NCBI GenBank assembly: GCA_030390025.1
Contig: CM059432.1
Coordinates: 75,890,001 to 75,954,000, forward strand
Length of the DNA stretch: 64,000 nt
Direction: 5' to 3'
Source: Squalus acanthias
Taxonomy: Eukaryota
The notes under the pieces are model-generated. The model did not search any database, had not been told where the DNA came from, and saw only the letters and a list, made by a program, of their open reading frames with translations. Made by a program: the position numbers and the translations under genes. Positions 1 to 64,000 of this stretch are shown one piece after another (position 1 is the first letter of the stretch; each line of letters starts with the position of its first letter).

Positions 1-547
1 AGGGCACTCAAACAACCTGACAGACAGCCATGTCTCCTCAAACTGGATTGACTCTGGTTACCTCAGTACAGCAACAGCTTTACTACCATTACCTTTCAAC
101 CAGCAGATTTAGAACACCAAGGTCAGTGCTCTCAAGGTCATTTCAAATGTGTGGGCTAAGCAACAGGATAGAGCTCTATGGGTTAAGAGTCAGATACATA
201 AAGTTTACTGGATTGTAATCTTTCATAGGCTTCACCTAAAATGGGAGGACTGGAAGCATCAGGGATTAAACAAAGGAGCAGATTTCAGCAGCCCAGAAAT
301 TTTATGAACACACATGGCAGCAAGGAGATTAACTTATGGAAGCCTTTAAGGCTCAAAACTCTCAAGAGACTAAAGAAAACATGAATGCCAGACTTGCTTC
401 CAGCTTTCACTGACTGCAGCTAAGAATCCCTTGAAATAGCAATGCAAATGACTGCCCCTTAACCTGTACCACCCATGGTTTGTGAGCAGGTTGAGGAAGT
501 AGCAATGACAGCACTGATTGACATGAGGGATCCTGACAACATCAGTT

Positions 548-3360
548 AGAATCATAGAATGGTTACAGCACGGAAGGCGGCCATTTGGCCTGTCAAGCCC
601 GTGCCAGCTCTCTGCAAGAGCACTTCAGCTAGTCTCACTCCCCCGCCCTTTCCCCGTAGCCCTGCAAATTTCTTTCCTTCAGATACTTATCCAACTCCAG
701 TTTGAAAGCCGTGATTGAATCTGCCTCCACCACCCTTTCAGGCAGTGCATTCCAGATCTTAACCACTCGCTGCGTAAAAACGTTTTTTCTTATGTCACCT
801 TTGGTTCTTTTGCCAATCACCTTAAATCTGTGTCCTCTGGTTCTCGATCCTTCCGCCAATGGAACAGTTTCTCTCTATCTACTCTGTCCAGACCTCTCAT
901 GATTTTGAACACCTCTATCAAATCTCCTCTCAATCTTCTCTGCTCCATCCTTCCTAAAGTGTGGTGCCCAGAATTGGACAATACTCCAGTTGGGGCCGAA
1001 CCAATGTTTTATACAGGTTCATCATAATTTCCACACTTTTATACTCTATACCTCTATTCATGAAGCCCAGGATCCCCTAAGTCTTTTTAACTGCTTTCTC
1101 AACCTGCCCTGCCACCTTCAATGATTTGTGCACATATACCCCCAGGTCTCTCTGTTCGTGCACCCACTTCAGGATTGTACCATTTAGTTTATATGTCCTC
1201 TCCTCATTCTTTCTACCAAAATGTATCACTTCACACTTTTGTGTGTTAAATTTCATCTGCCACGTACGTGTCCACCCATTCCACCAGCCTGTCTATGTCC
1301 TCTTCAAGTCTATCACTCTCGTCCTCACTGTTCACTATATTTCCAAGTTTTGTGTCATCAGCAAATTTTGAATTTGTGCCCTGTACACCCACGTCCAACT
1401 CATTAATATATATCAAGAAAAGCAGTGGTCCTAGAACCGACCCCTGGGGAATACCACTGTATACCTTTCTCCAGTCCGAAAAACAACCGTTCACCACTAC
1501 TCTCCGTTATCTATCACTTAGCCAATTCCGTATCCATGCTGCCACTGTCCCTTTTATTCCATGGCCCTGATTTCGCCATCGGAGGCGGGATCGCGGTGGA
1601 TGAGGTTGTTGGCGGGTCCCGGTCCCATTCCTGGCTCCAGCCGCTCTGTGAAAAGGATTTTACGTAGATTGGGCTCGTTAAGCCCGCCCTGCGAGGTTCC
1701 CGGCCAATTAAAAGGAAGCGGGTCTGATGACGCGTCATCAGCCGGTTTCCTTAAAGGGACCATGGCCACATTCAATTCATTTTGACAGTTGTTCTGTCAC
1801 TGTTCAGCAGCATTGAGGTGCTGCAAACACTGACAAGCACTGCACAAAGGTGCACGGCTGCACTCCCTCCATATGCTTATGGAGAGCGTCACAGCACGCA
1901 GGGAGGTTCTCTTCCCTTCCAAGGGCGGAAGAGACCTCCCCAGGACACCAGCGCAGCCTGGTTGCACATTGCACAGGAGGACACAAGCAGGGATGTCGCA
2001 AGAGAACCAGACCTTTCATTGATCTCAGTAGATAACGAACCGTTACTGCAAATCCACACCCAACCTCATCCTGCTGTGCCACTCATCACATCCCCATCAC
2101 TCTGCCTTCCCTACAGTACTCCTGCACATCCTTACTCACACCAACTTATCTTGCACCTCCACCTTTCTATCTACATTATCACTTTTCCATCTCAGTAGCC
2201 ACCCCTCACACTCACCCTCATCCTAGTGCAATCATACCAACTAACACACAAGGTGAGGCACTTGGGTGTTATATCCAATGTTCACGTAAATTTTCTGTTA
2301 ATGTGTTGTCAAACTTTGAAATCTTTATTTTCCACACTTTACCTTATTGGACAGATCTGTGCTCACCTTTGGAAGTGTCGTAGTGAGTTCCAGTGAATAG
2401 TGAGACATAACTTCCCGCTTCCCGCTCGCTCCTCCCCCACAATTGTGATGAGTGTGAAAGGAATGGCTTGGACATTGTGGTGCTGGTGTGGGGTGGTTTC
2501 AACCTGGCGCATCATGTGATAGCCAGGGTGTACAGAGTCAAGTGAAGTAAATCTGGCCATGGTGAGGCCATCCCTGGCCTCCCGGGCAGCAATGCTGTCG
2601 GGTGCTGATGCTGTGTCCTGTGCAGCATCAGATGATTGCGGAGAAGTTTGTTGTTGTTGGTGTGCCTGGTGATGTTGGTGTTGGGGCTGATCGTGGAGGG
2701 ATTCTGAGGACCAAGGTGAGATTTTTTCAAGGGCACCGATGTTGCTGGAATAAATGGCAGCTGAAGTTGAGATGACAGAAGCGATCTGTCAATGGTGAGA
2801 GAGGTTGCTCCAAGGAGGTGACAGTGGATAGAGAGTTTACTCTAAACACTTCCAAACTGCATACAGCTCAAAAGTGTCTTCCAAGTCCTGAAGGCTCAAG
2901 CTTCTGACATTGGAAATTGAACAGCTGTGAAATGGTAGCTTTCGTACCACTTTTGCAGCTGTCACCTATTCACAGCAATGGGGAGACATAAAGAACCCGA
3001 CCTACTTACCTGACGTGATCTCCGAACGACGTGAACCTCGTTAAAAAAGTGGTAAAATAGAAATAGGCTGGCAAAATAGTTAACAAGCGTTTAACAAGCA
3101 TTTAACTATCTTAAATGCCTCCCCTGCCGCTTGGTGTCGAGTCTGTTCTGAAATCGCAGACCTGACACTTTGGAAACTTATATGGAGGTGGGTTTGGAGC
3201 GGGCTCCCAATCCGCTGTCAATCATTTCGATTTTGACAGCGGACCCGCCTCCGAAATCGCCCTCTGAGCACCGGCAAAATCGCGACCCATGGGCTTCAAC
3301 TTTGCTGGCAAACCTATTATGTGGCACTTTGTCAAACACCTTTCGGAAATCCATGTACCC
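548..3360 (-). mobile_element. CR1 LINE 3' fragment (548-1562 and 3288-3360), interrupted by a Harbinger element
   Basis: ORFs 635..859 and 1246..1497 give CR1 RT C-terminus ([15 protein letters not shown], FTQRVVxIWNALP); sequence ttccatgggcttcaac is split by the insertion. Confidence 0.9.
1563..3287 (+). mobile_element. Non-autonomous PIF/Harbinger element (~1.7 kb)
   Basis: Imperfect 15-bp TIRs GGCCCTGATTTCGCC / GGCAAAATCGCGACC, 3-bp TSD CAT; decayed Myb exon 1 (RKRPPQDTSAAWLHIAQE) and transposase end remnants. Confidence 0.88.
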
Positions 3361-3607
3361 TACCCCACCTCCCCACCGATTTAAATATTTTTAATTAGGC
3401 CAGTGTCCGTTTCTAGTGGGAGTGCTGGCTGCCTAAATCAAAGACTGCTCAAAAATCATAACGGGCAGATCTCCAATAAGTCAGCAGATTTATTTTTCCT
3501 CTGGGGCTGTAACAAGACAAAAAATGACAGCCCCTTTAACTTCATTAGATCTACCACAACACAGATATCAAGAGCTCTCTAGTCATAGGTAGGTAGGTGC
3601 ACTCTAT

Positions 3608-6600
3608 GGGCTCGATTTTGCCATTGGGGGCGGGCTGGGGCGTGTCAGGTTGTTTTCGTGTCAGGATCCCGACTCCGATGTGAAGTGGGGAAAAAAGTAC
3701 GATTTTGCCCTAATTGGGCACTTGATTTCCAGCGTGTGGGAACCCCTGGCCCAATGAGTCTTTTCATACAGAAAGTCGCCTCCAATGACATCATCAATGC
3801 TGCTGGATTTAAGGCCTGCAAGCAGCCTTGCTTCTTCTAGAGACTTTAAACTTTATGCCCATTGTTGTGATCGCTTCATTCAGCAACTATGTCCAGCAGT
3901 AGAACAAAGTGTGTTCCAAGGTTCGATGAGGACTCCCTCCAAGCTCTGGTGGAGGGAGCAAGAGCAAATAAGGAGGTGCTCCTCCCTTCCTCAGGGAGGA
4001 AAAAGCCTCCCCAGCATACTAAAGCTATGTGGATGCAAGTGGCCCAGGAGGTCAACTCAATCTCTATGTGCCGCAGAACCTCGCTGCAGTGCAGACAGAG
4101 GTTTCATGACCTTCTCCGCACAGGAAAAGTGAGTATGACTTTCCTATCACCCTCAATCTGATCCCCATCGCCTCTCCTCACCAGCACTCTGCTTTGCCAA
4201 CCTCTTCCTCCACATCCCACTTGACACTTACATCCCTGCACCCTTACCCATTCCCTCTCTCTCTATGGTCACATTCACTTAACTATTCGACCATGCAGCC
4301 CTCACACTCCCTATCACTGTGATACAATTACAACAACTTACAACACACAGGGAGGGCCCTTTGTCTCCTTCTAAGCATCTATGCTATAGATTCTCTACAC
4401 TCACTCCTTCATTCTCACTCAAACTCCACTTGCAGGAAAGAGAGCCCACAATAAGAGGGAAAGAGCGAGGACAGGAGGAGGGCCACCCTCAGTAGCCCAG
4501 CTCACCACCTCGGAGGAGGCGGCCCTGGAAATCGCCGGTGTGGAGGAAGATTTGCAAGTGGGGGACAGACAGACGGGTGCATCACAGCAAGCTGGTGACA
4601 GAATAGTTTGGCATCTCTCTCATTGACATTGCATGAGTGACTGATAATGATTCTGATGCTCTAACAGATTGACTTATGATCATCTGCACAATTCAATGTG
4701 CATGTAACCTTTACCTCACATCTCTAACTCTTTCCTTTACTCCCCCACAGGACCATCGAGAGCCCCCGTCCCCACTGTCCAGGAGGAAGAGCCTGAGACT
4801 CAAGACTCCTCAGAGGAAGCTGCAATCTCTGAGGGCGCAGCGTCAGCAGAATTAAGCGCACCCAGCACCGACACTCACACCTCGGTGGGACCTTCGCGAG
4901 ATAGAGTAGTGTTGTCACCTGGTGTATCACAGCTCGCAAGTGAGCATCAGCAGATGGTGGAGACAGAGACAGCAGCGGAGAGTCCTTGTCGGAGGGTGCA
5001 GGACTCTCCCAGCTCGGCTCAGCTGCATGTCGACCCTGTGCCTCCAGGTCCATCCAGAAGGAGAGCGGTGCTGGAACTCCAGGAACAGGTGCAGGAGTCT
5101 CTGGCAGGTTTTGTCTCCAGGGTCGCTGCGAGTGTGGAGCGAATGGAGGAATCCATCGTGAACATGAGCAGAGCCTTTGTGGAGGCATTGGCACATGAAC
5201 GCATCACCACGGAAAGGATGGCAACCTCCATGGAAAGGATGGCTATGGTAGAGGAGAGGATGGCTACGGGCATGGAGGAGCTAAGTCGCCAGAGTGTTGA
5301 AAACATGGTCATTGTTCAGAATAGACTGACATCTCTTGAGGAGCAATGGTCAGCTATTGAGCATAGAAACCAGTCCTTAATGGAAGTCCTCTGGAGTAGG
5401 TCCTCATAGCCCCCCTGAAGTGCAGCAAGGTGCTGTCAAGCCACTTGCTAGCTCTGAAGTGGGGCTGACCCATGAGAGGGATGTTGGTGGCAGACAATAA
5501 GGAAGTGGGGGCTCTTCTCCAAGCACTCACACGACCATGCCACTGCAAAGCTCTCGGTCAGAGCCCCACCAGAGTCCTCACCCAACTGAGATGGGCGTCT
5601 CAGCCCCTGCACAGCCGCAGGAGCAGCAGACTGTTGCCGAGCCCTTACAGGCTCGCAACCCCAGAGGACGCCCGCCAAAGGTGTCGAAACAGGAGCAGCA
5701 AGAAAGTGAGCAAGGGGCCTCCACATCTGCTGAAACCACAGGGGAAGCACCACGTAAGAGCACGCTTAAGAGGGAGATAAAGCACAAGTAGCCACTTGGG
5801 TGTTCTGTTGTATTGTTTTTTGTCAAGCCATCCTTGTAATGTGATGATAAACAGATTTGATGGCAAACTGTTGAAGTTGTGGCCTGCGTCATCTCGCAAA
5901 TGGGACTTCCACACTGAGGGCTTAGGGCGACTTGCAATTGTCAGTATGGTCGTTAGTGATAGGAATCGGCAGGTTCTTGTCCATTGTCGATGCTCTGGTA
6001 AGAAGGTGCAAGGCAAAACTGTTTGATTGTGCAGGCTAAGCAAATCTGGCCAACATGAGTGCGTCCCTTGCATTCCAGGCTGCAATGTGGTCGTGTGCTG
6101 GTGCCTTCTTGCCTGTGCAGTTTCAGGTGGGTGAGCAGCAGCTTGCCACTCCTGTTGTTGCTGCTGTTGTTCATGGGTCTGCTGCTGCCGCGGCTGGTCT
6201 TCGTCCGAATCTGATGTCCAGGAGGAAAGGAAATAAATGGTTCCCATGCTTCTGGTATATGCCTCAGTTGAGGAAGCGCTCAGTCAAGGTGGGGAGAGGG
6301 GTTTCCCAGGAGGTCACACTGGAGATTGGTGTCAGGCTCCAAACTTCCACAACCATGAGTATGCCTGCTTAAATTTCCCCCAGACCTGAGAAAACAAAGT
6401 TCTGCCACCTGCAAATGATCACTGGTGAAAACTCCTTTTTAAATGTTGGAGCTGCAGCTGTTAGTAAGCAATCCACTTGTGAGGCCGCCAGGATTAACTG
6501 ACGTGTTCCAGGAGGAGATGTGCAGGACGGGGGAAATGCGTTAAAATCAGAAAGGCCTCTCAAAATGGGATTATAGAGGCAATTAACTGGTTGTTAAGGG

Positions 6601-6768
6601 CCTTAAGGTCCTATCCCGCCTCTTGGAGGCGGGATGGAAACGGGATCTGAAACCCCGATTCTGGGAAAATTGCTCAGAGGCGGGTTCGGAGCCGCCCACC
6701 ATTTTTTGCGATTTTAACACCTCACACGCCTCTAATCCCGCCTCCTCGGGCCTGGCAAAATCGAGCCC
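3608..6768 (+). mobile_element. PIF/Harbinger element with Myb/SANT gene, transposase internally deleted
   Basis: Perfect 16-bp TIR GGGCTCGATTTTGCCA, TSD TAT on both sides; Myb gene on +; transposase N-terminus (MGTIYFLSSWTSDS, ATG 6247) on - joined directly to its C-terminal tail. Confidence 0.92.
3889..5791 (+). pseudogene. Harbinger Myb/SANT-like DNA-binding protein gene, 3 exons (3889-4128, 4436-4594, 4751-5791), frameshifted
   Basis: PRFDEDSLQALVEG...W..VAQEVNS...QCRQRFHDL; GT-AG introns at the same positions as in the 56836-58738 copy; 1-nt deletion in exon 2 and a frameshift near 5400. Confidence 0.85.
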
Positions 6769-6880
6769 TATGGCTCTCCAGAGTCCAAGATGCTGTGCTC
6801 CCCAGCCTGTAGGACTTACCACAGTGAGTCATTGCCAATGAGAGTACAAAATTACCAGTTGTTCTTCAACTAAATTCATT

Positions 6881-7277
6881 GGTGCAGAAATTAGATGATG
6901 CTGCGCCAGTTTTACAGGCGTAAAATGGCGGCCAAAGCATCCAATTAGGTGGGTGGTGAGTGCGTGCATATTGAACTGAAAGCGCACCATTGCCATATTA
7001 GTAAAAAGAGGCGTCTAGGGCCCACACCTGAAACAGGTGCTAGGACCTTTGCCTATGCAAATAAGGGGCTTAACTTCTGTTTGAGGCCTCCTTTGCCAAA
7101 TTGGTTTGCCCAGAGGCAGCCAGCACTGGTCGGCTGTGTTCAGGAAAACCAGGTCTACATGCAGCCTAACCAGGGGTCCTTAAAGGGATCATTGCAGGCT
7201 GCAACCAAAATGGTACGTTTTTTTTTTAAAAAGATACTTACCTGAATGTGGATCCAGTGCAAACCAATTTCTAGACC
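6881..7277. mobile_element. Harbinger-type MITE
   Basis: Termini GGTGCAGAAATT / AATTTCTAGACC with 3-bp TSD ATT on both sides; no coding capacity. Confidence 0.65.
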
Positions 7278-7661
7278 ATTATTTTTAAGGTTCCAGGAAT
7301 AAGTGGGCAAAGCTTAAAATAACCCTTAAGTTTCCACAGCTAGATTTCAAGCCGAGATGTAAATTATGATCACAGACTCCAGCAGGTGTCCACAAACATG
7401 ATCTTCCAGCAGGGGGAAGCGCAAAGTAGATCACTCGAGGATAAAGAATCACCCGGAGCCGTGACACAGGAGCTGAGTTCCGAGCACAGCTGGCTATTTG
7501 GCTGCAAGGGGCTATGTTGTTCGAAGAATATGTTGTGATGCAGTTATATTATATATCATATTTTGTATCATTTCACGTAGCTGTTATTTGTATTTGCTTA
7601 ATAGAATTGTATTACTTAAAGCTAGTTGCAAACTGCAACAACAAATGCCTGTGCTCGATCG

Positions 7662-7682
7662 TATATATATATATATATATAT
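7662..7682. repeat. (TA)n microsatellite
   Basis: About 10 TA units seen directly. Confidence 0.9.
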
Positions 7683-8330
7683 TAGCATAATTGTACTGTC
7701 AGGCGAGAATCTGCTAAAGCTGGTGACCCTATTGAGTTTTTAGAAACTAATTCTAAACACTACAAAGCCTTAAGTTCAATTAAAGGAACATTGAAGCAGA
7801 CTCTCAGATGTCTGAATTAAACTGAGTCCCATTGTTGAAACAGTGAAAATTAGCACAAATATCTGGTCTAAGGAACAGCAGAAAATGATACTCAAATTTG
7901 ACAGAACATTGTTATAAATGAATAAAACAGATAATCAGACAGCCATGAATGAAATACTATGAATGCCTAAATCTGTAGTTGTATGTTTAAACTAACGGAG
8001 ATAAGCAGATGAGTAAACTATAAAAAAAGGCACATTTTTGAACATTGGTTGGATTTACATTCTGACCAGCCAGGGAATCCTCCAACACCAGCAGCACCTG
8101 AATCACTGAAGGGGACTTTACATCCTGTGCTGACAGGAAGTCCTCCATCACCACTAGTAGAAGGGTTACCAATAGAAGCTGTCCCGGATCGGAATTGGTG
8201 ACTTAGTGTTGATTAAGTGTAACAATGTTATTCACGCTAACCAAATAACAATGCTTCGATGAATAAATTTGTTGAGACAAAGTAAATAAGTGTTGTTTTA
8301 CAAGATACTGTAGTCTGGTGTGATTGCCGC

Positions 8331-11300
8331 TGGCCTGGATTAATGATCCGGAGACATGAGTTCAAAGCAGTTAATTAAATAAATCTGGAATAAAAAGCTA
8401 GTATCAGTAATTGTGACCATGAAACTATCGGATTGTCGTAAAAACCCATCTGGTTCACTAATGTCCTTTAGGGAAGGAAATCTGCCGTCCTTACCTGGTT
8501 TGGCCTATATGTGACTCCAGACCCACAGCAGCGTGGTTGACTCTTAACTGCCCTCTGAAATGGCCTAGCAAGTCACTCAGTTGTAATAAACCGCTACGAT
8601 AAACAATAAGAATAAAACCGGACCGACCACCCGGCATCAACCTAGGCAACGGCTTCAGACACGACAACGGCACACCCAACCAAGTTGACCCTGCAAAGTC
8701 GTCCGCACTAACATCCGGGGAATTGTGTCAAAATTAGGAGAGCTGTCCCACAGACTAGTCAAGCAACAGCCTGACATAGTCATACTCACAGAATCATACC
8801 TTTCAGCCAATGTCCCAGTCTCCTCCATCACCATCCCAGGGTATGTCCTGTCCCACCGGCAGGACAAACCCACCAGAGGTGGCGGCACAGTGGTATACAG
8901 TTGGAGAGAGTGGCCCTGGGAGTCCTCAACATTGACTCCGGACCTCATGAAATCTCATGGCTTCACGTCAAGCATGGGCAAGAAAACCTCCTGCTGATTA
9001 CCACCTATCGCCCTCGCTCAGCTAATGAATCAGTACTCCTCCATGTTGAACACCACTGAGGGTAGCAAGGGCACAGAATGTACTCTGGGTGGGGGACTTC
9101 AATGTCCATCACCAAGAGTGGCTCGGTAGCACCACTGCTGGCTGAGTCCTGAAGGACATAACTGTCAGACTGAGCCTGCGGCAGGTGGTGAGAGAACCAA
9201 CATGAGGGAAAAACCTACTTGACCTCGTATCACCAATCTACCTGTCGCAGATACACCTGTCCATGACAGCATTGGCAGCAGTGACCACCGCACAGTCCTT
9301 CTGGAGACGAAGTCCCGTCTTCACACTGAAGACACCCTCCATCGTGTTGTGTGTCACTACCACCGTACTAAATGGGATGGATTCAGAACAGATCTGGCAG
9401 TTCAAAACTGGGCATCTATGAGGCGCTGTGGGCCATCAGCAGCAGCAGAATTGTATTCTACCACAATCTGTAAACTCATGGCCCGGCATATCCCTCACTC
9501 TACCATTACCATCAAGCCAGGGGACCAACCCTGGTTCAATAAGGAGTGTAGAAGAGCATGCCAGGAGCAGCACCAGGCGTACCTAAAAATGAGGTGCCAA
9601 CCTGGGGAAGCTGCAACACAGGACTACATGCATGCTAAAAAGTGGAAGCAGCATGCTATAGACAGGGTTAAGCGATCCCACAATCAACGGATCAGATCAA
9701 AGCTCTGCAGTCCTGCCACATCCAGTCACACATGGTGGAGGACAATTAAACAACTAATGGGAGGAGGAGGCTCCATGAATATCTCCATCCTCAATGATGG
9801 CAGAGACCAGCATGCGAGTGCAAAAGACAAGGCTGGAGTGTTTGCCACCATCTTCAGCGAGAAGTGCCGAGTGGATGATCCATATTGGCCTCCTCCTGAG
9901 GTCCCAACGATCACAGAAGCTAGTCTTCAGCCAATTCTATTCACTCCACGTGATATCAAGAAACGGCTGAGCGCACTGGATACAGCAAAGGCTATGGGCC
10001 CCGACAACATCCTGGATGTCATGCTGAAGACTTGTGCTCCAGAACTAGCCGTGCCTCTAGCCAAGCTGTTCCAGTACAGCTACAACATTGGCATCTACCC
10101 AACAATGTGGAAAACTGCCAAGGTGTGTCCTGCCCACAAATTCAATCCGTCCAATTACCACCCCATCAGTCTACTCTCAATCATCAGCAAAGTGATGGAA
10201 GGTGTCATCGACAGTGCTATCAAGCGGCGCTTACTCACGAAAAACCTGCTCACCGATGCTCAGCTTGGGTTCCACCAGGACCACTCGGCTTCAGACCTCA
10301 TTACAGCCTTGGTCCAAACATGGACAAAAGAGCTGAATTCCAGAGATGAGGCGAGAGTGACTGCCCTTGACATCAAGGCAGCATTTGACCGAGTGTGGCA
10401 TCAAGGAGCTCTAGTAAAATTGAAGTCAATGGGAATCAGGGGGAAACTCTCAACTGGCTGGAGTCATACCTAGCACAAAGGAAAATGGTTGTGGTTGTTA
10501 GAGGTCAATCATCTCAGCCCCAGGACATCGCTGCAGGAGTTCCTCAGGGCAATGTCCTAGGTCCAACTATCTTCAGCTGCTGCATCAATGACCTTCCCTC
10601 CATCATAAGATCAGAAGTGGGGATGTTCGCTGATCATTGCACAATGTTCAGTTCCATTCGCAACTCCTCAGAAAATGAAGCAGTCCATGCCCGCATGCAG
10701 CAAGACCTGGAGGACAGTCAGGCTTGGGCTGATAAGTGGCAAGTAACATTTGCGCCACACAAGTGCCAGGCAATGACTATCTCCAACAAGCGAGAGTCTA
10801 ACCACCTCCCCTTGACATTCAACGGCATTACCATCGTTGAATCCCCCACTATCAACATCCTGGGGGTCACCATTAACCAGAAACTTAACTGGACCAGCCA
10901 CATAAATACTGTGGCAACAAGAGCAGGTCAGAGGCTAGGTATTCTGCGGCGAGTGTCTCACCTCCTGACTCCCCAAAGCCTTTCCACCATCTACAAGGCA
11001 CAAGTCAGGAGAGTGATGGAATACTCTCCACTTGCCTGGATGAGTACAGCTCCACAACACTCAAGAAGCTTGACACTATCCAGGACAAAGCAGCCCGCTT
11101 GATTGGCACCCCATCCACCACCTTAAATATTCACTCCTTCCACCACCAGCGTACCGTGTACCATCTACAAGATGCACTGCAGCAACTCACCAATGCTTCT
11201 TCAGCAGCACCTCCCAAATTCGCGACCTCTACCACCTAGAAGGACAAGAGCAGCAGGTGCATGGGAACACCATCACCTACAAGTCCCCTCCAAGTTACAC

Positions 11301-11518
11301 ACCATCCTGACTTGGAAACATATTGCCGTTTCTTCATCGTCGCTGGGTCAAAATCCTGGAACTCCCTCCCTAACAGCACCGTGGGAGTACCTTCACCACA
11401 AGGTGCAGCGGTTCAAGGCGGCGGCTCACCACCACCTTCTCAAGGGCAGTTAGGGATGGGAAATAAATGCTGGCCTTGCCAACGACGCCCACATCCCAGG
11501 AACAAATTTAAAAAAAAT
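8331..11518 (+). mobile_element. Near-complete APE-RT LINE (CR1/L2/Jockey group), decayed ORF2
   Basis: APE motifs (PDIVILTESYL, GGG, GDFNVHH), RT motifs (GPDNI, ALDIKAAFDRVWH, PQGNVLGP, FADH) across frameshifted ORFs 8725..11623; 3' AATAAA and A-rich end. Confidence 0.9.
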
Positions 11519-11734
11519 TACAACTGGATCTGCTGTTATAAATTTAACAAATTCATAAGCTTAACAGATACAGTAAATGAGAAGGAAGAGAAGAAAAATA
11601 TGTTGCGTTTATACAGCACCTGATCATATCCTCACTGTTGTTCTGCATGCAAATGCACAGCCTATGCATAACATGGTGCTACAAACAGAATAAAATAAAT
11701 GACCAATTCATTTCATTTTTGGTATTATTTGTAA

Positions 11735-11945
11735 TGGGAGGAATGTTGGTCAAGATACTGGGAGAAATCCCTGCTCTTCTCTGATCAGTGCCACGGGATC
11801 TTCTTGCAGCCATCTGAACAGGCAAACAGGTTTTACGTCTAATCCAACAGCCAGCAACTCGGACAATCTAGCACTCCCTCAGTACTGCACTGGACTGTCA
11901 GCTTACATTATATGCTGACATCCTGGAGTGGGGCTTGATCCTCAA
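11735..11945 (-). mobile_element. Decayed tRNA-derived Deu-type SINE
   Basis: Reverse complement resembles the SINE copies at 16543 and 46341 (cagtgcagtactgagggagtgct; ttgaccaacattcctccc). Confidence 0.6.
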
Positions 11946-12517
11946 CGTAAACAGTCTTGCAGCTGTGCTTCTCCACGCTGGCTAACCCTAACAGGGTAGA
12001 ATTTTATCCCTCTCAATTAAGCAAAGCTTCCATTCTCAAATGGAGGACTGGACCTGAACTAGGTGGCATAGAGTCAAGATAAGGAAAATTCAAGTAAATA
12101 ACAAAAGAGTGATCAATATATGAACAAATTGCCAGTGCAGGTGGATGAACAGGAAACTTTAAGCTGATGATAAAAGGTTAAAAGGCTATAGCTTACAGGA
12201 AGGCAAGAACACAGAAGAGGACCATTAGTCCAAAACTAGCTCTCTTCTTTCCAGTTGAATATTTTTATATATTATTTATAACATTTAATAACCATGAAAC
12301 CTTTCAGGAACTTTTCCATTTCATTTTTGAACCGCTTCCCGTTTGTGGAAGAATGGTCATGATGTTCTCGTGAGGTGGCTACACAGGGGGTCACATGGAG
12401 TCATTTTGACTTGATATTGTAAAATGGGAGCTATTGATTCAGCCGCCCGTTATACATCTCTCCCGATTTTCATTTCCAAAGTTAAAATTACCCCCACATT
12501 CTCGGCCTTCTTTTTAC

Positions 12518-12656
12518 CTTTAGTGAATTTCAAAGGAAGAGACAGATTTGAGGTCTTCGTGGCAATCAGAAGCTTTTCTCCACTGGTAAGAACAGTCAGC
12601 TCTTCAAATCCAAGACAAGTTCCCCACACTGGGAAGTGAGTCCCATGATCGTTGGC
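12518..12656 (-). CDS. GGH: GGH-B exon 5 (139 nt; catalytic Cys)
   Basis: ttaatag|...|gtaaaa; [46 protein letters not shown]. Confidence 0.95.
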
Positions 12657-14728
12657 CTATTAAAATCAAAAAATTTGCATTTAATGCCAGCCTTTGATAG
12701 AAACAAAGTTGCCAACTACTAGCACAATTAGTGCTTTGTATTTCATCACTGAAGTGCTCTTGCATACGTTACGTTGACAGGCACAATTCTACTGCAGTTA
12801 TTCCACTGCATTTATACAAATTTATTGCATTTAGCAAACAAAATGAAGTTGGTGCAACAAGGTCCTTCCACTTAGCCAGGCCATTGCTGTCTCACCCCTT
12901 CTACCATTTTTAACTTCTGTCCAATTGCTGCACAGTGCAGTATAAAACAATGTTATATACATGCTCACGGTTGATACACAGTGTCCATATAATAGAGATA
13001 AGTCAATGATGTAACAGTCTTTTGCTCGCCTGACATTGTGGCTGATGGTAAATAGTGAATGTGGAGGTACAAGATAAATAACCTGGGAGATCATAGATAT
13101 AAATACAAAGGCACCAAAAGCATCCTTACATCCAATTTATTATCCATTAATATATTTAGGTGTACAGACTTTTTTGAACAAAGAAAACTATCATTCATTA
13201 CTAGAAAAAAAAGCATAATTCTGAAGAATGACAAAGGCTGAACTCTTATTTTTTCATGTTTGCAAGAAAGAATGTAAAACATTATTATAAACATAATCAC
13301 TGAGTTAACAAACTACTTTAAAAATAAGAGGAAAAACTGCAAATGTCAGCACATATAGAGAAAAAGCCTTGACTCGCATTTCAGGTGTAACCCTCCATTA
13401 GAACTGGAAATTGGAAGAAAATGAGCCCCTTGATAGGACTGAAGAAAATGAAGGGAAGAACAACAAATAAGAGAGTCAAGAATATAGACTTCTAGAGGAG
13501 TTAAGTGGCCAGCAGAAATGAGGTATATAGAAAAGCTGGAACGGGGTAAAAACTGGTAGATGATATAAGAGCAGCTCAATGAGACAATGAAGACATTAAA
13601 AGAACAAAAAGGTGTGAAAATAACTAAGATAGACAGTGAAAAGGCATGGAAGAAGATATACAAATTAAAGAAGCTGTCAAAATGAAAGTGAATGAAGTTG
13701 AAGGAGATGGGAGAAAGATAGAATATAGGGGAAACAAAAAAAGTGAATGTTGTAAATCTGAAATAAAAGGCAGAAAATATTAGAAACACACAGAAAGTGC
13801 TTCAGCCATTCTTCCAAAAAAAAAGAGTGATGCTGCCCTTCAACTGGCTGCACCGGATTGTATTTTGCTCTCGCCCAGCAGTAAACCTACCAGGAGGGGT
13901 ATTACCACTCCAAATCCACCCGCATAGGATGAGGGCCCCGGGAGCAAGTTGCAGTGGGTTGGTAGTGGATTCACATTGGCAATGATATTTCCGTTCCGCC
14001 ACTAAACTGGAAGGGCAATTTTTCCAGTTATTTCCTTCAGCTAAATCCTGGGACATAATAAAGATCTGTTCTCCCCTAGAATGTCATCTTTTGTAGAACT
14101 GATTATTTTCCTGTTGAAAATGTAATTATTTACCTTTCTCCCTTTGGAGATTTTTAATGCCCATTGTGGCGGAGGGATCTGTGTGTTAGGGAATGGAATG
14201 CATTCTCCATTTCATGTAATGCATGTAAATTTTAAAACACAGTGATTACTCCAATAATATAAAACAATCTCTCCCAATTAGCGACCACACTCTGCCACGA
14301 CAAGCACAGAACAGCATTCTCTACTGCAGCAGTGGGGATTTTTGGACCTTCCATACTAGTATCCATTTGCCTTCCTGAATGAGTGCCAATTTGTAACAAT
14401 GCATGACTAGTTTGATGCTATGGGCACATTCTCACTAGAAATAAAATATAGATTCCCCAATTGTCATTTCAATAAGGTCCTTACAGACAGCAGAGGGAGA
14501 AGGCTTTTATCCCTTCAGTCCGAGCTAGAATCAAAAGACAATGTTCAAACCCACTGTACCAATTCTCTATTTGCCTTTCGTGCATAGGCCATTACATTAG
14601 ATTGCATTCTAATACCCATGTTGGCACCTACTACTGAGTGACTGATTTACATAATGTCACACGAGAGCACACCTTAGTTAAATGTGGAAATCAGGAATTC
14701 TTGGCGCAGTGTATGTGGGTAAGACAAG

Positions 14729-16226
14729 TCTTCTCTTCTTAGGCAGTCCCTTGGAACCGAGGATGACTTGCTTCCACACTAAAAATGAGTTCTCAGGTGA
14801 CTGATGAGTCCAATGCGGGACCTACAGTCTCTGTCACAGGTGGGGCAGACGGTGGTTGAAGGGGTGGTTGGGTGGGGTGCTTGGGTTGACGTGCGCTCCT
14901 TCCGCTGTTTGCGCTTGGCTTCCACTTGCTCCCGGTGAAGAGACACGAGGTGTTCGGCGCCTTCCCGGATGCTTCTCCTCCACTTTGTGCAGTCTTGGGC
15001 CAGGGATTCCCAGGTGTCGGTGAGGATGTTGCACTTTTTCAAGGAGGCTTTGAGGGTGTCCTTGAAGCGTTTCCTCTGCCCACCTGGGGCTCTCTTGCCG
15101 TGTCGGGGCTCTGAGTAGAGCGCTTGTTTTGGGAGTCTCGTATCGGGCACGCGGACGATGTGGCCCGTCCATCGGAGCTGATCGAGCGTGGTCAAAACTT
15201 CGATGCTGGGGATGTTGGCCTGAGCGAGAACACTGGCATTGGTGCGCCCATCCTGCCAATGGATTTGCAGGATCTTGCGGAGGCAGCGTTGGTGGTACCT
15301 CTCCAGTGCTTTGAGGTGTCTGCTGTACATGGTCCATGTCTCTGAAGCATACAGGAGGGCGGGTATCACTACTGCTCTGTAGACCATGAGCTTGGTGCTG
15401 GGTTTGAGGTCCTGGTCTTCAAACACTCTCTTCCTCAGGTGACTGAAGGCTGCACTGGCACACTGAAGGCAGTGTTGGACTTCGTCATTAACATCTGCCC
15501 TTGTTGACAGTAGGCTCCCGAGGTATGGAAAGTGGTCCACAGTTGTCTAAGGCCTCGTCATGGATTTTGATAATCGGGGAGCAGTAGTGTGTGGCGGGGG
15601 CAAGTTGGTAGAGGACCTTTGTCTTACGGATGTTTAATGTAAGGCCCATGCTCTCGTACGCTTCGGTGAAGGTGTTGACGATGGTTTGGAGTTCGACCTC
15701 CAAGTGAGCGCAGACGCAAGCGTCATCTGCATACTGTAATTCGATGACAGAGGATGGGACGACCTTGGATCTGGACTGGAGGCGACGGAGGTTGAACAGT
15801 TTCCCGTTTGTTCTGTAGATTAGCTCCACTCCAGTGGGGAGCTTACTGAGGGTGAGATGGAGCATTGCAGCCAGGAAGATCGAGAAGAGCGTTGGTGCGA
15901 TGACACAGCCTTGCTTGACCCCGGTCCGTACGTGAATTGGGTCTGTGGTGGATCCGTTGGTCAGGATCACAGCTTGCATGCCGTCGTGAAGCAGGCGGAG
16001 GATGGTGACAAACTTTTGAGGGCAGCCGAATTTGAGGAGGACACTCCATAATCCCTCACGGTTGACGGTGTCAAAGGCCTTTGTGAGGTCAAAGAAGGCC
16101 ATGTACAGCGTTTGGTGCTGTTCCCTGCATATCTCTTGTAGTTGACGCGCAGTGAAGATCATGTCCATTGTGCTCCTTAGTGGGCGGAATCCGAATTGCG
16201 ACTCTGGGAGGAGCTCTTCAGCCACC
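14729..16226 (-). mobile_element. RTE-clade (BovB-like) LINE, 5'-truncated
   Basis: ORFs 15488..16228 and 14779..15540: PESQFGFR, FFDLTKAFD, GVKQGCVIAP, YADD, C-terminal CPTC...HLRTH; (AAG)n-type tail; one frameshift. Confidence 0.93.
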
Positions 16227-16542
16227 ATACTACTGGTGCAGTATGCAGGTAAGACGAGTAACTATTTTTTCACTGCTGAAATTGGGATGTCCTAAAAAAA
16301 TCCAAAATACTTAAGTAGTATAGTCTAGAGATAGCCTCTGACCCCTTCTGAGACAAGTCAGTGGTAGGAGGCAATAAATCTTTATGCCCCCTCTGATTTT
16401 TGTGCTTGTAGTACTGTTACGTACAGCATAACAAAGGAAGAAATTGCTAGAGTAACTTGGGATGATCAACTGAACCTGGTTATGAATACTTTATGTAGAG
16501 TGGCTCTCCATTTTTTTTATTGACGCACTTCTAGGTTGTTAA

Positions 16543-16925
16543 CTTGGCTCAGTTGGTAGCTCTCTCACCTTGGGTAAGAAGGTTATGGGTTCAAACCTTA
16601 CTCTAGGACTTGAGCACATTCTGGTGCAGTATTGAGGACTACTGCTTTGTTAGAGGTCCATTTTTGGATAAGTCTTTAAGCTGAGGCCCCACGTGCCTTT
16701 TCAGGTGAATGCAAAAGATCCCAAGCACTTTTTGAAGAAGAACAGGAGTTCTCCTGGTGTCCTGGCCAACATTCCTCCCTCAACCAACATCACCAAACAA
16801 ATTAATTTGTCATTTATCTTATTGCTGTTTGCAGGATCTTGCTCTGTGCAAATCATTTGCCATGTTTGCCCAAGTAAAAGTGACTGCATTTCAAAAGTAG
16901 TTCATTGGTTGTGACGCACTTTGAA
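16543..16925 (+). mobile_element. tRNA-derived Deu-type SINE (SacSINE1/AmnSINE-like)
   Basis: A box TGGCTCAGTTGG, B box GGTTCAAAC, core cctggccaacattcctccctcaaccaacatcacc shared with other copies in the window. Confidence 0.7.
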
Positions 16926-16929
16926 ACAT

Positions 16930-18060
16930 GGAATTTTACAGCACAGGAGGCATTTAACCATCACATCTGTGCCAGCTCTCTGAAAGAGCTTTCCATTTAG
17001 TCACATTTCTCTGCCCTTTCCGATACCCTTTTACATTTTTCATTTACATTTTCAAATACTTGCCAACTCTAAAATAAAATTCCATCACTGTTTCCAGTAG
17101 GGCATTCAATGTTGTACCAACCATTTGAATAAAAATATTCTCCTTACCTCACCTTTTATTTCTTTAGTGATGATCTTAATTTAGGTTCTCTAGTTATAAA
17201 CTCACCCACTAGTAGAAATAGTTTTTCTCTACTTACCTTATCAAAACCCCATATAATTTGGAATATCTATATTAAACCACCTCAATCTTCTTTGTTCTAA
17301 TAAACAGAGCACCAGTTTCTCTAGTCTCTCCTGATAACTAAAGCCTCTCATCACTGGTATCATCTTAATAAATCTTTTTGGTATCCTCTCCATAGCCTTG
17401 ACATCCTTCCTAAAGAAAGTGCAAAACTGGATACAGTATTCTAAACTGTGGCCTAACTAATGATTTGTGTAATTTTAGCATTACTTCATTGATTTTATAC
17501 TTGATACCCCTATTTATAAAACCTGGGATCCCATATACTTGGTTTTTAAAAACAAAACAGTTTTATCAAATTGTCCGCTCACATGTAAATATTTTTATAT
17601 CTGAACCATTAAACATCGTTCCTCCTCTACTGAGTTTGAAGTTTTACCATTTAGCATACATGTTCTCCCCTTCATTTTTCTCCCAAAATAAATCACTCCA
17701 CATTTAATTTCATCTGACATCTATCTCAATCTACTACGTCTTTCTGAAGTCACTACAGTCCTCTTCATGGTTAATCACGCTCCCTATTTTTGTTTCTGCA
17801 AATTTTGATATTGTGCCACCTTTAGATACAGAATGGAAGATAAACCAAGAGCAATGGTCCCAAAACTTATGCCAGGATCCCTCAGTCTAGAAAAAATCCA
17901 TCAACCAACAACTTTGTTTTCTGTCCTTCAACCAACTTCCTATCCATGCTGCCACACTTCCATTAAGAGGACATGTTGTAATTATAAAGCAACAAACCTC
18001 CTATGTCGAAGCTCATCAAATGTCTTTTGAAAATCCATATACACAACATCCACTGCATTT
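16930..18060 (-). mobile_element. Old, decayed CR1 3' fragment
   Basis: Colinear, degraded similarity to the CR1 copies at 548-1562 and 51312-52268. Confidence 0.7.
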
Positions 18061-18158
18061 CTCCAGGATGTGATGAAGATAGGCACTATACAAATGCAAG
18101 GTCTTCCTTGCTAAATTGGTCTACATTTTTATACCACACATATACTACATGCAGTTAC

Positions 18159-18243
18159 CTGAAGTGCAAGATTATAAAACAAGGCTGCAATCTTGGCATA
18201 TCGAGATGTTATGAGGTTTGCACCACCACCCGGAAAGATCACC
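18159..18243 (-). CDS. GGH: GGH-B exon 4 (85 nt)
   Basis: ttttcag|...|gtaact; VIFPGGGANLITSRYAKIAALFYNLALQ (PGG oxyanion strand). Confidence 0.94.
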
Positions 18244-18321
18244 CTGAAAATAATCAGACATGACACTCTCAATTTGAAATACCATTTTGAAGTATGACAT
18301 TACAGCAGTTGAATAGCAGTA

Positions 18322-19155
18322 ACAACAACAACTTGTATTTATATAGCGTCTTTAACGTAGTAAAACGTCCCAAGACGCTGCAGAGGAGTATTTTAAGACA
18401 AAAAATTTGACACCGAGCCACATAAGGATAAATTAGGGCAGGTGACCAAAAGCTTGGTCAAAGAGGTAGGTTTTAAGGAGCGTCTTAAAGGAGGCGGAGA
18501 GATTTAGGAAGGGAATTCCAGAGCTTAGAGCCGAGGCAACAGAAGGCACCGCCACCAATGATTGAGCGATTATAATCAGGGATGCTCAAGAGGGCAGAAT
18601 TAGAGGAGCGCAGATATCTCGGGGGGGTTGTGGGGCTGAAGGAGATTACAGAGATAGGAAGGGGCAAAGCCATGGAGGGATTTGAAAACAAGGATGAGAA
18701 TTTTGAAATCGAGGCGTTGCTTAACCGGGAGCCAATGTCGGTCAGCGAGCACAGGGGTGATGGGTGAATGGGACTTGGTGCGAGTTAGGACATGGGCAGC
18801 CGAGTTTTGGATGACCTCAAGTTTACGTAGGGTGGAATGTGGGAGGCCAGCCAGGAGTGCGTTGGAATAGACAAGTCTAGAGGTAACAAAGGCATGGATG
18901 AGGGTTTCAGCAGTGGATGAGCTGAGGCAAGGGTGGAGACGGGCGATATTAGAGGTGGAAGTAGGCGGTCTTTGTTCTGCTGTGGATATGTGGTCGGAAG
19001 CTCATTTCAGGGTCAAATATGACACCAAGGTTGCGAACAATGTGGTTCAGCCTCAGACAGATGTTAGGGAGAGGGATGGAGTCAGTGGCTAGGGAACGGA
19101 GTTTGTGGCGGGGACCGAAAACAATGGCTTCGATCTTCCCAATATTTAATTGGGA
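18322..19155 (-). mobile_element. L2-type LINE 3' fragment
   Basis: ORF 18485..18691 (RYLRSSNSALL...AFCCLGSKLWNSLP); tail gcgctatataaatacaagttgttgttg on minus strand. Confidence 0.8.
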
Positions 19156-19179
19156 AGAATTATGTTGAACTGACTGAAC

Positions 19180-19960
19180 CAGTATGAGGGAATAACCTAT
19201 TTGACCTTGTCCTCACCAATATATCTATCACAGATACATCATTGGTAGGAATGAGCACCGCACTGAGATCAAGTCCCATCTTCACACTCAGGACACCCTC
19301 CATCACATCATGTGGCACTACCGCCATGAGAAATGGAATAGATGAACAGATCTAGCAGCTCAAAACTACGCATCCATGAGCCACTGTGGACCATCAGCAG
19401 CAGCAGAATTGTACACAATCACAATCTGTAACCTCATGGGCCAGTATTCCCAGTATCTGTAACCTCATGGCCCAGCATTTCCGTCTTCCTTCATGACCAT
19501 CAAGCCAGATGCCCAACCCTGGTTCAATGAGGCGTGTAGAAGAGCATGCAGCACTGGACAGATTTTAAAATGAGTTACCAACTTGGTGAAGCTACAACAC
19601 AGGACTACATGCATGCTAAACAGTGAAAGCAGCGTGCTATAGACAGAGCTAAGCGATCCCACAACCAACCGATCAGATCAAAGCCCTGCCAAATCCAGTT
19701 GTGAAAGGTGGTGGACAATTAAGCAGCTAACAGGAGGAAGAGGCTTCATGAACATCCCCATTCTCAATGATGGCGGTGCCAAGTATGCGAGTGCAAAAGC
19801 CAATGTTGAAGCATTCGCAACTATCTTCAGCTAGAAGTGCCAACTGGATGATCCTTCTTGACCTCCTCCTGAGGTCCCCACCATCACAGATGCCAGTCTT
19901 CAGTCAATTTGATTCACTCCACATGACATCAACAAACAGCTGAGTGCACTGGATACAAAA
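19180..19960 (+). mobile_element. Decayed internal fragment of the LINE family at 8331-11518
   Basis: Colinear with ~9200-9990 (cagcagcagcagaattgta, caaccctggttcaatga, cctcctcctgaggtccc). Confidence 0.85.
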
Positions 19961-20479
19961 TGGGCAAAAGTCCTACCCTGCCAGAACTCTGCACATTTTC
20001 TGATCAATGTATTGTCCAGTGGGTAGAACCATTTCCCACTATTCTGGCAAACAGGACTTCAAACATGAATTATGCCAAGTATACTAGGAGTTTTGGAAAG
20101 AATACAGTAATATAAAGGTTAGTGTATTCCAGCTATTTCTTTACCATTTTTCTTCCTTTATTCCTGTCAATGCTTAGGTCCTCATGAGTCTTTGTGCCAT
20201 TTATTTTTTGCCCCCAATCCTATTACTGGTAGAAATGTGTTTGCAAATGGGAGAAGGCTATAGTATATTCTCAATGACCTTTGACTGTCCAAAGTTGTCA
20301 GAATGACTTATTTTATTGTGATGATTCTGGCTAAGGTGGCTGCTCAATAAATGGGAATATAACATTCGGTTTTTCAGGGTAAACCTACAATTCATTAAAG
20401 CAATTTACTAATTATTGTTAAATGTGGTAAAATGTAGGAAAGAAAAAAGTGTCATTCAGGACCATTTTTATCTGTGTCC

Positions 20480-20940
20480 TATCCCAACCCCCATATCCCT
20501 CTATACCGAGCTTACTCCCTACTGAATGCTTCAGCTAAGTTAACATTTACTGCACTAGGCAGTAGCCTTTTCCATAAGGATAAGACTTAAATTTATCTCT
20601 AATTAGACTTTAGTTCTAATTTTGCACAAAATATCTCTCTAGAGCAACTTCAATGAGAATAGATTTAGCTTAATCCTTCTTCACAGTCCGGCAGTCTAAA
20701 AACAGAATCAGTGTACATACCTCTTTCCAAATCCTTTTACACTCCTAATATATTTTTTGTAAGTAGATAACCACAACTGTACAGTATTGTATTTTTGGTC
20801 ACACTAATGTTTTAGTGTCAGCATTACTCCATGGCCGGACCTACTTAGACAATCAACATTTGATTTGTCTTTGTAACCATTGCTATACATGATGATGGTG
20901 CTTTCAACATTTAGTTATTACATCTGGAACTTTTCCTTTG
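20480..20940 (-). mobile_element. Very old CR1-like 3' fragment
   Basis: Weak colinear similarity to the CR1 3' end (accacaactgtacagta, cctctttccaaatcc). Confidence 0.4.
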
Positions 20941-22058
20941 TCAGTTTGGAACACTGCCTGCTGACTTCATGACAAAAACTGCATGTTGCAGCAATGTTAA
21001 ACAGGAACCAAGATACAAACTGCCACTACAACCACATTAGCACACTGTGCCTGGGTCACACAGTGCTAACCTCCATCGATAGGGTAAATAATTCACTATA
21101 GTACTAGTGCCATTTACAAGAGTCTTGCAGCACACTCTATTCTTTCCTTTTACCTGGATTATTGGATAGAAATAATTAAAATAAGACTGATCTTTAACTG
21201 TCAAGAAAAAAGTATTAAATTGTTTTTAAAAAATGGCAAATAGATAATTCTATTGATAAAGAACACATTGAGCAGCCACAGTACCATATTCCAGGCTAAC
21301 AGCAGCAACCCATAACCAACTGGCCGGTAATTTCCTGCAGTGAGGAGCTACTAATGGCGCTCAGGGAAAGAGGTGCATTGGTGAAAATGTCAGCTCTCCA
21401 CCCAACTTTCTTTCACCTGTTTGATTGGATACCATCATTGTTCAAGATCACAGCAGACAAAAGGTGACATCACCTGCAATGCCACAAAAAATATTTGCTT
21501 CCCTGAGCCTAGAAACCAGAATTACAGTCTACTCTTCTTAATTCAGAGTTGCTCAATTTAAATCCACTGCTTTTAATACATCCGAAAACAACTGCTGTAG
21601 CTCAGAAATTGGTACTAAATTCTCTACCACCTAAACAGTTGGCAAAAGGAGAAGGGGGAAACAAGACATGTCTCCTGTTCAAGTGCAATGACAACATACC
21701 AAAATACCATTTTAATTTTTTTTTTAATTATTTTTTTTACAGTTAAATCTGTGCAAACAGAATTCCATTCAATAAACCTTGCTCTCTTAATGCCAGTAGT
21801 TGAAACTTTCAAGAACAGTAATACCTTAGTAGAATACATTGTGTAATAATCATTTACGACTCCCTCGCCAATAGAAAAACATCTCCTTTAACATCATACC
21901 CCTTAAAATGCTTTTTTATTCTTCCCAAAGACACTGTTAGCAAGAGCTCCTGTAATTTACTGCAGAGCGGACATGAAAAAGCCAAACTTTCAATGATACA
22001 CTGTAAAAAGTGACCCAAATATAAAACCAAGACTGTTGTGACTTAATAAACAACTTAC

Positions 22059-22109
22059 CCATTTATGGAATTAAATAGTTTCCGGTATTCAGCTTCAGTT
22101 AGTTTAATG
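22059..22109 (-). CDS. GGH: GGH-B exon 3 (51 nt)
   Basis: tccatag|...|gtaagt; IKLTEAEYRKLFNSING; phases match exons 2 and 4. Confidence 0.92.
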
Positions 22110-22349
22110 CTATGGAAGAAAAATATCAACATTAGATTAATTTTATTACATTTGGAAATGGAACATACTGCACTAGAAGAGTTTCTACTTCAGTAAAATA
22201 AAATCTGAATTCAGTCCTGGAGTATGACACATTTAAGAAGCAAATATTAAATAAATATAACTAAAAATGTTAATATTGGTTATTCAGTAAAGAGTTTATC
22301 AGCACCATTACAATTAATCGTACATAATCACAGTGCTCAAACAACCAAA

Positions 22350-24345
22350 ACCAGAAGTTGCATACAAATTGGCCAGAAGTAGCAGCAAACCCGGGGACTG
22401 GGAGAACTTCAAAACTCAGCAGAGGAGGACGAAGGGTTTGATTAGGGCAGGGAAAATAAAATATGAAAGGAAGCTTGCAGAGAACATTAAAATGGACTGC
22501 AAAAGCTACTATAAATATGTAAAAAGAGGTTAGTAAAAACAAACGTAGGTCCCCTGCAGTCGGAAACAGGGGAAGTCGTAATGGGGAACAAGGAAATGGC
22601 AGATCAATTGAACAAGTACTTTGGTTCGGTGTTTACTGTGGAGGACACACACAACCTGCCGGAAATAAAAGGGGTCAGAGGATCTGGTAAGAGGGAGGAG
22701 CTGAGGGAAATCCTTATTAGTCGGGAAAAGGTATTGGGGAAATTGATGGGACTGAAGGCTGAAAAATCCCCGGGGCCTGATGGTCTGCATCCCAGAGTAC
22801 TTAAGGAGGTGGCCTTGGAAATAGTGGATGCATTGACGATCATTTTCCAACATTCCTTAGACTCTGGATCAGTTCCGATGGAGTGGAGGGTGGCCAATGT
22901 AACCCCTCTTTTTAAAAAAGGAGGGAGGGAGAAAGCAGGGAATTATAGACCGGTCAGCCTGACATCGGTCGTGGGTAAAATGATGGAAGCAATTATTAAA
23001 GATGTCATAACAGACCATTTGGAAAGTGGCGACATGATAGGTCCAAGTCAGCATGGATTTGTGAAAGGGAAATCATGCTTGACAAATCTTCTGGAATTTT
23101 TTGAGGATGTTTCCAATAGGGTGGACAGGGGGGAACCAGTAGATGTGGTGTATTTGGACTTTCAGAAGGCCTTCGACAAGGTCCCACACAAGAGATTGGT
23201 GAGCAAAGTTAAAGCACATGGGATTGGGGGTAATGTGTTGACGTGGATTGAGAACTGGTTGGCACACAGGAAACAAAGAGTAGGAGTAAATGGGTACTTT
23301 TCAGAATGGCAGGCAGTGACCAGCGGGGTACCGCAGGGTTCGGTGCTGGGACCCCAGCTGTTTACATTATATATTAATGATTTGGACGAAGGGATTAAAT
23401 GTAATATCTCCAAATTTGCGGATGACACTAAATTGGGAGGCAGTGTGAACAATGAGGAGGATGCTAGGAGGCTACAGAGTGACTTGGACAGGTTGGGTGA
23501 ATGGGCAAATGTATGGCAGATGAAGTACAATGTGGATAAATGTGAGGTTATCCACTTTGGTGGTAAAAATAGAGAGGCGGACTATTACCTGAATGGTGGC
23601 AGATTAGGGAAAGGGGAGGTGCAACGAGACCTGGGCATCATGGTACATCAGTCACTGAAGGTGGGAATGCAAGTGCAGCAGGCAGTCAAGAAAGCAAACG
23701 GATTGATGGCCTTCATAGTAAGGGGATTTGAGTACAGGAGTAGGGAGGTGATGCTGCAGTTGTACAGGGCCTTGGTGAGGCCACACCTGGAGTATTGTGC
23801 GCAGTTTTGGTCTCCTAACTTAAGGAAGGACATTCTTGCTATTGAGGGAGTGCAGCGAAGGTTCACTAGATTGATTCCTGGGATGGCCGGACTGACATAT
23901 CAAGAAAGATTGGGTCAACTGAACTTGTATCCTCTGGAGTTCAGAAGAATGAGGGGGGATCTTATAGAGACATTTAAAATCCTGACTGGTTTAGACAAAT
24001 TAGATGCGGGCAGAATGTTCCCAATGGTAGGGAAAACTAGAACCAGGGGTCACAGTCTAAGGATTAAGGGGAAGCCATTTAGGACTGAGCTGAGGAGGAA
24101 CTTCTTCACCCAGAGAGTGGTGAATCTATGGAATTCTCTTCCACAGAAGGTTGTTGAGGCCAGTTCGCTAAATATATTCAAAAGGGAGTTAGATATAACA
24201 TTCACAACTAAGGGGATCAAGGGGTATGGCGAGAAAGCAGGAATGGGGTACTGAGGTAGCATGTTCAGCCATGAACGCATTGAATGGCGGTGCAGGCTCG
24301 AAGGACCGAATGGTCTACTCCTGTACCTATTTTCTATGTTTCTAT
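22350..24345 (+). mobile_element. Young 5'-truncated CR1 LINE
   Basis: Contains a 557-aa open RT ORF; ends in (TTTCTATG)-type tandem tail. Confidence 0.95.
22581..24254 (+). CDS. CR1 ORF2 reverse transcriptase domain (open, lacks endonuclease)
   Basis: [58 protein letters not shown] with no stops. Confidence 0.85.
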   Translation: MGNKEMADQLNKYFGSVFTVEDTHNLPEIKGVRGSGKREELREILISREKVLGKLMGLKAEKSPGPDGLHPRVLKEVALEIVDALTIIFQHSLDSGSVPMEWRVANVTPLFKKGGREKAGNYRPVSLTSVVGKMMEAIIKDVITDHLESGDMIGPSQHGFVKGKSCLTNLLEFFEDVSNRVDRGEPVDVVYLDFQKAFDKVPHKRLVSKVKAHGIGGNVLTWIENWLAHRKQRVGVNGYFSEWQAVTSGVPQGSVLGPQLFTLYINDLDEGIKCNISKFADDTKLGGSVNNEEDARRLQSDLDRLGEWANVWQMKYNVDKCEVIHFGGKNREADYYLNGGRLGKGEVQRDLGIMVHQSLKVGMQVQQAVKKANGLMAFIVRGFEYRSREVMLQLYRALVRPHLEYCAQFWSPNLRKDILAIEGVQRRFTRLIPGMAGLTYQERLGQLNLYPLEFRRMRGDLIETFKILTGLDKLDAGRMFPMVGKTRTRGHSLRIKGKPFRTELRRNFFTQRVVNLWNSLPQKVVEASSLNIFKRELDITFTTKGIKGYGEKAGMGY

Positions 24346-25726
24346 AACGGTCACAAACTTGATCATAATTTACCTCTTTTTGCTCAGCAGCTTAAAAACT
24401 AGAAACTTAAAAAAAAATGATTTGTACTATTAACTTGAGTCATAAAGGACCTTGGCCCCCCAGTGAGCAAGATTTTGACACTTCACCCCATCCCCACTGA
24501 GCAAGATTCCAACCCCTTGCTCCCCTATATTGGGTCCATTATTATCCATCCTTTAACCCTGTTGGATCAAGTTGATCTTGACTACTTGTGTGTAACACCA
24601 CAGGAGATCAACTAATACTATCAAATAGACATACAGAGTACTGGATCTCTTGTGGTGTTGCTTATAATGAATCCTGGTTTTATAATGATATGCAATATAA
24701 CACACAATATTATTAGGGCACTGATTTATAGTACCTAAATAAATCAAATTCAAATTTTATTACATGGTATTATTGGATTTTTTTTTCTTAAACCAGTGTT
24801 TTGTTGTACTGTGATCATGCTATGTATAGACCTGGCTAGGTTATCAATCAATAGAATTTGGACTCGAGCATGTGAGAAAGCCTGAAGCGAGCGAATTTAG
24901 GCATCCTTTAGGAAACCCTGAACATAAATGCCAAATCCCAATCCAATTTTCTGATGTGCATTCATTCAGTGACAAGAAAATCTAACTGAAAACAAATTCA
25001 ACAACATTTCTACTGTTTAAGAGCATGGGATCTAGTTTTATGTGCGCTTTCAATCCTAGCCACCCACTTCTACAGTGGCCGGAGATTCTGAGGTGGCCGG
25101 CAGATGATTTGTAGCAGGAGCCTTGAGGAATTGAGGTGGTACTTCCTGGTCTCTAGTTGTAGCAGTTTCCCCTTTAGAAGAAAGATAGAGTGAAGACACT
25201 CCTGCATGCCATCATATGGAATGCAACCTCGGTTTCAGAAGCATTCCTTAACTGGGATGAGAACAGGCACTGGTAATGAAATGTCTATCGTGTGAGTTGT
25301 CCACTGCTTCCCTGCGTGTTCTGTTTGAGTAAAGCAACACTTGCAGGAGAAGGAAAGGGGTGTGAAGGGTATTGTGGAACTTTCGACACATAGGTGGTAC
25401 ATTGCAGATGGTGCTCCATAGTGAGGGCAAAATGGCTGCATCTGGGAAAGATGCTCAGTATGGTGCACTGTTGCAAGGTGCGACTGCCTACTGTTAGGGT
25501 CAGTGAACTTCTTCCAGCATGGAGTAGCCTTCTGGGAGTTGGTGGAGGGGATATTCATTGTCAAGGTTACCTCCTTCCGCAGACCTGGATCGTGCCCTTC
25601 AGAGGCCTCCTTCCCTCAGTCTAAAAGCTGGGTGCTCATTTGCCGTTTTGCAGACAGTTACATTTCATCTGCATTCCATACTAATCACAGAAAAATGAGA
25701 ACCCAAAAATCTTCTACTGGACCTTT

Positions 25727-25997
25727 ATAGAAACAGAAAAAAAAATAGGAGCAGGAGTAGGCCATTCGGCCCTTCGAGCCTGCTCCGCCATTCAATATGA
25801 TCATGGCTGATCCTCTATCTCAATACCATATTCCCACTCTCTCCCCATACCCCTTGATGCCTTTTGTGTCTAGAAATCTATCTATCTCCTTCTTAAATAT
25901 ATTCAGTGACTTGGCCTCCACAGCCTTCTGTGGTAGAGAATTCCACAGGTTCACCACCCTCTGAGTGAAGAAATTTCTCCTCATCTCAGTCCTAAAT
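25727..25997 (-). mobile_element. CR1 3' terminal fragment
   Basis: FRTEMRRNFFTQRVVNLWNSLPQK in ORF 25820..26107 plus CR1 3'UTR. Confidence 0.9.
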
Positions 25998-26974
25998 AGC
26001 ATATTCTTTGCAGGAAAGGATACAACCAAACCAGAGAAAGAAATAGAAATTGCTAGGGTGTTTATGGTAGTTTGTTCCTTGCTATTCAGGAAAAGCTCCT
26101 CTTCCAAATAGATGATGGCTCCTCTGGTTATTCAATTATGGCAAAAGCCCACCAGCCCTGGTTGGTGCATAGCTGTCAATAGAACTATTGCAGACAAGAA
26201 AAACATGGTTTACCTGTGGATGCATTTAAGGTTATCATTATACTTGTCTCACTACACAGACAGGGGTAGGATAAATACTAAAGATATCACAAGTAATAGT
26301 TAAAAGCCGCAACCAAAATGCTAACACAGTTAGGAATTCAAATTATCACTCACAAAACCAGGAAGGTGCCCATGACAGTGGTAACTGAAGTTCCTGTCAC
26401 ATTGACTAAAGGCGCAACTTAATCAGAATCTGGCCACATTGGATGTTGCAAGTGGATTCTGGAATAGGAAATTACATCCAGGGAATCAGAATAAATTAGC
26501 TTTTTCCTTTAACCATAAGCATGCGTCCCTTGGGCTATGCTACCTCCCTTGCCGAGTTTAACATTTTTCCGTAAAGCTATACCAGATACAGTTGCGTGAG
26601 GAAATTTAAATTCTGATGGCAAACCAAAGCTTAGTAGAACACTGTAAAAAAATACTTACATGAATATGGCCATGATGGTGACAGCAGTACTAAAATATGA
26701 AGTATATAGGGCACAAAACTGTACAAAATGGCTTCCTGCTACAAACTGAATGGCCCGGATTTTGTGGTCAGTGGCAAACGAATGGCACTCACCGTTCATT
26801 ATGCTTTCAGCAGCCCACAAAGTATTTGAGAGCTTTTGCGCAGCAACTTACGGTTATTAGAAATCCATTTCAGCACAGCACCCTCTACAGGGGATCTGGG
26901 ACCTGTGTGAACAGAGCAAGCAACAGCGTGTCTCTTCAACCAATCAGACTGAAGAATCATCACTGAGCCACACA

Positions 26975-29900
26975 GGCCGGAATTTTGCCTACCTGAGCGG
27001 GTCCGGTGCGGGCGGTGGCCATGGCGGGTCACGACCCCGCTGCTGGCTCCATCCCGCTGCTGAAAACGACTTTACCTAAATAGGGCCTATTACGCCTGCC
27101 CTGTGCGTTACCCGGCCCAATTAAATGGTGCGGGTCTGGTGACGTCATCGATGACACGTTTTCAGCCGGGATCTTTAAAGGGGCTATGGCCACATTGGAT
27201 TTGAATATCAATGTAACATAGTGCTGTCAGTGCACTACAGCATTGGAGTGCTGCAAACACGGACAATGACTGCACAGAAGCAGAGGGCTGCACCCAGGTT
27301 CTCTGATGACTCGCTCCATATACTTATGGAGGGAGTCAGAGCACGCAGGGTGGTCCTCTTCCCTGCTGATGGGCGGAAGAGACCTCCCCAGGAGACCAAG
27401 ACAGCCTGGTTGCAGATTGCAGAGGAGGTCACCAGCAGGGATGTGGTCAGGAGGACCTGGGTGCAGTGCTGCAAACGTTTCAATGATCTCATTAGATCAC
27501 GAAATGTTAGTACTCAACTACATCCTGCTGTGCCTCTCATCACATCCCCATCACTCTGCCTTCCCAACCCTATCCCTACACATCATTACTCACACCAACA
27601 TACCTTGCACGTTCTCCCATCCCTCTCTCTCTCTCTCTCTATCTACATTATCACATCCCCATCTCACTAGCCAAACCTCAATTTCACCCTCATCTTAGTG
27701 CAATCATACCAGCTAACAACACACAAGGAGGTCACTTGGCTTTGGCACCCCACTCCATCATAGTCACCCTCTAAAGATCTAACCCATCCATTCCTCACAC
27801 TCATTCCATCATTCTCACTCAACCTTCTCTTCTTTCCCTCCCTGCAGGAAAAGAGAGCCCACAAGGGAGAGGGGAAGACCCGGTGGTGGCACTCCATCAT
27901 TTGCAAACCTTACAACAGCAGAGGAGGCTGCTTTAGAAATATCTGGAGTGGCCGAGCAGCTGGAGGTGGGAGATGGAGAGAGGGCGACATATCTCAGCAA
28001 CCTGGTGACAGAATTACATATCATACAGCTACATGGCATACATCAGTCACTCCGATGGGCACTGATGTCAGCAGCCACTGAATGGTCATCATGTGCATAA
28101 TGTTATCTGTACCCATTCTTCAAATTACATATCTAACTCATCTCTTTATTCTCCCAAAGGTCCATCAAGAGTGCCCCCCTGACACCCGCCCCCCCAACCC
28201 CACTGTCCAGGAGCAAGAGGAAGACGACTTCTCAGAGGAGCCTCCAGCCTCTGCGGACGCAACGTCACCAGACAGCAGCGCACCCAGCACCAACGCAGAT
28301 ACACACACCTCGGTGGGTGCCACGCCAGATAGAGTAGTGTTGTCACCTGGGGCTGAATTTTGCCTGCGCTCAGAGTGCGGGTTTGGAGGCGGGCCTGCTG
28401 TCAAAATCGAAATGATGACAGCGGGTTGGGAGCCTGCTCTGAACCCGCCTCCATGCAAGTTTCCAAAGTGTCAGGTCTGCGATTTCAGAACAGACCCGAC
28501 ACCAAGCGGAGGAATTTAAGGTAGTTAAATGCTTGTTAACTACTATTTTGCCAGCCTATTTCTATTTTACCACTTTTTTAACAAGGTTCCAGTCATACGG
28601 AGATCACGTCAGGTAAGGAGGTCAGGTTCTCTGATTCTCCATTGCTGTGAATAGGTGACAACTGCAAAAGTGGTAAGAAAGCTACCATTTCACAGCTGTT
28701 CACTTTCCAATGGAAGACACTTTTGAGCTGTATGTAGTTTGGAAATGTTTGGAGTAAACTCTCTATCCACTATCACCTCCTTGGAGCAAGCTCTCTCACC
28801 ACTGACAGATCGCTTCTGTCATTTCAACTTCAGCTGCCATCTATCCCAGTATCATCGGTGCCCTTGAAAAAATCTCACCTTGGTCCTCTGAATCCCTCCA
28901 CAATGAGCCCCAACACAAACATCACCAGGCACACCAGCAGCACCAACCTTCTCCATAATCACTTGATGCTGCACAGGACACAGGGCATCAGCACCCAACA
29001 ACATTGATGCCTGGGAGGCCAGCCATGGTCTCACCATGGCCAGATTTACTTTGTGACGCTGTACACCCTGGTTGCCACATGATGCGCCAGGTTGACACCA
29101 CCATCATAAAGCATCCCTACAATGTCCAAGCCATTCCTTTCACACTCATCAAAATTGGGGGTGGTGGGGGGGGGGGGGGGTTATGTCTCAACATTCACTG
29201 GAACTCACTAAGACACTTCCAAAGGTGAGCACAGATCTGTCCAAGAAGGTATAAAGTGTTGAAAATAAAGATTTCAATGTTTGACAACACATTAACAGAA
29301 AATTTACATGAACATTGCATAAAACACCCAAGTGCCTACCCTTGTGTGTTGTTAGTTGGTATGATTGCACTAGGGCGAGGGAGAGTGTGAGGGGTGGCTA
29401 CTGAGACAGGGAAGTGATAATGTAGATAGAGAGGGATGCGTGGAGGTGCAAGGTCAGTTGGTATGAGTAAGGATGTGCAGGAGTACTGTAGGGGAGGCAG
29501 AGTGATGGGGATGTGATGAGTGGCACAGCAGTATGAGGTTGGGTGTGGATTTGCAGTAACGGTTCATGATCTACTGAGATCAATGAAAGGTTTGCGCCAC
29601 TGCAGCCTGGTCCTCCCGATGACATCCCTGCTTGTGTCCTCCTGTGCAATCAGGCTGCGTTGGTGTCCTGGGGAGGTCTCTTCCACCCTTGGAATGGAAG
29701 ATAACCTCCGTGTGCTGTGACTCTCTCCATAAGCATATGGAGGGAGTCATGCGGGAGCCTGCGTGCAGCCGTGCACCTTTGTGCAGTGCTCGTCAGTGTT
29801 TGCAGCACATCAATGCTGTAGAACACTGACAGAACAACTGTCAAAATGATTGTGGACATAGTTTCTTTAAGGAAACTGGCTGATGACGCATCATCCAATA

Positions 29901-31606
29901 TCATCAGACCCGCTTCCTTTTATTTGGCTGGGAACCTCGCGGGCTTAACAAGCTCAATCAGGGGAAAATCATTTTCACAGAGCGGCTGGAGGTGGGACCT
30001 GGACCCGCCAACGACCTCTTCCGCCGCGATCCCGCCTCCGATGGCGAAATCGCAGCCCTGGTGTCTCACAACTCACAAGTGAGCAAGAGCAGATGGTGGA
30101 GACAGGGACAGTAGTGGAGACTCCTCGCCGGAGGGCGCAGGGCGCTCCTAGCTCCGCTCAGCTGCATGCAGACTCGAGGGCCATCCTGGAGGTGTAGGAA
30201 GAAGTGCAGGGGGCTCGGATAGGTTTTGCGAGCACGATGTCTGCAAATGTTCAGAGAATGGAAGAGTCCATCTCCAACATGAGCACCTCCATGTTGCAGG
30301 CGATGGCAACTGTAGGCTGCTCCATGGGTAGGATGGCCACCTACATGGAGCAGCTAATGAGCCACTCACAGGAGCACATGGTCTCTATGGAGAATAGATG
30401 GCTATGTATGGAGAATAGATGGCAGAGGCTCATAGACCTCGTCTCTAAGAGGGATGTCAGCATGGACGTGGGTCCTCATGGCCCCACTGATGTGCAGCAA
30501 TGTGCTCTCCAGCTCCTTGGCAGCAGGAAAGTGAGCAAGCTGCCTCTACTTCTGCTGAAGTCACAGGGCTAGTACCTCGTAGAAGCACGCAAAAGAGAAA
30601 GATGACACACAAGTAGATTCACAAAGGTAGCCACTTGGGTCTTTTATCCAATGTTTATGTAAAGTTTCTGTTAATGTGTTGTCAAACATCAAAATCTTTA
30701 TTTTCAACACTTTCTGGTCTTGGACAGATTTGTGTGCACCTTTGTAAGCGGCTTTGTGAGTTGCAGTGAATGATGAGACATAACGGTACCTCCAGCAATG
30801 GTGGTGAGTGTGAAAGGAATGGCTTGGTCATTGCAGGGATGCTTTATGGTGTTGGTGTGGGGTGGTGCCAACCTGGCGCATCATGTGGCAGCCAGGGTGT
30901 ACAGGGTCAAGTGATGTAAATCTGGCCATCGTGAGGCCATCCCTGGCCTCCCGGGCAGCAATGTGGTCGGGTGCTGATGCTCTCTGTCCTGTGCAGCATC
31001 AGGTGGTTGCGGAGAAGGTTGGTGGTGTTGTTGTTGGTGCTGCTGGTGTAGGGGTTCATCGTAGTCTGATTCTGAGGACCAAGGTGAGACAGTATAAATG
31101 GCACCCATGCTGATGGAATAGATGGCAGGTGAAGTAGAGATAACAGAAGCAATCTGTCAATGGTGAGAGAGGTTCTTCCAATGAGGTGACGTTGGATGGA
31201 GACTTTGCTGGAAAGACTGCAGCTGCTGAGTAAAGTGATCATCTGTCAGGTGGGAGCTTTTATAGTACATTTGATGCTGTCAACTAATCAGCTGGAGCAA
31301 TGGCCACTCAACCCCCGCCTCAGGTTGACAGACGTGGTTCCCGAGCAGCGTGTTTCCCGTGGCCATCCAGTTAAAATGAAAAGGTAAGGTTAATACCACT
31401 ATTAAGGGCCTGACAACAAGCTACTAATACTTTAAATTGGGTCGCCTGCCTCTATCGGTCGGGTCAGGACTGTGCTGACAGACTCGTCTGGGGGAAAGGC
31501 ATGTGGGAGCAGGATGACAGCGGGTTCCCGACCCGCTCCCAAAAAATAACTTTCCCACCCAACCCGCCTCCAATCGTGCCTGCTACCATCCCAGAAAATT
31601 CTGGCC
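26975..31606 (+). mobile_element. PIF/Harbinger element with Myb gene, transposase deleted; interrupted by a nested Harbinger
   Basis: TIRs GGCCGGAATTTT / AAAATTCTGGCC, flanks ACA/GCA; Myb exons 27266-27505, 27848-28004, 28160-(insertion)-~30615; transposase N-terminus MGAIYTVSPWSSES (ATG 31108, minus). Confidence 0.87.
28350..30057 (-). mobile_element. Non-autonomous PIF/Harbinger (~1.7 kb), inverted sister of 1563-3287
   Basis: TIRs GGGCTGAATTTTGCC / GGCGAAATCGCAGCC, TSD CTG; splits the host Myb exon 3 sequence tgtcacctggtgt; colinear reverse complement of 1563-3287. Confidence 0.9.
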
Positions 31607-32269
31607 GCAGTGTCTAAACCAGGAAGTGCAAGTTAGACTATTTAATTCAATGTAAAATCATGTGCAGAAAGCGAGGATTGAGAGAGAGAAAGATAAAAGA
31701 GACAGAGACAAAGAAAAAGTTTTAAAAAATTAAGTTTTTTAATAAAATTTCCAACAATATTTCAAATCTGAAGGAATGAGACGCCACACTTGTAAAAGTA
31801 AATTTTCAGGGTCAGTGAGGTTGTTTGGTACCAATTAAGACATATCATGCGGTTAAAAATTCACTTATACTTGAATGGACAAGCCTAACTTTTTCTGGCG
31901 TGTTTAGTGGGTATCTAGTGGGCAAGTATCGCAACGTCACGCCCGCCCTGTGTTTTAATGCCAAGTCTCTCAGGCGAGGTATCAATGTAGCGCAGCCTGT
32001 GGAAGAGCAGGGAAACTCTGACAACAACTTCTTGATTTCCGCGTTTAACTGCACTTGTGCGAACGCTGGAAGTAGCTGTCCAATTTACTCCATAGTAACA
32101 GTTAGCGCTGATAACCTCACTGTTATTTCAACCGCAATATCCGGGCCATTGAATTGAAGCCATATTCCTTCTTTCCAAATCTATTGGCACACAAGGCAAT
32201 CAATTTCTTGCACTGCTTTACATCTGGCAGGTCGTGCACTGGGTTTTCCATATCAAAGCCACTTTTTAT

Positions 32270-32395
32270 GTAGAGATGCCGGCGTTGGACTGGGGTGGAC
32301 AAAAATGAGAAGTCGCACAACACCAGGTTATAGTCCAACAGATTTATTTAATTTTACAAGCTTTCGGAGCGGTTCGCTCCTTCCTCAGGTAAGTT
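32270..32395 (-). mobile_element. Penelope-like element terminal fragment
   Basis: Short repeat-like segment ending in a minimal hammerhead motif, as typical of Penelope pLTRs; family assignment by recognition only. Confidence 0.6.
32354..32392 (-). ncRNA. Minimal type I hammerhead ribozyme motif
   Basis: Minus strand TTAC-CTGAGGA-A-GGAGCG-AAC-CGCTCC-GAAA-GCTT-GTAA: CUGANGA and GAAA cores, 6-bp stem II, palindromic AAGCTT helix III, TTAC/GTAA stem I. Confidence 0.75.
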
Positions 32396-33454
32396 AGCAG
32401 TGAGAGAATCTCCCAGAATTCACAATTTAAACACAGACAAAATCTATTCAAATCTTTCCCTACATCAAAGACACACTAAGAGTACAGCCAAGACAATGAG
32501 ATGTGTCCCAGGGGGTCCAACGTGTCAAACCACCTGCTGGCTGCATATCCTGTCAATTTGTGTTGGTAGTTCACAGAGAAGTATGGTTGCTTGCCCAACC
32601 CTGAACAAGTTACTGAACGATGACCGTTAGGAAGCCAGTGCTATTAAGGAATTGAATTGAATAAAAGACCCAGTGAAGCCCCTTGCCAACAAATAATAAA
32701 TGAAAAGAAGGAGGCATTATGATAAAACTGTCTGTACAGAAAAGAGCAGTGTTGTGCTGCAACAAGAACATGCCAAAGACCATAAAATTTCCGCCTATGT
32801 TAACAAGGCCCCGAGTGATATGGAACAAAATGTCTAAGAAGTCACTACTTACAATTTCCTGTACAATAAGGCGTTTATGGAACAATGTCAATGAATAGAA
32901 GATTACCATTATAACCAGTCACTAGGCTGTGGCCTTCCTGAATAGCAAGAAGATTCATGAAGGTAATGTTTCCAGCAGTTGAATAGTTGCATGGACCCTG
33001 CTGTTGCAAGGTCTTCACATGGAAGATTAAATATGCTAAGAGTAAAAAGAATGGCAATGCACAAGATCTGGCTGAATTGCACAATTGAATGCTGAGGAAA
33101 GTAAGGTTAAGAAAAACATCAGATTTTGTGACATGCACCAACTCCAATTAGGCTTGACACTACAAGTCGATCAGCTAGTCAAAGAAATTAAACGAAGATT
33201 GACTAGAAGAAGGTGAAGGCCAATTAAAGATTTTTGTCCCAGATAACAATCAAGATGATGAAATAGTAAAGTTGGAAATCTTGACTGGAACAGATTAGAA
33301 CTTGAAGAAGGATCTAAGTCTTGAAGTGAGGATGGCAACCTGGCAAGAGAGTTCCAGTGAAGATGTGAGATCTGATTTTTTAAAAAGCAGCTAGAAGATA
33401 ATGAATGAGGTAAAAATGTGCTTCAATAGTTAGGACACAGAAACACATCTAATT

Positions 33455-34770
33455 GTTCTTCTTCTTCTCGGGCAGTCCCTCGGAACCGAGGATGACTTGC
33501 TTCCACATTGAAAAAAATGAGTTCTCAGGTGACTGATAAGTCCAATGCCGGACCTACAGTCTTTGTCACAGGTGGGGCAGACGGTGGTTGAAGGGGCGAG
33601 TGGGTGGGGTGCTTGGGTTGACGTGCGCTCCTTGCGCTTGGCTTCCGCTTGCTCCAGGCGAAGAGACTCGAGGTTTTCGGCGCCTTCCCGGATGCTTCTC
33701 CTCCACTTTGTGCGGTCTTGGGCCAGGGATTCCCAGGTGTCAGTGGGGATGTTGCACTTTTTCCAAGGAGGCTTTGAGGGTGTCCTGGAAGCGTTTCCTC
33801 TGCCCACCTGGGGCTCTCTTGCCGTGTCAGAGCTCCGAGTAGAGCGCTTGTTTTGGGAGTCTTGTATCGGGCATGCAGATGATGTGACCCGTCCATCGGA
33901 GCTGATCGACCGTGGTCAAAGCCTCGATGCTGGGGATGTTGGCCTGAGCGAGAACACTGATGTTGGTGCGCCCATCCTGCCAATGGATTTGCAGGATCTT
34001 GCGGAGGCAGCGTTGGTGGTACCTCTCCAGTGCTTTGAGGTGCCTGCTGTACATGGTCCATGTCTCTGAGGCATACAGGAGGGCGGGTATTACTATTGGT
34101 CTGTAGACCATCAGCTTGGTGCTGGGTTTGAGGTCCTGGTCTTCAAACACTATCTTCCTCAGGCGACCGAAGGCTGCACAGGCACACTGAAGGCGGTGTT
34201 GGACTTCGTCATCGACGTCTGCCCTTGTTGACAGTAGGCTCCCAAGGTATGGAAAGTGGTCCACGTTGTCCAAGGCCTTGTCGTGGATTTTGATAATCGG
34301 GGAGCAGTACTGTGTGGCGGGGCAGGTTGGTAGAGGACCTTTGTCTTACGGATGTTTAGTGTAAGGCCCATGCTCTCGTACGCTTCGGTGAAGGTGTTGA
34401 CGATGGTTTGGAGTTCGACCTCAGAGTGTGCGCAGACGCAAGCATCGTCTGCATACTGTAATTTGACGACAGAGGATGGGACGACCTTGGATCTGGACTG
34501 GAGGCGACGGAGGTTGAACAGTTTCCCGTTTGTTCTGTAGATTAGCTCCACTCCAGCGGGGAGCTTACTGAGGGTGAGATGGAGCATTGCAGCCAGGAAG
34601 ATCGAGAAGAGCGTTGGTGCGATGACAGAGCCTTGCTTGACCCCGGTCCGTACGTGAATTGGGTCTGTGGTGGAACCGTTGGTCAGGATCACGGCTTGCA
34701 TGTTGTCATGAAGCAAGCGGAGGAAGGCGACAAACTTTTCAGGGCAGCCGAATTGGAGGACACTCCATAA
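33455..34770 (-). mobile_element. RTE-clade LINE, 5'-truncated (sister of 14729-16226)
   Basis: ORFs 34159..34716, 33827..34273, 33430..33807 (YADD, CPTC...HLRTH); (AAG)n tail; TSD TAATTGTTCTT at both ends. Confidence 0.93.
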
Positions 34771-34904
34771 TTGTTCTTACAGACCTTGAGACTGATCTAG
34801 AGTTGGAAATTATCTATTCCAAGCAGACAATTTCAGTTATGAAAAAGCTTCCTAGTTGATTTCTTAAGAGTGAAAGAAGTAGATGGGAAGTTACCATGAT
34901 ACCA

Positions 34905-36661
34905 TGTTACGTGGGCTTCATTACGCTTACAGCTACCCACAGACTATTGTCCGGGTATGTTCCAGGATGTAAATTTTATTATCTGCAAGTGTTCAATCTG
35001 CTGCAAATTTCAACCCATCTCAGCCAGACAGCTCTGCCACTGCAGAGAGGAACTGCTCAAAACTATGGTGTAAAATTCGCAAATTATCGCGATTTCGAAA
35101 TAACGAGAAAAAGAGATACAGTTTTGTGCAAGTAGTTTTATTTTCAGCAAAATGCTGTCATGTTTCAAAACGGACACAAGAAGCCTGTAAAATGGCCGCC
35201 GCGCCTCATGGCAGAAGTTTCTAGACTTTTCAGTAGGCAGACAAGATGGCGTTCGAATAAACATTTCAGTAAGATCGGTTAATACTCAGCATACATTGGT
35301 AAAGACAGGACGCGATCGATCTGCATTTGACACAAAAGCAAGAGATATAAGTGCTGGAAGCGTTTTCCAGGCACAAGCAAGAGACTATTGTACTGGGCAA
35401 TCAGAGGCCCATCCAAAAGACATCAATACGCAAATTCCCCGCAGCTCTACAATGAGAGAGCCGTTCTCGGGTGCTTACACAAGAATTCGGAGGCCCCCAA
35501 AACCCCGCCAGGGAGACTCCTAGCCGGTTCCAGAATGGGAGACACATTAACGGGTGCTTGGCCAGTTACAAGTATCACCGAAACCCATTAAAGCCAGAAA
35601 TCACCCCATACAAGACAAAAGATGAACATTAAGATTGGGCGGGAGATAAGGGAACCGAGCACTATAACAATAGACAACAAACGTCCATCGGTCTCTTATC
35701 TCTGCTGACTATTGACTCGGGCTGAACTCTTGTCCTCTTGCTGTCCACCGAACTCTTGTTCCGCTGATCCCTTTTGGGGTCGGCCTCGTGGCTTGCCACG
35801 AAGATCTGTGAAGAGCTGGACTGCGAAGGCCGGTAAGCGGGTGCACCATCCCGAAGGTCAGTAAACGGTGTTCGATCCGAAGGCCCAAGGAGACGAGATG
35901 AGATGAGAAGAGAAGACGAAGACTACACGTGCCGCCGCGGTCAGTAAACCCCGACCGCGCCCGAAAATATAGTGACCATTTTTGAACTCTATAGGTTACT
36001 GCACGAACTGGCACCAGAAGACTTTTCTTCGAGTTCTATCGACAACCGGTGTCGGCACAGGAAGACTCTTCTTCGAATTCTATCAGGAATCCGAGGTCAA
36101 CACAGATCTTCATGACAGCAGACGTTCTAGCCTGCTAGCCGGAGCAGAGCGAGTAAACACGTGGATAGTCAGGTGCTGTGGCGAAAACAGCCGAGCACCG
36201 TTGTAGAATTCTCCGAGGTATCACGAGTGGTGAGCATGTTTCTCGATCCTACAGATCTAGATTAGAGCAGGCATTGATAAGGGAGGGTGGATTTTATTAA
36301 GGATAATTATAATGTGTGTCCCCTTTTACGATGTGTCGTGCGCTCCTCGTTTCCCTAAACCTAGTTTTATAGATGTATGTAAGCTTGTACTGTCATTAAT
36401 CTGTGCTTATGACATGTATTTCGTAATCTTGAACAATATGCAATAAAGATTTTCCATTTCGTACTATTCAACCGGGTCTACCTGAGTTTTCTCTACATTA
36501 CTGCTCTCGCACCTAAGTCCAGTGTCAGAACCGTAAGGGCGAGTGGGTCGAACCACTCACAGGTGTTTAGTGCTACAAGGCTGGCTGGAGACCAGAGCAG
36601 GCAATAAGGCCTAACCCCGCACAAGCACCTAGAAGCACAGCACGGAGATCAATCCCTTACA
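34905..36661 (+). mobile_element. Probable long solo LTR (young, CpG-rich)
   Basis: Begins TGTTAC, ends TTACA; abrupt CpG enrichment; TATA-like site ~35663, AATAAA ~36442; no coding capacity. No TSD found; the alternative 5' end is TGTAA at ~35186. Confidence 0.5.
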
Positions 36662-37379
36662 ATGGTCAAATTTCCAGCTAGATTGAGGGTCTGTGGCCAA
36701 ATATACTAAAGGAAACAGATATCTTGTGGTCTCACCTGCCTGTTCAACAAGTGGGTTGAATGCGCACTTGTGACTAGGAATGCCTCAGAGGTCACGATCA
36801 CCCTACCCCCAAACTTACCTTACTGCCTGCAGCCTTCTCCTGATGCTGGCAGGTGGCCTCTGCTGTCTGATCTTCGTACCTCCTGCCGGAAAGCTGTTGC
36901 TTTCCACTGAAAACGGCCTAACAACTTATTTCCTTTAGTATATTTGACCACAGGCAACTTATCAGCTGCATTCAAATGAGGCCCAGAAGTTAAAATCTGC
37001 CAGGCCTCTGACTCAAATTCCTTTAAGGGATTGTCATCCACTTGCTTAAGAAATACATATTTTCCAATGGAAAGGATTACTCTGGTGGCCATTAAGTGTA
37101 CTCTAAATAATTGTGCTAAAGTGACCCCATTTGAAATGATGACTGGTAGATAAATCAACTTATTCATCCACCTGTTTTGTACAATGCAGCAGAGGTTCAA
37201 AACTAGCTTCTCTGTCACAGGGCCCTGATATTTAAAACATACTGGAGTGATCCCACCACCATCTGACTCAGAGGTAAGAATGCCATCACCTGAGCGAAGC
37301 TGACCCTAACTCCACAAATGGTATCAAAATGGCTAAGAGTGAAATTAAAAGTCATGGGGTGTTACGAGGTGTGTCCCTT

Positions 37380-37890
37380 AATCAACAAAGCAAATAAAAT
37401 GCTGAACAGTACGTTAAATTGTACAGTGCTCTGGTCAGACCACACTTGGAGTGTCGTTTCCAGTTTTGGTCATCAAAACAAAAGAAAGATATTCAAGCCC
37501 TAGAGGTAATGCAGAAAAGAGATACATGGCTGATCCCTGGCATCAGAGCATTAGATTATGAGGCAAAACCAGAGAAATTTGAGATTTTTAGCCTTGAAAG
37601 GAGGTGATTAAGAGGAAGCCTCATTGAGGTATAAAAGATAGTACATGATATAGTAATGGTAAATCTGGAGCCCTACTCCAAATTAAATGGTGCCGAACAA
37701 AGAAGCACAAGATCAAACTAGTAAAAGAAATTTTTAGGAATGATTTTAGCAAGTTTTTCTTCACACAAAGATTGATCAACTGCTGGATAATTGTCTAGGT
37801 AGAACAGTGGGGGCAAAATCCCTGGAGACAATTGAGAAATTGTTAGATGCTGTGATTGGGGGCCCGTTGCATTTTCTGGATGAATTAAAT
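37380..37890 (+). mobile_element. Old CR1 3' fragment
   Basis: YSALVRPHLECRFQFWS...FSLERR in ORF 37419..37607. Confidence 0.8.
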
Positions 37891-38290
37891 GGCCTTCCTC
37901 ATCTGTATCTGAGCGAGCTGGATGGTTGAGGCTAACATTGTGGATGGTGCATTTGAAGAGGGAATGCCAGAAAGGTGCATGAAATAGACCTGCTGAAAGT
38001 GAACTGGAATTGGAGATACAGGTCAGCAAGAAAGGAACAAAGGTCTAATGAGGGTAGAGCAGCCTTGGAGACAGTCTAAACAAATTTTTTTTTTTTTTTA
38101 AAAACATATTCTACAGATATTCAAACCACAGTACTTAACTGGTTAAAAATGGAGACCTCAGCTCTGACTTTACTACAGTAGTTCCTCCTGTGCAAAAATC
38201 AGGGCTCATATTGGATAAAAACAGAAAATGCTGGAAATACTCGACAGGTCAGGCAGCATCTGTACAGTGTAAAGGCTGGTCCACACCTAC

Positions 38291-38402
38291 CTTATGGGTA
38301 CAACTCTTGCTCCAGCTGATTCTAGATATTTTACATACGATGCCGCAATGTAGCTGCTCCCAAAGCTCTTAAAATCACCATACGTTTCCTGGGCCAGAAC
38401 AC
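38291..38402 (-). CDS. GGH: GGH-B exon 2 (112 nt)
   Basis: ttctag|...|gtaggt; [36 protein letters not shown]. Confidence 0.95.
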
Positions 38403-38462
38403 CTAGAACAAGGAAGGAAGTTGAGCATCAGTGAACAATTAAGGAAACATGCATCATAAATG

Positions 38463-38560
38463 TCAAAAACAAAATACTGCGATGCTGGAAATCTGAAATT
38501 AAAACAGAAAATGCTGGAAACACTCAGCAGGTCAGGCAGCATCTGTGGAGAGAGAGTTAA
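38463..38560. mobile_element. Penelope-like terminal fragment (a second short copy lies at ~38215-38265)
   Basis: aaatactgcgatgctggaaatctgaaattaaaacagaaaatgctggaaacactcagcaggtcaggcagcatctgt matches the ends of the elements at 49205 and 50336. Confidence 0.75.
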
Positions 38561-38854
38561 CGGCTGAATTTTAATAGGGAGGGAGGCTGGGAGCGATTTG
38601 GGGGGTGGCTCGAAAGCGGTCGGGAAACTCGGGAGAACGGGCTCCCGCAAACCCTGTTGAATTTAACGGCAAGGCCTGACTTGCATTTCAAACCTTGTTT
38701 TCTACCCGCAGCCAGCCAGATGGAGAGGCTGGCTGGCTGTGGGCGGGTAGGCCTGCTGCACCAGGCCACAGAGAGGAGGCATGGGATCAGGTGGGGGCCG
38801 AGGGGTGGTCGGGGGCCCCTGCAGCATTGGGGGCCAGGGGGTGGTCTATATGGC

Positions 38855-39800
38855 CATTTACATGCCCATTTTGCAAGTTTGTTAATGTCGTCTTCTATTT
38901 ATCGCAGTCTTCCTCAGTGTTAACGATATCCCTCAATTTGTTGTAATCCGCAAATTTTTATATTGTACTTCTGATTCCCGTGTCCAAATCATATAGGTAA
39001 ATAGTGAACAGCAGCGATCCGAGCACTGATCCCTGTGGAACACCACTTCCCACCAGTCTGAGTAATTAGCTTTAACCCCTACTCTCTTTTTTGTTTTGTA
39101 GCCAGCTTGCTCCACATGCTTTGACTTTAATCTTAAGACTGTTAAGACACCTATATTATTTCTGCTTATGCCATTTACTCCTATATGGAATACTTCCACT
39201 GGGTCCTGATCTATCTCCTTCAGTATCACTTCTAACCTTTTCTCATCATGTACTGCTCGAGCTTCAGTTAGACAGCTCACCATTCTGTGGGTTTTGTCCT
39301 TACAACACATATAGCTATCCACAATCCTAAGCAAAGAATCCCATATGACTACAATCTCAGACCTGCAAACTATATCCTTGCCCCAGCTGCCCTCTCTGGT
39401 TTTTTCGTGGCTTTTTTTTCTGGAACCTCATTACTTTGTGCGTTGTTGAATAGTGCCTGGTATCTGGTCACTAATATAATCTCTTGGGAAGATCACAGGT
39501 TTCCCACCTTTCTTGCTTCTTTACTAGACCTAATCCATCCAGTATCCCCATTTCTTTGTCTTCCTTCAGCTCTTGTCAGTCTCCTTTTACACTGATTGCA
39601 CTGGTCTCCACCTCCAGTCCCTGAAGGTTCACTGGAGGTCGGATACCCGCCTGCCCAAATCATTTACTTGAGATGAGTCACTTACTGAATTTAATACTGT
39701 CCACCCGCTTTAAAAAATCCCCTCCCTTCTGTCTGTCCTGGTAAGTTTGAGTACCTTGCTCTCTAAAGCCATAATAAGATGAAGAAAACAAAAACGGAAG
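38855..39800 (-). mobile_element. Old internally deleted CR1 (ORF1 esterase relic joined to RT relic)
   Basis: ORF 38933..39334 has VSCLTEARA...DPVEVFHIGVN (SGNH-like ORF1) abutting PQGSVLG-type RT sequence. Confidence 0.55.
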
Positions 39801-40299
39801 CAGTTGCGCCAGTTAATGGTTGACCATAATTACAACATAAACTAAACTCAAGAATGAACAAAAGAAAGAACTAAATTAGATTAACCCAAAGGAAGGTTTT
39901 AATGAACTAACATAATTAACAGGGAACAAGCTAGCTTAAGAATAGTGGAAAATTACTGAAAATAAAATGGATGAGGTCAGCTGAACAGTAAGGAACACAA
40001 CCTTGAACATTAGATAAGATGGGGCCCAGGTGCAGCTTTGGTTTTGTGCTGAAAGAGTCATGAAGGCAGAAGCCTATAAGATGACATTAGTTGTGCATTA
40101 GAGCATAAAAGTTGGGGTATCCTAGTGGCTTGTGGGCAGCTTGGACTAAAGATACCAGAGATCAAGTGCAGGGCAGCCAAGATTCATCTGCTTGTAAGTA
40201 TGTAGATGTATATCACTTGCTTACTATGATTATTAAGAAATATGAGTACTGTATAATCAAAATTTTCAAGTTGCTAAAACTAGACTCTCAAACATATTA

Positions 40300-41043
40300 G
40301 TTAACAAAATACAGGAACAGGAGTAGGCCTTTCAGCCCCTTGAGCTTGTTCCACTATTCAATTAGATCATGACTGATCTGTATCTTATCTGCATCTACCT
40401 ACCTTGGTTCTGTAACCTTTAATACCTTGCCTAATAAAAACTTACCAATCTCAGTCTTGAAAGTCTCAATTGACCTAGCTTCAACAGCATTTTGGGGGAG
40501 AGTTTTCCAGATTTACACTACTCTTTGTGTGAACAGCTTCCTGACATCATCCCTGAACAGCCTAACTCTAATTTTAAGGTTAAGCCCGTTGTTCTGGGCT
40601 TCCCCCCACCACCAGAGGAAATGGTTTCTCTCTATCTAACCTACCAAATTCTTTAATTATCTTTCCTGAGGTGCGGTGCCCAGAACTGAACACACTACTC
40701 TACTCTAAATGGGGTCTAGCCAGAGCTCTGTACATCTGTAACATAACTTCCACCCGTTTGTATTCCAGCTCCCTTGAGGTAAAGGCTAACATTCCATTGG
40801 CCTTTTAAATTGTGTTTTGTATCTGTCCACTAGCTTTTAGTGAATTCTATACATTGACCCCTAAATCTCTCGGCTCCTCCACAGTTCCTAGTTTCTCACC
40901 ATTTAGAAAGTACTCTGATCGGTCTTTCTTCGGCCTAAAGTGGATGACCTCACAATTCCTCACATTAAACTCCATCTGCCACAGCTTTACTTACTCACTT
41001 AACCTAGCAATGCCCCTTTGCAACTTTCTGCTCCCATCTACAC
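40300..41043 (-). mobile_element. Older CR1 3' fragment
   Basis: CR1 3'UTR reverse complement (acaggagtaggcctttcagcccc) and decayed RT C-terminus. Confidence 0.8.
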
Positions 41044-42648
41044 TAACTAAGGAAGTAAAGGATGGTATCAAATTGAAAACGAAGGCATACAATGTTGCCA
41101 AGATTGGTGGGAGGCCAGAGGATTGGGAAATTTTTAAAAACCAGCAAAGGATGACTAAAAAAATAATAATAAAAGAGAGAGATGATGAATTACGAGAGTA
41201 AACTGGCAAGAAATATTAAAACAGAAAGTAAGAGCTTCTACAGGTATATAAAAAAAGAGTAGCTAAAGTAAACATTGGTCCCTTAGCGGATGAGAATGGG
41301 GAATTAATAATGGGGAACGGGGAAATGGCAGAGACTCTGAACAAATATTTTGTATCTGTCCTCACGGTAGAAGACACTAACAACATCCCAATAATGGACA
41401 ATCAAGGGGCCACAGGGAGGGGGTAACTAAAGACAATCGCTATCACGAAGGAAAAAGTACTTGGTAAAATAATGGGACTAAAAGACGACAAGTCCCCTGG
41501 ACCAGAGCTCACGGAGTTGGGGGTAATACATTAGCATGGATAGAGAATTGGCTAACTAACAGAAAGCAGAGAGTCGGGATAAATGGGTCATTTTCCGGTT
41601 GGCAAACGGTAACTAGTGGGGTGCCACAGGGATCGGTGCTGGGGCCTCAACTATTTACAATCTACATTAATGACTTGGATGAAGGGACCGAGTGTAGTGT
41701 AATGTAGCCAAGTTTGCGGATGATACAAAGATGGGTGGGAAAGCAAGTTGTGCAAAGGACTCAAAGAATCTGCAAAGGGATATAGACAGGCTAAGTGAGT
41801 GGGCAAACATTTGGCAGATGGAGTATAATGTGGGAAAGTGCAAGGTTATCCACTTTGGCAGGAAAAATAAAAAAGCAAATGATTATTTAAATGGAGAGAG
41901 ATTACAAGATGCTACAGTTCAGAGGGACCTGGGGGTCCTTGTGCATGAAACACAAAAAGTTAGCATGCAGGTACAGCAAGTAATCAAAAAGGCAAATGGA
42001 ATGTTGGCCTTTATTGCAAGGGGGTTGGAGTATAAAAGCAGGGAAATCCTGCAACAACTGTACAGGGTATTGTTGAGACCACACCTTGAGTACAGTGTAC
42101 AGTTTTGGTCTCATTTAAGGATATACTTGCATTGGAGGCAGTTCAAAGACGATTCACATGCTTGATTCCTGAGATGAGGGGGTTGACTTATGAAGAAAGG
42201 TTGAGAAGGTTGGGCCTATACTCATTGGAATTTAGAAGAATGAGAGGTGATCTTATTGAAACATATAAGATACTGAGGGGGCTCGACAAAGTAGATGCAG
42301 AGAGGATGTTTCCCCTCGTGGGGAAATCTATAACTCAGGGGCATAGTTTCAGAATAAAGGGTCGCCCTTTTAGAACTGAGATGAGGAGGAATTTGTTCTC
42401 TCAGAGGGTCGTAAATCTGTGGAATTCTCTGCCCCAGAGAGCCGTGGAGGCTGGGTCATTAAATACATTTAAGGTGGAGATAGACAGATTTTTTACAAGA
42501 TAAGGGAGTGAAGGGTTATGGGGAGCGGGCAGGGAAGTGGCTTTGAGCCCAAGATCAGCCATGATCTTATTGAATGGCGGAGCAGGCTCGAGGGGCCAAG
42601 TGGCCTATTCCTGCTCCTATTTCTGCTCCTATTTCTTATGTTCTTATG
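41044..42648 (+). mobile_element. CR1 LINE 3' portion with internal deletion
   Basis: KSPGP joined to [28 protein letters not shown]; ORFs 41731..42503; (TTCTTATG) tail. Confidence 0.92.
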
Positions 42649-43259
42649 TACTGTGCCACCTAACTTAGTGATGTGGAATAGGCTAAATTTTACATGTCCT
42701 CCACCATAACTTTAATGGGAGACCCCAGAGAAATGGGTAAATGGTTGTTTTCAACTGTTCCTTCCAGTCTCCCGTTAAATGTTTTGGTGGGGGACCTGTG
42801 GTAGCCCCATAGATTTAAAGTTTTGCATTCTTTAGCATCTATCGGCCTCAATGTATTAAGATTAATACTTTCAGATGGCGGAGGCTCTCTCAGGTTGGAA
42901 CTACCCTGTGGGACTGGAAATCCCTTCTATTGATAGATTAAACACTCTGCATAAAAGCAAATTGTTTGTGTTTCCAGTAGCCTAGGTGCATGGACATTCA
43001 GACCAACTCTGAAGTAAAAACATCTCATCAACTGAAACATGGCTGAAAACCAGCTGGCTAAATGGTAGCTCAGGTGAGGGCCATCCATCTGAGTCAGGAA
43101 GCCTGCAATGACACTAACCTCTGTTAGCAGGCAGTATATTGAGCTCTCACCAATTGATCTGTCCTACTGTCTTCGTTATTTCTACTGAGAATAGCGCCCA
43201 CTCGCCAAGAACTTTTGATACTGCTCTAGCGCCTTGTGTCCGTGTGCGACGTCTCTTAC

Positions 43260-43374
43260 CGATGATGGGCCGTTGGTTGAGCTGTCCGAGCGGGGCGGCT
43301 GAGAGTTGGTCCCAGGACAGGGAGAGGGCGACACACAGCAACACTGCAAGGGTGTGCGGGCGGGGAGCCGCCAT
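43260..43374 (-). CDS. GGH: GGH-B exon 1 (signal peptide)
   Basis: ATG at 43374; MAAPRPHTLAVLLCVALSLSWDQLSAAPLGQLNQRPII(G)|gtaaga; hydrophobic leader; CpG-rich context. Confidence 0.92.
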
Positions 43375-43530
43375 CCTCACTGCAAGGAAATGCTGACTTC
43401 TAAGCTGCTTGCTTCAAAGTTCCCGGAAGACACGTCCAGGTACTGGCGGCGATTGATTGCTGCAATCTGACGCCTGCGCGGCATCACGGCAGCACTTTCA
43501 CTTAGAGCCGAGTGACAGCTCCTGCCTCGA
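43375..43530 (-). promoter_or_regulatory. Probable GGH-B proximal promoter/5'UTR (small CpG-rich region)
   Basis: CpG-rich non-repeat sequence directly upstream of the ATG; contains TTCCCGGAA (GAS/STAT- and ETS-like) at 43420-43428; TSS cannot be placed. Confidence 0.5.
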
Positions 43531-44270
43531 GGGGGAGGGGAATGGGAGGAGAAGGGGGAGGAGAAGGGGGAGGGGAATGGGAGGGGAATGGGGGNNNNNN
43601 NNNNNNNNNNNNNNNNNNNNNNNNNNNNNNNNNNNNNNNNNNNNNNNNNNNNNNNNNNNNNNNNNNNNNNNNNNNNNNNNNNNNNNNNNNNNNNNNNNNN
43701 NNNNNNNNNNNNNNNNNNNNNNNNNNNNNNNNNNNNNNNNNNNNNNNNNNNNNNNNNNNNNNNNNNNNNNNNNNNNNNNNNNNNNNNNNNNNNNNNNNNN
43801 NNNNNNNNNNNNNNNNNNNNNNNNNNNNNNNNNNNNNNNNNNNNNNNNNNNNNNNNNNNNNNNNNNNNNNNNNNNNNNNNNNNNNNNNNNNNNNNNNNNN
43901 NNNNNNNNNNNNNNNNNNNNNNNNNNNNNNNNNNNNNNNNNNNNNNNNNNNNNNNNNNNNNNNNNNNNNNNNNNNNNNNNNNNNNNNNNNNNNNNNNNNN
44001 NNNNNNNNNNNNNNNNNNNNNNNNNNNNNNNNNNNNNNNNNNNNNNNNNNNNNNNNNNNNNNNNNNNNNNNNNNNNNNNNNNNNNNNNNNNNNNGGAGGG
44101 AGGGTGAGAGGGAGGGAGGGAGGGGGAGAGGGAGGGGGAGAGGGAGGGAGAGAGGGAGGGAGAGAGGGAGGGGGAGAGGGAGGGGGAGAGGGAGGGGGAG
44201 AGGGAGGGAGGGGGGGAGGGAGGAGGGGAGAGGGAGGGAGGGGGGAGGGAGGGGAGAGAGGGAGGGACTC
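43531..44270. repeat. GA-rich polypurine repeat (GGGA/GGGGGAGA) spanning a 500-N assembly gap (43595-44094)
   Basis: Seen directly; true length unknown. Confidence 0.95.
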
Positions 44271-44689
44271 TGGGGGTAACGATCGATTGACAGCTCTTTG
44301 CCTATGCCGAGATATATTTGCACTTTTTTTGCCAAGTTGTTCTGAGCTCATCAAAATACAGACTGTGGACTCTGTGACGGTGGACGAAACCTCATGCATA
44401 AGTCATGTTACTGATAGTCTAGGTTTAGTATTACTCAGGGTTATAGAAGTGGCACATCTTTTAGTGTTTTTGTATTCAAGGAGGTATAAATTAGAAATTC
44501 TGTAACCAAATGACACTCTTGTTTTTGCTTTTTGCTACCATTTTACTTTTACTTGTAATAAAACTGATTTGTAATTCATAGCCTAAATCACATAGCCCAG
44601 TAATGTTTATTTTTTCACTTTCTGGACTAGAAGATGGTAGCGTTTGTGTCAACACCAGCAATCTGTTTCAGTAACGAGGGCTCCTTTTT

Positions 44690-44838
44690 TTATATTCATT
44701 CATGGGATGTGGGTGTTGCTGGCAAAGCCAGCATTTATTGCCCATCCCTAATTGTCCTCGAGACAGTGCTGGTGAGCCGCCTTCTTAAATGCTGTACTCC
44801 CACAGTGCTGTTAGGGAGGGAGTTCCAGGATTTTGACT
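44690..44838 (-). mobile_element. 3' tip of the LINE family at 8331-11518
   Basis: Reverse complement of 11350-11500 (gggatgtgggtgttgctggcaaagccagcatttatt). Confidence 0.8.
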
Positions 44839-44899
44839 GAATAAAACCTCAAAATTTAACACCAACTTTTTCAATTTCCCCAAGGCCAACCAGCAAAAG

Positions 44900-45315
44900 T
44901 ATGATAGGGCACTACATTTTTGCCAGATTACAGGATTCTCCCAAGTCCAGGGTGTTATTAATTGTCCTCTCACAACCCGATGTGCATCCCCACACAATAA
45001 CTGCATTCATAAACTATAAGGGTTATCATTCCATCAATGTGCAGCTGACCTATGGATCATACAAGTCAGTGCTTGCTTCCCAGCCAGCAGTCATTATGCC
45101 TTTATTTTCAAGGTTATCTGCTGTATACCCGTTACTTGATCTCGAAAGAAAAGTGCGCAGTTGGCTCTGACTGACTATAATCGCTGCAGCCCTGGTTCAA
45201 GACACGTCAATGGATGCCACCTGCACCTGCTGAGTACAGCAATAATGAGGTGCATGCATCTATCAAAGTTATCACTGAATACACCAGATGCATGTTAAAG
45301 CAGAAATTCTGTGCA
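44900..45315 (+). pseudogene. Ancient Harbinger (HARBI1-like) transposase relic
   Basis: GFSQVQGVIN...FINYKGYHSINVQL...; later YSNNEVHASIKVITEYTRCMLKQKF resembles YN..H...R..IE....LK.RF. Confidence 0.7.
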
Positions 45316-46340
45316 GGAAGGGATTATCTTAACAGAAAAAAGGGTGTCAGAAATAATAATTTTGATTATGAAAGAAAAATGAAAGTTAGTGAAAAGAATA
45401 TTGTATAGGTCACCAAAGGAGTTAGATGTACTACTGTGGGAGGCCATATAACACATGTTATGTCTTCAGGCGAAAGCAATGATGTCTTGATACTGGTCAG
45501 TGCAAACATTTGTTTGTTGCCTGTTAGTGTTGGGGTCCAGTGTCTCAGGACCAAGGAGCATAAAACCATCCTAAGAGATGGTCAATACTAGCGATGTCTT
45601 AGGATCATCCAATATCAATGAGTCCCCAGTGTTGACTGAAGTCATTGAATCCTTGACATGACCTGTATATGGTGCCAGTGTTTCTTCAGCAACCAAAATC
45701 AAATTTTGCAAGTTAAAATATCGTAACTACTAGTGATCTAAAATGGATTGTTGTGTTTTGCACAGTATTTAAAGCCTTTAGTAGATGTTAGTGCATACTT
45801 ACAATGAATTATACAGTTCTTTCTTAATAAGAAATTCCTTAAGATTTCATCTTGCTTTGAATGTTGCTGCAGCAGACAAGTAGGTAAGCACTCTCACCAA
45901 GTGTATTTGAGACCAAACAATAAGAACTGTGGGAATTAGCTAGGACACTCTTGTTTTTGCTATTGCCGTCACATGGAAATACACATGTGAGGATAGGATC
46001 AGTTTAACTGTTTCTCCCCTAGGGTATGATAGCCTGTTGAAACTCACTGTAAGACTCACAAATGAACAATGAGCAATTGGTTGAGGTATTCGAGGATGAA
46101 CAGCAACAGTGGAACTATATTCCAGCAAGGAGTGAACATCTTCAGGATGGGGGAGGAGGAGGAAGGAACTGAAGAGAAAATGAGTTGAAAAAAGTATGCA
46201 AATAATTTGCCTTTTGTTTCTATTTCAATTATTATACAGTGAAAAGCATCAAGTAAGCTTCTGCTGTTGTCCTGAATCACATCCACCTTCTCTGTCTCAG
46301 CACCACAGCTCTGTAGACTCAATTCTAACGCTGATCTCAG

Positions 46341-46640
46341 ACTTGGCTCAGTGGTAACACTCTCGCCTCTAAGCCAGAAGGTCATGGTGTAAGCACCGCT
46401 CCAGAGAGCATAAAATATAGACTGCCATTTCAGTGCAGTACTGAGAGTGTGCTACACTGTTCGAGGTGCTGGCTTTCAGATGAGATGTTAAACCATCTGC
46501 CCTCTCGAGTGGATGCAGAAGATCCCATGGCATTATTCAGAAAAGAGTAGGGGAGTTCTCCAGGTATCCAAGCCAACATTTATCCTTCAACCACCATTAA
46601 AACAAATTATCTGGTCATTTATTTCTGCTGTTTGTGGGAT
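46341..46640 (+). mobile_element. tRNA-derived Deu-type SINE
   Basis: TGGCTCAGTGG A box; core gccaacatttatccttcaaccacc; colinear with 16543-16925. Confidence 0.72.
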
Positions 46641-47951
46641 TTGGGTTAATGTTAAGTGTTAGCAAATTCTCAAATTCTGCAATAAGCAGAAAGGTCATAA
46701 GTCTGAACAAGTTAGCCACAAGCAGTGACAAATCTAGACAAGTTAACTACAAGAAGAATTAAATTGTACTATTAACCTCTGTTAAGTGTTGTCAACTTCT
46801 GTTATATGGCTAGATATAGCTGTATTCAGTTCCGTTTTATTTTAGAAGTTTTGTCTTATGGAGTTGTTTTTTTCTTCGACATAATTGTGTTGAGCAGATG
46901 TACTGAATTAACAGTCAACGGAAAAAACAGTGATCACGTACTTTTGTGGTTTTAAAGCTTAAATAGCAAGATTGTGAGCAGCTCCGTGAGTACCCACAGA
47001 AAGAAAAAAGTTGACAGATAGATTAGATGGCTACTGGTACCTCCCAGATTGGTAATGTAGAATCTGTTTATATCTATTGAATAAAGCTTATAAAGGAACT
47101 TTGTGTCGTGGAGTATTTTATTGTATAGTCTTGAACCTAAATTACCTAAGACTAAGAACTATAATGTAGAAAGTGTCATGACCCTCAAATTTTAATTTCA
47201 GTCATGAGCTGAGCATTTGAGACTTCCCAAGGTGTGCTCTCAAGTGAATGGCACTCCCCACTAAGAGCATTGGATTACATAATCACCTGTTATATATCTA
47301 GTGGCCTGTCAACACCACCTAAACTCTGGCAACCACAGTTCTGACTTCATCACCTGGAACCAAACTCATTTTGTTCCTCAACAAAAAATCAATGGCAAGA
47401 TCTTTCTTTTGTACTAATGGAAATCTTATTTATGTGCTAATATGAATTTTAAATAAAGTTAAAGCTCATCATGTCTGCAGAAATTCAGAATTGTAGCACT
47501 GCTTATTAAAAGGCCATATAAAACAAGAACATTCTGCACAAAATTGAACACTTAAAAGATCTGATGCTTGCTCAATGTTTAGACAAGCAAGAAAAAGTTG
47601 TACGTAAATGATGTCTCACCAATTACAGGGCTATTTCACATGTACTAAAGGATACACCACTCACAATGAAGTGTTGCCAGAAAGTTGTGGTTTTTAACTT
47701 CCATTTGGCAACTATCACACCATTGACTTTATCAACATTGTTGTCTGAGTCATTTTGCATGCAAAAATTAATGTCACTAATTTTCAGTTCACTGTAGTTA
47801 CTCTGCAGTGAAAAGCATTTCCCAGATTGGAAAACATAACACACCAAATAATCAGTTTCTATTAAGTGAATGCAAGGAATGGGAGGACTGCAATAAAGTG
47901 GTTACATCAGATTTTAATTAACTGACTGTGACAAGTCCAGTTGAAGTGATT

Positions 47952-48073
47952 CTAATCAATTAAATAAATTTGCTGAAATTTAGAAATGTTTCCAGTGTAA
48001 GTAAGTGAATAATTATAAATCAAAGCTTTTGTTTCTTCTGCTGTATTAGAAAAATAATGGAAGTTCTTCCGTG
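47952..48073 (-). CDS. GGH: GGH-A exon 9 (terminal coding exon, stop TAG)
   Basis: gtttttcag| then (A)RKNFHYFSNTAEETKALIYNYSLTYTGNISKFQQIYLID*; follows a 179-bp intron. Confidence 0.93.
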
Positions 48074-48252
48074 CTGAAAAACAAAATGCAATTTCTCAGG
48101 GAATTTTTTTTTTGTATTTCCTAAATTTGCACTTAAAAACTGAATAAGCATATTTTATCATAATGCTCAGCAAACGTCATCAGTTGGAATACAAAGATAT
48201 ACACAGAAAATAAACCTTAACAACTGCAAACTATTTCTGTTGTCTATCATAC

Positions 48253-48390
48253 CTTCATTAACAAAAAAATCAGCTAAATACCAGGAAACTTTAACAGCTT
48301 CAGGGGAGTGTGGGATTTCCCTTGTTATGTTCCACTCATAAGGGCTTCTTTCAGGGTGCCACTGAACTGCATAAATAGGGTATCTGAAAG
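48253..48390 (-). CDS. GGH: GGH-A exon 8 (138 nt; catalytic His/Glu)
   Basis: aatgtag|...|gtatga; (A)[45 protein letters not shown]; contained in ORF 48167..48511. Confidence 0.95.
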
Positions 48391-49014
48391 CTACATTCAA
48401 AGAACAAATAATCAGATCAAGCAGGAATATCACTTCCAACAGTTGTTCTGCTGTCAGATTGCAATTACAGTGTGTGCACAAGTGGCTAAAACCTATAGTG
48501 AAAATCTCCAAGGCGAAACATCACAAGCCTCAACTTGAAAGCACACTTAAATATAACAGCAAAAAATGCATTGATTGTTCAGAGATGCCGAGGTTTTTAA
48601 TTATAAAAATATATAGGGATTGCAGGGCATTGTCCCATTTCAGACTCACCTTTAATGGTCACTGAAATACATCAGATCCATTTGTAACAGTCAATTTCAT
48701 AGTACAAAAATGTATGGAGTGGATGCTGATGGGGTTGTTGATGCTCCAAGCACACACTACATATACATAACATGATATGTAAGGATCAGTATTCACTTTT
48801 TTACACTATGAAAGAGTGCAAAAAGATAACAATTAAGGATGACCACTTATACAAGCAGTTAATTTTACCAGAGGCAAATTGCAATCTACAAAAGTTCCAT
48901 TCCTTGCTCATTTTAATGAGAAATGGAGCTTTTCCACTATTATGCTTTCAGCTTTTCAAGGCCTAGGTTTTGCTATGTAAGCTCCAGAGAGCTATGCTGT
49001 AAAAATTCAATCAG

Positions 49015-49204
49015 GGCTCCCTTAATGGCTCAAAGTTTATCCAGTAAATAGCTAAGTTGTACATACCAAGAAGGCCCAGGTTCAGTTCCTGCTCTGTGCT
49101 GAGTTACCTGATCTGAGACAGTGTGGCATATAGGAGCACTACAATTAGCCTCAATGTGCCTTGGCTAAGGAGGTGGGAAAACAGCCAGGGTCCCTACTTC
49201 TGAT
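49015..49204 (+). mobile_element. tRNA-derived SINE head (different family)
   Basis: TGGCTCA...GGTTCAGTTCC A/B-box-like pair followed by ctgtgctgagttacctgatct. Confidence 0.45.
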
Positions 49205-49900
49205 CAATAGCAAAATACTGTGGATGCTGGAATCCGAAACAAAAACAGAAAATGCTGGAAACACTCAGCAGGCCAGGCAGCATCCGTGGAGAGAAACAGA
49301 GTCAGCGTTTCAGGTCTGTGACCCTTTGTCAGAACCGGAAAAAGTTAAAGATGTAACAGATTTTAGCTAGGTGCAGGGACAGGGAAAGTGGGTGGTGGGT
49401 GGGGGGAGGGGAGGAAAGAACAAAAGGGACGGTCTGTGATAGGGTGGAAGGCAGGAGTGGTTAAATGTTGCAAATGCTGCCGTTTGAAAAAAATAGGGGC
49501 AGAGGTTATGATCTGAAATTGTTGAACTCGATGTTGAGTCCAGAAGGCTGTAAAGTGCCTAATCGAAAGATGAGGTGCTGTTCCGAGCTTACGTTGAGCT
49601 TCGTTGGAACAGTGTAGGAGGCCGAGAACAGAGAAGTCAGAGTGGGAGTGGGGCAGGGAATTAAAGTGACAGGCGACCGGAAGCTCGGGGGTCACGATGC
49701 AGTCTCCTCTACATTGGGAAGACCAAACGCAGATTGAGTGACCGCTTTGCGGAACACCTCCGTTCAGTCCATAAGGGTGACCCCAAGCTTCCGGTCGCAT
49801 GTCACTTTAATTCCCCGCTCCACTCCCACTCCCACCTCTCCGTTCTCGGCCTCCTACACTGTTCTTTCGATTAGGCACTTTACAGCCTTCTGGACTCAAT
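49205..49900. mobile_element. Penelope-like element fragment with internal inversion and GIY-YIG remnant
   Basis: + strand ~49695-49865 reads CSLLYIGKTKRRLSDRFAEHLRSVHKGDPKLPVACHFNS; 49530-49695 is the inverted copy of 49778-49900; decayed hammerhead ~49300-49338 (minus). Confidence 0.85.
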
Positions 49901-50436
49901 GTGCAGCTTTATAACTAATGGTATACAGCTGGAGAATAATGTTCATCTCTCTCAGCCTGCTCCGATCACTTGCCCACATCTCCTCTGCTTAACTGTAACA
50001 CAGGACACCATCTGGCAGCTTCATTGAATCAGGAATTACAGTAAAAAATGGTGGATGTTTACAAGTTGGAATGTCAATTAATAATGCAAAGTAAACTATC
50101 ACAACTGATTCAGCTTTCTCAATATTATAGAATCATAGAATGGTTACAGCACAAAAGGAGGCCATTCGGCCCGTTGAGCCCGTGCCAGCTCTCTGCAAGA
50201 GCACTCCCCTGCCCTATCCCCGTAGTCCTGCAAATTTTTTTCCTTCAGGTGCTTATCCAATTCCCTTTTGAAAGCCACGATTGAATCTGCCTCTACCAAC
50301 CTCTCAGGCAGTGCATTCCAGATCTCATAACCACTTATACAAAAAGAAAATACTGCAGATGCTGGAAATCTGAAATAAAAACAGAAAATGCTGGAGATAC
50401 TCAGCAGGTCAGGCAGCATCTGTGAAGAGAGAAACA

Positions 50437-50476
50437 GAGTTAACGTTTCAGGTCGATGACCTTTCGTCAGAACTGG
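50437..50476 (-). ncRNA. Minimal hammerhead ribozyme motif
   Basis: Minus strand CCAGTT-CTGACGA-A-AGGTC-ATC-GACCT-GAAA-CGTTA-ACTC; intact cores, 5-bp stem II, palindromic AACGTT. Confidence 0.78.
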
Positions 50477-51211
50477 AAAAAAGCAGGAAATGGAACAGAT
50501 TTTTAAGTGAGTGTAGGAGCTGGGAAAGGGGGGGGGAATTAAAGAACAAAAGGGAAGGTCTGTGATAGGATAGAAGGCAGGAGAGGTTAAGAGACATTAA
50601 TATTCAAGGCAAAAGGAGATGGTAATGGGACAGGTTAAGAAACAAAGGATGGCTCTAGATGAAGTGTAAATTGCACTGGCAGAATGAAAGACAGCTGCCA
50701 AGTGGGAGAAGAAAAGACACAAACAAAAGGTGTGGATAAAAATATATATATGATAGGGGCCGAGGTTCTGATCTGAAATTGTTGAACTCTATGTTGAGTC
50801 CAGAAGGCTGTAAAGTGCCTAATCGAGAGATGAGGAACAGCACCTCATCTTTCGATTAGGCACCTTACAGCCTTCTGGACTCAACATAGAGTTTAACCAT
50901 TTCAGATCATAACCTCGGCCCCTATCATATATATTTTTTTTATCCACACCTTTTGTTTGTGTTTTTTCTTCTCTCCCACATGGCAGCTGTCTTTCATTCT
51001 GCCAGCGCAATTTACACTTCATCTAGAGCCAGCCTTTGTTTTTTTAACCTGTCCCATTACCATCTCCTTTTGCCTTGAATATCTCTTAATGTCTCTTAAC
51101 CTCTCCTGCCTTCTATCCTATCACAGACCTTCCCTTTTGTTCTTACATCCCCCTCCCCCCTTTCCCAGCCCCTACACTTGCTTAAAAATCTGTTCCATTT
51201 CCTGCTTTTTT

Positions 51212-51251
51212 CCAGTTCTGACGAAAGGTCATGGACCTGAAACATTAACTC
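51212..51251 (+). ncRNA. Minimal hammerhead ribozyme motif (mirror copy, helix III mutated)
   Basis: CCAGTT-CTGACGA-A-AGGTC-ATG-GACCT-GAAA-CATTA-ACTC. Confidence 0.65.
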
Positions 51252-52395
51252 TGTTTCTCTCTTCACAGATGCTGCCTGACCTGCTGAGTATCTCCAGCAT
51301 TTTCTGTTTTTATCTCATAACCACTGGCTGTGTAAAAAAGTTTTTCCTCACGTCACCTTTGGTTCTTCTGCCAATCACCTTGAATCTTTGTCCTCTGGTT
51401 CTCGACCGTTCCGCCAATGGGAGCAGTTTCTCTCTACCTACTCTGCCTAGACCGATCATGATTTTGTACACCTCTATCAAATCTCCTCTCAACCTTCTCT
51501 GCTCTAAGGAGAACACCCCCAGCTTCTCTAGTCTATCCACGTAACTGAAGTCCCTCATCCCTGGAACCATTCTCAATCTTTTCTGCTCCCTTTCTAAGGC
51601 CTTCACATCCTTTCTAAAGTGTGGTGCCCAGAATTGGGCACAATACTCCAGTGGAGGCTGAACCAGTGCTTTATAAAGGTTCATCATAACTTCCTTGCTC
51701 TTGTATTCTATGCCTCTATTTATGAAGCCCAGTATCCCGTATGCTTTTTTAACTGCTTTCTCAACCTGCCCTGCCACCTTCAACGATTTGTGCACATATA
51801 CCCCCAGGTCTCTCTGTTCATGCACCCCCTTTAGAATTGTACCCTTTAGTTTATATTGCCTGTCCTCGCTATTGCTACCAAAATGTATCACTTCTCACTT
51901 TCCTGCGTTAAATTTCATCTGCCACGTGTCCGCCCATTCCTCCAGCCTGTCTATGTCCCCTTGAAATCTATCACTATCCTCCTCACTGTTCACTATACTT
52001 CCAAGTTTTGTGTCATCAGCAAATTTTGAAATTGTGCCCTGTACACCCAAATCCAAGTCATTAATTTATATCAAGAAAAGCAGTAGTCCTAGTACTGATC
52101 CCTAGTACCTTCCTCCAGTCCGAAAAACAACCGTTCAACCACTGCTCTCTGTTTCCTGTCACTTTGGCAATTTTGTATCCATGCTGCCACTGTCGCTTTT
52201 ATTCCATGGACTTCAACTTTGCTGGCAAGCCTATTATGTGGCACATTATCAAATGCCTTTTGGAAGTATAGATGATTAAATAAGGATATAAAAATAAATA
52301 CAAGACTGAAATTATATATTATACATATTGTGGATTTAATTCAACGTTTTTGCTCAAAGACTCTGCTCAGATCAGCAGTAGCTATTTTCATTTAC

Positions 52396-52489
52396 CTTCG
52401 ATGGTGGACACAAATTCCATCTGTTGGCTGACCCTATTAGTACTCAAGATTCTGTAGAAGTTACTCAATTTTTCATTGCTTGTAAAATT
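52396..52489 (-). CDS. GGH: GGH-A exon 7 (94 nt)
   Basis: atttcag|...|gtaaat; NFTSNEKLSNFYRILSTNRVSQQMEFVSTIE. Confidence 0.92.
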
Positions 52490-52787
52490 CTGAAATTTAT
52501 CACAAAAGAATTCTAACTAGAAATATTGAAACAAATTATCAACAAACAACTTTCTGTAGCAGTATCTATATTGTGAAACCAAACTATAAAGTGAGTTTTT
52601 GTACAAGAAATGAAAGTTGTATGTGTGCACAATACCGTTGACTCTAAAATACACGTAAAAACGAACTATATTTTGATTTAATGTTGAGAACCATTAAGTA
52701 ATCCTGGTATCCCACCATAGGAAAAGAATTACCCAGGTTGCTGCACCATAATGCCCCCCAATTTCAAACAAATGAATTTGAAATAAT

Positions 52788-53223
52788 GGGCCGTACTTTG
52801 CGACCCCTATAGGTGCATACGAGGTGCGCACGCGCCCGTAGGGACCGCACAAATTCCGGGTTTAGGCATGCGAAGTGCATGCGCTAAAACCCAGAACTTG
52901 CGATCGGTCAAGAATCTTCTTGACAGATCCTTCGCATCCTTGGGAGATGGGCCACTGCGGGAGGAGAGTTGCGCTATTTGCCCAACTTCCGCACGCTGAA
53001 TGCCGTGAAATTCTTATGCCTGGTAAAAGCAGGCGTAAGGCCTGCTTTTACCAGCATAAGAGTTTAAAAAAATAGAAAAATAAAATTTTATCACTCATTT
53101 ATACATTAAAAACCCTGTCCAATAAGGTAAGTTTATTTTTAGCCCCGTTAAAATATAATAAAAAATTTAAAAAAAAACTTTTTGTTTCAAATATTTAATT
53201 AAACTTGCGCAAAAATTCAAGCT
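52788..53223. mobile_element. Possible Harbinger-type MITE (truncated)
   Basis: CpG-rich segment starting GGGCCGTACTTTGCG with internal hairpins and similarity to 60279-61264 (gaacttgcgatc); right TIR weak. Confidence 0.45.
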
Positions 53224-53749
53224 AAATCAATGCACTAATATACAGCTCTACAAATTAACTGAAAAAATAACTACAACCAATTGAAGCAGTCTTTTTTTTT
53301 TTATATAAGGTTTATTCCCTCCTTTTATTCCTACTTCTCCCTTTTAAATTAACTCCCTTAGAATTACAGGTAACCAGCAGGGCGAGGTCTAAGCACATCT
53401 GTGCCCCAATGAGCAGCACAAGGGCATCTAGATAGGTCTGTTTTCCAAGCAAAGAGAACTAGAATGTGGGAAGAAATAAGGGAATGGGAGAGTAGAGGGA
53501 AACCACAAGGAAATGGTCTAATAGAAGTACAAAGCACTCTGTATCACAATGAGGACCAGTAGGAAAGGTTTCCAGTTATTTGTTCAAGTTGTCCCAGAGC
53601 ATTTTCCCCACTCAACCTCTCCCTACCTGAAACAGAATTGGTTATATCACTAGCAACTGTCCTGATTTGCAAGAACTGCCAAACAGTTCTGGTTACATAA
53701 AGTCTACATCTACAACTCATGAAACATTAGCTGTTTGATGTATAATTAC

Positions 53750-54355
53750 ATAGAATTGCATAGAATATACAGCACAGAAACAGGCCATTCGGCCCAACCA
53801 GTCCATGCTGGCATTTATGCACCACTCGAGCCTCCTCCCATCCTTCTTCACCTAACTATTAGCATAACCCTCTATTCCCTTCTCCCATGTATGCGTATCT
53901 AGCTTCCCCTTAAATGCAGCTATACTATTCGCCTCAACTACTCCCTGTGGTAGCGAGTTCCACATTCTCATCACTCTCTGGGTAAAGAAGTTTCTTCTGA
54001 ATTCTATATTTGATTTCTTAATGACTGTCTTATATTGATGGCCTCAAGTTTTGCTCTTTCCCACAAGTGGAAACACTCTCTGAGTCTACTCTATCAAAAC
54101 CTTTCATAATTATAAAAACCTCTATAAGGTCACCCCTCAGCCTTCTTTTTTCAAGAGAAAAGAGACCCAAGCCTGTTCATCCTTTCCTGATAGATATAAC
54201 CTCACATTTTTGGTATCATCCTTGAATTTTTTTTGTACCCTCTCCAGAGTCTCTATATCCTTTTTATAATATGGTGACCAGAACTGTACACAGTACTCCA
54301 AGTGTGGTCTAATCAAGGTTCGATACAAGTTTAGCATAACTTCTCTACTTCTCAA
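53750..54355 (-). mobile_element. CR1 3' fragment (another subfamily)
   Basis: ORF 54137..54355 [31 protein letters not shown] plus CR1 3'UTR. Confidence 0.88.
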
Positions 54356-55377
54356 CTGTTGTTAGAGCAGAGTCATAAAATCCTTTTTAAAAATAGCTCA
54401 TTGTTTAAAAAGAGGAATATTAAAAGGAATGGGCTGCAAGGAGAGTGGGTTTATATACGTGGCTCATGTGGACAAAAATGACAGTGCAGACTTGATGGGC
54501 CAACTGGGTTATTTCTGAACAGTAACGTTCTAAGAATCTTACACCTGTTTGGCTGGATTTAATTTCATCTCAGGGCGATGAAAGGAAATCTTCTCCCTCA
54601 CCAAGCTATTCTAAATGGAATAAGGGTAGTGTCTTAAATCAATTCCCAGTGGGAATAATCTTCTGAAGTTGTGATTGAGTCACATTGTTGAAAGAGTAAA
54701 AATAACTCTATCTGTACCTAATTTGCCCTTTAACTCAACTGTAAGTCCTGATGTTGACACTGGGTGCAAACTAAGAAATGTATTCAGTTCCTCTCCATTA
54801 ACTGCCCCTCACCTTGATCACGTTTTTTTGGTGTTTTACATTTTTAAGAAGAATATGGCTGCGAATTTGCCGGCGCTCAGAGGGCGGGTTTGGAGGCGGG
54901 TCAGTAGTAAAAATCTAAATGATTGACGGCGGATTGCGAACCCGCCGCCATCCACGCTACTTTGCCAAGTGTCGGGTCTGCGAGTCCCGATGAGACCCGA
55001 CGCCAAACGGTGGGAGAGGCAGTTAAGAGGTTGTTAACTGCCTTGATAATCTTATTTTAACATCCTGTTCCGATTTGAGGTTTTTCTGCGTGTTGCCCAT
55101 CGTCAGACAAACACGCCAGCTGCATTGTGCTGGGTTTAGCAAGGACCTGAATTGTTGGAGCTGATCGAGCAGTTTAAAAGCGGTCCTACAACATGGCTGA
55201 GTTTCAGATGCTACAATTTAGTGCTTTAAGGATTTGGAAAACATTTTGCAGCTCTACTGATCTTGTGAGTGTTCAAGCTGAGATCCATCTGCAGTGTGAC
55301 TGCCTTGGAATACCGTCTGGCCACTTTGACTGAGCGCTTGCAACCTCTATTCCTTGACTGAGATATATACCAGCGGA

Positions 55378-56550
55378 ATGGGAACCATTTATATCCTCTC
55401 AACCTGGTCGTCAGATTCGGAGGAAGAGCAGCCGCGGCAGCAGCAAAACCAGGCGCAACAGCAGGAGCGCCAACCTTCTCCTCAGCCAAATCATGATGTA
55501 CAGGGCAGAGGGCGTCAGCACAGGGCTGCACCTCACCGCAGGAGATACCCCCAACACAGGGTTTACAGGCAGAGGATGAGCTTCCTCAACATGAATGAGC
55601 AACAGTGCCAAAGGAGGCGGAGACTTTCCCGAGACATAGTCGCTGACATCTGCACAATGCTGCACCAACACCTGGAGCCCAGAGGACTGGGTGGACACTC
55701 CTTATCAGTGACTGTCAAAGTCATCACCGCACTCAACTTCTTTGCTTCGGGCTCCTTCCAGGGATCATCAGTAGACATCAGCGGCATCTCCCAGTCGGCC
55801 GCACACACCTGCATCACGCAGGTTACCGATACCCTCTTTGCAAAGTCGCACAATTACCTCCACTTCACCACGGATGAAGCAAGTGTAACCTCGCATGCGG
55901 TTGGCTTTGCAAATATGGCAGGCTTCCCAAGGGTGCAGGGCGTCATAGACTGCACACATGTGGCCATTAGGGCACCCCATCACAACATGGTGTGTAACCA
56001 CAGGAAGATCATTATGCATGTTTGCGCCAAGTACCCTGGCAGTTGCCATGACTTCTTCATCCTGTGGTAGTCTACTGTGCCTCAGCTCTTCAATCCGCCA
56101 ACCCAACTTTCCGGATGGCTACTTGGCGACAAGGGCTATTCCCTGAAAAAGTGGCTCATGACACCGATGAGGAGGCCATCAAATGAGGCTGAGGAGTGCT
56201 ACAATCTGAGCCACATTTCCACCAGAAGCATCATAGAGCAAACCATCGGCTTGCTCAAAATGCAATTCTGATGCCTCGACAGATCTGGTGGAGCCCTGCA
56301 GTACGCACCAGCCAGGGTCTCCAGAATCATCATGGTCTGCTGCGCCCTGCACAATATCGCACAGCAGCGTGGCTTAGCGCTGCCTGAGGAACGAGTGGCT
56401 CAGCGCACAGCCTCCTCGGAAGAAGAGGAGGATGAGGAGGCGGCAGATGATGGACACCTTGCGGGGCCGGATGTGCCAATTCCACCAGCACACGACCACA
56501 TTGCTGGCCGTCAGGTAAGGGATGCACTCATCCATGCCAGATTCGCGTAA
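55378..56550 (+). pseudogene. HARBI1-like DDE transposase, inactivated
   Basis: One frame with [57 protein letters not shown]; stops at 56068 (TAG) and 56269 (TGA); the NRKGxHSxNVQ segment is missing. Confidence 0.92.
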
Positions 56551-56835
56551 GCTTACGCTTCAACCACAGGTGGCTGGCAGATGGAGATGAATGTCTGGAC
56601 GACCTTCTTAACACACCATTCATCATCTGTCCAATAAACGATGCTTTTATATCACTCTCACCCCCATCATTACAAATGCAAGTAGCCCTGAGCCCTCATT
56701 GTGCAACTTCCATTTCTCAGCACACATAGGCCAAATCTTCAATTCTTTGCCATCACTTTTGTTTCATAAAATGACAATCAGGATGACAATCGCTACTTTT
56801 TACTCAAGAAAACACTCAAGTGACTACCCTTGTGA

Positions 56836-58738
56836 CTATTTGAGAGTTAACTTTCTCTTACGGGTGCTTTTACATGGTGCTTCCCCTGTGGCTTCAGCAG
56901 ATGTAGAGGCACCTTGCTCACTTTTATGCTGCGCCTGCTTAGACGCCTTTGCCTCTGGGTTTGGGAGCCTGGGAGGATCCGCAACAGTCTGCTCTTCCTG
57001 CGGCTGTGCAGGGGCTGAGACAGCCATCTCAGTTGGGTGCGGAATCTGGGGCTCTGACCGAGGGCTCCGCAGTGGCATGGTCGTGTGAGCGCTGGGAGAG
57101 GAGCCCACACTTTCTTGTTGTCGGCCACCAACATTCCTCTCATGGGTCACTCGCACTTCAGTGCTAGCAAGTGGCTGGAGAGCACCATGCTGCACATCAG
57201 TGGGGCCATGAGGACCCGTCTCTGTACTGTAAGTCCTCATAATGGGGACGTCCATATACCTCTGGTGTCTCTCTTCAATAGATGCCCATCTATCTTCCAC
57301 AGCAGACCATCTATTTAGAAGAGTCATCATGATCTGTGGAGTCTGGTGAGTTATATCCTCCAAGGAGGTTGCCACCCTCTCCATGGTGGCATGTTCATGT
57401 GGCATTGTCTCCACCAAGGCAGTGCTCATGTTTGAGATGGACTCCTCCATTCTCTGCACACTCACAGTTACCGTGGATGCAAACCCTGTCAGAGACTCCT
57501 GCACTTGTTCCTGGAGTTCCAGCACCGCTCTCTTTCTGGATGGCCCCAGAGGCACAGTGTCTACATGCAGCTGAGCAGAGCTAGAAGTGTCCTGTGACCT
57601 CTGACGAGGAGTCTCCACTGCTGTCGCTGTCTCCACCATCTGCTGATGCTCACTTGTGTGCTGTGATACACCAGGTGATAACACTACTCTATGTCGCGAA
57701 GGCCCTGCCGAGGTGTGCGTATCTGCAGTGGTGCTGGGTGCACTGAGTCCTGGTGACGCTGCTCCCTCAGAGGCTGCAGGTTCCTCTGAGGAGTCGTCCG
57801 ACTCTTCCTCCTGGACAGTGGGGAGGGGGGCTCTCAATGGTCCTGTGGGAGAGTAAAGGCATGAGTTAGACATCTGATATTTAGGTAGCAGACACATCCT
57901 ATTGTGCAGATGATCAAAAGTCAATCTCTATGAACATCATATGCCATTTCAGTCAATCATTAAATCTAAATGAGAGGGCTGAAAATCTATTCTGTCACCA
58001 GCTTCCTCTACTGCGCCCGTCTCTCCGTCCCCCACTTCCAGCTCCTCGCCACCTCCCACGATGTCGTGAGCAGCCTCCTCAGCGCTTGTCAAAGTTGCGA
58101 GGGAAGGTGGCCCTCCTCCTGTCTTCCCTCTCTCCCTCTTATTGTAGGCTATCTTTTCCTGCAAAGAGGGACACAAGTGGAGTTTCAGTGAGATTGATGG
58201 AGTGAGTGTGAAGAATCCATAACATAGAAGCTTAGAGAGAGACCAATGGATGATGGAGTGAGGTGCCAAGAGGAAGGTGCCTCCCTGTGCGGTTAGTTGT
58301 TGTCATTGCATAACAGTGAGAGCAAGTGTGAGGGGTGCATAGTAGGATGGTGAAGTGATTATGTACATAGAGAGAGGGGGATAAGTAAAGGTGCAAGGGA
58401 AGTAAGGGTAAGATGGGATGTGGAGGAGCAGGTTTACAATGCAGAGTGCTGGTGATGAGAAGGGAAGCAGACTGCAGGAAAGTGTGATGTGTACTCACTT
58501 TTGATGAGCGCAGAAAATCATTGAAAGGTTTGCGGCACTGCACCCAGGTGCATGAGCATACGGACCTCGCGCTGACCTCCTCAGCAATTCGGAGCCAGGC
58601 TGCCTTTGTCTGCTGAGGAGGCTTCCTCCGGCCATCAGGAGGGAACAGAATCTCTCTGTGCCCTCTTACTCCCTCCACGAGAGCTTGGAGGGAGTCTTCA
58701 TGAAAGCATGGAGAAGCCTTTGCTCTTGCAGTAGTCGT
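56836..58738 (-). CDS. Harbinger Myb/SANT-like protein, 3 exons (58499-58738, 57999-58158, 56836-57842), open frame of 468 codons; start codon appears mutated to ACG
   Basis: ORFs 58232..58768, 57949..58269 and 56836..57924 join in frame through GT-AG introns; W..IAEEVS...QCRK.FND, KTGGGPP, acidic and coiled-coil region, C-terminal RKRK. Confidence 0.75.
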
Positions 58739-59335
58739 AGTCACCTGGGCCGATTTCCCAAGCAGCACAAATGAAATGAGAAGCTAAGGTTACATGGGCC
58801 CCTTAAAAACAACTGATTGAACGATGTCAGCAGAGGCGACCAGCAAATCCGCTCCCCCTCATTGGGCCAGGTAGCACGCACGGCAGGCTTAATGAGCCCA
58901 CTGAATGGAAAATAGTTATTTGGGAGCGGCTGAAACCAGCAGCGGTACCGGAACCCGCCAACCCGACTCCAACCTGCCTCCTCCAATAAAATCGCGGCCT
59001 ATGTTTTTCCTCGGGTTCACAGTAAACTTGCAAACTAGCTTTAAACAGCTACAATTCAACTTAGATTAAGGCAAATATATACCAACCCTCAAAAATCTCC
59101 AATCTGTAATCAGAGTTGAACTTTATTAAACAGCAAATCTAAGCCACTATTTAGATACATAAATGATCAGGTTTTATTATTTAGATCTTGATTTTGTGTG
59201 TTTTTACTATAACGTAAACTTGAAGAAAGTAATCCTCTCCCCAAAAGTCAACAAAAACCCAATCAAACTCGTGTTTCTACTTTTTAAACTTAAAATGAGT
59301 ATATCAAGGAACAGTCTATCTGCAGTTCAAGAATA

Positions 59336-59697
59336 CAGGAAACTCTTTATTAACCGGCACCCAAATATCCAGAAATCTCTCTTAACCGGCAAAATTCTTG
59401 AGTAGGTAACCGGGGTTTTCCTTCATCTCTCGTTTAAAATTAACTTTAAAAAAAACCGAGGCGTTTGCCTTGTATTGGAGCGTGTAGATTGGGAGGGGAA
59501 TGTGCAGCCGGGGTAGGCAGTGGACACGACAGATGGTCAGCTGGCGGTCCCCGGGGAGACGGAGCTCCGAATGCAGGCGCATGTCAATGTGTACGGGGCT
59601 CTCGTACGTTGGGAGATATAACTCTCCATTATCCGGACTTTTTGATTAACCGGCACCACGCCGGTCCCGTCGGTGCCGGTTAATAAAGAGTTTCCTG
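59336..59697. mobile_element. Tc1/mariner (Tigger/pogo-like) MITE, 362 bp
   Basis: Perfect 25-bp TIR CAGGAAACTCTTTATTAACCGGCAC; TA TSD; internal repeats of TTAACCGGCA. Confidence 0.9.
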
Positions 59698-59764
59698 TAA
59701 TTACAATTTACTCAAAGTATATTAATTAAAACAATGTTAGTTGAAAAAGCTCCCAAAATCCTAC

Positions 59765-59871
59765 CTGCGCAGAGATGCTCCAATTGTGGGAGTGTCCTGT
59801 CAGAGGTTTGCTTTGTAATGCTTGCAGCAGGTCTTTAGGAAAGTTCTTGAATAGTCGACTGTCCTGAACAT
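59765..59871 (-). CDS. GGH: GGH-A exon 6 (107 nt)
   Basis: tttgttcag|...|gtagga; (D)VQDSRLFKNFPKDLLQALQSKPLTGHSHNWSISAQ, matching the GGH SRMFxNFP...PLTxNFHxWS region. Confidence 0.92.
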
Positions 59872-59959
59872 CTGAACAAAATAGCAAAAACAGAAGCAAA
59901 CATTTATTCAGCTACTCCTTCAGTCATATAATTATTAATTCTTTATTTTTAGGACTCTG

Positions 59960-60182
59960 GTCAGTCCTGGTCAATATTTATCCCTCAACCAACATCAGTA
60001 AACAGATGATCTGGCCATTATCACATTGTTGTTTGTGGGAGCTTGCTGCGTGCAAATTGGATGCCGCATTTCCTACATTACAACAGTGACTACACTTCAA
60101 AAGTACTTCATTGGCTGTAAAGCACTTTGGGACGTCCTGAGGTTGTGAAAGGTGTTACATAAATGCAAGTCTTTATTTCTTT
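59960..60182 (+). mobile_element. Deu-type SINE 3' portion with L2-like tail
   Basis: cctggtcaatatttatccctcaaccaacatca core; tail ataaatgcaagtcttt resembles the L2 end at 18322. Confidence 0.7.
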
Positions 60183-60278
60183 AATTGGACGCTATGTTGT
60201 CGTCAGCATTACAGACTTAAATTGTAGATGTTACCATTATATGTTTGTAATAATCAAATATCACCTATTCAAAGTATT

Positions 60279-61264
60279 GGCCCTGAATTCACGGTCGGTA
60301 TGACGGCATATTCTCAGAGTACACCATCATACCGCTTTTGAAATCGACCGCATGCTTGGGATTTCCGCACGCACTTGTGCTAAATCCTGAACTTGCGATC
60401 TGTCAAGTTCTGACTGCATTGGCTTCGCTGCACGATTCACCTCCTCATTCAAATCAACATGCTGGTGAAAAGTTGGGCTAATTGCCCATCTACTGCGCTA
60501 TAATTACCATGAAAATTTTTACATCTGGTGCAAACAGGCAGAGTCTGCTGCACAGCGTAAGGGGAGGGGGGGGGGGGGAGATGAGAAAATTGTATTAGTT
60601 TATGCTACAGTTGAGGCACTGGTTCGTGTTTGAGCAGATACAATCTTTGCAAGAAACTTTAATTTGTTCGAGTTTGAAAACAGAGCCTTTTTGCGTCACC
60701 GCCTTTGCTGCCCAAAAGCCTTTTTTTTTAAGTTTCGGTTTAATTATTTCTCAACTTCTATTTATATAGGATTTAATTCACTTTCATTATTTCCTTATGC
60801 TATCAGACATTTAAACTCTCGATTTTAGATTATTTAAATTAATCAAAAGTTAGTTAGTCTAATAGAGGAGAAACAAATTCGATAGGACTATAAGACTGTA
60901 ATTATAGGTCTGTGTATTGTAATCTTGATTTGTGTATTAAATACTATTGCAATGATTGTAATTTATTAATAAAAAAGCATTTCTGGTTGCTAAATTATTT
61001 AAAATAAGTTATGAGCAAATCAGCAATCTCCTGTTTCCTGATTGGCTAAGAGGCAGGAAGTGAATGGAGCACCGCCCATGTGATCCCAGGTTCGCATACG
61101 CACAATGGCGCGCCCCTGGGATCCGTGGGCTACTACGCTACACACAACTCTGCAGCATTTGTAAGCAACCTTTCGAAGCGGGGTTCGCATGAGGTTGGTG
61201 CATATTTCATTCGGATGTCAACAGCGTACTCCTTAGCTACGCCGCCAACCGTAAATTCAGGGCC
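60279..61264. mobile_element. Harbinger-type MITE (~1 kb)
   Basis: TIRs GGCCCTGAATTCACGGT / ACCGTAAATTCAGGGCC, TSD ATT on both sides. Confidence 0.85.
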
Positions 61265-61886
61265 ATTAGCTTTAGTAATTGCAACAAGTTTTAATTAAAC
61301 ACTGATGAAATTGATGTCACATCTGTTGAGAGTACAAGGATATATATGTCCTGTGGACATACATGTCACAGTAAATCACTTTTCATGAGCAATGCAAGAG
61401 CTGCAATAATATTGCAGAAGGTACATTGTAGTGGACATCTTCAGTACCATTCCTTTTATTATTCAGGAAGCCAAATAAAAAGGGGCTGCTGTAACAGATT
61501 TTCAATTAAATATGGTCCCATATCTAAATTTACATGGCAAACCCTCTAACTTAGTAGTACCATCACTATTGATTTGCTGATCAGGAGCAGCAGCATCTAT
61601 CACCTAAAGACAAAACTCTAACTTGAGCATCCATTGGAATGCAAAACCTAAAAAGGGGGCGGGAGGAGGCATTTTTGTTTATTCATTAAAATCATGTGGA
61701 AGAAAAAGCCAATACACATGCACAAAGCAGATACACATCTTCACACACAGTGTTTTAATAATATATCTGATTTCAAAAAAACAATTATGGAGAATTGCAG
61801 GCATACCGCACCCAAAACAATGAACCTTTGGCCAGCAGGAACACTGACAACAATATACAGTTGTTGTTTTACATACTTGTCTAGAG

Positions 61887-62010
61887 CAGGGGTTCTCAAC
61901 CTTTTTGTTTCTGAGGTCCCCCTCCCTTGTTATAAAAACAGACCCCCTGTGGGGGGAGGGGGGAGAAGGGAGTGTGAGAGGGGTGGGGATGGGGGTTCCT
62001 CTCATATTGT
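61887..62010 (+). mobile_element. hAT (Charlie-like) left-end fragment
   Basis: CAGGGGTTCTCAACC preceded by GTCTAGAG (typical Charlie target); no matching right end found. Confidence 0.5.
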
Positions 62011-62441
62011 TACCATTAGCAACCATCATAAAATTCACTAGGCCTCAGCCCCTCAACACAAACAGGGATAACTTTTCACCCACTTTACGGCGCCCGGAGG
62101 CCCTAGTGTCCAGGCCCCAGGCCTCACTCACCCTCCGACAGATCTTCAATGCATTTGAAGGTGATCTCGAACTGAAAAGTGTTGAAAAACGGCAACGGGT
62201 ATCCAGCACCACCACATTGTTCACCTGCACCTTGGCTCCTACAGGCTAATTTTGTGTTTTTTTTCCCCCCTCAGGCCCACCTACGCCAATTTAAAACAGA
62301 GCCCCCGGCTGGCTTGGCAGAGTGTGAGGGGCCCCAAGTCTTTGCTTTCCCGCAGAAGCTCTGGCCCACCTCTTCCACCTGCCGCTCTCGATTGTTTCGC
62401 TGAGCGCTGTAAGAAATCGCGGATTGAAAGAAAAAATAGTC

Positions 62442-63419
62442 TGTTACGGGCTCCCGAGATCAGCAGTTTGCCTAAGTTGATGACACAGAAAGATTCCAGT
62501 CATGTCAGAAAAGGAGTTGTACAGAGAACTGAATTATGAGGTCAGAACACAAAAACAGGCCTTCGAGTGGGCATAGTTAGGTCTGATAAAGGGATGCAGC
62601 AAGGAGTTGTAGGATAAACAAGCTGTCTACAAGAGGGCAACAAGACCTTTAGAACAGAGATAAGGAGGAAAATGACCTCATGAGGCTGGGAGGGGGTTGT
62701 CAGAGGGACCCTCTCCCTTGTACTTGGACAATGGGATGGGTAAAAATTATTGATACCAGGTATCCACCAGCCCATCGAAATAAGGTATAAAAACAGATGA
62801 CCGAGAGAGGAAAACAGGCAGTTAGGAGCGAAGGCTTCCCCGAGGTGGCTACAGCCTAACACCTTGGTCAAGTTTAGCCTCTGAGGTGGATCAATGCTGG
62901 CTGACAGCCTAACACCTCCAACAGCTCGAGGGACGACCCAACAGAAGTGACCGCTGCCACAGACTGCAGGAATCCACCCAATCCGAGACCACCATACTGC
63001 CTCACCGTCCGTCTGTCCGGTCATTTTGTTCCATTCCAGGGACGTAGATCGGCGTCATCTGTCACGGGTTGTATGTCTACTGTATCTATTTCAATTGCAT
63101 GTAGTAGTATCTGATTATGCTTAGACTGTAGCTCTCTAATAAAAAGCCTTACAACTCCTGTGTGACCTGTGATCCAAATCTTAGTGCCCACAGGCAGCAC
63201 GTATCTCTACCGTCACCAAAGGCCCGGGGAGCCCAGGCCCAGCCACCGACCTCCTCACAGGACGCCACCTGCAGACGGCAGCAGTGAGGTGGGTGCAGCC
63301 AAAGCGACCTGCTACAACTAGTCGATCTCCCGTGGCGTGGACCCCTTGCAATCTTCTCACGGATCCCTAGAGGGCTGTTGACCCCCGGTTCACAACCCCT
63401 GATCGAGATCATTAGAACA
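62442..63419 (+). mobile_element. Possible solo LTR
   Basis: Starts TGTTACGGG, ends AACA; AATAAA ~63138 followed by a GC-rich U5-like tract; no TSD resolved. Confidence 0.4.
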
Positions 63420-63483
63420 AGGTAGTACACAGTATAATGAGCGATACTAGCAGAAGCTGAAGGAAATTTTCAGCATCTCTTAC

Positions 63484-63622
63484 CTTTTGTAAAATTCAAA
63501 GGGAGAGCTAGATTAGAAGTGTTTGTTGTAGTAAGAAGGTCTTCTCCACTGGTAAGGACTGTTAGTTCTTCAAACCCAAGACAAATTCCCAACACTGGGA
63601 AGTGACTCCCTTCATCGTTTAC
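63484..63622 (-). CDS. GGH: GGH-A exon 5 (139 nt; catalytic Cys)
   Basis: ttaacag|...|gtaaga; translates [46 protein letters not shown]. Confidence 0.93.
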
Positions 63623-63714
63623 CTGTTAAGTCAGATAAATAGTAATGGCACCCTCTATCAGAAATAATACTCCTAATTGCTAATGTGTTCAGTTTTTAAT
63701 AGCAGTGTCTTTCC

Positions 63715-64000
63715 AGTTACTTTATTACATTAACAAACTTTCATTTAAGTAGCACCTTTAACATGTCACAAGCTTCTAAAAATAGACATCAAGTATAGAT
63801 GGGGATTTAGGAGAGGTGATCAAAGGCATGATTGAATTAGGAGGTTTTAAAAAGGGATTTAAAAGCAGGGAAAGATGGAGATAGAGTTGTTTAGGGAGGC
63901 AGTGCAAAGAGTAGAGCCAAGACAGCTGAAAGTTCTCCATAATTGATGGAACTGAGAGGGGAAGGATGAATAGAGGCCAAAATTAAAGGAACACAGGACT
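63715..64000 (-). mobile_element. Decayed L2 3' fragment
   Basis: Colinear degraded similarity to 18330-18620. Confidence 0.6.

What the first reader, a model, noticed from the sequence alone, without database searches (positions are those of the whole stretch)
1563..31606. Four Harbinger elements lost the transposase core at apparently the same CAGCAC(A) junction but kept Myb sequence
Seen: the two-gene element has CAGCACA at 55516-55522 (transposase N-terminus) and again at 56486-56492 (C-terminal tail), 970 bp apart. The elements at 3608-6768 (junction ~6095), 26975-31606 (~30972), 1563-3287 (~2603) and 28350-30057 (~28990) all read N-terminus -> cagcac -> (c/a)cgaccacattgc-like...gccagattt, so the entire DDE domain is removed at the same point. 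By eye, 3608-6768 is closer to the transposase-bearing copy than to 26975-31606 (MGTIYFLSSWTSDS vs [14 protein letters not shown] vs MGAIYTVSPWSSES; DSLQALVEG vs DSLHILMEG). Established: PIF/Harbinger transposition needs both a DDE transposase and a Myb-like protein. Inference: either the same deletion recurred in separate subfamilies (hotspot or directed excision), or a long-lived Myb-only lineage diversified and recombined. Either would suggest a split system in which Myb-only elements supply their own end-binding protein and borrow transposase in trans.
Basis: partly seen in the sequence, partly recalled or inferred. Interest (0 to 1): 0.72.

Follow-up and report, generated by a model that had tools for sequence, protein, structure and literature searches.

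The report
Two Harbinger lineages, one deletion site
Four broken jumping-gene copies in a shark-like genome lack their cutting enzyme at the same short repeat, but they form only two lineages that likely lost it separately, none carries a working helper gene, and helper-only elements of this kind are already known.

Summary
The junction is real. All four copies join the transposase start to its tail at the CAGCAC repeat that flanks 970 bp in the core-bearing copy A. They are not four events. D (26975-31606), C (1563-3287) and E (28350-30057) are one lineage, and C/E also lost Myb exons 2-3, so 'kept Myb' is overstated. B (3608-6768) is a second, very abundant family that is closer to A. Core-bearing shark proteins with D-type arms exist, so B and D are not one simple deleted clade. 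B shows no D-like tract at the scar. The likeliest history is two microhomology-mediated deletions at the homologous repeat, each amplified with borrowed transposase. Scar transfer by recombination is the main rival, and C/E are visibly chimeric. Every Myb here is broken, and Myb dN/dS inside D/C/E is about 1. Myb-only Harbingers are published (PMC13668399, PMC8437027). The scan noted this junction in at least eight other windows of this genome.

The parts
54857..58999 (+). Element A: two-gene PIF/Harbinger copy, decayed, TSD TAT; reference for the deletion
55378..56550 (+). Transposase ORF of A (DDE_Tnp_4, PF13359, E 8e-27); 2 stops and an in-frame gap near 55986
55516..55522 (+). Left copy of the CAGCACA repeat (end of the N-terminal arm)
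56486..56492 (+). Right copy of the CAGCACA repeat (start of the retained tail), 970 bp downstream
56839..58762 (-). Three-exon Myb/SANT gene of A, convergent with the transposase (PF13873, E 3e-6)
3608..6768 (-). Element B: transposase-core-less copy of an abundant family, perfect 15-bp TIR, TSD TAT
6094..6100 (-). Deletion junction of B
3889..5791 (+). Myb gene of B, three exons (3889-4128, 4436-4594, 4751 to about 5791); 1-nt loss at exon 2 start, 20-nt gap, one stop (PF13873, E 6e-9)
26975..31606 (-). Element D: core-less, older-looking, broken three-exon Myb on +, E nested in exon 3
30971..30976 (-). Deletion junction of D
1563..3287 (-). Element C: D-lineage body with A-like left end, inserted in a LINE-like repeat, TSD CAT; Myb exons 2-3 lost
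2602..2607 (-). Transposase deletion junction of C
2247..2265 (-). Second deletion junction of C (CCAAGTG..CCTTGTG imperfect repeat), removing Myb exons 2-3
28350..30057 (+). Element E: same subfamily as C, nested in D, TSD CTG
28989..28994 (+). Transposase deletion junction of E
29328..29346 (+). Second deletion junction of E, shared with C

Best explanation
The four copies are dead insertions of two non-autonomous Harbinger lineages (B, and D/C/E) that lack the transposase core at the same short repeat; each likely lost it in its own microhomology-mediated repair event and likely spread afterwards on transposase borrowed from core-bearing relatives. Shown: the shared junction, the two lineages, intact ends and distinct target duplications (separate insertions after the loss), core-bearing relatives on both sides, a second repeat-bounded deletion in C/E, and the chimeric left end of C/E. 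Inferred: repair by end joining at the repeat, two separate events, and mobilisation in trans. Myb is predicted to be a passenger in D/C/E; in B's family it may or may not have been used. Why this repeat won over the other candidates is not explained.
For: B is closer to A than to D on both sides of the scar and through most of the element. Three-way site counts within about 110 nt of the scar: A=B 15, B=D 8, A=D 10, the same ratio as the flanks (Fisher p 0.62). Of 120 database transposases, P0017 matches D's tail and its 30-residue extension (67% over 49 aa; 66 bits vs 28 for A and 23 for B) and runs on into the core. P0071, P0016 and P0091 also score best on D-type arms. With A and these proteins core-bearing and on opposite sides, B and D cannot be one deleted clade without recombination. 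The base just right of the repeat is A in A and B (read also as G in B's family) but C in D, C and E, matching the Pro of P0017. In one contig of organism F a B/A-like N-arm leaves B exactly at 6094, the end of the repeat (record 13; the remaining letters are not shown). Repeat-bounded deletions of 5-8 bp are the described route to non-autonomous derivatives (PMC3814204, abstract; 10.64898/2026.08.26.747230, passages). C/E show a second such deletion.
Against: The repeat is one of 19 exact pairs of 7 bp or more in A, so hitting it twice by chance is about 1 in 20 if all were equal. C/E prove that these families exchange parts, so a scar can move. Around the scar the three lineages are nearly equidistant (77-82%), whereas just upstream B-A is 87% and B-D 63%. 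The coding-signature test on the remnants is inconclusive: B and D differ mostly at third positions (26 of 48, p 0.002), but branch w is 0.68-0.79 and does not differ from the neutral D/C/E control (Fisher p 0.63). No close core-bearing B-type relative was found: no loose end at the junction among the 24 of 661 rows shown except one unrelated-looking contig at 6087. P0014 scores alike on A and D arms (52 vs 53 bits). The database proteins are automatic models of decayed copies, with no DNA at hand. Only 5 copies were aligned at full length.
Confidence: 0.5

Rival explanations
1. One deletion, later copied between families. A core-bearing element broken in its core would be repaired from a core-less relative, or arms would be swapped, putting the old scar between new ends and a new Myb gene.
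For: Chance recurrence at one of 19 or more repeats is unlikely. C/E carry the D-type scarred body behind an A-like left end: first 180 nt 73-80% to A vs 53-59% to D, the rest 72-95% to D from about position 300 to the second deletion. Synonymous distance varies about fourfold along Myb (A-B dS 1.05 in exon 1, 0.27 in exon 3), a mosaic pattern. B-D identity rises from 63% to 80-82% next to the scar. Earlier scan notes favour this reading (not evidence).
Against: A-D identity rises in the same stretch (68 to 77-79%), and B=D states are not enriched (p 0.62 vs flanks, 0.81 vs exon 3). The first base after the repeat separates A/B from D/C/E/P0017, so any D-to-B tract would have to end within a few bases. 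A third, unsampled donor is not excluded.
Confidence: 0.3
2. One ancient Myb-only lineage under selection: B and D descend from a single core-less ancestor that kept making its own Myb for a long time, and core-bearing copies resemble B or D through later exchange.
For: Myb w between B and D is 0.48 (95% CI 0.35-0.66). B's family is deep on both sides of the junction in runs of organisms A, B, D and F, with subfamily alleles whose shares differ by organism. The family keeps in frame the 20 nt that this B copy lost.
Against: It needs exchange over nearly the whole length to explain B's closeness to A and D's closeness to P0016/P0017. The same w (0.54) holds for A-B and A-D, so it fits selection before the loss. 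Inside D/C/E, w is about 1, and C/E spread without exons 2-3.
Confidence: 0.12
3. Directed loss: the transposase would nick at a cryptic end beside the repeat, making this a hotspot in every subfamily.
For: A TIR-like GGGCTG starts at 55523, the first base after the left repeat, and ranks 17th of 8256 positions under a profile of the 10 real ends.
Against: Its score is 1.5 bits against 19 for the real end, and several positions were looked at. The right side ranks 152nd. Pairing between the inner flanks ranks 14 of 71 repeat pairs. No joint from 55522 to 56492 appears among the 15 of 86 joints shown on A.
Confidence: 0.08

Closest known systems
Harbinger-1M_cIno / Harbinger-2M_cIno of Caenorhabditis inopinata (PMC13668399; abstract and sections 8 and 12 read; supplements not read)
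   Same: PIF/Harbinger derivatives that keep the DNA-binding gene, lack the DDE gene, expanded, and are proposed to get transposase in trans (the paper calls this hypothetical).
   Different: There, 14 of 19 MADF loci are intact and several are expressed, a new insertion was caught, and only one intact DDE gene remains. Here all Myb copies in the window are broken, expression is not shown, and core sequence is abundant in the runs. The sections read report no junction shared between diverged families.
Solo-ORF variants of Harbinger-Snek in sea kraits (PMC8437027; passages read)
   Same: Vertebrate Harbinger with multi-copy variants encoding only the DNA-binding protein (452 intact in L. colubrina), attributed to large deletions.
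   Different: One young family. The passages seen do not discuss breakpoints shared across families.
Kodama/Nozomi Transib deletion in Drosophila (10.64898/2026.08.26.747230; passages read) and Gnome/Elf/Goblin from Ozma (PMC3814204; abstract only)
   Same: Non-autonomous derivatives formed at 5-8 bp microhomologies. Kodama poses the same 'once or repeatedly' question for one precise deletion.
   Different: Single-gene transposons. Kodama's clusters belong to one family, whereas B and D differ by 25-40% outside the scar region and have different ends.

Membership tests
PIF/Harbinger DNA transposons | DDE_Tnp_4 transposase | tested here: met
   A: PF13359, E 8e-27; best relatives are shark HARBI1-like proteins, up to 62%. 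In B, C, D and E only the arms remain.
PIF/Harbinger DNA transposons | Second gene with a Myb/SANT-like domain | tested here: met
   PF13873 in A, B and D exon 1 (3 of 3 tested); C/E exon 1 by alignment
PIF/Harbinger DNA transposons | Short TIRs and 3-bp target duplication | tested here: met
   5 of 5 elements; 4 perfect TSDs, D with one mismatch
Myb/MADF-only (solo-ORF) Harbinger derivatives | DDE core absent, ends kept, multi-copy | tested here: met
   4 copies with distinct TSDs; 3223, 9154 and 11559 contigs laid on 581 bp around B's junction in three runs (not a copy number)
Myb/MADF-only (solo-ORF) Harbinger derivatives | Intact DNA-binding gene in the element | tested here: not met
   0 of 4 window copies intact. 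At family level, one of B's three lesions is shown to be private; the other two were not tested.
Split system with Myb supplied by the core-less element | Purifying selection on Myb after the transposase was lost | tested here: inconclusive
   D/C/E: w about 1, not met for that lineage. B: only one copy, and between-family w 0.48-0.54 cannot be dated.
Split system with Myb supplied by the core-less element | Spliced Myb transcript from core-less copies | not testable with these tools
   Only contigs of runs guessed to be RNA were available; they give no strand and cannot tell copies apart.
Split system with Myb supplied by the core-less element | Mobilisation by transposase in trans | not testable with these tools
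   Inferred from distinct TSDs after loss of the core; needs an assay.

The most novel reading that the evidence does not exclude
Shark Harbingers carry a built-in, conserved deletion hotspot that has repeatedly spun off transposase-less families. At least one of them (B type) kept its own diverged Myb under selection across several shark species, to recruit a relative's transposase to its distinct ends.
Probability: 0.15. Interest if true: 0.6.

Novelty: new variant of a known kind. Interest (0 to 1): 0.3.

Why it matters
Helper-only Harbingers are known, so the layout is not new. The twist is one breakpoint shared by families 25-40% apart. If it recurred, internal deletions of DNA transposons are more sequence-directed than the many available microhomologies suggest. 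If it was transferred, non-autonomous scars can jump between diverged families, against the 'rare recombination' seen in teleost Harbingers (PMC9179366, passages). The high copy number makes either testable from an assembly, along with the open question of whether Myb-only elements use their own Myb. My 4 literature searches listed no paper on this shark family or junction; Repbase/Dfam, subscription papers and supplements were not seen.

Tried and rejected
Whole-genome census: no genome is held. Intron loss: no register of the repeat gives GT/GC..AG on either strand (read), and the element is a DNA transposon; rejected. New fusion protein: B's remnant reads on for about 200 codons, but family contigs carry 2 more bases near 5951-5955, which puts a stop at about codon 97; D and C stop about 30 codons after the junction. 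The 97-aa peptide has 1 hit among 1.84 billion representatives, an unrelated repeat protein with no match to the window; rejected. I first read P0014's NARDAL as B-specific, but B's Asn is private and P0014 scores alike on A and D arms; dropped as evidence. Quartets A,B|D,C do not place the root and were not used for monophyly. The codon-position test on the remnants is confounded by composition. Hairpin and cryptic-TIR tests were weak. Two searches for longer Myb relatives with single exons of B found nothing (0 of 48 and 0 of 3014 candidates), which is weak evidence. No RNA holder was listed. No intron-matching joint appeared among the 15 of 86 joints shown for the four runs, two of them guessed RNA; this says nothing on expression. 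No tRNA or Rfam hit in the window.
Full report
Setting. The window is repeat-rich DNA with one 500-N gap. The transposase's nearest relatives are shark HARBI1-like models, so the genome is shark-like. No whole genome is held. I label the elements A (54857-58999), B (3608-6768), C (1563-3287), D (26975-31606) and E (28350-30057, nested in D).

Observation. A has a transposase ORF (55378-56550; PF13359; two stops) and a convergent three-exon Myb gene (PF13873). Family contigs carry extra core sequence at 55982-55986, so A also has an internal gap. CAGCACA occurs at 55516 and 56486. In the five-way alignment B, C, D and E all jump between these two sites. All five have TIRs and 3-bp target duplications, different for B, C, D and E, so each inserted separately after the loss.

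How many events. D, C and E are 79-94% alike across the remnant arms and share the scar by descent. C and E share a second deletion, at an imperfect repeat of about 18 bp, that removes Myb exons 2-3. Their first 180 nt are A-like (73-80%, against 53-59% to D) while the body is D-like, so they are chimeras. B is closer to A than to D in the N-arm, 3' UTR, exon 3 and both introns. Exon 1 is the exception: A-D 68%, A-B 65%, B-D 60%. Among the 120 transposases listed, 10 scored on any arm. P0017 runs from the core across the right breakpoint into D's tail and its extension (67% over 49 aa; 66 bits vs 28 and 23). P0071, P0016 and P0091 also score best on D-type arms. P0014 is ambiguous, and the rest are weak. 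Core-bearing sequences therefore sit beside both B and D, and a single deleted clade is excluded unless parts were exchanged.

Recurrence or transfer. I used the 20 majority letters visible (40 of 86 rows shown) for B and the D/C/E majority. Within about 110 nt of the scar the sites split A=B 15, B=D 8, A=D 10, as in the flanks (p 0.62). I thus do not reproduce, for this pair, the D-like scar tract that earlier scan notes describe for other windows. The base right after the repeat also follows family lines. Against recurrence: 19 exact repeats of 7 bp or more could remove A's core, identities converge near the scar, and recombination demonstrably occurs. The coding-signature test on the remnants was inconclusive. 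A cryptic TIR-like start at 55523 (rank 17 of 8256, 1.5 bits) and flank pairing (rank 14 of 71) are weak. I put two separate deletions at 0.5, scar transfer at 0.3, one ancient selected lineage at 0.12 and transposase-directed loss at 0.08.

Abundance. On 581 bp around B's junction, 3223, 9154 and 11559 contigs were laid in runs of organisms A, B and D, and 219 in a run of organism F. Depth is high on both sides. It dips at the junction, where this copy has several private changes. No listed piece bridges the junction by the tool's 31-letter rule (the best has 27 on the short side), so family-wide sharing of the scar is inferred from contigs covering the junction columns (12-44 per DNA run at 6094 and 6096) and from the lack of junction loose ends among 24 of 661 rows. 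On A, depth over the core (140,000-452,000 in run X1) is of the same order as over Myb exon 3 (64,000-670,000), so core sequence is plentiful; these depths are not copy numbers.

Is Myb used? No core-less copy here has an intact Myb. B has three lesions, of which the 20-nt gap is private, since 17 and 12 contigs in two runs keep the segment. Myb w is 0.48-0.54 between families but about 1 within D/C/E, and C/E spread without exons 2-3. Myb was therefore dispensable in that lineage; for B's family it is undecided. Expression could not be tested.

Mechanism. Established for the superfamily (as cited in PMC9179366, passages): Myb binds the ends and the transposase, and both are needed. Inferred here: repair of a break or excision gap joined the two short repeats. 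The shortened element kept its ends and was moved by proteins of core-bearing relatives; further deletion and end swapping gave C/E.

Known work. MADF-only expansion with proposed trans supply is described in C. inopinata (PMC13668399; abstract, sections 8 and 12). DNA-binding-only variants occur in sea kraits (PMC8437027; passages). Microhomology-bounded derivatives, and the once-or-repeatedly problem, are described for Ozma (PMC3814204; abstract) and Kodama (bioRxiv 10.64898/2026.08.26.747230; passages). Supplements were not read. Four searches listed nothing on this shark junction. The scan's own notes report it in at least eight other windows of this genome.

Verdict. The junction is real, the lineage count and Myb retention were overstated, and the element type is known. 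What remains is one breakpoint shared by two diverged families, with its cause unresolved. New variant of a known kind; interest 0.3.

Noticed in passing
window 44852-45345 (+): Fragment of a second, distant Harbinger-type transposase (29-42% to database proteins, E down to 7e-13), unrelated to elements A-E at DNA level.
   Followed up: no
window 3100-3287 and 28350-28540: Left ends of C and E are A-like while their bodies are D-like; the switch lies about 180-300 nt in. This is end swapping between Harbinger families.
   Followed up: yes
window 56839-58762 vs 3889-5791 vs 27266-30620: Synonymous distance between families is about 1 in Myb exons 1-2 but about 0.3 in exon 3, and the introns look more alike than synonymous sites of the neighbouring exons. 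Mosaicism, CpG decay or alignment bias; unexplained.
   Followed up: partly
window 5207-5276: 21-bp tandem repeat (3.3 copies) in B's Myb exon 3 adds in-frame heptad-like units absent from A.
   Followed up: no
window 946-1564 and 3287-3348: C interrupts a LINE-like repeat that is continuous at 51606-52265, and E interrupts D: nested insertions that give a relative order. Long reverse-transcriptase-like ORFs lie at 9223-11099 and 22515-24251 (the label is recalled, not tested).
   Followed up: no
run X20, place 6087: One contig joins a B-like tail to different upstream letters that resemble an N-terminal arm; possibly another junction or family.
   Followed up: no
window 49863-49899, 49493-49584 and 50753-50925: A 37-bp segment is repeated directly and inverted, within 83-92 bp blocks that are 94-95% alike.
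   Followed up: no
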